DNA from: a virus
Lineage: Duplodnaviria > Caudoviricetes
Length of the DNA stretch: 56,796 bases
Reading direction: 5' to 3' (one strand)
IMG/VR virus record: IMGVR_UViG_3300025011_000055
Span: 1 to 56,796 of that record
Part shown: positions 1 to 56,796 of the stretch, piece after piece
Numbering within the stretch: position 1 is the stretch's first letter
Layout: every line of letters begins with the position of its first letter
Made by a program: the position numbers and the translations under genes
The notes under the pieces: model-generated
Told to the model about the DNA's origin: nothing
What the model saw: only the letters and a program-made list of their open reading frames with translations
Databases searched by the model: none

Positions 1-52
1 TGGCATCAAATACATAATCAGTTCTAAGCATTAGAAGAGCTCCAATATTGTA

Positions 53-292
53 TTATAAATCATCAGGTGTAATTGGAACAGTTATAAAATTTTCTTCAGG
101 TTCAGGCCTATGCACAGGAACACTTTGCTTCTCACCTAACGGTTTTGGATCAGTATAATGTGGATGCTTTTCTTCCCAACAAGTATCAGCACAAACAAAC
201 AACTTATCCCAAGTCATCCTGCAGTCAGATGCATATCTTTGGAATCCACATTGATCACAGATTACTAAATAATCACCAGGTTTATATGACAT
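53..292 (-). CDS. Small Cys-rich phage protein (possible Zn ribbon)
   Basis: CDQC and CADTC motifs; tightly packed in the late operon. Confidence 0.6.
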   Translation of the reverse strand: MSYKPGDYLVICDQCGFQRYASDCRMTWDKLFVCADTCWEEKHPHYTDPKPLGEKQSVPVHRPEPEENFITVPITPDDL

Positions 293-295
293 AAT

Positions 296-697
296 TTATC
301 CTTCACGGTAAAAACGATGGCCTTTAATTTCAACAATGAATTTCATACCTTTAACCCAGTATGGCGGTTGGTGGTTCGGCATCCCGAGCAGGGCGTAATA
401 ATGTGTTGCACCATAAAGTGTGTCACCAGCCAACCATTCATTGAGTCCTGCCTGAGCATTTTCCAATACCTTTGCTGCAGTAACAACATTTCTAATCCAA
501 ACAGATGGATGATTGAGACCCAAGTTAAAACAACTAAATTGTTTCCGCGACAGTACAACATTCGATACCGGCCAGTTATTTTTCTTCGCTCGATTGAGAA
601 TAACTTTAGCAACTGCTTTCTGTCCAGCAACTGACTCTCCCCTAGCCTCATGGTAGATTGTCAAAGTTAGCCAAAACAAGGCTTGTGTTATATCCAT
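296..697 (-). CDS. Cell wall hydrolase, SleB/Hydrolase_2 family (candidate endolysin)
   Basis: TIYHEARGES, VILNR, QFSC, GATHYY, PYW and GHRFY motifs; start at MDITQ overlaps the upstream stop. Confidence 0.87.
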   Translation of the reverse strand: MDITQALFWLTLTIYHEARGESVAGQKAVAKVILNRAKKNNWPVSNVVLSRKQFSCFNLGLNHPSVWIRNVVTAAKVLENAQAGLNEWLAGDTLYGATHYYALLGMPNHQPPYWVKGMKFIVEIKGHRFYREG

Positions 698-1422
698 TAA
701 CTCACCGCCTTCTGAGCAAATGCACACTCTCCACCGCGTTTCATAAATACTTCTGCAAAATCATCAAGGTCCATTACCCAGTATCCATTACGCAAAAGAT
801 TCCAGCCTGGCCAAGAATTTGGGCCTCCGATAATATTTTGATGCCGATTAATGAATGTACCAGCCGTACAGTGACCACCAACCACCTCACCACCAGGAGT
901 ACTTAATCCGTCTACTTCCCGAGGATACATCATACCCTCAGTCCATTCTAGCCCAAGTATTGCGGAACCATAATAAGCAATGCCACGAATAACTTCATCA
1001 ACGGTCCTAGCTCGACAATACGATTCAATCAAGCCTTCTTGCTTTGCAGTCTGCATCACCGCCGCAAGTGATGTTCCATAACTAATTGGTTTCGATCCAG
1101 GCCTTTCAGAACCTGGCCACTGATCATTATCTTGACATCTGAAATAAAACTCAAGAGCCCATTCATCACCAAGAGTTCTTATCCCAGGCTCATGTTCCAT
1201 AAAAGCAGCAAAGCCAAATCCACCACAAGCACTCCACTTATCTTGATTAAGCAAAGGCTCCTTGAATTTCTTTACACGATATTTGCTAATAAGTTCTCGA
1301 TATCGTAAGTCAATACCATCATCAATAGGAGGAACTGCAAGAATATTTGGTGCAAGTGGATCAGCTTGAAATATCAAGCCACAACGAGGATCTTGAGTTT
1401 CACTACCATCTTTAAGTATCAT
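697..1422 (-). CDS. Papain-like (C1-type) cysteine peptidase
   Basis: NQxxxxAC (oxyanion Gln and catalytic Cys), GGHC (His) and NSW (Asn) in the canonical order. Confidence 0.75.
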   Translation of the reverse strand: MILKDGSETQDPRCGLIFQADPLAPNILAVPPIDDGIDLRYRELISKYRVKKFKEPLLNQDKWSACGGFGFAAFMEHEPGIRTLGDEWALEFYFRCQDNDQWPGSERPGSKPISYGTSLAAVMQTAKQEGLIESYCRARTVDEVIRGIAYYGSAILGLEWTEGMMYPREVDGLSTPGGEVVGGHCTAGTFINRHQNIIGGPNSWPGWNLLRNGYWVMDLDDFAEVFMKRGGECAFAQKAVS

Positions 1423-1425
1423 ATA

Positions 1426-1779
1426 TCATCCGCCAGTAGTTACTTTTTTAACTGCATCAACAAACTTTGCCCAATATCCATATACCGTCGTTCCTGCTAC
1501 TCCAGTCAAAATAAGAACAAGAAAAAACCTTCTAACTACTGTTCTATTATCATCCATCATGAGAGTGAATTTCTTATGAGCATCTACCATTGCCTTGAGG
1601 TCCCCCGGCTGAATAGCCGCAAATCTGCATTGCTCATCAGTATGTTGCTGTTTATAAACTACAGCCTCGATAATAGCAGTGATTGCTTCAAGATCTTCAT
1701 TTGTAAGATTATATCTCCGTCTAGAGCCTGCTCGGTCCCCATAACTGTGTCCGGCATATATTTCAACTTCTTCAGTCAT
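1426..1779 (-). CDS. Single-TM membrane protein, holin-like candidate
   Basis: Hydrophobic FFLVLILTGVAGTTVYGYW segment; lies upstream of the peptidase and hydrolase. Confidence 0.5.
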   Translation of the reverse strand: MTEEVEIYAGHSYGDRAGSRRRYNLTNEDLEAITAIIEAVVYKQQHTDEQCRFAAIQPGDLKAMVDAHKKFTLMMDDNRTVVRRFFLVLILTGVAGTTVYGYWAKFVDAVKKVTTGG

Positions 1780-2327
1780 TATATTGTCCTTTCATCATCT
1801 CTATAAAGCATATCTTCATTATCAGGTAACCGAGTATCAAGAATCTTCGCCCAGTGATTATTCCGCGCTGTAGCCAGTCTTCTCAACCTATCTCTTACAA
1901 TAGAATTCTGCAATGGATCAACATCTTCCTTTCGCTCCTTAGTAAACCAAGAAAAGAACAAGATTCCTATAGTGCTTACTGCCGTAAGATACAGTCCACT
2001 AACAAAAATCATGGTCTTTATCTTAGGCCATACTTCCATATCTGAAGCAAGAATAAGTGATACACAGTTCAAGAAGAACCTACCATTAGCCCCCAAAAAT
2101 ACACTCAAGTTCTTTGCTGAACAGGCCCATTCTACATCATGACAAAGTCCTGCAGGATTAAGCCTAGCCTTACCGAAATGATCAGGAACTATCTTATCTC
2201 CCCATCCTTGCCCAGCACCAAGAAATGAAGGCCACTTCTCGGGAGGCAAATCATGTGGCCAGAGAGGAACTAGAAACTCTGGAACAGTAAGATCAGCACC
2301 ATAATGAGACAGTTTAACAAAATTCAT
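1779..2327 (-). CDS. Hypothetical membrane-associated protein with CHD motif
   Basis: Start MNFVKL overlaps the nuclease stop (ATGA); AGLCHD motif and a hydrophobic helix. Confidence 0.55.
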   Translation of the reverse strand: MNFVKLSHYGADLTVPEFLVPLWPHDLPPEKWPSFLGAGQGWGDKIVPDHFGKARLNPAGLCHDVEWACSAKNLSVFLGANGRFFLNCVSLILASDMEVWPKIKTMIFVSGLYLTAVSTIGILFFSWFTKERKEDVDPLQNSIVRDRLRRLATARNNHWAKILDTRLPDNEDMLYRDDERTI

Positions 2328-2791
2328 TTCTTCCTCCAAACCCAAGGTCGGACTGGAGCAGGACCAGACCACAATCCTACTCTATTACCAGCTGAAATTC
2401 CTTGTAGCTTTTCCCAAGCATGACAAAATGACTTCTTACAATACTGAGGATAAACCCAAGCATAACCAGCAAGCAAAAGCTGTTCCTGTACACATTGAGT
2501 TCCAAGCATAACAACAGCTACTGTCCGACCATAACGATCATAATGCTTAACATCAACAGGTGCAACATCAACAACTTTACCTTTAATCATAACTTCAACA
2601 AAATCTTTAGCTGCAAGACCAAATGCTTGTTTTTTCTCTGGAGAATCAACTCCATAAAGCCGAACAGTCGTTAATCCAGTCTCATCAACTACTTTGATTG
2701 TATCACCATCAGTAACACTAACAACTGTGACTGGTTTAGCCTGAGCAGTTGAAGCAATAAGCAAAAAGAATAAGATTATAATTTGACGCAT
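2324..2791 (-). CDS. Secreted thermonuclease (staphylococcal nuclease family)
   Basis: Signal peptide plus DGDT, VRLYGVDSPE, DRYGR, GYAW and GLW motifs. Confidence 0.92.
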   Translation of the reverse strand: MRQIIILFFLLIASTAQAKPVTVVSVTDGDTIKVVDETGLTTVRLYGVDSPEKKQAFGLAAKDFVEVMIKGKVVDVAPVDVKHYDRYGRTVAVVMLGTQCVQEQLLLAGYAWVYPQYCKKSFCHAWEKLQGISAGNRVGLWSGPAPVRPWVWRKK

Positions 2792-3057
2792 AATTTTACA
2801 CCTGTTGGTTGATAGCGAAAGCGATCACAACTTACGCCGGCTCTGCCATGATCGTCAAATGAGAAACATGGTCCAGGCTCTTTGCAATATCTATCCTTGA
2901 CAAAATGCAAACCCTCATCATTTTTCTTGAATAACTGCAAACTGTCTTCCGCAATCACCCGCATAACTTTCTCCTGAAAGTTGAGATAAGGTTCAATCAC
3001 AGTCTTCGTTTGGATAATTACATATTGGGCATCTTGAGCCAGTGTATTTATATCCAC
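2776..3057 (-). CDS. Hypothetical protein
   Basis: ORF fills a gap in the co-oriented operon. Confidence 0.5.
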   Translation of the reverse strand: MDINTLAQDAQYVIIQTKTVIEPYLNFQEKVMRVIAEDSLQLFKKNDEGLHFVKDRYCKEPGPCFSFDDHGRAGVSCDRFRYQPTGVKLCVKL

Positions 3058-3069
3058 ACTGTTTACAAA

Positions 3070-3861
3070 TTACCATTGCATCATTACAGTTTTGCTACTA
3101 TCGCCAAAAGGAGCATGAAGATAAATACCTCCGTGTGAGGTTCCTGTATTATCATCTCCATCACCATTTGGGCCAATACCAGGTTTGTAAACAAAACCAT
3201 ACATATTGGCTCTCGAGTTCCGACTACAATTTTCCTGGTCCCGACAATTCTTCAGAGGATTCTTAACAATGAACGTCTTCCCTGAAGCAAAGGTAAACTT
3301 TATAGGACCTGCTCCAAGAGAGTCTCCGCGCTTGTTAATTCGCCAAGCTTGCCTTCCTTGATTACGAACCCCATAACTGTCATAGTTTGCTGAATGGCTG
3401 TACGATCCTGTTGAAGTTCCTGAATCTGTCGGTGTCGTTGCTGATCCACTCTTAGCAATACAAGTCTGTCCATCAGAAGTTTTGACACTAATTTGCAGCG
3501 GACGTAAATACTGCACATCAGAATTAGCCAGTAAATAAACCGGACATCCTTTATAAGGTACTCCTCGTCGAGCAACCTCACCATTTACAATCACAGAAAC
3601 AACTGCACTATCTTGAAGAGTACGAAGCAATACTGCTGGCTTGCCATTATTCTGATCAGCACCACGTTCAAAAGTTATAGGCATTGTACAGACTTTTGTT
3701 CCATCAGGCACTGGTATAATCGGATCAACTGAAGGTACTACAGTGCCCCCCGGAAAATACTGAGCACAGAGGGCGTTACACTCATTCAGGGACTGAGGAA
3801 TGGTCACTGCTCCTACTGGCACTGCCCAGAGCAAGGCAAGGACCAAGATAAGGCGAAACAT
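3070..3861 (-). CDS. Secreted Cys/Gly-rich protein of unknown function
   Basis: N-terminal signal peptide MFRLILVLALLWAVPVGA; paired Cys; Thr/Ser linker. Confidence 0.65.
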   Translation of the reverse strand: MFRLILVLALLWAVPVGAVTIPQSLNECNALCAQYFPGGTVVPSVDPIIPVPDGTKVCTMPITFERGADQNNGKPAVLLRTLQDSAVVSVIVNGEVARRGVPYKGCPVYLLANSDVQYLRPLQISVKTSDGQTCIAKSGSATTPTDSGTSTGSYSHSANYDSYGVRNQGRQAWRINKRGDSLGAGPIKFTFASGKTFIVKNPLKNCRDQENCSRNSRANMYGFVYKPGIGPNGDGDDNTGTSHGGIYLHAPFGDSSKTVMMQW

Positions 3862-4340
3862 CAGTCTACCTCCTCGATCTGACCTTCAGGTTCGACAGGG
3901 TCAGCGATCTCTTCTGCAGGTGCTGCCGGCGGAGTAACGTCGGGAAAGACAGGAGCCGCTGGTTTAACCTCTTCCTTAACCTGAGTCGTTGTGGTGGTAG
4001 TCGTGGTCGCAGGATTGTTGGAGTCCGTCTGGCGCATGTCGTTCGTCCACTTGCTCAGGGCATCCTTAATCGCACCAGTTGCAGCAGTTCCACCGTATGC
4101 TCCGAGCGCACTGTCAGCATTGGAGTCCTGCTTGGAGTCCTCGAGGATGATGACCGTGTTCCCTGTACCACCAGAATTAGTCGATCCAGCACCAGTCTGA
4201 TTAGGACTTGCTCCATACTGGCCGGATACCTGTAGAGTGCAGTCGGAAGGAACCCCCTGATTGATTGTGTAAGTAGCGGTCTTGTTTGTGCATCCAGTCA
4301 GTAAGCCAATGGCCAAGGCTACTCCCAAAAGTCTTTTCAT
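3861..4340 (-). CDS. Lipoprotein with low-complexity Thr/Pro/Glu tail
   Basis: MKRLLGVALAIGLLTG-C lipobox; GGAG RBS before 4340. Confidence 0.68.
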   Translation of the reverse strand: MKRLLGVALAIGLLTGCTNKTATYTINQGVPSDCTLQVSGQYGASPNQTGAGSTNSGGTGNTVIILEDSKQDSNADSALGAYGGTAATGAIKDALSKWTNDMRQTDSNNPATTTTTTTTQVKEEVKPAAPVFPDVTPPAAPAEEIADPVEPEGQIEEVD

Positions 4341-4366
4341 TCTCTCCCCCCACATAAAGTTAAATT

Positions 4367-4735
4367 TTAATTTCTTCTGAATTTCGTAGGCGAAATCAGC
4401 AATCGGATCATATTCGACGCTCCGGACCGCTCAATAAGTGTCGGGTCTATCGGATCAACAGCCACAGCGCGGATAAACAATTTCTGAGTTTTTGCTGTAT
4501 CATAGGTAATAGACCCAGTTGCACCTCGTGCTGATTTCGGTATGTTGCCGATTACCACTGCTGCGCTTTCCTCCAAAGCTGTCCCGCTTGGAAACATGCA
4601 GATTTCAAAGCCAGTGATTTCCGCCTCCTCGATTGCATCGAATGTCCAAGAGAAAGACATGGTGCGCGTGATTGTCGCTGCGCTGGCAGCAGAAGCCATG
4701 CAGAGCATTACGATTACCAGTAAAAGCTTTTTCAT
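4367..4735 (-). CDS. Secreted beta-rich protein (Fn3-like candidate)
   Basis: Signal peptide ending ASA; SW...GFEI...FIRAVA...SGASN pattern. Confidence 0.6.
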   Translation of the reverse strand: MKKLLLVIVMLCMASAASAATITRTMSFSWTFDAIEEAEITGFEICMFPSGTALEESAAVVIGNIPKSARGATGSITYDTAKTQKLFIRAVAVDPIDPTLIERSGASNMIRLLISPTKFRRN

Positions 4736-4811
4736 ATCGGTTTTTCCTCACTACATTTCCAGATATTCGGAATCTCAACCCCATCCACCATCGTCGGCTG
4801 CCAGATACTAC

Positions 4812-5486
4812 CTAACTCTGGTCTGTTATAAATTGCCTTATAGCTCTGCACCAGCCCGCATCCTCTGACCACTGCTCGACAGGACTGTTCCATAGCACGA
4901 TACCATTTACTCCTAGAGATTTTAGGTAGTTTAGCTCCATATAAAAATAATCGTAATCAAGGGCAGTTCCTGCTAGTACGGTCGAAGGATGAAAAGCATT
5001 CCAAACGAAAGGGAATATTGGTTTTCCTTTGGCAATTCTCCGCGCCTCGGCAATGTTGGCACTGGCGTATTTCCTCCACCCCTCTTGATCATCATAAAAC
5101 GTATATATAGATGGAAAAAGGATGTCTTGAGCGTCAAATACTCCAGATATCGCTTCGTTCGCTGCTTGCCATAACGCTATATCCTCCGCCAGTCCGGAAA
5201 CAGGAGACCAGTAATCCCGTAACGGCCCAATTCCGTAATACCCAAACAGGATATCAGGAGCACTATTTTTTAATGCTGTTATGTGGTTTATATAAAACCG
5301 GGCGCCCGCTTCTACGTCAGCAGTGCTGTCGATTCTTATGTCTATTGGGTATTCCTCAATATCCACGCAAACCATACTTTCACTGAGAGGGATGGTAGTT
5401 GACTCTCCATATATCATCCCTATTGATAATAGTTCCAGGACTGGCTTCCCCTGACAATCCATAGCATCATATGAAGCCACGCCCAA
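4812..5486 (-). CDS. Glycoside hydrolase, GH56 (hyaluronidase)-like TIM barrel
   Basis: VDIE (cf. IDWE), FGYYG, LFPSIY, IAEARRIA and GVNGIVLW occur in the order of GH56 motifs. Confidence 0.6.
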   Translation of the reverse strand: MGVASYDAMDCQGKPVLELLSIGMIYGESTTIPLSESMVCVDIEEYPIDIRIDSTADVEAGARFYINHITALKNSAPDILFGYYGIGPLRDYWSPVSGLAEDIALWQAANEAISGVFDAQDILFPSIYTFYDDQEGWRKYASANIAEARRIAKGKPIFPFVWNAFHPSTVLAGTALDYDYFYMELNYLKSLGVNGIVLWNSPVEQWSEDAGWCRAIRQFITDQS

Positions 5487-5513
5487 GGGGACCCCTTTGG
5501 TGCATCCAAACTC

Positions 5514-6668
5514 TCAGGCATAATTCGCCACCCTTAATATTCCGGCCTCGCTTGTCACCTTGCCCCAAAATTGCACCTGCTGTGCTCCGAATACGATAGT
5601 GCTGTCCAGTCCGATCCTCTCATGTGTCACCACATCCCAATCGCCATCTGCTCCGACAGCGACCGCCGTACCCCATGTGATTGCGGAGAAGGTATTCTTT
5701 GCGTAGCCGATTCTAAACTCAGAGCCATCGCATTGCACCACAGGGAGAAGTTTATCCGTCCTCGCCCATCCTCCAGCGACCGTAACCTCTGCGGTGTTGG
5801 TGCCGTCTGTGCATTTGAGTTTCCCGCCACTGTCTGCAAAGACCAGTCCTGCTGCAACGTCATTGCCGCTGAGAATGTTCGCCGGGGCTGTGATCTGTGC
5901 GCTGGATACTCCCATTTCCACCAATGCAGCAGCAGTAAACGCACCCCCGCTCAGGGCAGCGGTCATAGCTGCATTCAGCGGTATCGCCAGCCCGTTGCCG
6001 CCGCTGGTGGATGCTGTGGAGGTTACTGAGGTGGCTGGGGGTGCGTAAGGCATTACATATAACGATGCCGTTAAAATCGGCTTGGTAGGTGTAACCACCG
6101 TCTCCGCACCACTCTCGTTCCAAATATAAAAGGCAGTGCCAGCAGCTATCGTGGTTGCAGACACATCGTGCCTACCGACTGTAGCAATATCTCCGCTGGA
6201 ATATAAAGCATCTGAGTCATAAATTTTTAATTTAACCGTCCCGGATATTTGTGTAAAATCAACGCTGAAATTTTTCGCCCCTGCCGATAAAACCAGTCCC
6301 GCAGAGTGTCGAATGTATCCGCCGTTGGGGATTACTATTGCTCCTCCGACTGTTGCGGCACCTCCAAACAACGACCACCCAGTATCAAAAAAATCATCAT
6401 CCCCGGCATTAAAAAGATTGCTATACGCAGGCTGCACCATCACCCCTTTCCCAGGATGATTGACAGGCCACGGGACCATGTTGCCGTTAGCGTCGGGTTG
6501 GAGTCCGGCTACTGAGGTTTGGATCTGTGGGCCTACGGGGCAGGTGCTGGGGGCCTTGGCATTCCAGAGGGACAGGAGGCCGGGGATGCCGCCTTCACCA
6601 CCCCCGATTGCAGCCCGCGAATAACTCTTGAATATCGACTTGAAAATACTCTTTGCGACAGCCATCAA
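5514..6668 (-). CDS. Virion accessory/fibre-like beta-rich protein (possible lectin/LamG-like domains)
   Basis: Gly/Ala/Thr-rich beta-strand pattern; follows the capsid genes; mosaic base composition. Confidence 0.55.
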   Translation of the reverse strand: MMAVAKSIFKSIFKSYSRAAIGGGEGGIPGLLSLWNAKAPSTCPVGPQIQTSVAGLQPDANGNMVPWPVNHPGKGVMVQPAYSNLFNAGDDDFFDTGWSLFGGAATVGGAIVIPNGGYIRHSAGLVLSAGAKNFSVDFTQISGTVKLKIYDSDALYSSGDIATVGRHDVSATTIAAGTAFYIWNESGAETVVTPTKPILTASLYVMPYAPPATSVTSTASTSGGNGLAIPLNAAMTAALSGGAFTAAALVEMGVSSAQITAPANILSGNDVAAGLVFADSGGKLKCTDGTNTAEVTVAGGWARTDKLLPVVQCDGSEFRIGYAKNTFSAITWGTAVAVGADGDWDVVTHERIGLDSTIVFGAQQVQFWGKVTSEAGILRVANYA

Positions 6669-6949
6669 TCCACCAGTTGCACACCGACTGCGTTAGCGGT
6701 TACGCCCTTCACGAATTGCAGAGTAATAGGACTGTCAATCTTCAGCGGAGGCGAGGTTGCAGTCATAGTTACTGCTACGCCAAACTCATCATACAGAGCC
6801 AAAGCTACTCCAGCGTCATCAAGTACATTTACTGCAATAGTTTCAGCAACCAAAATGCCTGCAACTGTAACAGTCTTTGGCAGCGAATGTGCAGGAAAAT
6901 AATGCCGTTCAGTCATAGCTGCAGTTTGCTTAGGAATAATCATACTCAT
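6665..6949 (-). CDS. Small virion-associated beta protein
   Basis: AGGAG RBS; stop overlaps the next start. Confidence 0.6.
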   Translation of the reverse strand: MSMIIPKQTAAMTERHYFPAHSLPKTVTVAGILVAETIAVNVLDDAGVALALYDEFGVAVTMTATSPPLKIDSPITLQFVKGVTANAVGVQLVD

Positions 6950-6998
6950 AATACTCTCCTATATGATAATCATTATTAGAAGTAAATTTATATTAACA

Positions 6999-7035
6999 CA
7001 AAACCTGTAATAATAAAGGTTCCCTTATTATTACA
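6999..7035 (-). terminator. Intrinsic terminator hairpin
   Basis: TGTAATAATAA (7006-7016) / TTATTATTACA (7025-7035) stem with A/T runs on both sides. Confidence 0.6.
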
Positions 7036-7044
7036 AGTTCTTTT

Positions 7045-7983
7045 TTAATATGCCCGAAGCAACATATAGCTGAATGCATGAGCATTAGAAGGATCAGCCG
7101 AGCACGTAACTGTCATAGTATCAGCAGTCATCACAACCTTGAGAATGCTATCCGTATCATTCGTAGTATTATAAATAACGATAGGAATATCTGTGGCAAG
7201 CGCTCCAGAGATAGTAACTGCCTCCGCTGCTGCACCACCAACTGTCGTATGCGTTCCAGCATAAGCAATATAATGACTTGGCTTGAACGTACCGCGAGGT
7301 CTGATAACAACATAGTGAAGACTATGTACAGTGCTAGGATCAGCCGAGCAAGTAACCGTAATAGTATTAGCAGTGCAAACTATATCACTAATAGTATCAG
7401 TGTCATTTGTTGCACCATAATTAACAAAAGCCATATCAGTAGCCAAAACACCAGCAACCGTAATAGCTTCTGCAGCAGCACCACCAACCGTAACATGTGT
7501 ACCAGCTGCAACTATGTCCCATTCAGGAATACATCTATTCCTTAACAAGGCATAATCATATCCATGTGCTGTACTAGGATCTGCACTACCTACAATAGTA
7601 ATTGTATTATCAGTAGCTATAGCAGAAACTATCTGATCATTATCATCAGAAACTTCATGATTAACAATAGCTATGTCAGTGGAAAGAATCAGTCCACTTC
7701 GAGTAATAACCTCAGTCGTATCACCTCCGGCAGAAGTAACTGGACCTTCAGCCAGCTTAATGCCATAACCATAAGTTGGGCCAACAGGAACAAACAAGCA
7801 CGATGCAGCAGTGCCCATATTTATCCATTGAGCTGCCTGCCCAAGAGCTACATCAGTCTTAGTGAATGTACATCCAGGATTATATCCTGCAGAACCAGAT
7901 GCAGGAACCGTAGATCCTGAAGCCATAGATTTATTTCTGGAAGTATCAAGTGTGATACCGTTTGGAAAGTTTGTTACGCCCAT
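7045..7983 (-). CDS. Putative capsid decoration/head fibre protein with three ~75-aa repeats
   Basis: Three units each end in SADPS.AH..Y...R; located directly after the MCP. Confidence 0.65.
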   Translation of the reverse strand: MGVTNFPNGITLDTSRNKSMASGSTVPASGSAGYNPGCTFTKTDVALGQAAQWINMGTAASCLFVPVGPTYGYGIKLAEGPVTSAGGDTTEVITRSGLILSTDIAIVNHEVSDDNDQIVSAIATDNTITIVGSADPSTAHGYDYALLRNRCIPEWDIVAAGTHVTVGGAAAEAITVAGVLATDMAFVNYGATNDTDTISDIVCTANTITVTCSADPSTVHSLHYVVIRPRGTFKPSHYIAYAGTHTTVGGAAAEAVTISGALATDIPIVIYNTTNDTDSILKVVMTADTMTVTCSADPSNAHAFSYMLLRAY

Positions 7984-8140
7984 AATTTTCTCCACTGGGA
8001 CAATTCTTCTTATCTCAAAGAACTGCCTGAAAGATTTTAACTTTCATTTACCCACTTTATTAAGACCGTTCTAAGCTCGTCACAAAGAACGGTCAGTTGA
8101 CATCTTTAGTCTTGGGCGTTCAATTATGAACACCAAGTTA

Positions 8141-9064
8141 TCATGCAGCACCAGGCGAACCAAAAATACCTCGTGGATCAGACCAACCAAACGAACCACG
8201 AAAAGTCGCTTTGAACTTTGCATTCTCAGTATCAAAGTCATTCTCAGTACCAAAAGCATCCGGCCGACGTTCCATATACTTCAGACCATCGGGACAGTTG
8301 GTTTTAATAAACCATGCATCACTATCCGTCAGGTAATGATTTACAGCAATGCCTTGTGGAAACTTCTTCGAAGCCCGAATTGCATTGATATCATTATTCG
8401 CATTGCCTGATTGCCCAATAGATTCGAGAATCCGCATAGCGTCAAATTCAAGAGCAGTCGGGATGATCAACTTCTGGGGCATAATCGCAATCTTAAGTCC
8501 ACGATCAGTAGTGAATGCTGCAATATCAATGCATGCCTGCTCGAGAGCAGCTTCACTAAGATCTGCGGCAGTAGCAAGTTCATTACGCCAAGTACCACCA
8601 GACTTGTTCGGATGATCAGTAGCACAAAGCTCCTTGCCATCACTATTAGTTCCCATGGTATAAGCTGCAGTAAACGCCCGATTAAGTATGTTTGCCCCAA
8701 TGATCTCTTTGGTCTGACGAATGGAGAAGGCCAGCGCATTTGCACGACGCAGCGCAACAGTTACAGCTATACCGTCTTCGTACATCTCACGAGTAATAAT
8801 AAACCCAAGACCATACGTCACATGAGTGTAGCGACTAACAAAGCCCTGCTCCTGCTCGTCATATGCAATCCCTGCGCCCTCAGTCTTCACAGCCGCAAGA
8901 CCGAACCCAGTTACACCAGCTTCCTCTTCGAAAGCCTTTGTAGAGTTACCCTTCTCAAAAATGTCCAAATATTCAATCGGATATTCTTTATATTTCTGCC
9001 CGAACCAAGTCTTTACACCAGGCACAAGATCTTTTGCAAAATTACTAGTAGTAATAATACCCAT
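8141..9064 (-). CDS. Major capsid protein
   Basis: 307 aa; follows the scaffold; P..LIIP..LE, HYLTDSDAWF and GWSDPRGIFGS motifs typical of this capsid class. Confidence 0.88.
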   Translation of the reverse strand: MGIITTSNFAKDLVPGVKTWFGQKYKEYPIEYLDIFEKGNSTKAFEEEAGVTGFGLAAVKTEGAGIAYDEQEQGFVSRYTHVTYGLGFIITREMYEDGIAVTVALRRANALAFSIRQTKEIIGANILNRAFTAAYTMGTNSDGKELCATDHPNKSGGTWRNELATAADLSEAALEQACIDIAAFTTDRGLKIAIMPQKLIIPTALEFDAMRILESIGQSGNANNDINAIRASKKFPQGIAVNHYLTDSDAWFIKTNCPDGLKYMERRPDAFGTENDFDTENAKFKATFRGSFGWSDPRGIFGSPGAA

Positions 9065-9117
9065 TTGTAAGCTCCTTTAAAATGATGATTAATTATCCAA
9101 AGTTAATAAGCAACTAA

Positions 9118-9714
9118 TTAAACATCAGTTGAAATAGTCAGGCCCAGCTCATGCTCTCCGAAAAGAATTTCCCACTTGGCATAATCTCCAAGCTCATTAT
9201 CGTCACGATTCACAAGCCTCAAAATTCTGCAGTTACCACTAGTATCAGTGCCGGTGTCACTGGAGTCAAGTTCCATCGCAGACTTGCCAGTAGCAGTTGA
9301 ACCCGAGCCGACTACAAAGTTAGTAGAAAGTCCAACCATTGCAGCAGTAATAGAGTTGGCATCACTATCTTCCTGGACCTCAAAAATAACCTGAGGATCA
9401 TCAACTACCAGACAATACATTGCAGTAGCTGCCGGCCTATAGGCACGAAGCGGAGTATCAGCCTGAATCATCACATAAGGATTATCACCAAAACCAATTA
9501 CAACACCTCGTACAGCTGCTCCAGCAGTAGCTTGGGCAACAGTAGGATACTTGCCAGTTGCATCTGCAGATCCAGCACTTTTAACTGCATCACCCTTAAA
9601 AACTGCAGTATTATCAGTACTGGGAATGTAATAAACATTTGCCTGACCATTCCAGGGAGACCCGTTCAAATGTTTGACCGGCTTAAAGCCGAAAGGAGTA
9701 TCAAGATTTGCCAT
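9118..9714 (-). CDS. Head cement/decoration-type structural protein
   Basis: MANLDTPFGFKPV start; Gly/Ala/Thr-rich; immediately upstream of the MCP. Confidence 0.65.
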   Translation of the reverse strand: MANLDTPFGFKPVKHLNGSPWNGQANVYYIPSTDNTAVFKGDAVKSAGSADATGKYPTVAQATAGAAVRGVVIGFGDNPYVMIQADTPLRAYRPAATAMYCLVVDDPQVIFEVQEDSDANSITAAMVGLSTNFVVGSGSTATGKSAMELDSSDTGTDTSGNCRILRLVNRDDNELGDYAKWEILFGEHELGLTISTDV

Positions 9715-9742
9715 ATTTTTTACCTCAACAAAAATTTAAATT

Positions 9743-10156
9743 TTACGAAATAGTCACACTTCCAGACAAGCCATCTCTACCCTCGCCACGAGAGTTCCGC
9801 TTAATTTGGTTTTCTACCTCACTAATCTTGGCTTGTGATTCGGCTCGGTCTGCCTCATAAATCTCTTCTGGGATCTCCATTAGAACAGCTCGCTGATTGT
9901 TACCCACACTAGGATTAGTGGCACTACCGATGTTGGTCGGTCTGCCAATCTTTGAATCCCCAACAGGTGAGCCATCATCAACAGTGTGCCATCCAGCGTC
10001 CTTGAACATCTGAAGGCGATCTCCAGTATCATTAACAAATCGGCGCACGAAACCGACCTTCTTCGGTGCAGTCAAGATATTCCTCGACCCTAAAGGTATT
10101 CTTTTTCGCGGTTGCTCGCTTTTAACACTCTCTGTATTTTTTGCCTGCTCTGTCAT
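9743..10156 (-). CDS. Head-module hypothetical protein
   Basis: AAGAGGA RBS; lies between scaffold and capsid genes. Confidence 0.65.
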   Translation of the reverse strand: MTEQAKNTESVKSEQPRKRIPLGSRNILTAPKKVGFVRRFVNDTGDRLQMFKDAGWHTVDDGSPVGDSKIGRPTNIGSATNPSVGNNQRAVLMEIPEEIYEADRAESQAKISEVENQIKRNSRGEGRDGLSGSVTIS

Positions 10157-10171
10157 AACATAATCCTCTTA

Positions 10172-11119
10172 TTATTCTTGCATACTTGCAATATCTTTAA
10201 TATATTGTTCTTCGGACATTATGCCCCCGCGAACAAATTGATTCATGATACTAACTTGGTCAGGCGTAAGATCAGCCTTACTAAAACTAGTTGTAGCACC
10301 TTTATTGTTTGAGCCTTTATCAACAGGAGAAACAGGTCCGATTGGTTTCGTTGCAACATTGGCAACAGTTGCAGATTTAACAGTAGTAAACTTTTCTGGA
10401 AAAACTTCCTGAACTTTCTGCCGTACCAGTGCATAAATCCTCGGCAGTGGCGCTCCAACATAATTCTGCGCTACACTATCAGCAAACTGTGCCATCTCGT
10501 TGTCTTCTAAATACCATTGATTATCCTGAATCCATTCATCATATACAGGATTTTCAACAGCACCAGCCTTGCTACTATCGTTAATTTTTGGTGCAACAAG
10601 ATCATTTTTCTTTGCTTCAATTTGTGCATCCAGTTCCTCTACTTTATCAACATCAGCAAGCTCAATTGCAGACTTGCGTTCCTTCTTAAGAGTTTCTATT
10701 TCAGCAGTTAACTTCTTAACTTCAGTCTGATAAACTTTCTCATTGTGCTCTTTCAAAGCATTAACGGAGGCCTGAACTGCACTAAGATTCTCCTTTAAGT
10801 CTTTGTTGTGCTTACTCATTGCCTTCTGAATGTCTTTTGATCTCAGAATGTAGGTGACTGCATCAACTGCGTCTTCACCTACATGATCAGCACGCCAGCC
10901 AAGTTGTGCAGCAAGTTCTTCTACAGAAGGCTCAATCTTGGTTTGATCAGAATCAGCATTACCATTAGGGGTTTTAGTTTGATTGGAAGATCGATCATCA
11001 CCAGAGTTAGTTGCCACAACAGACTTGCTGATATCATCAGTAGTTTCTGTTGCTTCTGTAGAAGAACCATCAGTTGCTTCGGCTGCCATAATAATGTCTT
11101 GCACAAATTCTTCTGCCAT
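10172..11119 (-). CDS. Capsid scaffolding protein
   Basis: Acidic disordered N-terminus and long coiled coil; lies between portal and MCP. Confidence 0.7.
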   Translation of the reverse strand: MAEEFVQDIIMAAEATDGSSTEATETTDDISKSVVATNSGDDRSSNQTKTPNGNADSDQTKIEPSVEELAAQLGWRADHVGEDAVDAVTYILRSKDIQKAMSKHNKDLKENLSAVQASVNALKEHNEKVYQTEVKKLTAEIETLKKERKSAIELADVDKVEELDAQIEAKKNDLVAPKINDSSKAGAVENPVYDEWIQDNQWYLEDNEMAQFADSVAQNYVGAPLPRIYALVRQKVQEVFPEKFTTVKSATVANVATKPIGPVSPVDKGSNNKGATTSFSKADLTPDQVSIMNQFVRGGIMSEEQYIKDIASMQE

Positions 11120-11131
11120 AATAACACCTAT

Positions 11132-11467
11132 TTAAAAGAGTAACCGAGCCAAAACATCATTATCATTAATCAATACATAAGAGTCGTCATCCTTCCCGCT
11201 CATAGAGACACCAGCATATCGGGAGTAACTAATCTTATCGCCAACTTCTGCCCAGGCAATACCATCATCAAGGTCTTTCCAGGCAGTAGGTCCGATGGCA
11301 ACCAAAGTTCCAACTGTTGCTGCTTGCTGTTCTTTTTCCCGAATTGTTTCAGGCAAATAGATTCCGCCCTTAGTCTTTTCTTCAACCTTCTCAGGAAGTA
11401 CCAACAAATGCCCGCCAGTCGGTAAGATGCCAGATTGATTAATATCACTAATGTTTTCTGTGCTCAT
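11132..11467 (-). CDS. groES: Co-chaperonin GroES (Cpn10)
   Basis: P.G..LLV...EEKTKGGIYLP mobile loop, G.LVAIG, VGDKI.Y.RYAG and DVLA motifs. Confidence 0.92.
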   Translation of the reverse strand: MSTENISDINQSGILPTGGHLLVLPEKVEEKTKGGIYLPETIREKEQQAATVGTLVAIGPTAWKDLDDGIAWAEVGDKISYSRYAGVSMSGKDDDSYVLINDNDVLARLLF

Positions 11468-11514
11468 AATTATTACCCTTTTAAATAATTGTTATTCTTA
11501 ATAACTGCGTATGC

Positions 11515-11769
11515 TTAGTAACCGCTTACTTCGTCAACTTCATTATCTACAGCATCACCTTCAAAAGAAATATTCAATATTTGATCAAGCCCTTCAATAT
11601 TTCCAACAACCCTATTTGTCATGCCATGAGTCTCATAAGCATTTTGACCAATAGTATTTCCATTACTTAACTTACTTTCCATAATCTTACGAACTTTTCT
11701 AAGTTCTGTAAGGATCTCTGTTGTGACGGCATTAGTTTTCCACTCTTGGAATTGTTCACTAGTTAGCAT
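11515..11769 (-). CDS. Head-module hypothetical protein
   Basis: MLTSEQFQEWK..VT pattern; located after the portal. Confidence 0.6.
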   Translation of the reverse strand: MLTSEQFQEWKTNAVTTEILTELRKVRKIMESKLSNGNTIGQNAYETHGMTNRVVGNIEGLDQILNISFEGDAVDNEVDEVSGY

Positions 11770-11789
11770 CTTGATACCATAAGTATAGG

Positions 11790-12044
11790 TTATTCTACAA
11801 TAATCCAATCTTCTGCAAGCATATCTGTCTGACTAGCTAGCCAAGGAACTCTTGCATTAATATGATTTTTAGGGGCAGTTTTACTTGCTGGTGTAGATGG
11901 ATAATTCATATAAATGTATGGAAGAGTCATTTTGCTAAAAGAATCTGGCACCTGCAATTCAAGACTTAAGCCTTTTCCATTCCATCCTTCACGAGCTACT
12001 TTTCCCCTAAGCTTTAGTGCCCTTATAGCATCTCCAAAGTCCAT
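11790..12044 (-). CDS. tad2: DUF2829 / Thoeris anti-defence Tad2-family protein
   Basis: MDFGDAI.ALK..GKVAR.GWNGKG...PW.ASQTDMLAEDW signature; GAGGAG RBS. Confidence 0.8.
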   Translation of the reverse strand: MDFGDAIRALKLRGKVAREGWNGKGLSLELQVPDSFSKMTLPYIYMNYPSTPASKTAPKNHINARVPWLASQTDMLAEDWIIVE

Positions 12045-12055
12045 CTGAGTTCTCC

Positions 12056-12223
12056 TCAATTCTGATTAACCTTCTCCAACTCTTTCTTTCGCTTATTTGC
12101 AGCAGTTGTTACATTCCCAGCATAAAAAACATTCTTGTCAGCAGTGTCACTTTTATTTTTACCAAGGCCAAGTGCACGTAAAAAAGAAAACGTACCTTTC
12201 TTCTTCTTGCTTAATTCATCCAT
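12056..12223 (-). CDS. Small basic protein, 55 aa (not in ORF track)
   Basis: AAGGAG RBS; MDELSKKKKGTFSFLRALG...KVNQN*. Confidence 0.55.
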   Translation of the reverse strand: MDELSKKKKGTFSFLRALGLGKNKSDTADKNVFYAGNVTTAANKRKKELEKVNQN

Positions 12224-12232
12224 ATTATCTCC

Positions 12233-12271
12233 TTAACTATATTCACGTTTCACCGTGCTTTCTTTTAATCC
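12233..12271 (-). pseudogene. Displaced older 3' end of the portal gene
   Basis: Reads GLKESTVKREYS*, versus the portal's GLKESTMKREYVS... Confidence 0.8.
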
Positions 12272-12277
12272 TAACTA

Positions 12278-12493
12278 TTATTCTTCTTTTGTTGCCACGA
12301 TCTTATTGCTGCAAGCCAAGGTTATTGTACCAGCACCCAAATGACCTACACCAAATGACATCTGATGGATTGCAGAGATAGCGCCATGCAAAACATGTCT
12401 ATCCGTGCAGATGTCTTTCTTGATGCAATCTCCCTGACCTTCAGGTGTTGCTGATGGATAATTACAACATGGTGTTACAAGTGAATATGACAT
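12278..12493 (-). CDS. Cys/His-rich inserted protein
   Basis: AAGGAG RBS; MSYSLVTPCC start; flanked by the duplicated portal 3' end. Confidence 0.6.
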   Translation of the reverse strand: MSYSLVTPCCNYPSATPEGQGDCIKKDICTDRHVLHGAISAIHQMSFGVGHLGAGTITLACSNKIVATKEE

Positions 12494-12494
12494 A

Positions 12495-14729
12495 TTATTC
12501 TCCTTGATTGTTATTCTCTGAAACATACTCTCGCTTCATTGTACTTTCTTTTAATCCACCAGGTGCTTTGCCTAAACTTTGCTGACTTCGCCCGAGTTCT
12601 AATTGACCAGAAATTTGCTTATCCTTAAGAGCTAAATCTGTAGCATCATTATCCATGTCTGCAATTGTCTTCTCTTGTTCAAGTTGTTTACCAGGAATCT
12701 CTGTCATAATCTTCTGAGTTTCCGCATTCAACTTGGCGACCTTTGCACTTAGTTCTGTAATCTCAGCCTGGAGTTTCTGCATCGCGAGTTGTTCAGCTGG
12801 ATCAGTCTGGTCTTCTGCAGGAAAGAACCTCTCAACATCTTCGATATCAAGTGCAAGTAAATACTGTCGCAAGATTTCCTGATCATTCAAACCTTGGCCT
12901 CGCAGCTCTAGCATGGCCTTCGCCTTGAGAAGCCGCTGCATCATTGTCGTGCTGTTCGGATCACTAACCGGAACAACATCGAAATCTGCACTAGAGAAGT
13001 CAGCCTGAACAATTGCCTGCTGATCATCCAGGACAACACTATATGTCATCTGATCTAAATAAAGAGCATTCAGTCTTCGTAACTTTATGAACTCCTTATA
13101 TTGACTTCGGTACAATCGCTTGTGAATTGCACTGTAGACTTGCAGCCCCTGTTCAATAAGGGCAAGTACAGACTCAGCCGGAACATTCGCACCAGGAGAA
13201 TTACCAGCAAGAATCTCTGTCATGCCGGCAAGTTCTTTACCACTCTCGATTAGCAAGCCGAGCAATTGAAAGAGAACATTACTTGGCTCACGCACTGGCA
13301 TTGGGAAGATGTTCTTGCGAAGATCGTCGCCTGTTGCATCTACTGGCTTCCACTCGCCTGACTTGACCTGAATTGATTTGCCCCTGCCAAGCTTAAGGCC
13401 TCTCCCTAGGAAACCAGACTGACGATTTGATAACGTCCCTGCATCAAGCAATTGATTAATAACTGTGTTTATGGCTGAGTTACTGCTCATCAACAGTGAG
13501 CCAAACCCCATGCCATAAAAGCCTCCATCAATCGCTGGCATGAAAATAAAGCGAGTAAAGTATTGCTCTGGGAGGATCTTAACAATTGGTCCGTCTAGAT
13601 CAACTACGCCAGATTCATCAGACTTGCGAATAATCCCATCCGTGGCAAACCGAGGAGATATGCGAACTAACTTCTGTGATTGTTCATGAACAGTTACTAC
13701 ATACGGCTCTTGATAGCCATCATTATCTAAGTCATACCAACGATGTTGTTCAAGAAACAAATGTGGAGTATCTTCATCTACATCAGCAGTCTTATCACTG
13801 GTTGCCTGACCAAGTTCAGCTACATCAAACTTGATAAAAATCCCAGAATTGATGCGCTCAACAATTTCATTATGGTACAAATAGATTCTATGAGTTACTC
13901 GTGGAGCCCTCTCCAATGATTCGGCAAAGTAATTTACAACCAAATCATCAGCAAAGACTATCTGAGATACGGACTTCCTCTCAATCGAATCGAAGTAACT
14001 CTTTTTGAATACACAACCGATTGCGGGCAAGGTAAAAAGTAGCTGGTCAACTCCTTCTTCCCAATCTTCCATTAGGGACAGAAGCTGGAAAGACATAAAC
14101 TGAGAAATTCGGTTGGCCTTATCAAACTTACGATTGTCTGGATCAGTTCCTATGACCTTACCTTTGACAACTTCATTACCTTTAATAAGCTCAGGATATG
14201 CCCTAGCAGCAAACTGGATGCAAGCATTAATTATTAATGGGTACTTAACATTAGCAACAACTTCGCCTGCATAGACTTTCTTCTTTACGAGCAGCTTAGC
14301 CAGGTCGATGATCTGCACATTGAGTGCTTCCCATTCAGTTCGGCTAGCCAAATCTAGCTTGTAGCCTTCCAGGACTTTAGTCGTAATATCTGCTAAGGTT
14401 TCCTTATTTTGTTTATCAGCAAGATTAGTGATAAGTACAACTGCTTCAGCTCTGAGAGCTTCTTTTTCCACAAGAGCAGTCGTGGTAGGATCAACTTGAA
14501 TTGGCGCTATAATATCCTCGATAGGTTCCTCAGTTGCCCAAAATGGAACTTGGCCCATGAGACTAGCTTGCTCGTCATCTGGAAGGTTTGTGCCTGTGTT
14601 CAAGGTTGAGTTGGTTCGTGTAGGCAGCTTTGCTGCTTGACCAGCTATAATTGCATTCGCCATCGGAGTCGCTGGATTGCCTGGATCAACAAGTTCCTCT
14701 ACAGGAAATTCAAAACCATTATTAGCCAT
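12495..14729 (-). CDS. Portal protein
   Basis: 744 aa, directly after TerL; FYG.G, G.LSN.QSG and C-terminal coiled-coil barrel typical of podovirus portals. Confidence 0.88.
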   Translation of the reverse strand: MANNGFEFPVEELVDPGNPATPMANAIIAGQAAKLPTRTNSTLNTGTNLPDDEQASLMGQVPFWATEEPIEDIIAPIQVDPTTTALVEKEALRAEAVVLITNLADKQNKETLADITTKVLEGYKLDLASRTEWEALNVQIIDLAKLLVKKKVYAGEVVANVKYPLIINACIQFAARAYPELIKGNEVVKGKVIGTDPDNRKFDKANRISQFMSFQLLSLMEDWEEGVDQLLFTLPAIGCVFKKSYFDSIERKSVSQIVFADDLVVNYFAESLERAPRVTHRIYLYHNEIVERINSGIFIKFDVAELGQATSDKTADVDEDTPHLFLEQHRWYDLDNDGYQEPYVVTVHEQSQKLVRISPRFATDGIIRKSDESGVVDLDGPIVKILPEQYFTRFIFMPAIDGGFYGMGFGSLLMSSNSAINTVINQLLDAGTLSNRQSGFLGRGLKLGRGKSIQVKSGEWKPVDATGDDLRKNIFPMPVREPSNVLFQLLGLLIESGKELAGMTEILAGNSPGANVPAESVLALIEQGLQVYSAIHKRLYRSQYKEFIKLRRLNALYLDQMTYSVVLDDQQAIVQADFSSADFDVVPVSDPNSTTMMQRLLKAKAMLELRGQGLNDQEILRQYLLALDIEDVERFFPAEDQTDPAEQLAMQKLQAEITELSAKVAKLNAETQKIMTEIPGKQLEQEKTIADMDNDATDLALKDKQISGQLELGRSQQSLGKAPGGLKESTMKREYVSENNNQGE

Positions 14730-14746
14730 TATTAATTTCCTGATAT

Positions 14747-14929
14747 CTAATTTTCTTCTTGATGTACAATAAGTCTTACACCATCTATGATACTATTAAC
14801 TTTTGGACAGCATATACATATAGTATCAATAATATGTGGTGTGATAGGTTTAAAAAATGTTTTAGATACAATAATAGTTGGTATTACATGTAATTCTCCA
14901 GGAATCTTATATACAGACCAACAACTCAT
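14747..14929 (-). CDS. Small AT-rich inserted hypothetical protein
   Basis: ORF between terL and portal; H..P...H...C.CCP motif. Confidence 0.45.
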   Translation of the reverse strand: MSCWSVYKIPGELHVIPTIIVSKTFFKPITPHIIDTICICCPKVNSIIDGVRLIVHQEEN

Positions 14930-14932
14930 GAT

Positions 14933-16402
14933 CTAGTATCCTGTAACCAGACTTGCTTCCTGGTGATTGTAAAGTTCGCTTTCTTCCCACGCCTGAAACT
15001 CCCAATATGGTTTCGCAATTGCTCGTTTGAGTCCAGACATAATCAAGTACCGAGTGCAGTCCATCAAATGGTCGCGGTCTTTAACTATCTGACCGTTCTC
15101 ATCCCGGCGATAAATACGAAACTCGCTAAACCAATTAACCAGCGAACCAAATACTTTCAGGCGATTAGTACTGAGCATTTGCCACACAGCATACAAGCCA
15201 GCCTCGATTGATTTGTTCGCATTCTCAAGGTCAAGACCTAACCCAAAGTATTGTTCAAAAAGTTGCTTTCCGTCATCTTGCGAACGACCATGTGCAGCTG
15301 AGTCAACCACGCCTGGAATCCAATTTCCCCGAGCCTTGATTGCATCCGCATGGATCAGTGGTAACTGTTGGCCCTGGTAATATTCGGAATATAAATAAGT
15401 TATGTTGCTGGTCGGATCTGTAGCTGCCCAAACAGTTGCAGTCTTCTTCCAGCCTACATCCAACGCATAGCAGCGAAGCCAATGATCTGGAATAGCAAAA
15501 TCTTCTACGGTGATATTACTTTCGAGGATTGGATAAATTGCACCAGCCCCAAGTTGAGGTACGCCCTTCGACCTGGCGTCTCGTTGGTGCGGAGGTAAGG
15601 CTGCCCAGAGTTTATCTTTCTGTTCTTTGGTAAGGTGTGGAGCATCGTCCCAGGTTGCCTGGATTAAGAACTTACTACCTTCTTGATTGTCTTCTATTTT
15701 GCCGTTTGGCATAAACTGAAGAACAGTATCAGTTAAGCCTTCAAGAGGAGTGAAGGTAAGCATAATTAGACCATTAGTTGTCATGGTCCGAGTTATACAT
15801 TCAGTATAGATTGGAAGTGGACATTCTTCATCCAGCCAGATTAAATCTTGCTCAGTTCCTTCAAAAGACTTTCTGCCTTCAGCATAAGACTTGATCTTAA
15901 TCCGAGATATGCCACCAGAGATATGCTTGACTAAGATCATGTCGATGGCATTAGCAACTCCGCCAGCCTTAGGACTGGTCTTTATAATATACTTTTCTGG
16001 AATCAATCCAGTCCCATACTCTTCAGGATTACCAATGAGTTTATATTGAACGATATCCCTGGCAGTGGTGCTGGTAGTTCCACATGCCCAGATGGAAACT
16101 GGTTTAGTAAATCTCTTGCCAGTCCACCAACCTGGATAGCGCCCGGTTGCATGTAGAGTTGTTTCGTACGCACCAATTCCCTCGGACTTTCCTATGCGGT
16201 TTGCAGCCATGATACAGCGTTCACTAAATGTGGAACCGGCTGCAAAGAATTGCATGTGCTTAGGATAGTTATTTCGACTCAGCTCGCCGTCATCTGGATA
16301 ATACTGGGTAATCTTATTTTGCCTGATCCGGATGTTTTTGGCTTGCAATAGTTTGAGGTATTGCTCTTTGCGGTCTCTATCAAGGTGGGAAAGATCCATC
16401 AT
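14933..16402 (-). CDS. terL: Terminase large subunit
   Basis: Walker A AANRIGKS, Walker B WLDEE, TFTP coupling motif, nuclease ALDVG and DHLMD. Confidence 0.95.
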   Translation of the reverse strand: MMDLSHLDRDRKEQYLKLLQAKNIRIRQNKITQYYPDDGELSRNNYPKHMQFFAAGSTFSERCIMAANRIGKSEGIGAYETTLHATGRYPGWWTGKRFTKPVSIWACGTTSTTARDIVQYKLIGNPEEYGTGLIPEKYIIKTSPKAGGVANAIDMILVKHISGGISRIKIKSYAEGRKSFEGTEQDLIWLDEECPLPIYTECITRTMTTNGLIMLTFTPLEGLTDTVLQFMPNGKIEDNQEGSKFLIQATWDDAPHLTKEQKDKLWAALPPHQRDARSKGVPQLGAGAIYPILESNITVEDFAIPDHWLRCYALDVGWKKTATVWAATDPTSNITYLYSEYYQGQQLPLIHADAIKARGNWIPGVVDSAAHGRSQDDGKQLFEQYFGLGLDLENANKSIEAGLYAVWQMLSTNRLKVFGSLVNWFSEFRIYRRDENGQIVKDRDHLMDCTRYLIMSGLKRAIAKPYWEFQAWEESELYNHQEASLVTGY

Positions 16403-17088
16403 TATGACCTATTAATATTATGAAAGGGATCAAATGATAGGTCTTCTAAAATTGAGGTGTCTTCCATCAGGAGGGGTTCTTCAAAATCTTCGTCAGGAAT
16501 AAATAGGCCAGCTTGTTCTTCAGCACAGAATAAATCTTCCAGAGATAAATCATCCTCGTTAGCAGACGCAGGGACAACAGCTTGGCATGACGCAAGAGGA
16601 ATGGTTGCAAATGATAAGTTGTGATGTAAGGACTTTTTAATCTCTGGAAGATTTTTACCACCAGTGCGATTGATTGCTTCTTCGATTGCAGCGATCTCAG
16701 CATCGAGTTCTTCATCAGTTTTGGTTTGCAGCGTCATGTCAATGTTCAACCGATCAGGAGCTTTATACCCATTTCGGTCGAGAACATCTTTAGCTGCATT
16801 AAATTGTACAGATGCTGGAACAGATTTGCGGGAATTAGAGTTGAGAAGGTGCTCGAATGTTGCAAGTGCTTCTTTATTGAGGCTAACCAACTTCTTTCTG
16901 ACATCTAAAGTTGCTTCGTGTGCCCTGTCTTGAAGGCCATTCAAGTAGGCTTGCCCAAGAGGTGAGCGAAGGATTGTAGATACGGATGATTGTGCCATAC
17001 CAAGACGCTCAGCAATCTCTTGGTTTTTGTACCCGTTGAACGCCATCTGGATAATGTTGCGGTGCTGAGATTTTAGCTCTTTCAACAT
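16402..17088 (-). CDS. terS: Terminase small subunit (HTH)
   Basis: N-terminal HTH (NQEIAERLGMAQSSVS); AAKDVLDR.G motif; directly upstream of terL. Confidence 0.75.
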   Translation of the reverse strand: MLKELKSQHRNIIQMAFNGYKNQEIAERLGMAQSSVSTILRSPLGQAYLNGLQDRAHEATLDVRKKLVSLNKEALATFEHLLNSNSRKSVPASVQFNAAKDVLDRNGYKAPDRLNIDMTLQTKTDEELDAEIAAIEEAINRTGGKNLPEIKKSLHHNLSFATIPLASCQAVVPASANEDDLSLEDLFCAEEQAGLFIPDEDFEEPLLMEDTSILEDLSFDPFHNINRS

Positions 17089-17642
17089 GGCTGGCAGCTT
17101 TACAGGTAAGATAGGTTAAATGGATGTTGTGAACCTTTTGGAATTGTCCTATTTTATGTTGACATATTATGGTAGAAAGGTCAATATAAAAATGCATAAG
17201 GACTTAATTTTCCTGCTTTTTCCATAATGACGGCAATCATATTGAGCCTACTATAATATTATAAGGGCTGCCTGTTTGTTACTGTTCACAGTTCTGCTAA
17301 TAGTGACAAGTTGAATAGCTGAATGATTAGAATTGTTCCCGACTTTAGGTTCATTTGTGAACACTGGATGGATAGGTGTCGATTGACGGCAATGTAAAAT
17401 TGCTTGTTTCCGCAACTCTATATAGAAACCCTAATCCACTACAGAGGGATCGAGGCATCTACATGCGGGCAGGTCACACACAAGAAAGATTGTTCCCTCC
17501 GCTACGCGGACACACGATTAACAGGTACAGGTCATGAGCAGGGATTCCTGGCAAACTGTGGAATATTTCAATGTGGAAATATTTTAATATGATGGTCCTG
17601 GCAGAATGACAAGCACTATATAAATGGTGAATAGAATAACTC

Positions 17643-17671
17643 TTGACAACCTGGACATGGGGAAGTATTGT
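17643..17671 (+). promoter_or_regulatory. Sigma70-type early promoter
   Basis: TTGACA-17-TATTGT; a further TTGACA-17-TATACA lies at 17723-17751. Confidence 0.65.
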
Positions 17672-17816
17672 AATTGGGAAAGGCAGGACAAGTGGAAAAT
17701 GAATCAAGGTGGAAAATAATTCTTGACAAAGCTTTCCACAAGTGATATACAGTAATTGACAGGCTGGAAATGGTTCTAGCCACAAGTAGTTAAACCCATT
17801 ATAAAGGAGTTTTATC

Positions 17817-18227
17817 ATGGCACAATCAATCTTCGTTACATTGGATACCCTTAAGACAGAGACTTCAGTCCCGGCGGTTGGAACGATGGTACAGCACACT
17901 TTGCCACGGAGCATCTTCCCGACCAGTGAACAGTTTGCAGATGAACAGAAATTGGTTGCCTGGGCAACTGAAGCTGGATGTCTGCATGCCTGTTTGCAAA
18001 AAGGTATTCAGGCAAAGTTGATAGATGCACGTGCAACCTTTAAAGCAACGAAGAAAGGTGCGGAATGGTCGCCTGAACTTGGTCAAAGCAATGTAGACGG
18101 TATGAAATGGGAAGCCGCCGAACGTCCGGCAAGCGCAAAGAGTGACGAGCAAAAAGCGATTGAGGCAATGTCCAAATTGACGCCGGAACAACTGGCTGCG
18201 ATTATTGCAGGTATGTCGGCTAACTAA
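17817..18227 (+). CDS. First early gene, hypothetical
   Basis: Strong AAAGGAG RBS; downstream hairpin at 18240-18272. Confidence 0.8.
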   Translation: MAQSIFVTLDTLKTETSVPAVGTMVQHTLPRSIFPTSEQFADEQKLVAWATEAGCLHACLQKGIQAKLIDARATFKATKKGAEWSPELGQSNVDGMKWEAAERPASAKSDEQKAIEAMSKLTPEQLAAIIAGMSAN

Positions 18228-18287
18228 CCATATTAACCTTGCCGGATATATTCGCTTTGAGTATGTCCGGCATACTATGAGGATATT

Positions 18288-18503
18288 ATGAAAATCTCCA
18301 GATTGAAAAAAGATATTATCAAAGGGATAAATATGGCCAAAGATATTAAAATGGCAACAACAAAGGACGATATGAAAATCGTTCGTTGCATACTTGGTCA
18401 GGATGAAAGAAATGTAATACAAGTTATAAAATTTCTTGGGCTTTTCCCACCTGAATGGAACAAAGTGATTAGACTTGGGATGTGGTTAGAATTGACAAAG
18501 TAA
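18288..18503 (+). CDS. Hypothetical protein
   Basis: GAGGA RBS. Confidence 0.5.
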   Translation: MKISRLKKDIIKGINMAKDIKMATTKDDMKIVRCILGQDERNVIQVIKFLGLFPPEWNKVIRLGMWLELTK

Positions 18504-18534
18504 TATATTGACTAACAATCTTGCTTTAACCTTT

Positions 18535-18572
18535 GCCCGATTTAGTCCTTGTGACTATTTCGGGCTTTTCTT
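18535..18572 (+). terminator. Intrinsic terminator
   Basis: GCCCGA..TAGTC / GACTA..TCGGGC stem followed by TTTTCTT. Confidence 0.75.
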
Positions 18573-18577
18573 ATTGC

Positions 18578-18615
18578 TAATGCCTGACAACCTGAATAAT
18601 GCCTGACAACCTGAA
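18578..18615 (+). repeat. 19-bp perfect tandem duplication
   Basis: TAATGCCTGACAACCTGAA x2. Confidence 0.9.
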
Positions 18616-18678
18616 TTGCATGGATAGTGATTAGATGATGGTTGTATGGGCGTTCGATACTGAACAGGAATAACACGA

Positions 18679-19244
18679 CCAACCGTAACCATGTGGTGCC
18701 AAACGTAACCAAACGTAACCAAAGGTGGACACTTGGGCACACATAATTGGCACCAAACGGACACTAAACATAACCACCTGGCATCAGTAGGCACCGGCTG
18801 GACACGTATAATTGGCACCATCTGGCACCGCATTAACATCAACTGGCACCAGATGGTTACAGGTAAGCTAAAAAAAGGTAATCATTTCAAAGAGTTACAA
18901 TCCTGTGTGTCCAAAAGTGGCCAATAGTGTCCAACCGTACACCTCCCCCCTGTGTCGTGAGTGTTGAAAGGGTAGTCTGTTTTAGTATTTAATTTTTTTA
19001 TTAAATACTTAAATACCAGGTCCAGAGAGGGTGGGGAGGTGTACGCACGGACACTTTTGACGCCAACCGTACACAGCCCTAAAATTCTCCAACAATATCA
19101 ACCACTTACCCAAGCAACCTGTCACCAACCGGACACCACCTGTCACCACAAGGCACCAGCTGGACACCAAAAACCGTCACCAGCCGTCACCAAACCATTG
19201 ACAACCGGCACCAAACCATGCTATACTGTCACCAACCGGACACC
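18679..19244. repeat. Iteron-like repeat region around a palindromic AT core (candidate origin or packaging site)
   Basis: GNCACC arrays; 13-bp inverted repeat 18936-18948/19033-19045; AT palindrome 18984-19009. Confidence 0.7.
19198..19227 (+). promoter_or_regulatory. Sigma70-type promoter
   Basis: TTGACA-18-TATACT with TG extension. Confidence 0.65.
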
Positions 19245-19294
19245 CTTGCAAGCCACCTATGCTTGCTAAACAACCATTCATAAGGAGTCACAAT

Positions 19295-19873
19295 ATGTCA
19301 AGCCCTCACATGTCCTTTCGCCTAAACCATTACCAACTCGCCAAAGCATTAAGAATCCTAGTAACCTTGGAACCAGATCAACCAATACCATCATTATCCC
19401 AGGCAGCCAAGCTAATAATCATCGACTGGATATCAAAGCATTCCATACACACATCGTTAGAGTGTGCTCAAGCAGACATAAAAGCCATTGAGACAATCAT
19501 TGCATTACCAATTGATCGAATCGACCCATACACAACCATTCGGCAGATTATGGCCCAAGCAAAGGCGCAATCTCAACCATTCCAGGCACAACAAGAATTT
19601 CAGATAAAAGAACAGGCAAAGAAGTCAGCCCAGCAGATACAAAGAGATATCGAAGATGCCAGACTCTTTGAACAGCTCAGACGTGAACATGCATTAAAAG
19701 AAGCACAAGAAGCAAAAGATAAAGATATTGAGGCACAAATAGAGTTATCTTTAAACACAAGAAAACCACTTCCCAAGCCATCAGACTTCCATGATCCAAA
19801 CATCACCGAATCAGAAATATCAACAATAACTGACTTCAGTCCTCCGAAAGATTGGATTGATAGCGAGGAATAA
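19295..19873 (+). CDS. Putative ribbon-helix-helix-like DNA-binding protein with coiled-coil tail
   Basis: TAAGGAG RBS; N-terminus paralogous to 23015-23320. Confidence 0.65.
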   Translation: MSSPHMSFRLNHYQLAKALRILVTLEPDQPIPSLSQAAKLIIIDWISKHSIHTSLECAQADIKAIETIIALPIDRIDPYTTIRQIMAQAKAQSQPFQAQQEFQIKEQAKKSAQQIQRDIEDARLFEQLRREHALKEAQEAKDKDIEAQIELSLNTRKPLPKPSDFHDPNITESEISTITDFSPPKDWIDSEE

Positions 19874-20132
19874 GCACAACGAATGAACGGGCATAACGTG
19901 GTGGAATTACACGGTTTTTTCCGTTATGCCCGTTACAACGGCCACCACACGCTACACGCCACGTTTCCAACCGTCCATGCAACCATACCCGTTGCCCCGT
20001 TCCGGCCAGCCACAGCGATCCTACGCCATTCTAGCCGCTATTCCGCCCAACCGCCATACTATATACACGCCACCGACCAACTACCACAACGTAGCACACG
20101 GCACAACCGTAAACCGCCTACGTGTTTTTCTG

Positions 20133-20161
20133 TTGACAAACCCTCTTGTATACGGTACACT
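20133..20161 (+). promoter_or_regulatory. Sigma70-type promoter
   Basis: TTGACA-17-TACACT. Confidence 0.6.
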
Positions 20162-20419
20162 ATACCTATAATATACCTATACTTTTTCACCAGACAGCCA
20201 ACCATCACCTGGAGCTATCATGCGACTCATGCAGGCAAACTATTATCTTGTAATTCGCCGACTGGAAAATACCACCAGCAGAGGAACAATCGTTGCAGGA
20301 TATAAAACCAAAGAACAGGCAGAGCAAGACAAAATTGACTATCTAAAGCGGATGCCAAATCATAACGTCTGGGTAATAGCCAGAGAAGATTATTAATCAC
20401 ATCAAAATAGGAGAACATC

Positions 20420-20686
20420 ATGGAAACTGGCTGTGCATGGAACATGATAGGAAATAAGGAAAGAATTGAACAGGAATTTAAGATTAAGTTTAAAGGCCCA
20501 GGTTTCTACCTTTCCAATACTGACACTCTCTTAATTATACCATTAAACACAGAATTTAAAAAGATCTGGCATCAAACACAGCCTGAAAATACACAATATT
20601 ATGTAGAAGTATGGAACACGGATTTTTATAATACAATCTATGCTGTAATTGCTACTGCACCTGTTAGATTAGATGATCGAGAGTAA
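20420..20686 (+). CDS. Hypothetical early protein
   Basis: AGGAG RBS. Confidence 0.6.
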   Translation: METGCAWNMIGNKERIEQEFKIKFKGPGFYLSNTDTLLIIPLNTEFKKIWHQTQPENTQYYVEVWNTDFYNTIYAVIATAPVRLDDRE

Positions 20687-20689
20687 CTT

Positions 20690-20977
20690 ATGAACACAAC
20701 ATTCTATTATGCCCTTATTCCAAGTGAACTCTTCCACCTGCAGGAACAATGCACAATCTGGATGCCTGAAACCCAGCCACTTGACCAAGCAATCTGGAAG
20801 ATATCCCAGATCATTGCAACCTGTAATCTGAGCTACTTATTCCAGATTTCAGAAATGATCAAGATCGGAGCCATCACACCAAGTGATGTCATTTGGATTG
20901 AAGTCAAGCACAAAACAGCGACAGGTTACACATTTAGCAATGACGGCAAGATTGCAAACTTTTTCAGAATTGTCTAG
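20690..20977 (+). CDS. Hypothetical early protein
   Basis: Packed ORF with RBS. Confidence 0.6.
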   Translation: MNTTFYYALIPSELFHLQEQCTIWMPETQPLDQAIWKISQIIATCNLSYLFQISEMIKIGAITPSDVIWIEVKHKTATGYTFSNDGKIANFFRIV

Positions 20978-21034
20978 CCAACCCAAGCAACGAAGTCGCC
21001 CGCCTGTAACCACCAGCCATAAGGAGAACAAATC

Positions 21035-21367
21035 ATGAAGATTGTAATAAACACTTGTTACGGCGGTTTTGGATTGTCAGATAAAGCCATTTTAAAAATT
21101 GCAGAATTGAAGGAAATTACCTTATACCGTAAAAGCGAAGATTCTTTTTATAGCTCACCAGATTTTGACGATGAATCGTACTTTTCCGAATATGATATTG
21201 AAAGAGATTCTTTAGAGCTTGTCCAGGCAGTAGAAGAACTTAAAGAAGAATCAAATGGAGATCATGCAAACCTCAAAGTAGTTGAAGTTCCCGATGATGT
21301 TGATTGGTATATTGAAGAATATGATGGCCTCGAGCATGTAGCCGAAGTACATCGAACCTGGAGCTAA
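21035..21367 (+). CDS. Conserved phage hypothetical protein
   Basis: KIVINTCYGGFGLS...IEEYDGLE.V.E.HRTW pattern common in phages; TAAGGAG RBS. Confidence 0.8.
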   Translation: MKIVINTCYGGFGLSDKAILKIAELKEITLYRKSEDSFYSSPDFDDESYFSEYDIERDSLELVQAVEELKEESNGDHANLKVVEVPDDVDWYIEEYDGLEHVAEVHRTWS

Positions 21368-21413
21368 ATTGTACAGTTTTTAGATTAATATTCCTATCTA
21401 AGGAGAACAACTA

Positions 21414-21608
21414 ATGAATAAGCAAAGCTACGAAATTCAGTCCATTTATTCCTGCAAATGTGGCAAACCAATCAAAATGAACCTATGTAGTAAGAAAAAT
21501 AGCAAATCTCTTCTCTGCTACAAGTGCCACAGAATTTCAATTGGAAAGCCAGCCCAGCATGTACCGCGAAGAAAAAGGCTTGATGCAGGACTGCCAGTGC
21601 ATAACTAA
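21414..21608 (+). CDS. Small Zn-finger-like protein
   Basis: CKCG and CYKC motifs; AAGGAG RBS. Confidence 0.6.
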   Translation: MNKQSYEIQSIYSCKCGKPIKMNLCSKKNSKSLLCYKCHRISIGKPAQHVPRRKRLDAGLPVHN

Positions 21609-21706
21609 ATTGATTGCCTAATCACCAGGTCAAAGCCCTTTCAATCTTAATGTTTTGACCTGGTTATGAGTTAATCAATTTAATAATCTCAACAATGGAG
21701 CCAGCC

Positions 21707-21907
21707 ATGAAAACTAAACCACGCAGCAATAAAGATCATTTCACACCTTTTGAAGCCATGCATATAGAAGCTATTTGCCTTGGGATTCTTTGGACATTTG
21801 GAGCAATAGTCACAGTTTCCTTGTTAGTCTTCTTTGGCATCCACGAAGTAAAGGAAGTATTTCAACCAATTGTTGATGCTTTGCAAGTTCAGTCAACCAT
21901 TCAGTAA
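21707..21907 (+). CDS. Small membrane protein
   Basis: GGAG RBS; one TM helix. Confidence 0.55.
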   Translation: MKTKPRSNKDHFTPFEAMHIEAICLGILWTFGAIVTVSLLVFFGIHEVKEVFQPIVDALQVQSTIQ

Positions 21908-21949
21908 AAGTAAACTATATTGCCAAACAATTAGTTTAGCTGTTCACTT

Positions 21950-22186
21950 GTGAACGCCCATTACAAAAACTTCGCACTTAAGGAGGCCACAGCCATTATG
22001 AAGGGCAAAACAATTCGTTTCTATAACAGATTTGGAACCCATATGGGATGGAAATATCTTGCCAATGTGACATACTTTGAACTTATTAACTGGCTCAAAG
22101 CTGGCAACACCTTGAAAGTCCAAAAGCAAACACTTACTAAGGAATCTCACAGTAATGAAATCTTCAAAATATTACGGAGATCTTAG
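21950..22186 (+). CDS. Hypothetical protein (true start probably downstream, after AAGGAGG)
   Basis: ORF in the early operon. Confidence 0.5.
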   Translation: MNAHYKNFALKEATAIMKGKTIRFYNRFGTHMGWKYLANVTYFELINWLKAGNTLKVQKQTLTKESHSNEIFKILRRS

Positions 22187-22188
22187 CC

Positions 22189-22635
22189 ATGAAAAAACTC
22201 TGTCCAGTTTGCAACACCATCAATGAAGCAATCGGCTTCAATTTAACGGAAAAAGAAATTCATAACATTAGCAAAATTGGTTTGTCTGAGCAGCTTTGCA
22301 AGACTTGCTACCAGAAAGAACTTTCCACCAGGTTAGAGTCAACAAAATCTGAACTCATCCCACTGAACAAAGAGAAAGAAATTACTCAGACAGCTTACCA
22401 TAAAGCATACGAAGCCTGGAAAGATATTGCCAGCATTTATCAAGCTATCGATTACAATCTCAACATGAATAAACATGCAATCAAAATGAAAGAATCAACC
22501 AAAATTAGGGTGCCAAAAACTAGTGAGCCAGTCAACATTGAGCTTCTTTGTCAGCAGATTCTTTCCACTCTAAGTAAAGAACAACAACAGGCTATCATTC
22601 AAACCTTTAAAGCAACTCAAACTATTGGTAACTAA
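22189..22635 (+). CDS. Zn-finger plus coiled-coil hypothetical protein
   Basis: CPVC and CKTC motifs; GGAG RBS. Confidence 0.65.
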   Translation: MKKLCPVCNTINEAIGFNLTEKEIHNISKIGLSEQLCKTCYQKELSTRLESTKSELIPLNKEKEITQTAYHKAYEAWKDIASIYQAIDYNLNMNKHAIKMKESTKIRVPKTSEPVNIELLCQQILSTLSKEQQQAIIQTFKATQTIGN

Positions 22636-23012
22636 AATGACAATCAAAGACTTAGTTGTTGATCATCCATACTATTGCTCAGATAATAATTATTGCTCAA
22701 GAGAAGCTAGTCAAAATTGGGATACAATGACTGCCTTCTTAGATGAAATGGAAGATGCAGATATTGATATGAATTTAGTTTTTAGATGGGATATAAAAGA
22801 AAAGAGGGCTGAAGAAACAGATAATGTAACTGGTGAATATTATGCTGAGATATTCATAATGCATCAGCGTAAAGGATTATTTTGTCCCCACTTTGTTAAA
22901 ACCATTACTGAAGATGAAGTAGCCAGATTTATTAGTTATTTACAGAAACATAAAGAAAGATTAGATGAAATTTGGAAACCATTATAAAATAACTCAAACT
23001 ATTGGTAACTAA
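22614..23012 (+). repeat. 22-bp perfect direct repeats flanking one gene
   Basis: AACTCAAACTATTGGTAACTAA at 22614-22635 and 22991-23012. Confidence 0.92.
22637..22987 (+). CDS. Inserted AT-rich hypothetical protein
   Basis: HPYYC...D.DMNLVFRWD...QRKG pattern; lies between the direct repeats. Confidence 0.7.
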   Translation: MTIKDLVVDHPYYCSDNNYCSREASQNWDTMTAFLDEMEDADIDMNLVFRWDIKEKRAEETDNVTGEYYAEIFIMHQRKGLFCPHFVKTITEDEVARFISYLQKHKERLDEIWKPL

Positions 23013-23014
23013 TT

Positions 23015-23320
23015 ATGTCAAGTCCAATCATAACATTCCGTCTCACTACCTATCAGCTTGCTCGCGGCCTACAGATTGTTCGTAGCCTGGAACCGAACTT
23101 CCAACTTAATAGCCTATCGCAGCTAGTTAAGATCATCTATACTGATTACCTGGCAAAAATGACCCTCGGCCAGTCAGATGAAGTTGACCAAGACATCATG
23201 CAAGAAATCCAAGTCTTTATCATCAATCCCAGAAAGAGAGAAATCAACTTGGCCTCCCTAGCGGATGAGGAAAACTTCACTCCATCAGTTAGATCTAAAA
23301 TAGGAGTTAACCATGAGTAA
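23015..23320 (+). CDS. Putative RHH-like DNA-binding protein
   Basis: MSSP.ITFRL..YQLA...LSQ..K.I..D is shared with the 19295 ORF. Confidence 0.65.
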   Translation: MSSPIITFRLTTYQLARGLQIVRSLEPNFQLNSLSQLVKIIYTDYLAKMTLGQSDEVDQDIMQEIQVFIINPRKREINLASLADEENFTPSVRSKIGVNHE

Positions 23321-23573
23321 AGCCCGTGTAGTTTCAACCCGCATGACCATTGATGACCTTGCCAAAGCTAGAGATGGCCTACTTGCTAAAGGCATCGAAC
23401 CAGCTGACTTAACAACAACTAGTCAGATCATCAAACTTACCTTCTACTACGGAATTATTTATCTCTGCCAAGATCCAAAATCTCCACCCAGTCAAGAATC
23501 CACAGACTTTGTAAGCCAGAAATTCAGCCAGACAAAAGTAACCAGAGGACTTAACTTAACCGATTTGGAGTAA
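23313..23573 (+). CDS. Putative RHH-like protein (distant paralog)
   Basis: VVSTRM...LAKA...TSQIIKL pattern; AGGAG RBS. Confidence 0.6.
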   Translation: MSKARVVSTRMTIDDLAKARDGLLAKGIEPADLTTTSQIIKLTFYYGIIYLCQDPKSPPSQESTDFVSQKFSQTKVTRGLNLTDLE

Positions 23574-23591
23574 CTATTAAAGGAGTTTATT

Positions 23592-23885
23592 ATGGCAACT
23601 CTAACAATTACTACTTGTGATAGATGCAAAGCTGATGATTATACAAATCCAAATATTCAATTTTGGAAAATAGGTATAGCTGTAGGACATCATGGTACTT
23701 ATAGCTCATCTCCAAATATGGTAAAAGAAACTGAAAAACTATGGTGTAAAAAATGTATGCTTGAAAATGGAATAATATTTTCAGAGGCTGAAAGATCTAA
23801 AGAGTTAGATAATCCTTCTAAAGCACCTACATTTGAAGATATTCTTAAAGAATTTATAATTGAAATTATAGAAGAAAATAAATAA
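23592..23885 (+). CDS. AT-rich Zn-finger-like protein
   Basis: CDRC and CKKC motifs; AAGGAG RBS. Confidence 0.6.
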   Translation: MATLTITTCDRCKADDYTNPNIQFWKIGIAVGHHGTYSSSPNMVKETEKLWCKKCMLENGIIFSEAERSKELDNPSKAPTFEDILKEFIIEIIEENK

Positions 23886-23912
23886 ATAAGCTCAATTCAT
23901 TAGGAACCTACT

Positions 23913-24143
23913 ATGAAAAACCTTCCTTCCTACAAAACCCCAATTAACTTTCTATGTCCAGCCTGCAATCAGCCATGTTGCATAATTGCCTTAGACAGTT
24001 CATTTAGCTATTCTGGCACTCATTGCACTCATGGCCAAGCTGGTATTCACTATCCATCTGATTATGGATCGCCTGTAACTGATTGCTGCGAGGCAGATGT
24101 ACCAGATGCTGAGCTGGATGAACCAGATTATTATGATTATTAA
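23913..24143 (+). CDS. Cys-rich hypothetical protein
   Basis: CPAC, CC and HCTH motifs. Confidence 0.55.
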   Translation: MKNLPSYKTPINFLCPACNQPCCIIALDSSFSYSGTHCTHGQAGIHYPSDYGSPVTDCCEADVPDAELDEPDYYDY

Positions 24144-24155
24144 AGGATCTTAATT

Positions 24156-24404
24156 ATGAAAATACGAAGAGAAACTTATGAAGGGCATAAAGACACAGAA
24201 GTAAAAGATTATATAATTAACTGCTTAGATGGAAATGATTATGATAGAGGCGCATTGGAAGCTACTAGAAAGACTGCTGATAATGCTTGTGAAGCAATTG
24301 GAAAATTAATAAATATACTTGCAAACAAAGGATTATTGACTGCAACAGAGATTAAAGATATAGCAGGAGATTTTATGTCTGATAGTATTGAATTTGTAAA
24401 ATAA
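24156..24404 (+). CDS. Hypothetical protein
   Basis: AAGGA RBS. Confidence 0.55.
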   Translation: MKIRRETYEGHKDTEVKDYIINCLDGNDYDRGALEATRKTADNACEAIGKLINILANKGLLTATEIKDIAGDFMSDSIEFVK

Positions 24405-24417
24405 AATGAGGTAATCC

Positions 24418-25914
24418 ATGGTAATGAAATACAAAGGTAAAACTCTTACCACCGAACAAGAAGCGCACGTAAACACAATTCTTGATGGCAACAATTATGC
24501 AATCCAAGCTCCACCAGGTTCTGGTAAAACCTTCTTGTTGCTTGCAATGGCTCGCAAAATGTCAGGATATGGCTTGTCAATCTCATTCAACAAACTCCTA
24601 GCCCAGGAAGCAGCAACCAAGTTTTCCAGCAACATAATGTGTAAAACCGGTCATGCCTTAGCTTACGGAGCAGTTGGCTACAAATACAAGAAGAAGCTCA
24701 GCAAATTGACAGGCAAACAACTAGCGGATACTTTCGACATTGGAGAATGGCAATTATACAATAGTCCAGCCAATAAAGGATATCTCATCCTCAATACGAT
24801 CCGCAAATACTGCTACTCTAGTGACGAAGTTATTCAGTACAAGCATTTGCCAAGACTTACAATCTTGCAAGACAGTGACTTGGACATTATGCGTGAAGAT
24901 CTTGTACATTATGCCAATTTGGTGTTTAACGAAATGACAGACACAAACAAGCCTATGCCAATTACCCATGATGTTTATTTAAAAATCTGGGCACTCACAA
25001 ATCCAATCATTAACAAAGACTTTATCTTCTTTGACGAATACCAGGATAGCAATCCAGTAATTGCACAGGTAGTCAAGAATCAAAATTGTCAAAAGATTTT
25101 TGTTGGCGACTGTTTCCAGCAAATCTACAGTTGGCGTGGGGCAGTCAATGCCTTGCAGGATGACAATCTGGCAAAGCTATACATTACTAGAAGTTTCCGT
25201 TTTGGAGAGAATATAGCCAGTATGGCAAACAACATAATCACCGGTTACTATCCATATCAGTTTGATTATGTACCATTCCATGGCAATGACGACGTTACAT
25301 CCTCTATTCATTATGAACACTTACCAAGTGTAGATGCCATCCTATGCCGAACAAACAAAGGCATTATTGCAGAAACAATCGAGGCTCTTGGCAAGAATCT
25401 TTCTGTCCACATCCTCGGTGGAACGCAACAACTTACTTACCTTATCAACTCTATAATCCAGCTCAAGCTCCAGGGATATTCAAAGCATCCAGACCTCTTC
25501 CTATTTAAGAACTTCGTAGATTTAAAAGAATATGCAGATTCTCCTATGGGCGGAGACATTAAGCCTATCCTCAAATTGATCGAACTCTATGGTAGAGAAC
25601 GCTTACTATCTATTCTTGAATCCACTGTAGAAGATCCAAACGAAGCCGATGTAACCATAACTACAGCCCATAAAGCAAAAGGTTTGGAATGGCCTAGAGT
25701 GAGGCTGGCAAATGATTTTAAGGTTCCCAGTGATAATGGCAACCCCACTACTGAAGAAACCAACATATTATATGTAGCTGCATCCAGGGCACTTCATCAA
25801 CTCGATGTGAGCAAATGTGAAGCCTGCTGGCCTCATACTTTTGACAAGGCCCGAAAGGTTGCCTACGAACAATGGCAAGTAGATCAAATGAGTGAACGAG
25901 AAGAAAATGCATAA
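24418..25914 (+). CDS. Superfamily 1 (UvrD/Rep-like) DNA helicase
   Basis: APPGSGKT, DEYQD, VGD..QQIY.WRGA, SFRFG, TAHKAKGLEW and YVA.SRA motifs. Confidence 0.93.
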   Translation: MVMKYKGKTLTTEQEAHVNTILDGNNYAIQAPPGSGKTFLLLAMARKMSGYGLSISFNKLLAQEAATKFSSNIMCKTGHALAYGAVGYKYKKKLSKLTGKQLADTFDIGEWQLYNSPANKGYLILNTIRKYCYSSDEVIQYKHLPRLTILQDSDLDIMREDLVHYANLVFNEMTDTNKPMPITHDVYLKIWALTNPIINKDFIFFDEYQDSNPVIAQVVKNQNCQKIFVGDCFQQIYSWRGAVNALQDDNLAKLYITRSFRFGENIASMANNIITGYYPYQFDYVPFHGNDDVTSSIHYEHLPSVDAILCRTNKGIIAETIEALGKNLSVHILGGTQQLTYLINSIIQLKLQGYSKHPDLFLFKNFVDLKEYADSPMGGDIKPILKLIELYGRERLLSILESTVEDPNEADVTITTAHKAKGLEWPRVRLANDFKVPSDNGNPTTEETNILYVAASRALHQLDVSKCEACWPHTFDKARKVAYEQWQVDQMSEREENA

Positions 25915-26221
25915 ATGTCAAGCATGTCAACATGAATTTCTTCGTGGACCAGTTTATAATAGAATTACTCTGGGAAATAATAAATCCTTTAAATTTAGAT
26001 ATTGTCCAAAATGTCATACAGAAATTCCAGTAGAAAAGAAAACTGTTTCTTTATGGATAGATATTAATAAAGGGCAGCCAAAAGATCCGATGAAAATGAT
26101 TTTAGCTTATGATAATGATATGGGACAGCCAAGATTAGTATTAGGAGGGCATTTAAGTTGTATAAATGCTACTTATTGGATGAATATTCCTAAACTTCCA
26201 GATGGAGATTCTAACCTATGA
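25907..26221 (+). CDS. AT-rich Zn-ribbon hypothetical protein
   Basis: CQAC and CPKC motifs; C-terminal TYWM.IP.LP. Confidence 0.55.
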   Translation: MHKCQACQHEFLRGPVYNRITLGNNKSFKFRYCPKCHTEIPVEKKTVSLWIDINKGQPKDPMKMILAYDNDMGQPRLVLGGHLSCINATYWMNIPKLPDGDSNL

Positions 26222-26433
26222 ACAAACGACAACTTAAGAAAATAATCACTCTCTATAAAGAAGGCGTATCAGCTGAAGTTTGCATAGCAGCTATTCTAGA
26301 TCTTCTTGGCAAGAATGCTAGTTCATTAGAGAAGGGAACTGCTATTCATGAATTCTATGAGAAAAATATAAAATTAAAAATAGAAAATTATGGAAAATGC
26401 TATAAAGTCCCAGCTAAGGAGGTCAATCTGTGA
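26218..26433 (+). CDS. Hypothetical protein
   Basis: GGAG RBS; ATGA overlap. Confidence 0.55.
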   Translation: MNKRQLKKIITLYKEGVSAEVCIAAILDLLGKNASSLEKGTAIHEFYEKNIKLKIENYGKCYKVPAKEVNL

Positions 26434-26619
26434 TCAAGCGCAAATTCTTGCCAGAACTCCTTGGAATGAACCTTTACCAGACTTCTCGTGGCGAAACTTT
26501 TTATGCCTGGAATCATAAACATGCCATTAATAAAAGGCCAAACGAATTGATTTACTTTGTTACAGATGTTGAGAAAAGAATATTAATTATTAATAAATAA
26601 ATTAAAGGGAGGGATTAAA

Positions 26620-26919
26620 ATGTTTGAAGGAAAGAGAATTAAATACATTAGTCCAAGTGGTAAGGAATATAATGCTATGGTTGTTTCTTGTGTAAAAGAT
26701 ATTGGAGTAACAATAGTAAATGCGGATGATTCTTCACAATATCTTCGATGTTTAGTGATGAAAAATGCTCCAAATTTCTGGCCTGGAAAAGGTGAAATAA
26801 CAAAAACAAGAAAAATGTTTACAATACTTAGAAAAGGTATAATAAATGGTATTGTAGATAGATCTCTTGAATATATAGGAGGATTTGCTTCCTCTGATAC
26901 TTGTCCATTTGGACAATAG
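26620..26919 (+). CDS. Hypothetical protein
   Basis: GGAGGG RBS. Confidence 0.55.
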   Translation: MFEGKRIKYISPSGKEYNAMVVSCVKDIGVTIVNADDSSQYLRCLVMKNAPNFWPGKGEITKTRKMFTILRKGIINGIVDRSLEYIGGFASSDTCPFGQ

Positions 26920-26931
26920 AGGAGCATAGAC

Positions 26932-27198
26932 ATGAACTTTGACAAAACAATAGCCTTTATTGTTGGTATAACTCTTGGAACTGGTGGAATGTTTTATACT
27001 GTTAAGAGTGACTTAATAGAACGTGATAAGATAATAGCTGAACTTGAAAATAAAACAAACCTTGTGCCTGTCGTAACTGTTGACGCCTTAGGAATTTGTA
27101 AAGTAACCCAAGGAGGCAAAACCTACATGTTGATTGATGTCACTAATGAAACGAAAGCACTTGATAAAGTCGTACAAAAAGTTAATAAGGAGAAATAA
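26932..27198 (+). CDS. Membrane-anchored hypothetical protein
   Basis: GAGGAG RBS; N-terminal TM helix. Confidence 0.55.
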   Translation: MNFDKTIAFIVGITLGTGGMFYTVKSDLIERDKIIAELENKTNLVPVVTVDALGICKVTQGGKTYMLIDVTNETKALDKVVQKVNKEK

Positions 27199-27581
27199 TG
27201 TGCAAAAGATTACTCGAATACTTCATGCTCTTCTTACTCGCTTGTGTAACATTCAGTCTTTTTTTATGCGAAAAAGTAAAAGCTCTTATGATCAGGATAG
27301 AAAAATAATGCGAATAGCCAGACTACATATTTGGAGGGTAAAATGAGGACTTTAAAAAATACTTTGTTCTTCTTAGCCTCTTTTATAGGTGTAGGATTAT
27401 TTGTCCTTCTCATTGATAAATTGTATCCCACACCTCCGATTAATCAAGCAGCTTTGCAACCGTTTTCTAATAGAAACATTCTTACCAGTTTGGATAAATA
27501 ACTTGGCTTTATCTATAGATTGCGTAAGTATTTAAGGATTTTATGAAATAGTAAAAAGGCTAAAAAAGGTGAATTTTTTTG

Positions 27582-27610
27582 TTGACAGGGGGACGGTTTT
27601 CGGTTATTGT
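27582..27610 (+). promoter_or_regulatory. Sigma70-type promoter for the recombination/replication operon
   Basis: TTGACA-17-TATTGT with upstream A/T tracts; same hexamers as the 17643 promoter. Confidence 0.7.
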
Positions 27611-27671
27611 GTGGAGACATTTGACGGTGTTTAAAAATTCCTTAAAGCCCTAAAGGGTCTCCATCAATATA

Positions 27672-36033: not shown

Positions 36034-36324
36034 ATGTCACTAATGGATCGTATTTACTGCCGGTCATTTTTAGAAATGTCTTATCCAGAGCAAGCCAGAC
36101 TAATTGAAAAAGTCAGGACTATGCGAACATCTGCACTGAACGCAGCATTTGTTAAGTCTCAAAAGATCACAAAGTCTGCCATGAAGAACATTTCTAAGAA
36201 CTCTGGAACAAAGCGCGGCAAGAAGATGATGGCTGATCCTACCAAGAATGCAACAGACTTGCTTGGTAAACTTTCAGCAGATCAAATAGAGTTAATCAAA
36301 AGGCAGTTTCAAAATTTAAACTAG
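36034..36324 (+). CDS. Basic hypothetical protein
   Basis: GGAG RBS. Confidence 0.6.
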   Translation: MSLMDRIYCRSFLEMSYPEQARLIEKVRTMRTSALNAAFVKSQKITKSAMKNISKNSGTKRGKKMMADPTKNATDLLGKLSADQIELIKRQFQNLN

Positions 36325-36333
36325 GTTAAAGCT

Positions 36334-37764
36334 ATGCAATTATTTCAAATAGAAGAACGTAATATTTCAGACATTATAATTAAGGATCGCGCACGATCAG
36401 CAGTAGGCGACATCTCCAGTCTAGCCGATTCAATCTCTATGGTCGGCCAACTTCATGCGATCCTTATAGATTCAAATAACGTCTTAATTGATGGCCTGCA
36501 TCGTATCGAAGCCTTTAAGAAACTCGGCAGAGAAACAATAGAAGTTCGAGTCTTCGACGGCATTACTGAAGACGATCACTTTTTGATTGAACTCCTCAGT
36601 AATATGGATCGAAAGGAATTTCTGTGGCATGAGGAAATAGACCTCAAATATAAGCTGCACAACTATTGGGTAGAGGCCGCAGGCAAGGAAAACAAATCTT
36701 GGGGCTATAGAGAAACAGCCAAGAGACTTAAGTGCAGTCTTGGTGGCTTATCTACCGACCTTGCTTTCGCTGAAGCTCTCAAAGTATTTCCAATCCTCAA
36801 AGAACAGTCTACTAAAGGTCGAGCCAAGGAAGCATACAAAGCTCTTGGAGAACAAGCTAAGGCACTTCAGCGAATGGGGAGTTTCACCGATGCTGAAAAA
36901 GGGCGTTTAGTTGCGCTGCAAAACGGAACCATGACTGCTCCGATAAAGAACACGGTAACTCAGAATGTGTTTGAGAAAACCAAGCAAGCCAAAGAAAGAC
37001 TTGCTGAGTTTGATGAAGATGATGAAGACCTTAATGATGAACAAGAACCAATCAGATCTAATATCCAAGTAATTTATGTCGCTGAAAACTATAAAACATT
37101 CCTCGATAAGATTCCAAACAATTCTGTAGGGATGGTAGAACTTGATCCACCATATGCAATTGATTTCAATGACAACTATGGTAAGACAAACAAGATCGAA
37201 TGTAAAGCTCAAGATTGGGATGAAAAAGAACTTTATGACTTCTACTTCAATTATCTTCCACTTGTATATGAAAAGATGCTTGACTGTAGTTGGGCTTTAG
37301 TCTGGACAGGCAAAGAACATTTTATACAGATCAACAATATTGCAAGAGAAATAGGATTTGGAACTCAGTCTCCTGGTTCATGGAACAAAGTTGGTGGCAG
37401 TACCAATAAACCTAAAACAAACATGGTGAGCAATTGGGAAATGTTCCTCCTACTGCGTAAGGGAAATGCACAGTTTAATACTCCTAGCTTGTCATCTTCA
37501 ATTAACATAAGTACAGTCAGTTCATCTCAACGAATTCACCAATGGGAAAAGCCTATAGAGCTTTATGATCATTTCTTAAAAGCCCTAGGAAAACCTGGCA
37601 CTTTATTTATGAGCCTCTTTGTTGGTTCTGGTAACTGCTTGATCAGCGCGGCCAAAGAAAAAATGATGCCAGTTGGCTGTGATAAGAGCCAGAAGTATAT
37701 TCCAGAGTTTTATCAGAGGCTTGAGAATTATCTTGGGATAACTGCTGAAGTGGAGGGACTTTAA
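36334..37764 (+). CDS. ParB/Srx-like domain fused to an N6-A/N4-C DNA methyltransferase
   Basis: LIDGLHR ParB motif and HTH, then DPPY, H..EKP and FVGSG (beta-class order). Confidence 0.85.
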   Translation: MQLFQIEERNISDIIIKDRARSAVGDISSLADSISMVGQLHAILIDSNNVLIDGLHRIEAFKKLGRETIEVRVFDGITEDDHFLIELLSNMDRKEFLWHEEIDLKYKLHNYWVEAAGKENKSWGYRETAKRLKCSLGGLSTDLAFAEALKVFPILKEQSTKGRAKEAYKALGEQAKALQRMGSFTDAEKGRLVALQNGTMTAPIKNTVTQNVFEKTKQAKERLAEFDEDDEDLNDEQEPIRSNIQVIYVAENYKTFLDKIPNNSVGMVELDPPYAIDFNDNYGKTNKIECKAQDWDEKELYDFYFNYLPLVYEKMLDCSWALVWTGKEHFIQINNIAREIGFGTQSPGSWNKVGGSTNKPKTNMVSNWEMFLLLRKGNAQFNTPSLSSSINISTVSSSQRIHQWEKPIELYDHFLKALGKPGTLFMSLFVGSGNCLISAAKEKMMPVGCDKSQKYIPEFYQRLENYLGITAEVEGL

Positions 37765-37765
37765 T

Positions 37766-37978
37766 ATGAGAAAAGATAATAGATATGTTATTGAATTACT
37801 AAGTGGAATACTTAAAAATCCACAATTACATATTGCTGGAGATGATTTTGATGTAAATGATGTTGTATGGTTAGATGGTGATACTGTAATGCCAGTATAT
37901 GATAGAACAAAAGAAATATATGGAGTTATTGCTGCAAAAGGTATAAAAGGAAAACCTGTTTTAGTTGCTGCAAAATAA
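37766..37978 (+). CDS. AT-rich hypothetical protein
   Basis: GGAGGG RBS. Confidence 0.5.
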   Translation: MRKDNRYVIELLSGILKNPQLHIAGDDFDVNDVVWLDGDTVMPVYDRTKEIYGVIAAKGIKGKPVLVAAK

Positions 37979-37999
37979 AATTAGTTCATGGATTTTATT

Positions 38000-38269
38000 A
38001 TGACAAAATATAAAGTAGGCCAACTATCAGAACAGAAAGCTCCCATCACGCCTGGCTCTAACTGTTGCCTACACAAAAACATCGTGCCACTCGAAATAGG
38101 TTTTGCCTCCAAGAGCTGGCCAAACGGCTATAAGAATGAGCCAAACTATAACTTTGCTGTCAGCATGATAAGTGCAAATGTTATACGAGTTCGTTCTTAC
38201 CTTTGCTTGGATTGCAAACAAGAAATAAAGGCTCCTAATCCAGGAGCATTGACAAAGGATAGAATATAA
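38000..38269 (+). CDS. Hypothetical protein
   Basis: CCLH and CLDC motifs. Confidence 0.55.
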   Translation: MTKYKVGQLSEQKAPITPGSNCCLHKNIVPLEIGFASKSWPNGYKNEPNYNFAVSMISANVIRVRSYLCLDCKQEIKAPNPGALTKDRI

Positions 38270-38460
38270 AAATGAAATTAAGAATTTTAAGAAAATATTC
38301 TAAACAATTAGATTGCCATCCTATGGATGTTAGGTATGGTGGACCAAATCCAATGAAAATAGTAAATTATGATACATTACAATATTTTAATGAAGCAACT
38401 TCTGAATGGATAGATGTTCCTATAATAGAAGAAAAAGAATTAAATTAAAAGGAACTTACA

Positions 38461-40986
38461 ATGATAATTCCTAGCATATCAACTACAGCAACTCCGCAGA
38501 AAGAAGGTTCTTTCGATTGCTTGGCTGTAGAGTGCGCTCCAACTGATAACATACTCACGTCTGAGATTGCTATGGTTGGCGAAGCTCCAGGTGAAATTGA
38601 AGTCCTGAAGAACGAACCATTCGTTGGACCAACAGGTTCTCAGCTTAATCGCATCTGTGCAGCCGTCAGACTAGCTAGATATAAAATCTATCTCACTAAT
38701 GCTTGCAAAGCTAAGTTTCCCAAAAACAATACTGCTGTCTTATGGACAGATAAGGGCTATCGCCATCCAGACTGGTCTAAATTGCAGGCAGCACTAATTA
38801 ATGAGCTTGCACAATTTCCAGGCAAAGTCATAATGTTGCTTGGTGCAACTCCAATGAGACTTTTGCTGGATGAGCCACGCTATGATTCAATCACAAAATA
38901 TCGTGGATCATTCTACCATGCAGAAGACTTTCCACATTTGAAAGAAAAACTGGCTGGAAAGATAATAGGTTTGTCTTATCATCCATCTTTCACCCTCCCA
39001 TATGGTCAGCCCATCCACTTTTATACAATGATCGCAGACTTTACGAAAGCCCTACGAATCATTGAAGATCCAGAATTGCTTACCGATAATGTGGAAATAA
39101 AAATCAAGCCTAGCTTTGAAGAAATCATGCAGTTCTATGCATTGATTAAGACAAAACAATATGTGGCATTTGACATTGAAGCTACGCCAGAATTTATTAC
39201 CTGCTACTCATTGGCAGTATATCACGATAATAAGATCCTGTCCATGTCTGTTCCTCTAATGAACAACCAGGGCAACTATTGGGCAACAGCAGAAGAGATA
39301 AAAATATGGACTGGCTTAGCTGAAATACTTAATGATGAAGCCATAGGTAAGATTTGTCAAAATGGAATGTTCGATATCATGTTTACTTTCCGTACCATGA
39401 TGATTAAAACAGATAACTTTTATTTTGATACAATGCTTGCGCAGCATATATGTTATACAGAACTTCCAAAGGGACTTGATTATCTAACTTCAACTTACAC
39501 TTACTATCCCTATTACAAAGACGAAGGAAAGCAATCACACCTTAAGGCCATCAAGAACTGGCCACAATACTGGACTTATAATGCCAAAGACTCAGCTTAC
39601 TTATTACCCATCACGGAGAAACTCCTTGAAGAATTAGGTGAATTCGATTCTATGGATGCTATGGATTATACAATGAATCTTCATAAGCCACTCATGGAAA
39701 TGGAATTCAATGGCATTCTGACTGATACAGATGGAATTGAAAAGATCAAATCTGAGTATGGAGTCAAGCTGATTGAGCTTCAAGCAGATCTGAATAAACT
39801 CGCAGGCAAGGAAATCAATCCTGGTTCAGCGAAACAAATGGTTGCATACTTCTACGGAACTTGTATGATTAAACCATATGTGAATCGCAAAACTGGATCA
39901 GTTACATGCGATACTGTAGCTTTGCACAGAATTGCAAAGAAAGATATTAAAGGTTCTGAAGAAGCTAGGATCATCATAAAGATTCGTAAGTATCAAAAGA
40001 TGGTATCTACTTACTTTAATATTCAAGTGGATGATGATAAGCGATTACGATGTAATCATAAAATATCTGGAACAGTCTCTGGCAGGATTGCTACTGAAAA
40101 GACTTATTTCGGTACTGGATCGAATCTTCAGAATCAGCCTTATGTTTTTAAATATTATCTCATTGCTGATGAAGATTGGATTCTCTGTGAATGTGATCTT
40201 GCCAAGGCAGAGGCTCATGTAGTTGCATACCTTACTCAAGATGCCAACATGATCCAGTCGTTTGAATCTGGTATTGATGTGCATAGTTTTAATGCAAGTA
40301 AGATATTCAATGTTCCGATTGAAGAAGTAATTCATGAAGCAAAAACTAAAAAGGCTGATCAGAAATCTACCATGCGTTATATGGGAAAAAAGGTAGTTCA
40401 TGCCTCGAACTATGCAATGGGTCCACAGACATTCTCTGACAATCTAGCGGCTGAGGAAATCTTCAAGTCACAGTCAGAGTGTAAGAGATTACTTGATATG
40501 TACTCTGACCGTTTTCCTGGACTGAAACGCTGGCATAGATCAATCGAAGAAGAAGTCCAGAAAAATCGAGTTCTCTATAACTTATTTGGCCGGCCTCGCA
40601 GGTTCTTAGGTGAAATGAATGCAGCATTATTCAGAAATGCTTATAGCTACAAGCCTCAGTCAACCGTTGCAGAGTTGCTCAATCGTGGAATGATTAAAGT
40701 AGTGACTGATCCTAGGCTAGGCAAAGATGGCTTTGACATTCGATGTATGACAACTGTTCATGATTCGTTTGTATTCAGGTTTCATAAGAGTCAGATTCCA
40801 AACCTATTACAAATCTTGTTAATTATCAAAGATCATTTGACACATACATTCACATATAAGGGAAAGAGTTTTACCATTGGTCTGGATGCTAAGGTGGGTA
40901 CCCAATGGGCCGGCAACACAGCTGATATAAGTAATTTCAATCAAGAAAGTATAGATCAAGCAATAAATAAAATAGGAGTTTTATAA
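38461..40986 (+). CDS. polA: Family A DNA polymerase with N-terminal family-4 uracil-DNA glycosylase domain and 3'-5' exonuclease
   Basis: UDG: VGEAPG, FVG, TN, HPS. Exo: FDIE, QN..FD, YN.KD. Pol: motif A DLAKAE, motif B R...K...H...Y, motif C VHDS. Confidence 0.93.
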   Translation: MIIPSISTTATPQKEGSFDCLAVECAPTDNILTSEIAMVGEAPGEIEVLKNEPFVGPTGSQLNRICAAVRLARYKIYLTNACKAKFPKNNTAVLWTDKGYRHPDWSKLQAALINELAQFPGKVIMLLGATPMRLLLDEPRYDSITKYRGSFYHAEDFPHLKEKLAGKIIGLSYHPSFTLPYGQPIHFYTMIADFTKALRIIEDPELLTDNVEIKIKPSFEEIMQFYALIKTKQYVAFDIEATPEFITCYSLAVYHDNKILSMSVPLMNNQGNYWATAEEIKIWTGLAEILNDEAIGKICQNGMFDIMFTFRTMMIKTDNFYFDTMLAQHICYTELPKGLDYLTSTYTYYPYYKDEGKQSHLKAIKNWPQYWTYNAKDSAYLLPITEKLLEELGEFDSMDAMDYTMNLHKPLMEMEFNGILTDTDGIEKIKSEYGVKLIELQADLNKLAGKEINPGSAKQMVAYFYGTCMIKPYVNRKTGSVTCDTVALHRIAKKDIKGSEEARIIIKIRKYQKMVSTYFNIQVDDDKRLRCNHKISGTVSGRIATEKTYFGTGSNLQNQPYVFKYYLIADEDWILCECDLAKAEAHVVAYLTQDANMIQSFESGIDVHSFNASKIFNVPIEEVIHEAKTKKADQKSTMRYMGKKVVHASNYAMGPQTFSDNLAAEEIFKSQSECKRLLDMYSDRFPGLKRWHRSIEEEVQKNRVLYNLFGRPRRFLGEMNAALFRNAYSYKPQSTVAELLNRGMIKVVTDPRLGKDGFDIRCMTTVHDSFVFRFHKSQIPNLLQILLIIKDHLTHTFTYKGKSFTIGLDAKVGTQWAGNTADISNFNQESIDQAINKIGVL

Positions 40987-41480
40987 TGCAAGATAAAATA
41001 GACCTTATAGACTTTAAAGCTTTTTCAAACTTTGAAAAAAGATTTTTATCTCTTATGCCTGAAAACTCTTTTAATGATTATGATAGTTGTTGGTTATGGC
41101 AAGGTAAATTGGAGACTACAGGTTATGGAAGAATAGTATGTGGAAATAAACGTTATGGAGTACACCAACTTGCTTATATGATATTTAATGGGGATATTCC
41201 ACAAGGAAAAATAGTTAGGCATACTTGTGATAATAAAAATTGTATGAATCCTAAACATTTAGTCTTAGGTAATCATCAGGATAATGCTTTAGATTTAATG
41301 CAAAGAAAATCACCAATATTTGCACAGCTTAATGAAGAAGCAGTTAAGGTTATTAAATGGATGTTAAAGTATAAAAATCATCATGGATTATCTAGAAAAC
41401 TAGCTTCAGTATATAATGTTCATTTTACAACAATATCTGATATTAAAAGAAATAAAACTTGGTATTGGGTAAATGTATAG
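40986..41480 (+). CDS. Free-standing HNH homing endonuclease
   Basis: CWLW.G...GYG...H..AY...VRHTCDN..C.NP.HL..G...DN; C-terminal HTH; AT-rich. Confidence 0.88.
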   Translation: MQDKIDLIDFKAFSNFEKRFLSLMPENSFNDYDSCWLWQGKLETTGYGRIVCGNKRYGVHQLAYMIFNGDIPQGKIVRHTCDNKNCMNPKHLVLGNHQDNALDLMQRKSPIFAQLNEEAVKVIKWMLKYKNHHGLSRKLASVYNVHFTTISDIKRNKTWYWVNV

Positions 41481-41537
41481 ATCAGTAAGTTCACTCAGGA
41501 AGATTGTGATAAAGCTATTGAAAAGATAGGATTCTAA
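41481..41537 (+). pseudogene. Displaced older 3' end of polA
   Basis: ISKFTQEDCDKAIEKIGF*, versus polA ISNFNQESIDQAINKIGVL*. Confidence 0.82.
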
Positions 41538-41772
41538 TTATGATAACTCAAAGATATCAAAAGAAAGAATTTTGTATTGCAATGAATTGTCCAAGACTAA
41601 TGAAAAGAAGTTTAAAATGTAAAACTAAATCTTGTATCTATTCTGCAAAACAGTTTCATCATTGGTTAAATGAAAATGATTTTTGTATAGCTAAGTGTAT
41701 TAAATCAATTTAAGAGATAACTAATGGCGAGGCCATTCAACAATCGTATGTCGCTATTCAAGGAACCTTTTC

Positions 41773-43044
41773 ATGTCGAGGCAATTAGATAATTGGTTGG
41801 CACATTATATGAAGTACACACAGCGAACAGAGCCTCCAGAACTTTATCATCTTTGGAGCGGACTAACAGCCATTAGTTCTGCCTTGCGAAGAAAGTGCTA
41901 TTGTAACTGGGGCGCATTGCGAGGTCATGTCTATCCTAATTTATTCGTATCTCTTGTCGGTCCACCTGGGGGACGGAAAGGCACAGCCATGAAAATTGCA
42001 AAAAGCTTTGTGCAAAAACTAGACGTTAATATCGGCGCAGATTCGCTAGGCTCAACCCAGGCATTGTATAGAGAACTCATGGACAGCGAAGATACTTATG
42101 TTGATCATGCTGGGTTTACTCGTAAGCATAAGAGTGTATCAATCTGGTCAGAAGAATTTCAAGTCTTCTTAAACGACAGAGACCAAATGCTCCTAGCATC
42201 CCTGACTGACCTGTTTGATTGTGCAGATACTTGGAAGTATAAAACTTTAGCAAGAAAGACTGAAGACATATCCAATTGCTGGCTAACGCTCTTTGGCTGC
42301 ATAACTCCTAGTCTCTTGCAATCTAAACTGAGTCAAGACGCTGTTGGTGGTGGCCTAATCTCCCGGATCATTTTCGTAGTTGGCCAGGGTCCCAAGCAAA
42401 GAAGAGCCTTGCAGTTTTTAACTGAAGAAGAGGAAGAGACACAAAAGAATTTAGAAAACGACCTGCAAGAAATTGCAAACTTATCCGGACAGTTCACCCT
42501 AAGTAAGGATTTTCTTAAAACTTATGTGCGTTGGTATGAGCAAGATTATGACGAGTCAGGTGTACCAAGTGAGCGATTCTTAGGCTATAATCATAGAAGA
42601 CCACTGCATTTGAATAAGGTCTGTATGTTGGTTTGTGCTGCCGAGTCTGACGACATGATAATTACAGCTGAACACTTCGAGCAAGCCTTAGCAATAATGC
42701 AAGCAACAGAACTTGAAATGCCAAACGCGTTCTATGGACTTGGTTTATCCAGTCAGGCTAACATCTATGCAAAGATACTTTCATTCATTGATAATCACGA
42801 ATCTTTTGAATGGACAGAACTGGTTAGAAACTTTCACCTAGATGTAGATAACATTCCTCAGCTACGAGGTTATGTTGAAATGGCTGAGCAGTCTGGAATA
42901 CTCAAAGCCGAGAATTCTGCCACTACTTGCATGTATACCACAATTCGTAAGCAACACAAAGTTCGTGATCCAACATATCTTGACAGAACAGTATTTAGGT
43001 TGATGGATAGGAATGTTATTAAAAATCAAATGGAGAAAAACTAA
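41773..43044 (+). CDS. DUF3987-like P-loop ATPase (putative replicative helicase)
   Basis: YPNL...LVGPPGGRKGTA, EEF, L.DLFD and GG..SR motifs. Confidence 0.72.
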   Translation: MSRQLDNWLAHYMKYTQRTEPPELYHLWSGLTAISSALRRKCYCNWGALRGHVYPNLFVSLVGPPGGRKGTAMKIAKSFVQKLDVNIGADSLGSTQALYRELMDSEDTYVDHAGFTRKHKSVSIWSEEFQVFLNDRDQMLLASLTDLFDCADTWKYKTLARKTEDISNCWLTLFGCITPSLLQSKLSQDAVGGGLISRIIFVVGQGPKQRRALQFLTEEEEETQKNLENDLQEIANLSGQFTLSKDFLKTYVRWYEQDYDESGVPSERFLGYNHRRPLHLNKVCMLVCAAESDDMIITAEHFEQALAIMQATELEMPNAFYGLGLSSQANIYAKILSFIDNHESFEWTELVRNFHLDVDNIPQLRGYVEMAEQSGILKAENSATTCMYTTIRKQHKVRDPTYLDRTVFRLMDRNVIKNQMEKN

Positions 43045-43045
43045 A

Positions 43046-43261
43046 ATGACTGATAATCAATTAGGTGTAATAGTAGATAAATTAGAAGAAATTAGATGTT
43101 GTCTTATTGACATAGAAGAGGCTATAGATAAAAAGAGTAATTCAAAAACAGCTTTTATAGAAATTAAAGAATTTAAAAAATTATTTTTTGAAAGATTAGA
43201 GTTAAAAACTGGTTGGGGAAGAAATGAAATTAAATCAATTGTTGAAGAAATTTTAAATTAA
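43046..43261 (+). CDS. Inserted AT-rich hypothetical protein
   Basis: GGAG RBS; KTGWGRNE motif. Confidence 0.55.
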   Translation: MTDNQLGVIVDKLEEIRCCLIDIEEAIDKKSNSKTAFIEIKEFKKLFFERLELKTGWGRNEIKSIVEEILN

Positions 43262-43273
43262 TTGGAGAACTAA

Positions 43274-43897
43274 ATGACACCAGCTACAAAAGTACTATTC
43301 TTTGACACTGAAACTTCTGACTTTATTAAAAAAGCTCTGCCTGCTAATGATCCCGAGCAGGCCTGGACAGTACAGATCGGAGCAATTCTTGCCAGCCAAG
43401 AAGAAGAATTTGATCAAATGAATGTCATCATCAAAAGTAATGGCCGGTCAATGAATTATTATGCACAAGAAGTGCATGGCATTACCATTGAACGAGCCGA
43501 CCAAGAAGGAATAGATGAACTAATTGCTGCTGAACAATTTGGCCTAATGCTCCGACAGGCAGATTTGGTTGTATGTCATAACTTTGCCTTTGATTGGAAC
43601 TACGTTTACCAGATGATGGAACGCAACTTGGAAGAGTTGTCAGACCTGGCGAGAAGTGCATTTTATCTTGACCTGCCAAACCATTGTACCATGAAAGATA
43701 AGGCTGTGGTAAAAATGTGTGGATTGAAAAACAAGGCTGGACGTGCAAAATGGCCCAAGCTAACCGAGTTGCATGAACACTTATTTGGTGAAAGATTTGA
43801 TGGAGCACATGACGCGCATGCAGATATCAGTGCAACTAAGAGATGCTTTTTTGAATTGGTGAATCGAGGAATTGTTACTCCGAACCTGGAGGATTGA
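43274..43897 (+). CDS. DEDDh 3'-5' exonuclease (DnaQ-like)
   Basis: FFDTET, HN..FD and AHDA.AD motifs. Confidence 0.9.
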   Translation: MTPATKVLFFDTETSDFIKKALPANDPEQAWTVQIGAILASQEEEFDQMNVIIKSNGRSMNYYAQEVHGITIERADQEGIDELIAAEQFGLMLRQADLVVCHNFAFDWNYVYQMMERNLEELSDLARSAFYLDLPNHCTMKDKAVVKMCGLKNKAGRAKWPKLTELHEHLFGERFDGAHDAHADISATKRCFFELVNRGIVTPNLED

Positions 43898-43898
43898 A

Positions 43899-44096
43899 AT
43901 GACTATGGATAAAATGGTAATGATATCTTACTTGCGAAGCCCATACGGTATTGACGAAAATGAATTACGTGCAGCAAGATTACAAGCTGCTGATGAACTT
44001 GAAAGACTTTATAAGATTGAAAAAGGCTTGAAAGATCTTGTATCAAAAATAGAAAAACATAAAGATGATTTAAAAGGAGAAAACTATGTTGGATAA
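43899..44096 (+). CDS. Hypothetical protein
   Basis: GGAGG RBS; YLRSPYG..AADELERL. Confidence 0.55.
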   Translation: MTMDKMVMISYLRSPYGIDENELRAARLQAADELERLYKIEKGLKDLVSKIEKHKDDLKGENYVG

Positions 44097-44358
44097 TAAT
44101 GAAGCTGCAATGGCAAAAGGAATGACATGTAAAGAATCATTAGAAGATATAGCTGCTAGGATAAAGAAACAGCTTGATATACATAAAAATTTATACATAC
44201 CACTTGTTAAATATTTAGAATCAGATCAAGGATATAATTTTAATTCTGAAGAAAGAAAAACTTTATATGCTCTTGTAGGAAGAATATCTATGAAAGTGCC
44301 AAGACTTGAAGCTGAATATCAAGCTTATCTAGCTAGGATTGAGGCAAGTGAAAAGTAG
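44086..44358 (+). CDS. AT-rich hypothetical protein
   Basis: AAGGAG RBS. Confidence 0.55.
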   Translation: MLDNNEAAMAKGMTCKESLEDIAARIKKQLDIHKNLYIPLVKYLESDQGYNFNSEERKTLYALVGRISMKVPRLEAEYQAYLARIEASEK

Positions 44359-44438
44359 AATATAAACAAATAATATAAAAGCCATTACTAAATCTAATGG
44401 AATGGCTTTTAGTATATAATTATCAATGGAGCTTAACT

Positions 44439-44771
44439 ATGCAAATTGATCCTTGTCCATCAGAAGAAGATTACGAATCTGGTCCTTCATTACGAGCAGC
44501 TGAATGGCAAAACTTTGCTACTAGAGTCTTCAATCATATTGAATCCTACACAGTGCCACAATACGGAGATAAGGGTAACGATCAATGTTCAGAATTTAGC
44601 GAAGCTGACTTTATCACTCAAATGAAAAAGTATCTAAATCGTTATGGAAAGAACTCTCGTGAAGGCCAACAGAGGCTTGACCTGCTAAAGATTGCACACT
44701 ATGCAGGGATGCTTTATACAAAACTAGCTGAAGAAACCCAAGAGCTTGATAAAATAATCATGCATGAATAA
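44439..44771 (+). CDS. Hypothetical protein, DUF3310-like
   Basis: KY..RYGK......DLLK..HY pattern. Confidence 0.55.
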   Translation: MQIDPCPSEEDYESGPSLRAAEWQNFATRVFNHIESYTVPQYGDKGNDQCSEFSEADFITQMKKYLNRYGKNSREGQQRLDLLKIAHYAGMLYTKLAEETQELDKIIMHE

Positions 44772-44779
44772 GGATATTT

Positions 44780-44977
44780 ATGGAAATCCAAAAATTCATA
44801 ATCACTATCCAGTGGGGAAAAGGCCTCCATTATGTTGCATCTACTTGTGCAACTGAAAAACGTGCATCAGAATTAGTTGCTTTCCATACTGGAAGATGTG
44901 ATAAATTAAAACTTAAAACCAGACGTGGAGCTAAAGCAACTGTTCGATCATGGCAATTAGTAACAGAGTCTAAGTGA
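44780..44977 (+). CDS. Hypothetical protein
   Basis: AAGGA RBS. Confidence 0.5.
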   Translation: MEIQKFIITIQWGKGLHYVASTCATEKRASELVAFHTGRCDKLKLKTRRGAKATVRSWQLVTESK

Positions 44978-45225
44978 ATAATTTTATGAAGAAACTAACT
45001 GAACTAGATCTACAAAATGCTCTAGACGAATGCGAATTATTACAGTTCAAATCTCATGGAGATTGGCTGGCTGGCATGATTAAAAGATTGAATGCAACAC
45101 TAATGTTTAATGATTGTACTGAATTAATTGGAAATGCATTGCTAAAGAAAAAAGTTATTCCACCAATAAAGACTGTAGTAAAGACTGGCAATTCTGTTGA
45201 ACCAGAAGTTCCATGCAAAACCTGA
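44974..45225 (+). CDS. Hypothetical protein
   Basis: Packed ORF; exact start uncertain. Confidence 0.45.
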   Translation: MNNFMKKLTELDLQNALDECELLQFKSHGDWLAGMIKRLNATLMFNDCTELIGNALLKKKVIPPIKTVVKTGNSVEPEVPCKT

Positions 45226-45258
45226 AGTGATTAAATACACCTGGAGGGTGTAATAAAA

Positions 45259-45453
45259 ATGATCTCATTCAAATCTACAGTGTTACAAAAACTTCAAACT
45301 TATTTACTTTCTCGGGAAGCAGAACCAACTAGGGATGCAGCTAACATAATAATTCCTAATGGAGTTACAGCAGCAGCAACCATACAGGCAATTAAAGATT
45401 GTATTAAAATAGTTGAGGGATGCAATAATGAATGGGCAAAATACGTTGACTAA
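45259..45453 (+). CDS. Hypothetical protein
   Basis: GGAGG RBS. Confidence 0.5.
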   Translation: MISFKSTVLQKLQTYLLSREAEPTRDAANIIIPNGVTAAATIQAIKDCIKIVEGCNNEWAKYVD

Positions 45454-45462
45454 GGAGAGCAT

Positions 45463-45681
45463 ATGAGCGGAAATTATTTTGAATATAATCAAGTTATGAA
45501 TCGGATGCAAGTTATGTGTGAAGAAAGCCTTTGCCCAGATCATTATGAAATATGGGAAATTATCAAGAAGGCACTTTATGAAACACGAAGCAGTTTAAAA
45601 GAATCAACCTGTACAATTGATCCAAGAGAAGATTTGCCTAATGATTTGATAGCAGCTTTAGCTCATGAGGATGGAGAATGA
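45463..45681 (+). CDS. Hypothetical protein
   Basis: TAAGGAG RBS. Confidence 0.55.
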   Translation: MSGNYFEYNQVMNRMQVMCEESLCPDHYEIWEIIKKALYETRSSLKESTCTIDPREDLPNDLIAALAHEDGE

Positions 45682-45684
45682 AAT

Positions 45685-46641
45685 ATGAAAATAATCAAAC
45701 CAAGCGTACAATTTTATGGCGCAGTACCGACAGAATATAATGCAGCACTTAAGTTCATCGAGATGGCTGGCAGAACATGCTACAAGTCAGAAGACAAGAT
45801 CACTGAAGATAGTGCAGAAGGCTTCGTCCGGAAACTGATCAAGGCAGGTCATCTAGCTATGGTCGAGCACTCGAATTTTGTAGTGCGAGCACAAAGAATG
45901 GACTATCCACTAGTTTGGTTACAAGGACAGGTTGGTAAATATCTAACTGCTTTAAATGATTCTGAGCACACATACATAGGAGGAAGTCTTACTGCATGGT
46001 ATCAGCATACTGTGAAGGAAGGAATCCCTGACTACTGCGATTGTTTTGTAAAAGGTTATGGAAGTTTATTTTCTATAGATATTGAAACCGGTACTAGAGG
46101 TTGGCAAGTCTGCCCTCACAATGAAGTCCCCAAGGAACTCCACAGGTTTGCTGTCAAGTTTATCTGTGATCGCGGAGTCAGTCATGAGTTGGTACGACAC
46201 AGGCCTTGCTCTTTTGCTCAGGAATCAACCCGGTACGTAAACTATGCTGGCAAGGATATGGAGTTTATTGAACCGGAAGACCTTGAGAGCTGGCCCGATG
46301 ATACTTACCGTCAGTTTATGTTGGCTTGCGAAGACGCCGAGACTGCGTATCATTACATGGTAAAGCCTGAAGGACCTTTGTCACCCCAACAAGCCCGGGC
46401 CGTCCTGCCTAATGCCTTGAAGACTGAGATCGTAGTCACGGCAGATTCATCCGAATGGACGCATATCAGAAAGCTCCGTACAGCTAAATCTGCTCATCCC
46501 GATATGCAGCGAGTAATGAATATGATGCCTTGGGAGGAGTTCTTAGACAATCAAATTGAAGAAAATAAAATTCATCGTTGTGAAAAACATCATAAAGACT
46601 TTACTGGTAAAGTTTGTCCTGAATGTGAGCAAGAGAGCTAA
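45685..46641 (+). CDS. thyX: Flavin-dependent thymidylate synthase
   Basis: AGRTCYKS, GH..MVEH, SHELVRHR..SFAQESTRY, ARAVLP and LR....AHP motifs. Confidence 0.93.
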   Translation: MKIIKPSVQFYGAVPTEYNAALKFIEMAGRTCYKSEDKITEDSAEGFVRKLIKAGHLAMVEHSNFVVRAQRMDYPLVWLQGQVGKYLTALNDSEHTYIGGSLTAWYQHTVKEGIPDYCDCFVKGYGSLFSIDIETGTRGWQVCPHNEVPKELHRFAVKFICDRGVSHELVRHRPCSFAQESTRYVNYAGKDMEFIEPEDLESWPDDTYRQFMLACEDAETAYHYMVKPEGPLSPQQARAVLPNALKTEIVVTADSSEWTHIRKLRTAKSAHPDMQRVMNMMPWEEFLDNQIEENKIHRCEKHHKDFTGKVCPECEQES

Positions 46642-46724
46642 TTAGTTGTGGAACTTAAGTTAATGTTTGACAACTGGTTGTTCATTTATGAACGGTCACT
46701 CATTATCTAATAAGAGGTATATTT

Positions 46725-47342
46725 ATGCCAAATGTTGTATGTATGCAGGATGGGAATGGTAATGTTTATGCTACATATATGAAAGAAGAAAGCATAAATA
46801 AATTAGATAAAGTAATTGAGAAGAAAGAAATTACTTTAAAAGAATTAAGAAAGATGTTTATTTATAATCCTGAAACGGGTGATTTAATATATCGTGATCC
46901 TCCAAGAAAGAAAAAAATTTATTTTCCTAATGCTGATGGAAAAGCTGGATATGCTAATTCTAAAGGTTATAAACATGTTTCTATTAGAGGAAAAGTATAT
47001 TCAGTACATAGATTAATATGGTATATTTATTATGGTAAGAAACCAAATAAAGATATTGATCATATTAATAGAGATCCATCTGACAATAGAATAATAAATC
47101 TTAGACTTGTTACTAAACAACAAAACTGTTTAAATAGAAGTGTAAGTAAAAATAGTGTTTCAGGTGTTATTGGAGTTAGTTGGAATAAACAAAGAAATAA
47201 ATGGCAGGCAGGAATTACTATTAATAAAAAATATATATTATTAGGAATATTCTTAAATTTTGAAGATGCCGTAAAAGCTAGAAAATCTGCTGAAGATTTT
47301 GCAGGCATAACAAAATTTAAATTTCCTTTAAACAAAGTATAA
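46725..47342 (+). CDS. Free-standing HNH homing endonuclease with AP2-like domain
   Basis: HRLIW...IDHINR...DNRI.NLR; SGV.GV.W...W.A.I...LG.F...A..AR. Confidence 0.88.
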   Translation: MPNVVCMQDGNGNVYATYMKEESINKLDKVIEKKEITLKELRKMFIYNPETGDLIYRDPPRKKKIYFPNADGKAGYANSKGYKHVSIRGKVYSVHRLIWYIYYGKKPNKDIDHINRDPSDNRIINLRLVTKQQNCLNRSVSKNSVSGVIGVSWNKQRNKWQAGITINKKYILLGIFLNFEDAVKARKSAEDFAGITKFKFPLNKV

Positions 47343-47347
47343 ACAAA

Positions 47348-47381
47348 AGCCAGAACTCACGAAACAGTATGAGTTCTGGCT
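47348..47381. terminator. Bidirectional terminator between the convergent arms
   Basis: AGCCAGAACTCA / TGAGTTCTGGCT 12-bp stem with A/T runs on both sides. Confidence 0.8.
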
Positions 47382-47389
47382 ATTCATTT

Positions 47390-50300
47390 TTATTGCATCG
47401 TATCTACAACTTCAAAATATCTTTTTAATATTACCTCTCGTTGATGCTGCAACTGTCCAAGCCTTTCTCTAACATTTGTTGTCTGCTCAATCTTTTTCAA
47501 CTTATTAATTACTGCCTGGTTCCGATTGAGAGCACTCTGAAAGTTTTCATGCAACTTCATTTGTTTGAAGCCATCCAGGTTTGAATTCAAGAAGGTTCGT
47601 TTGTCTTCCGAGTTTTCAAGTTGCTTCTTGAAGATATCGACTTCCTTACTGACCTTACTAAACTCTTGTTCGTTACTACTCTTTTTGTAGTCCTCTCCCC
47701 TTCCGTAATGCCAATAATAAATCTTCCCACCAATTGGAATGGACTCTACAATTCTTGCATGATCAAAATCAATTGTATCTCCTGTAATGTAAGACCCATA
47801 CAATTGGTTAAGGTCCTTACTGATGGAGTTTACAAACCTGAATGGTGGCAAAATCTGCCCGATCAATCCAGATCCTAAACCTTCCCGAGCTGTTTGCATC
47901 CTTACAAACTTTGATGCTCCACCCATAGTTAAGAAGTTTTCAATCACGTTATCTTCAAACTTAGTTTCTTTCCCCAACATCCAATCCTTCAACTCATCTG
48001 CGCCTGCATTAGCCAGTGTAAGTAAACTCACCAGCTTAATCATGTTACCAATTCCTTCAATAACCTGATCCCGTTCGCCAGTCTTAATTTTGTGCCATGC
48101 TTCATTTCTGAAAACATCAAACTGTTTGAGTGTGTATGTCTTGAGCATATAAAACACTCGGCCATTTCCACTCTTGAGATATTGCTCTGACATTTCAGAA
48201 AGCGCTACAGGTTGGAAATCAAGCAAGCGATGGTACAGCAACATCTTTACGTTGTCTGTCGGATTTCCTGCGAGCAAATCATTTATTACACTCTCAGACT
48301 GTGTTCCAAAGATTGGCTTGATTTGCTTTAGCAGTTCTGTTCGTCCAGCCTCAGTGCTGGCCATAACCTTGTAGTTACTAAACGCATTGTTGATCAAAGT
48401 CTCTTTGCCGATCGAATCTATTCTTTCAAGTCCAACTTTTTTGAATACCCAACTTACTGCATTCCCTAGTGTCGTTCCGTCTGCAAACTCCTGGGCGATC
48501 CTCTCAATCCCTAAGTCTTCCTTAGTTATTTCAGACTTCTTAGTTATGGCTTTACCAACATTCTTAATCGTATCAGCTAGTCCACGTGGTGTCCATACTT
48601 TGCCTACATACATCGCCCAAGCCAAATCTCCAATCTGAGTCAGCGCTGATATAGGCGATCCCATAACATCGATGTATGACATATTTTTGTAAGCATTAAC
48701 TATTCCTGTAGCTCCATGCTCGTGGAATCTAGCATCAAGAATATCCCTTACTACTTTTTGATCATCATCTTGAATTCTTCCACTCAATCTGAGGTCATTA
48801 ATATAGGCTCCGATATTCTCAGTGTAATCTCTTTGCAGTTTGTACTTATCCAATTCTTGTTCAATCCTAATTAGGTCGCCAGAAACATCTTCTATGCGTG
48901 CAGTATTATTAGCCTTTGTATACTCTTCTAGCATTACCTGCTTTCGTTTCTTCTCAGCTTTCAGGGTTGCTATTCTTTCTGGAACCTTACCAAAGAATCG
49001 TCTTGCTTCTATTTTCTTTGTCATACTATAGATGTATTGCATCAATGCGGCATCACTATCCATGTAGAATTTATTCAATTCTGGTGGAACAGTTTCATAT
49101 TGCCTGGCTTGAATATTGCCTGGTCCACCAATACCGAGGTTCCTGCCAAGTATTGTATTGCTTGCAATATCTGCTGCTTGCTCAGGATATTCAATTTCAA
49201 ACTTTTCAACTGTCATACCCAGTTTGTCTGCATAAACTTTGATTGCATCAGTAATAACTGGTCGTTGAGAAATTCCTTTGGTTGCCTGCAAGAATCCCTC
49301 TTGATCTTTAATTATGCGGGGCCAGTATTCTTCAATGAAACCCACATCATAACCAACATCAATTGCATCCTGACGAATGTGATCCAAGACTGCTCGCAGC
49401 TTTTCTTGATCATTGGTCATGTTGTACTTTGCTGCAATTTCTTTGATCTTAATTTCGTCTGAGTTTCTCCTAGCTGCATCCCAAACAAATTTGTCTTGCG
49501 GACTCATTTGCTTAGTCTTCTCAAGGAGTGGGTGTGCAATTCGTAATGCAGTTACAATCTTTTGTGCAGTCCGAAAGTCGAGGTTTCTAATCTCTGCACG
49601 AAGCATTGGATCTACATTTTTAAGTCTAGTTGATATAGACCCCAATCCCTTGTCGATAAGTTGCTTAATTTCATGTCCTCTCATTCGCAAGGTCTGGCCG
49701 ATTGTACGAACCAAACTATTTCGCTCGGTAAACATTTGATGATAAACATCATCACTAATCTTCTGCGCTGGAGTTTCACGAACCTCGAACATCGGCATAC
49801 CTTCACGGAGTGCCTTAGATTTCATACGGTTAGTGATTGGCAGAGAAAGTTGCTGCCTTGCTTCAGCTTCATATCCATCTTTATAAAACTTTTTTGTTAA
49901 TGGATTATATTCTCCTTGAGGAATGTTTGTTACTTCAACTTTCGCATTCCCCCACTTGTTCTTATTGAACTCTGCATTAAAAGTATTCGGAAGTATTTTA
50001 TCATAAAACTCCTGCATTCCATGAAGTCTTTTAGCTTTTTCTTCTTCAGTGCCTTGAGCATAACGATCAAACTGTTGCTGCCCAGTCGTCCATGCAATTT
50101 TATCAAAACCATTTTCAGCAGCATACCTGACCATCCGCTTCATGACAAGGAGAGACCACTGAGTAGAGTTCTTGAATGGTGCATTTGGAACACTATCAAC
50201 TAAATCAGCTTCTCTAGGTAATTCGGAAAAACCTAACATTATATCTTTAAAAACTTCAAAATCTTCATCAGATATTCCTTGTTCTTTTAAGCTCCATCCT

Positions 50301-53300
50301 GGAGTAAGTCCAGATGGCCCAGAATAAAAATTTATATTTGGATATTTATCTTCAATCCGTTTAATTTCCATTTCTCTGGTAATTATATTCGGATTTTCAT
50401 AACCTTTCTTTTTTCCTTCTTGATGCCAATCACTTTGAATCTCTTCAAGGAAAAGAACTTTATTTCCATCTGCATCAGTCCGTTCATTGAACCGAATGTG
50501 AACTAAAGGATTTACAACACCTGGCCAATGAACTTCATGAGTATAAGTCTTTTTATCTTGCTCTGAGGGTAAAGTTAATATTAATTCTTTATAATTCTTT
50601 CCATCTGGAAGTTGATAATGTGAATGTTTAGTATTGCTACTATCGGGAAAGTTATTATATATAGCTTCTTGAAGATCTTCTGATAATTCATTAAACTCTA
50701 TATCATTTCCTAAAGAATTTGTAAAATAATGTCTATTCGTTTGTGGATCATATTCAGCAGATATTCCTTCAGCAGAAAACATTTTTTGAATTTCAGATGA
50801 TAATTTTAATTCTTCTTTAACTACTTCTTCCAGACTCACATTATTTTCTTGAACAAATTTCAACAAGTCTGCCTGAGTAACTTTTCCTTCCTGCTTATCA
50901 AGCCAATCATTCACACCAACCCAATCAAGTTCATCCTGCTTAAGTCCTGGAAAGTTCTTAATCATTCCTTTCCATTGATCAGGTGTTGCTTGCTTCTGAT
51001 TAAATCCAGCAACCGCATTCTCAAGTGCGGAGTACCATTGCTTTGCAGCTTCTTCAGCTTGAGGAACAGTAACTTGAACAGTCTGTCCATTTACTTGCCT
51101 CTCATAAATCTTTCCACTTTCTACTTCACGAGCCAACCCTGAGACTGTTTGTTTACCAAAGCTTAACAACTGCTGGAAGAAGTCCATTACTCGTTGAATG
51201 ACTTTACCAAACGAAGTGTTTCTATATTCAGCTCTGTTGACCATAATCTGAGCAAACATGTTCGCACGATTCTCAACCATCCTTTGCTTTGGATCTTCAT
51301 GAGTACTAAGAGCAAATTCAAGCTTACCTGCTTTACGAAGTTTATTAAACTCACGATTCAAAGCGCTATCATCTGCTTCTGTAATCAATCCCAAGTTGTC
51401 AAGTACATGCTTGTTCTCATGCCAAAGAGTCTTATTGTCTGCAAAGTTTTCATCAAGAAGAATTTCATTCCCGATCGTAATGCCAAGAATCTTTCCATTC
51501 TTTGACATCTGCCCAGTTTCAATTGCTAACTTAACAAAGCCTTGGCCAGCATTTTGAATACTATTGATTGTTAAGCCTTGACCATTTTTAAACTTAACTG
51601 ATATTGTTCCATCAGGAGATTGATTTATTTCTTGTCCTGGAAAAGCTCCCTTAATATCATCAAGATTTACTTTGCCTAATGTTTCTTGATTTTCACGTAC
51701 TTCAAATGCCTCTTCATTTTTTGTTACCATTCTTGCTATAGAATCAAGTGACAGCGGTCCATTTACCGATTCTCCACCAGCAAAATAAGCAATTTCAACA
51801 GGAATTGTTTTAAGTCCTGCGAGTTTTGCTGCACGAACTCGATGATTTCCTTCGTTGATTAATGCAGTGCCATCATATCCTACATTAATAAAAATAGCTT
51901 TATCTGGAAGATATCCATTTTCAGAGATACTTCGTCGTATTTTCATTATTGTTCTAGTGTCTTGAAAATCTTGTAAATGATCAAGCCTTACATCTTCACC
52001 TTCCATTCCCCTTAAAAATACAACAGAGTCTATGGGAAGTTCTATTCTATTAATTTTTGCTGTGACAGAACCATGCCTGAAACCAGTTCTTTCATCTTTT
52101 GCTTTAGCTTTCTTACGCTGCTCTTCTAACCAACTACCACCAGGATTATCAAGAATAACTCTTCCACCTGCTTCTTTTATTATTTTTTTGCTATCTGTTT
52201 CACCGACTTGAAACTGTGGAGCACTACCTACTTGCCGTTCATTAGTGAACCAACTCTGCAAACCTCCTGGCAAGTTTCTAGGAATCTCAGTTTCAACTGC
52301 CTGACTATTTGGTGTCGGAACATCACCAAGATCTTTAGCAATTTGTTGAAACCATTCCTGGCGCTTATTCTGCTCAGCTAAAGACGAAACGACATTTTGT
52401 TTTGCTTCACTTTGTGCTGTCGTATCACTTTTGACATTACCTTCAATATTAGCAAGTTGTGTCTCAAAGAACTTCTTCCGCATAAATGCTTCCGTTCCAG
52501 GAGTCATTTCTTCATGAATAAGATTTAATTCTTTTTTAACACCCTGCCAATAATCCTCTATAACAGCTTTTTCTCTTTCAGTAAATTTCTGTGTTAAAAA
52601 TACTTCAGCAGATTCCTGAGCATTCTTAACTCCAGGCTGCTCAAACATCTGATTGTAAAGTTTCTGCCTGATTGCCGGATCACTCTCTTGAGTAATCGAA
52701 GACATTACCTTTTGAAGTTCTTGCTTTCTAAACTGAGTGTCGGCATCTTCACCTTGAGTAGCAAACACTTCAGCAGAATCAGCAGCATCTTTAACACCAG
52801 GCTGCATGAACATCTTCTCATAAAGTGTTTGCCTGGCTTGAGGATCAGGCTCAACCACTATAGATTCAAGAACCTTGTTAAGACGTTCCTGATCTTTAGC
52901 TTTAACAAGTTGATCAAACTGACTTAAGTCTGCATTCGCAATAGTTTCTGCAGATTCCTGAGCATCTCTTTCAAAAGTTTGAAATAATCCATCATAAACT
53001 TTCTGCAATTCTTGTTTCTTTTGCTGACTTTGTGTGTTTGCAATTTGAGTCGAAAGTCTATCTAGGATATCTTGCTGCTCAGTAGATTTTTCACCAAAGA
53101 CTTGTGCTGACTCATTTGCATCTTTATTAACTCCACCAAGCCAAAGCTGGTTATAAAAGTTTTCCTTTTCTTGACGAATTTCATCAGCTTTTTTCGGCCC
53201 TTCAAAGTCACTAACTTGATTAGTTTTCTGCTGCAGCTGTCTGTCAAGAAGAGTATTTTTCTCCTTCTTCAGATTAAAAATCCTGTCAGCAATTGATGCC

Positions 53301-54760
53301 TTCTTTGTAGGATCAGTTTCATCCTTATATTGTTTAAGAGCTATTTCTTCTCTCTTATTAATTGTATCAAGATCATCATTAATTTTCTGTGCATCAGTAA
53401 TTCTTTTCTCAGATAATTTATTTTCAATTTCTTTTGCTTCCTTCTCTTCAGGAGAAAGTGCTTCATATTCCTTCTTAGCAAGTTCTTCTTTCTTCTGTAT
53501 TCCAGAATTAATCCGATCTAGAAGGCTCTGATTATTTTTATTATCCTCAACAGTCTTTCTGATTAATTCAGCCTGATCAACATTTAACTCTCTTGCTTTC
53601 TGATCAAGCTTATAAGGATCATCAAGAATTTCTTTATTCAACTTAAGAGTTTCATTTAAAGTTTGGATGCTCTTACCAAGTTCATCTTCTTTCAAATTAA
53701 GAATATTTGCAGCCCTTCTATCAAGCTCAACCTCTGCATCAGTCTTTCCAGGCCCAGGATCTTTTGCTTGTGCGGAGAATCCTGCATTAACTGCTGCACC
53801 AGCTCCACCACCAATTGCTCCAGCAGCCATACTTTCAATAATGCGTTCAACATTATCAGCAGTCAATAACTTCTCATCAGTATTTGCTACAGTATTAAGA
53901 ACACTAAGCAGTTCCTGTCCACCTTCCTGCAAAGCTTCTTGCGGAATATTTGTAAGCAATTCCTTTGCAGACTTTTTAATCGTGCCAGTTGAACCCTTAC
54001 TCAAGGCATCTACAAAAGTATCTACCAACTTACTATTACCACCAGCAAATTCTAATGAAGTTGCCAGAGCACCAAACAACAGTGCCGTCTCAGGAGCATC
54101 AATGCCTTTTTCCTGCAGCAACTCTGCATACATTCCACCAGACTCTAGTGGCATAACTGATCCGGCAATACCAACCTTTCCGCCAAACTTCTTCAATGCT
54201 TGTCCAGTAAGTTGCTTCCTTACCTGAGTTTCTGTCAAATCTCCAATCCCACGTTTAACTGACTGCTTTACAGCTTCATCAATTCCTTTTTTAAGAATTG
54301 TTCTACCTGCCAAACCGCCGGCAACAGTACCTGCACCAGGAGCAATAGCAGATCCAGCAATCGCACCAACAGCAGCCTCAGCCATACTTGGGACAAGTTC
54401 ACCTAAAGTTCCTTGAGCCCAGTCAACAGCACCACCTACTCCTGCTTCGCCAATATAGATATCTTTAAAGGAATTCTTCTTAGGATACTGTTTGGCTTCT
54501 TCAATATTCCTGTTATATCCTTCCATACCAAAATCTTGCAAATTCTGGCCAGTCGATTCCATTCCGAACTTTTTCAATCCAGAGCCTGCAAGTGCAGTAG
54601 CACCATAAGCAGACGCCTGAAGATTCTGCAAGCCTCTCTTCACTCCAGGTATAAAATCAGAATCAGTTGGAACAGGAGTATTAATTTCTTCTGTATCATC
54701 AAAAAAACTTTTTACTACTGGCGAAGTAGTTTCTTCTGTATCATCAAAAAATCCAGCCAT
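47390..54760 (-). CDS. Giant (2456 aa) polyvalent internal virion/ejection protein
   Basis: Gly/Ala-rich membrane-like N-terminus, coiled coil, ParB/Srx-like insert (EGNHR), HExxH (HENKH), EEIQSDW domain and helical C-terminus. Confidence 0.8.
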   Translation of the reverse strand: MAGFFDDTEETTSPVVKSFFDDTEEINTPVPTDSDFIPGVKRGLQNLQASAYGATALAGSGLKKFGMESTGQNLQDFGMEGYNRNIEEAKQYPKKNSFKDIYIGEAGVGGAVDWAQGTLGELVPSMAEAAVGAIAGSAIAPGAGTVAGGLAGRTILKKGIDEAVKQSVKRGIGDLTETQVRKQLTGQALKKFGGKVGIAGSVMPLESGGMYAELLQEKGIDAPETALLFGALATSLEFAGGNSKLVDTFVDALSKGSTGTIKKSAKELLTNIPQEALQEGGQELLSVLNTVANTDEKLLTADNVERIIESMAAGAIGGGAGAAVNAGFSAQAKDPGPGKTDAEVELDRRAANILNLKEDELGKSIQTLNETLKLNKEILDDPYKLDQKARELNVDQAELIRKTVEDNKNNQSLLDRINSGIQKKEELAKKEYEALSPEEKEAKEIENKLSEKRITDAQKINDDLDTINKREEIALKQYKDETDPTKKASIADRIFNLKKEKNTLLDRQLQQKTNQVSDFEGPKKADEIRQEKENFYNQLWLGGVNKDANESAQVFGEKSTEQQDILDRLSTQIANTQSQQKKQELQKVYDGLFQTFERDAQESAETIANADLSQFDQLVKAKDQERLNKVLESIVVEPDPQARQTLYEKMFMQPGVKDAADSAEVFATQGEDADTQFRKQELQKVMSSITQESDPAIRQKLYNQMFEQPGVKNAQESAEVFLTQKFTEREKAVIEDYWQGVKKELNLIHEEMTPGTEAFMRKKFFETQLANIEGNVKSDTTAQSEAKQNVVSSLAEQNKRQEWFQQIAKDLGDVPTPNSQAVETEIPRNLPGGLQSWFTNERQVGSAPQFQVGETDSKKIIKEAGGRVILDNPGGSWLEEQRKKAKAKDERTGFRHGSVTAKINRIELPIDSVVFLRGMEGEDVRLDHLQDFQDTRTIMKIRRSISENGYLPDKAIFINVGYDGTALINEGNHRVRAAKLAGLKTIPVEIAYFAGGESVNGPLSLDSIARMVTKNEEAFEVRENQETLGKVNLDDIKGAFPGQEINQSPDGTISVKFKNGQGLTINSIQNAGQGFVKLAIETGQMSKNGKILGITIGNEILLDENFADNKTLWHENKHVLDNLGLITEADDSALNREFNKLRKAGKLEFALSTHEDPKQRMVENRANMFAQIMVNRAEYRNTSFGKVIQRVMDFFQQLLSFGKQTVSGLAREVESGKIYERQVNGQTVQVTVPQAEEAAKQWYSALENAVAGFNQKQATPDQWKGMIKNFPGLKQDELDWVGVNDWLDKQEGKVTQADLLKFVQENNVSLEEVVKEELKLSSEIQKMFSAEGISAEYDPQTNRHYFTNSLGNDIEFNELSEDLQEAIYNNFPDSSNTKHSHYQLPDGKNYKELILTLPSEQDKKTYTHEVHWPGVVNPLVHIRFNERTDADGNKVLFLEEIQSDWHQEGKKKGYENPNIITREMEIKRIEDKYPNINFYSGPSGLTPGWSLKEQGISDEDFEVFKDIMLGFSELPREADLVDSVPNAPFKNSTQWSLLVMKRMVRYAAENGFDKIAWTTGQQQFDRYAQGTEEEKAKRLHGMQEFYDKILPNTFNAEFNKNKWGNAKVEVTNIPQGEYNPLTKKFYKDGYEAEARQQLSLPITNRMKSKALREGMPMFEVRETPAQKISDDVYHQMFTERNSLVRTIGQTLRMRGHEIKQLIDKGLGSISTRLKNVDPMLRAEIRNLDFRTAQKIVTALRIAHPLLEKTKQMSPQDKFVWDAARRNSDEIKIKEIAAKYNMTNDQEKLRAVLDHIRQDAIDVGYDVGFIEEYWPRIIKDQEGFLQATKGISQRPVITDAIKVYADKLGMTVEKFEIEYPEQAADIASNTILGRNLGIGGPGNIQARQYETVPPELNKFYMDSDAALMQYIYSMTKKIEARRFFGKVPERIATLKAEKKRKQVMLEEYTKANNTARIEDVSGDLIRIEQELDKYKLQRDYTENIGAYINDLRLSGRIQDDDQKVVRDILDARFHEHGATGIVNAYKNMSYIDVMGSPISALTQIGDLAWAMYVGKVWTPRGLADTIKNVGKAITKKSEITKEDLGIERIAQEFADGTTLGNAVSWVFKKVGLERIDSIGKETLINNAFSNYKVMASTEAGRTELLKQIKPIFGTQSESVINDLLAGNPTDNVKMLLYHRLLDFQPVALSEMSEQYLKSGNGRVFYMLKTYTLKQFDVFRNEAWHKIKTGERDQVIEGIGNMIKLVSLLTLANAGADELKDWMLGKETKFEDNVIENFLTMGGASKFVRMQTAREGLGSGLIGQILPPFRFVNSISKDLNQLYGSYITGDTIDFDHARIVESIPIGGKIYYWHYGRGEDYKKSSNEQEFSKVSKEVDIFKKQLENSEDKRTFLNSNLDGFKQMKLHENFQSALNRNQAVINKLKKIEQTTNVRERLGQLQHQREVILKRYFEVVDTMQ

Positions 54761-54784
54761 TTTATATCCTTATAAGTTAATTTA

Positions 54785-55897
54785 TTAATACGGAAGACTT
54801 CCAAAATGTGCTTTATATTTAGCTTCAGCAGCAGCAAGTTTAGGATCTTTAGATTCGCGCATTTGGTTTAATCTTTTTATAATATCTGGTTGAGACTCTG
54901 CAAACGTTGTTCGACCTGATGTGTCATCAACATATCCAGTACCTTCAGCGTTTGGCATTTTAATTACTTGTCTCTTAGTCATCCCACTAGGATCATTCGG
55001 ATCTGGTTCTTCAATTACCAAAGGCTTTAATGGGTTTTCTTTAATCGGAGGATTTTGCAATACCTGTCCTTGAATATTGCGTAATTTATTTTCTGCAATA
55101 ACTCCTTGCTCATCTATTCGATTCTTATCTACATCAAGAGAAAGTTGATCTCTTGCAATTTGATTACGATCTAAAGTAGAAAGGAAATTTGCACGATTCA
55201 TATCTCGATCTGCTTCAGCATTCATTATTTGTGCATCAGCTCTAGCCTGCCTATTCTGAAGGCCTCGCACAAACATTCCACCAATGCTATCATCTACAGG
55301 TTGCTCTGTAGTTATTGGAGTAACACCATAGAATCCGCCGCGAGGAGAATCTCTTCTTGCTGCTTGCTGCTCAAAATAATCATTCCAAGTTGGTTGATGC
55401 TTACCTGATTGATTTATATTTCTTAAGTTAATCTTACCTTTATCTCCTTCAAATGAAAGAGTATTTCCACCAATATCATAAGTAGTTGTATTTCCTTCAG
55501 TCGATACATTCAGCTTGCCTAACTCTGCATTTCGTTGTGCATTAGAAATTTCATTGATTTTTGGCAAGTTTAAACTTGTTGGAGCCTCATATAATTTTGC
55601 TACCTTTGGCTCACTAAGTGGAGAAGTTTGTCTTGTTGGAGTTTGAATATTTTGCAAAGTTGTTCCTGGCTCATTAGTCGAAGCTTCTGCACTAAAGGCT
55701 TTTGTAGGATCATTAATACTTTTTCTATAATCTGCTGTATTTTTTAAACTATCAATTACCTTAATTATACGAGGAGTTTGATCCAGAGTTATTGGCTTAC
55801 CCTCTTCATTATATGTACTCATAGGATTACTTCTATTAAGCCAAGGCGCGGATTTCAACTTTCTTTTCTTCTCTTCTTCAATTTGATTCAAAGCCAT
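54785..55897 (-). CDS. Putative internal virion protein
   Basis: Low-complexity Asn/Gln-rich; directly upstream of the giant protein; GAGG RBS. Confidence 0.6.
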   Translation of the reverse strand: MALNQIEEEKKRKLKSAPWLNRSNPMSTYNEEGKPITLDQTPRIIKVIDSLKNTADYRKSINDPTKAFSAEASTNEPGTTLQNIQTPTRQTSPLSEPKVAKLYEAPTSLNLPKINEISNAQRNAELGKLNVSTEGNTTTYDIGGNTLSFEGDKGKINLRNINQSGKHQPTWNDYFEQQAARRDSPRGGFYGVTPITTEQPVDDSIGGMFVRGLQNRQARADAQIMNAEADRDMNRANFLSTLDRNQIARDQLSLDVDKNRIDEQGVIAENKLRNIQGQVLQNPPIKENPLKPLVIEEPDPNDPSGMTKRQVIKMPNAEGTGYVDDTSGRTTFAESQPDIIKRLNQMRESKDPKLAAAEAKYKAHFGSLPY

Positions 55898-55920
55898 TTT
55901 AGCCTCGCAGATTAATTTTA

Positions 55921-56796: not shown

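Follow-up and report, generated by a model that had tools for sequence, protein, structure and literature searches.

Accessory genes behind replaced 3ʹ ends of essential genes in a groundwater phage: a partly confirmed pattern

Mobile genes that displace the end of a neighbouring gene have been described in several settings. In fungal mitochondria, endonuclease open reading frames (ORFs) termed mORFs are associated with C-terminal duplication of the genes that they enter (Allomyces atp6; Glomus atp6, atp9, cox2 and nad3) (PMC3630166). In T4-type phages, recombination between flanking regulatory cassettes and the formation of mini-circles have been described in a study of PeSL elements that itself draws an analogy to integron cassettes (PMC2839356). 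In addition, illegitimate one-sided double-strand-break repair in T4 is described as joining ends at microhomology (PMC2988022).

The window analysed here (the whole stretch of 56,796 nucleotides) is a groundwater phage genome, estimated to be 85% complete, that belongs to a population of relatives approximately 86% identical at the DNA level. These relatives recombine freely, and cargo-bearing and cargo-free variants are found together in the same groundwater runs. A first-pass annotation of the window had proposed recurrent gene acquisition by 3ʹ-end duplication, in which a cargo gene lies between a new C-terminus and a displaced one. Our analysis supports this interpretation in part. It is partly confirmed that small accessory genes entered on repeated occasions, each just inside the 3ʹ end of an essential gene, bringing in a replacement end and leaving the original end as a short remnant. 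The pattern shows a route by which a tightly packed virus genome can gain genes while its old genes stay unbroken.

Duplicated tails at the portal, polA and 22189 loci

Judged from the window alone, duplications exceed chance at three loci, all of which had been listed as clear cases: portal, polA and the 22189 ORF. The portal locus is arranged as follows.

12495..14729, minus strand: portal gene, identified by tblastn to phage portals
12525-12557, minus strand: new portal tail, repeat copy GLKESTMKREY..., then VSENNNQGE and the stop; a foreign, long-type tail
12278..12493, minus strand: portal cargo, a 71-aa Cys-rich ORF (MSYSLVTPCC...) with no family match
12233..12271, minus strand: orphan portal tail (GLKESTVKREYS, then stop), 39 nt, behind the 71-aa ORF
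11790..12044, minus strand: Tad2-like accessory gene (Pfam PF11195, 6.4e-21)

The portal tail repeat spans 33 nt and reaches a local-alignment score of 55, versus a maximum of 31 in a null drawn from 60 random windows (z=13.1); the same pair was recovered by a repeat search of the window (family D2). The two copies have an exact block of 14 nt in common at the 5ʹ edge. The orphan, GLKESTVKREYS, is separated by 9 nt from the ATG that opens the following gene (12056-12223) and is identical at 33 of 33 nt to the functional tails of four relatives (L021-L024), and the best match of the new tail among relatives is only 29/33, to a long-tail allele (L029). These identities show the upstream tail to be the foreign allele and the orphan the resident one. 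Empty sites had been predicted to carry the orphan type of tail, and half of the portal loci in relatives (25/50) are indeed empty with a short tail of this type. The Cys-rich cargo occurs at 4 of the 50 loci, and Tad2-like or other cargos occur at further loci; the Tad2-like gene of the window is itself a variable cargo behind a 55-aa gene and is absent in G001 and G003.

A portal orphan of this kind is found only in the window, the sole match among the 50 loci (L039) being part of a larger duplication of ~1.5 kb. Relatives that carry the same cargo have no orphan, and the C-terminus of their cargo is altered, in keeping with decay or deletion of orphans. The C-terminus of the window cargo matches that of distant homologues (76-79% identity; L144, L145), which lie in unrelated phage contexts and share its C-terminus type. 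Searches of the viral and metagenome collections turned up the junction between cargo and orphan in no further contig, and the portal case therefore depends on a single assembly. Upstream of the portal tail, no co-converted tract is clearly visible.

At polA, the cargo is an endonuclease gene.

40927..40986, plus strand: polA replacement tail (ISNFNQESIDQAINKIGVL, then stop), a foreign allele
40986..41480, plus strand: cargo, a free-standing HNH endonuclease gene (Pfam HNH_3, 1.6e-13; PHROG HNH families)
41481..41537, plus strand: orphan polA tail (ISKFTQEDCDKAIEKIGF, then stop), 57 nt, stopping 2 nt short of the ATG at 41540

The polA pair reaches a score of 56, whereas the null peaks at 37 (z=8.0), and 36 of 51 nt are identical between the new tail and the orphan. 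The new tail is closest to the tails of HNH-bearing relatives (41/51), the orphan matches the L079 and L104 tails at 49/51, and 31 of 37 relatives' tails are closer to the orphan than to the new tail, again in line with the predicted empty-site type. Here too, these matches indicate that the upstream tail is foreign and the orphan resident. A mild tract of reduced identity precedes the polA tail, with best identities falling from 55-59/60 through 50/60 to 45/60 over the last ~120 nt. At least nine cargo types occupy this site, and the orphan is present at only 5 of 37 loci.

The third locus carries an exact repeat.

22608..22635, plus strand: tail of the 22189 ORF (..KATQTIGN, then stop), repeat copy 1
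22634..22987, plus strand: cargo, a 117-aa ORF (phrog_7880, function unknown)
22985..23012, plus strand: repeat copy 2, the orphan (..ITQTIGN, then stop), ending 2 nt before the next ATG (23015)

ORF 22634-22987 lies between two direct-repeat copies, at 22614 and 22991, that agree exactly over 22 nt and at 93% over 28 nt. No other closely spaced exact repeat in the window is longer, and none of 200 Markov-1 simulations exceeded 18 nt. The protein-level signal is marginal by local alignment (z=2.9), and a stop-anchored test gives p=0.00017 (0.017 corrected). This stop-anchored scan covered 91 window ORFs, 5 of which had a corrected p<0.03; because this is approximately the chance number and the top match is an unrelated pair, the scan alone cannot separate signal from noise. 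Portal, polA and the 22189 site are all polymorphic hot spots. Among six genomes, the 22189 site is empty in two, and it holds three different cargos: the 117-aa cargo is absent in G002 and G003, other cargos are found in G001 and G004, and G005 carries a NADAR gene. The arrangement seen in the window recurs in L135-L137 and in contigs of runs X1, X4 and X5.

Short remnants and the spread of cassettes

Four further loci had been listed as weaker cases. Within the window, the tails of ligase, DUF3987, terL and ParB-MTase do not rise above chance in either the stop-anchored or the local-alignment tests, and the comparison with relatives alters the verdict for the first three. They are listed here together with one locus outside the earlier list, the 43872 ORF.

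34823..35061, plus strand: ligase 3ʹ-end insert, comprising a new tail (TLLQKEQN, then stop) and a 69-aa cargo (34850-35059)
35062..35083, plus strand: displaced ligase tail (LFNLL.., stop lost), matching LFNLLR and stop of four empty genomes
43024..43050, plus strand: DUF3987 tail, ribosome-binding site and ATGAC, copy 1
43046..43261, plus strand: cargo at the DUF3987 site, 71 aa, 22% GC
43255..43281, plus strand: degenerate DUF3987-tail orphan, overlapping the start of an RNase_T-like gene (43274)
14933-16402, minus strand: terL, upstream of the 60-aa cargo
14747..14929, minus strand: 60-aa cargo ORF between terL and portal (GC 0.279; no family match)
14730..14749, minus strand: decayed terL-tail remnant (ISGN, then two stops), a putative portal leader
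37766..37978, plus strand: 70-aa ORF behind ParB-MTase, a variable cargo with no demonstrable orphan
44063..44436, plus strand: 43872 ORF replaced tail (KDDLKGENYVG, then stop), cargo (44086-44358) and displaced tail (NGA, then stop; 44425-44436)

The ligase insert is absent in G001, G002, G004 and G005, and all four of these empty genomes end in ...EEQLFNLLR and a stop, as predicted for the orphan type. In the window and in G003, ligase instead ends in ...EEQLFTLLQKEQN and a stop, followed by the cargo and then by the displaced LFNLLR tail, which is intact in G003 and has lost its stop in the window; a 7-nt microhomology, CTTTTTA, is present at both junctions. The ligase case, not significant alone, is confirmed by these empty sites. 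For DUF3987, there is a 27-nt overlap on the single copy in G001, G002 and G005, and G004 carries a different cargo with a similar remnant as well as a tandem 17-nt tail duplication. At terL, the tail of empty relatives (L008, L029, L033, L042/43, L051, L052, L060) reads VTGY (..TGY) and its stop abuts the portal ATG, and cargo-bearing relatives retain a look-alike, decayed terL-tail copy as a putative portal leader. The DUF3987 and terL cases, likewise non-significant alone, appear to be confirmed by the relatives' empty sites only in part, as their remnants, like that of ParB-MTase, overlap ribosome-binding-site and spacer motifs, which converge functionally. ParB-MTase is ambiguous as a displaced-tail case: empty relatives exist (L170, L172), and its leader in the window is indistinguishable from a generic ribosome-binding site and AT-rich spacer. 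At the 43872 ORF, five of five relatives are empty, ending in ..EKHNNGA and a stop.

The empty-site prediction does not discriminate at the 22189 ORF, DUF3987 and terL, because the copies are near-identical or the orphan has decayed; the empty sites fit the upstream copy equally well or better, and thus these loci give no direction of the event.

Across six whole genomes we found 134 insertion intervals, of which approximately 18, behind 11 different genes, carry a displaced 3ʹ tail by our own reading of 30 printed junctions, made with no blind criterion. In relatives, the same anatomy occurs behind the PD-(D/E)XK exonuclease, the Sak4-like gene, the 23015 ORF and terL. Most cargo insertions lack an orphan. 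Specificity for 3ʹ ends is not supported, given that other junctions in the same genomes have cassettes flanked by repeated ribosome-binding/start sequences or by promoter-like repeats (~45 nt), and one clear 5ʹ-end duplication is found among them. Cargos range from 60 to 164 aa and repeats from 7 to 57 nt. Six of seven cargos have 22-31% GC, versus 39% for the window; the portal cargo has 42%. Cargo types include HNH endonucleases, a Tad2-like protein and a NADAR protein, and searches of Pfam and PHROGs detected no nuclease domain in most cargos, as the first-pass annotation had held.

Possible routes of insertion

The reading that we hold, if only just, to be probable is cassette exchange between co-infecting relatives at translationally coupled junctions, in which a replacement tail travels in with the cargo and the resident one is kept as a leader for the next gene. 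In the cargo-free state, conserved neighbours would be translationally coupled, the stop abutting or overlapping the next start and the ribosome-binding site of the next gene usually lying in or against the last codons of the upstream gene, such that a new gene could enter only inside or right after those codons. Stop abuts start in empty relatives at the terL/portal junction and at the DUF3987, ParB-MTase and 22189 sites, and six of six window orphans end 0-9 nt upstream of the next start codon. Viable insertions would supply their own end for the upstream gene, either as a homologous tail from a donor with cargo already behind the same gene (portal, polA, 22189 ORF, terL and DUF3987) or by read-through of the cargo's own leader (ligase and 43872 ORF). 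The resident tail would remain downstream, untranslated and directly preceding the next start, and might later decay to the part beside the ribosome-binding site or be deleted. At portal the ribosome-binding site falls after the orphan's stop, and therefore the leader argument leaves retention of the 39 nt unexplained.

We infer that each event was a one-sided recombination or gene conversion between diverged relatives, in which homology in the upstream gene or in its tail forms the left junction, and short homology or microhomology the right one. The polA event was probably initiated by the HNH homing endonuclease; at the other loci, the exonuclease and Sak4-like annealing functions encoded by the phage itself may account for it. 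The exonuclease/Sak4-like/SSB module that had been invoked has its counterpart in PDDEXK_1, AAA_24 and DUF669 genes, which form a predicted recombination module (28965..31973, plus strand).

28965-29936, plus strand: PD-(D/E)XK nuclease (PDDEXK_1; Pfam 3.8e-16)
30398-31204, plus strand: AAA_24/Sak4-like gene (Pfam 2e-15)
31551-31973, plus strand: DUF669 gene (Pfam 3e-4)

We consider it unlikely that the cassettes arrived by Campbell-type integration, the idea of the first-pass annotation, in which a putative small circle bearing the cargo and a copy of the upstream gene's tail undergoes a single crossover with the resident tail, duplicating the homology around the cargo. The direct repeats on either side of the cargo are just what a single crossover would leave, and at portal a crossover at the 14-nt block predicts the fully resident orphan and fully foreign new copy that are observed. 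The 22-nt exact repeat at the 22189 ORF could serve both to excise its cargo and to re-integrate it, and PeSL mini-circles are documented in T4-type phages (PMC2839356). However, identity to relatives already drops ~50 nt upstream of the polA repeat, which a longer conversion tract fits better than a crossover inside the 57-nt repeat; ligase and the 43872 ORF have no homologous repeat, with only 7 nt or none; and the origin of the first tail-bearing circle is left unexplained.

Doubtful to a greater degree is the idea that all cases are footprints of homing endonucleases, such that an HNH or since-lost enzyme cuts the 3ʹ end, repair copies the donor tail with whatever follows, and non-nuclease cargos hitchhiked or replaced the endonuclease gene. 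The window does contain three HNH_3 genes; ThyX has a 31-aa C-terminal extension ahead of an HNH gene; HNH and orphan occur together in all four HNH-bearing polA loci; G002 has an HNH ORF between terL and portal, where alignment to the window terL 3ʹ end stops early (left anchor 1-118 of 156); and mitochondrial endonuclease ORFs have this same anatomy (PMC3630166). Yet the cargos at portal, the 22189 ORF, ligase, DUF3987, terL and the 43872 ORF have no nuclease match in Pfam or PHROGs, no endonuclease gene adjoins these six sites in the window, and in L080/L081 a polA-tail duplication of 41 nt accompanies a 64-aa cargo that is not HNH.

That the resemblances arose by chance, or from ribosome-binding and spacer sequences that converged functionally without any duplication, is highly improbable as a general account. 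The four short cases at chance level inside the window, the ParB-MTase leader and several insertion junctions that overlap only via AAGGAG...ATG motifs would suit it, but the controls are far exceeded at portal, polA and the 22189 ORF, orphans match relatives' functional tails over 33-51 nt, and every codon of the empty-site ligase tail recurs in the G003 orphan. It is refuted for these four loci and stands only for ParB-MTase and, in part, terL and DUF3987.

Prophages that integrate into tRNA or protein genes classically replace the 3ʹ end of the gene, and direct repeats do flank the inserted DNA, but transposase target-site duplication or integrase-mediated site-specific integration is inconsistent with the data and merits next to no credence: the repeats range in length between 7 and 57 nt, the portal and polA copies differ by 18-30% whereas the orphan matches relatives fully or almost fully (and hence the copies were not identical at birth), the 60-164 aa cargos lack such domains, and six frames of the window contain no Phage_integrase or Resolvase match.

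Relation to described systems

Exchange between co-infecting relatives, the reading preferred above, has partial counterparts elsewhere. Intronless homing in T-even phages likewise involves endonuclease genes between conserved genes, co-converted flanks and one-sided microhomology joins (PMC2988022), and it fits the polA/HNH locus and the 7-nt ligase junction; non-nuclease cargos fall outside this model. Duplicated host-gene ends are not discussed in the covered text of that review, which does not contain 'duplicat', and among the passages covered of a paper on an ICP1 endonuclease, the two mentions of duplication do not concern host-gene ends. Relaxed or short-homology recombination by phage annealing proteins such as Red-beta, Rad52-like and Sak4 proteins is the subject of further papers (PMC5928155, PMC2327257, PMC3945230, PMC5499656). 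Exchange across diverged homology of 14-57 nt could take this route, and the window encodes putative counterparts in its AAA_24 (Sak4-like), PD-(D/E)XK nuclease and DUF669 genes.

The mORFs likewise combine a foreign in-frame C-terminus with a mobile ORF near the 3ʹ end and have the native C-terminus, closer to relatives, downstream (PMC3630166), and the polA/HNH locus agrees with this anatomy point for point. The pattern described here departs from the mORFs in its host, a phage, in cargos that are mostly not endonucleases, in much shorter duplicated pieces (12-57 nt versus roughly 50-280 nt) and in remnants that abut the start codon of the next gene. In PeSL shuffling (Arbiol et al. 2010), small ORFans are likewise gained, lost or replaced between close relatives via short flanking repeats and no dedicated integrase (PMC2839356), and the promoter-like and ribosome-binding/start repeats at some phage junctions are PeSL-like. 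PeSL repeats are promoter-plus-stem-loop cassettes, whereas the repeats described here are the coding 3ʹ end of the upstream gene. By analogy, the phenomenon resembles both mORF C-terminal replacement and T4 PeSL shuffling, and may be regarded as a variant of these.

Displaced gene ends in the window and its relatives

The window is a linear IMG/VR virus record of 56,796 bases, a tailed-phage genome estimated to be 85% complete, and it carries the following features.

12495-14729, minus strand: portal gene (structural)
14933-16402, minus strand: terL (structural)
47390-54760, minus strand: gene for a 2456-aa protein (structural)
Plus strand, early and replication block, first part: UvrD-like helicase, PD-(D/E)XK nuclease, AAA_24/Sak4-like protein, DUF669, NAD-dependent ligase
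Plus strand, early and replication block, second part: N6_N4 methylase, polA, DUF3987, RNase_T-like exonuclease, ThyX
27672-28283, 40986-41480 and 46725-47342: three HNH_3 endonuclease genes

Isolated phages could not be used to find empty sites (loci that lack an inserted gene), because the portal region gave no blastn match among 50,697 phage records and the best protein match to the portal is only 41% identical. Relatives were therefore drawn from IMG/VR contigs (67 portal loci and 37 polA loci), together with five near-complete genomes of 60-68 kb (G001-G005) that share ~85-87% identity with the window over roughly 38-43 kb. The sequencing runs that contain window sequence are groundwater metagenomes, with two labelled soil.

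The first-pass annotation proposed that small ORFs (cargos) were repeatedly inserted at gene ends, such that the upstream gene acquired a new tail and its original tail was left beyond the cargo as an orphan. This anatomy is real and recurs both in the window and at the relatives' loci. The portal gene ends in GLKESTMKREYVSENNNQGE and a stop, behind which come a 71-aa Cys-rich ORF and GLKESTVKREYS, whose stop lies 9 nt ahead of the next gene. At polA, the tail ISNFNQESIDQAINKIGVL and its stop precede an HNH_3 ORF, which is followed by ISKFTQEDCDKAIEKIGF and a stop 2 nt ahead of the next ATG. A stop-anchored tail scan was overly stringent, given that tail and orphan differ in length at portal and polA; among 91 ORFs it yielded a corrected p<0.03 for five, about the number expected by chance, and its top hit was unrelated. 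Local alignment was used instead: portal scored 55 (z=13.1), with 60 random windows reaching 31 at most, and polA scored 56 (z=8.0) versus a null maximum of 37. The third clear case is the ORF at 22189, where copies of a 28-nt repeat, sharing an exact core of 22 nt, lie on either side of the cargo. This core is the longest exact direct repeat in the window at 60-1500 nt spacing, and none of 200 Markov-1 simulations exceeded 18 nt; at the protein level the duplication is marginal (z=2.9). Overall, the window contains seven exact direct repeats of at least 14 nt at this spacing, versus a mean of 0.56 in those 200 simulations. Thus, three of the seven loci named originally are distinguishable in the window alone, whereas ligase, DUF3987, terL and ParB-MTase do not rise above chance.

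Empty sites were expected to carry the orphan-type tail, and they do so where the comparison is discriminating. Among 50 portal loci, 25 have a short tail (ending in REYS or REYK) with a 55-aa gene (MDEL...) within ~10 nt, and are therefore empty sites with an orphan-type tail. The Cys-rich cargo is present at four loci (L009, L018, L030 and L049), and some of the remainder have a small gene there, Tad2-like or of another kind. In more distant relatives the portal tail is long (...KREYGLETNNQGE and a stop) and the next gene abuts it. The window's orphan matches the functional tails of L021-L024 at 33/33 nt, and the best match to its new tail (29/33) is in a long-tail relative; across 47 relatives, 26 tails are nearer the orphan, 16 are nearer the new tail and five are tied. 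No co-conversion tract is visible upstream of the portal tail. An exact search of viral and metagenome contigs for the cargo/orphan junction, from which the window's own record was possibly excluded, found none, and the portal orphan junction is seen in this record only. Where relatives carry the portal cargo, the orphan has been lost and the cargo C-terminus is altered, whereas the window's cargo keeps the family-typical one, which suggests that the window represents the younger state. Simple orphan deletion was considered for the arrangement typified by L018 and rejected: the alignment is compatible with it, but the junction is not clean.

Two further observations concern the portal neighbourhood. 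Tad2-like (Thoeris anti-defence) genes form a variable cargo behind portal or the 55-aa gene (window 11790-12044, minus strand; L026, L028, L036, L051, L013 and L034), and different cargos at this junction have their first ~20 nt in common (a ribosome-binding site plus ATGGA, read LRRTQM.). In locus L039 (~2200-4250), the last ~50 nt of portal and the start of an 84-aa gene are repeated ~1.5 kb past the portal stop. This 84-aa gene is truncated in its first copy, and the DNA between the copies is unmatched in the window, reflecting either a larger duplication or a mobile-element insertion.

The polA tails of 37 relatives divide into 31 nearer the orphan, with a top identity of 49/51, and six nearer the new tail, with a top identity of 41/51. 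The HNH-bearing loci L082, L083 and L101 match the new tail most closely, and in all three the same new tail precedes an HNH gene and then an orphan. In L080 and L081 the cargo is a different one, a 64-aa non-HNH ORF that continues into 41 nt duplicated from the polA tail. Orphans occur in 5 of the 37 loci overall, and other cargo types lack them. Separately, the polA match in L097 (4001-7450) spans 3450 nt versus 2517, corresponding to an insertion of ~930 nt inside the gene, perhaps an intein, an intron or an endonuclease gene.

The site behind the 22189 ORF is empty in G002 and G003, where a single copy of the 28-mer is present, and holds a different cargo of ~115 aa in G001 and G004. Three loci (L135-L137) have exactly the window's arrangement, which was also confirmed in contigs from groundwater runs, where variants co-occur. 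A possible decayed orphan behind the G001/G004 cargo, aligned by eye at 11/14 nt with one gap, was too short to count. In G005 (13651-14088, locus L131), a NADAR-domain gene lies at this junction, and it seems that candidate counter-defence genes gather at such hot spots.

Comparison with relatives also bears on the weaker loci. The ligase ends in EEQLFNLLR in G001, G002, G004 and G005, all of which are empty; in the window and G003 it ends in EEQLFTLLQKEQN and a stop, followed by a 69-aa cargo and an LFNLLR remnant that is intact in G003 and has lost its stop in the window. A 7-nt repeat bounds this insert. For DUF3987, the terminal NQMEKN and stop overlap the next ATG in the empty genomes G001, G002 and G005, and the cargos of the window and G004 differ from each other, both being trailed by an abridged copy of the tail plus ribosome-binding-site sequence. 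In G004 (6100-6135 in its own coordinates, reverse complement), a 17-nt DUF3987 tail including the stop is tandemly duplicated ahead of the cargo, which shows directly that junction sequences duplicate in this phage family. Where terL lacks an insert (L008, L029, L033, L042/43, L051, L052 and L060), its final TGY and stop abut the portal ATG. Insert-bearing genomes have a look-alike of the terL tail before the portal start (ISGN and two stops in the window), and G005 has a 14-nt copy of the tail behind its own cargo. ParB-MTase has empty relatives (L170 and L172), and its leader in cargo-bearing genomes is indistinguishable from a generic ribosome-binding site and spacer. One locus absent from the original list, the 43872 ORF, has a replaced tail, a cargo at 44086-44358 and a displaced NGA with its stop, and is empty in all five near-complete relatives.

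Cassette turnover across six genomes

An all-against-all comparison of six genomes for insertions yielded 253 clean events, which fall into 134 distinct intervals. Grouped by their largest flank overlap, 56 intervals lie below 0 nt, 16 at 0-4, 24 at 5-9, 8 at 10-14, 8 at 15-19, 16 at 20-29, 5 at 30-49 and one at 50 or above. In 30 intervals, the insert is followed by 9-120 nt that form the 3' end of the upstream gene in the empty genome. When these 30 junctions were read, ~18 were judged real displaced tails, four ambiguous and eight not, a non-blind count that reflects the author's judgement. The displaced tails lie behind 11 genes: portal, terL, the 22189 ORF, the 23015 ORF, the PD-(D/E)XK nuclease, the Sak4-like gene, ligase, polA, DUF3987, the 43872 ORF and one more in G004. 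A 5'-end control was set aside: the ORF caller takes the longest start, and indels in the 2456-aa gene inflate the values.

Specificity for 3' ends, as first proposed, is not established. Other junctions in relatives have repeated ribosome-binding-site and start cassettes or ~45 nt of promoter-like sequence (TTGACA...TATACA), and in one case, in G004, the gene that follows ParB-MTase has 55 nt of its 5' end duplicated. The phenomenon is thus cassette turnover at gene junctions, of which 3'-end duplication is the commonest coding footprint but not the sole one.

The cargos include HNH endonucleases, the Tad2-like protein (11790-12044) and, in one relative, a NADAR protein; the others have no family or match only a PHROG of unknown function. 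Six of the seven listed are AT-rich. Homologues in unrelated GC-rich phages (76-79% identity for the portal cargo and 56% for the 22189 cargo) indicate from sequence comparison that these two cargos move between phage groups.

Several other variable features were recorded. A tRNA at 28720-28820 (Rfam, 101 nt, 39.3 bits; ARAGORN finds none) has an exact second copy of its first 20 nt at 30217-30236, behind the 29939-30205 ORF. Both places lie in variable segments (28711-28834 is absent in G002 and G005, and 30199-30377 in G005), and the second copy is perhaps the displaced 5' end of a tRNA, comparable to the orphans of protein genes. ThyX (46556-47342 region) has a 31-aa C-terminal extension with two CxxC pairs, directly followed by an HNH_3 gene; the extension is absent in G005 (ending EEFL) and G003 (ending NSFL). 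This case is a C-terminal extension without an orphan, not a replacement. The 2456-aa gene shows indels of 500 and 1272 nt versus relatives (49821-52207, minus strand) and internal 165-nt periodic repeats (52598-52965), and its product is a modular repeat protein, variable among relatives. At the divergent switch between structural and early blocks (17637-19244) there are clusters of short direct repeats, including a 19-nt unit in tandem at 18578-18615 and CTGTCACCAACCGGACACC at 19119 and 19226; in G003, G004 and G005, TTGACA...TATACA promoter-like repeats flank small inserts in this region.

Possible routes of insertion

In empty genomes, neighbouring genes are coupled, with stop and start abutting and the ribosome-binding site frequently located within the final codons. 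Each of the six orphans in the window ends 0-9 nt ahead of the next start, and the older remnants (terL and DUF3987) keep only the part beside the ribosome-binding site. A cargo would enter inside the last codons, and the old codons would stay as the leader of the next gene; given this coupling and the position of the orphans, such entry is what selection would permit.

The two copies share 27/33 nt at portal and 36/51 at polA. At both loci the orphan is the resident allele and the new tail is foreign, so the copies already differed when they were formed, which rules out target-site duplication and a prior tandem duplication there; the new tail arrived together with the cargo. For polA, one-sided repair triggered by an endonuclease, as described for T4 (PMC2988022), fits the HNH link and a mild drop in identity immediately before the repeat. 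The signature of illegitimate joining is seen at ligase and the 43872 ORF, where read-through of the cargo leader (AAGGAG...ATG) supplies the new tail and junction homology is 7 nt or none.

The non-nuclease cargos may have entered by one-sided recombination between co-infecting relatives, by template switching or by integration of small circles, for which PeSL mini-circles offer a precedent (PMC2839356). Among the first 15 of 65 contig joints from four groundwater runs, none was of the back-joining type expected of a circle, a result with no bearing on this route because contigs do not reveal circles. Judging from gene content, insertion could plausibly be driven by the module of exonuclease, Sak4-like and DUF669 proteins that the phage encodes. 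A more ambitious proposal, which we consider doubtful, is that this lineage runs a nuclease-independent form of gene capture. Its units would comprise the last codons of the preceding gene, a ribosome-binding site and an ORF, integrating by annealing at 14-57 nt of tail homology with the phage's own exonuclease and Sak4-like recombinase, and the displaced tail would be kept because the next essential gene starts its translation there. The small genes so captured would include several counter-defence genes (Tad2-like and NADAR). If true, phages would have their own equivalent of integron cassettes, with essential-gene ends as attachment sites. Transposition is the poorest fit, as the duplications are neither identical nor of one fixed length (7 to 57 nt), and no transposase gene is found in the 60-164-aa cargos.

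These loci provide a concrete, sequence-level view of how a tightly packed, lytic-type phage genome gains and swaps accessory genes, likely counter-defence genes among them, while its essential genes are kept. The insert provides a substitute gene end, and the old end is a scar that dates and orients the event. Such scars offer a practical marker, readable from metagenomic contigs, for recent acquisitions, resident versus donor alleles and hot spots. If the route is independent of homing endonucleases, C-terminal replacement would extend to a general mode of phage gene flow and would suggest how payload genes could be placed in engineered phages without disturbing translational coupling.

Likeness to known systems

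Replacement of a 3' end is known from prophage integration. That process and integron cassettes both need a tyrosine or serine recombinase with attachment sites, and a six-frame search of this record (estimated 85% complete) gave no PF00589 or PF00239 match. PeSL-type shuffling places cargo between repeated promoter and stem-loop cassettes, whereas the repeats here are coding 3' ends. Mitochondrial mORFs are closer. They share with portal, polA and ligase a foreign in-frame C-terminus and a downstream native C-terminus nearer to that of relatives, but their inserted gene is a homing-endonuclease ORF, which is found here only at polA (HNH_3); the cargos at portal, the 22189 ORF, ligase, DUF3987, terL and the 43872 ORF gave no nuclease hit. 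The polA locus matches the mitochondrial precedent as presented in PMC3630166, which also cites an Allomyces case of C-terminal duplication. No phage paper was among the matches listed for 'C-terminal duplication', 'carboxy-terminal duplication' or 'C-terminal replacement', and C-terminal replacement has so far been tied to endonuclease ORFs in organelles. The arrangement reported here is a variant of two known processes, endonuclease-associated C-terminal replacement and cassette shuffling at short repeats.
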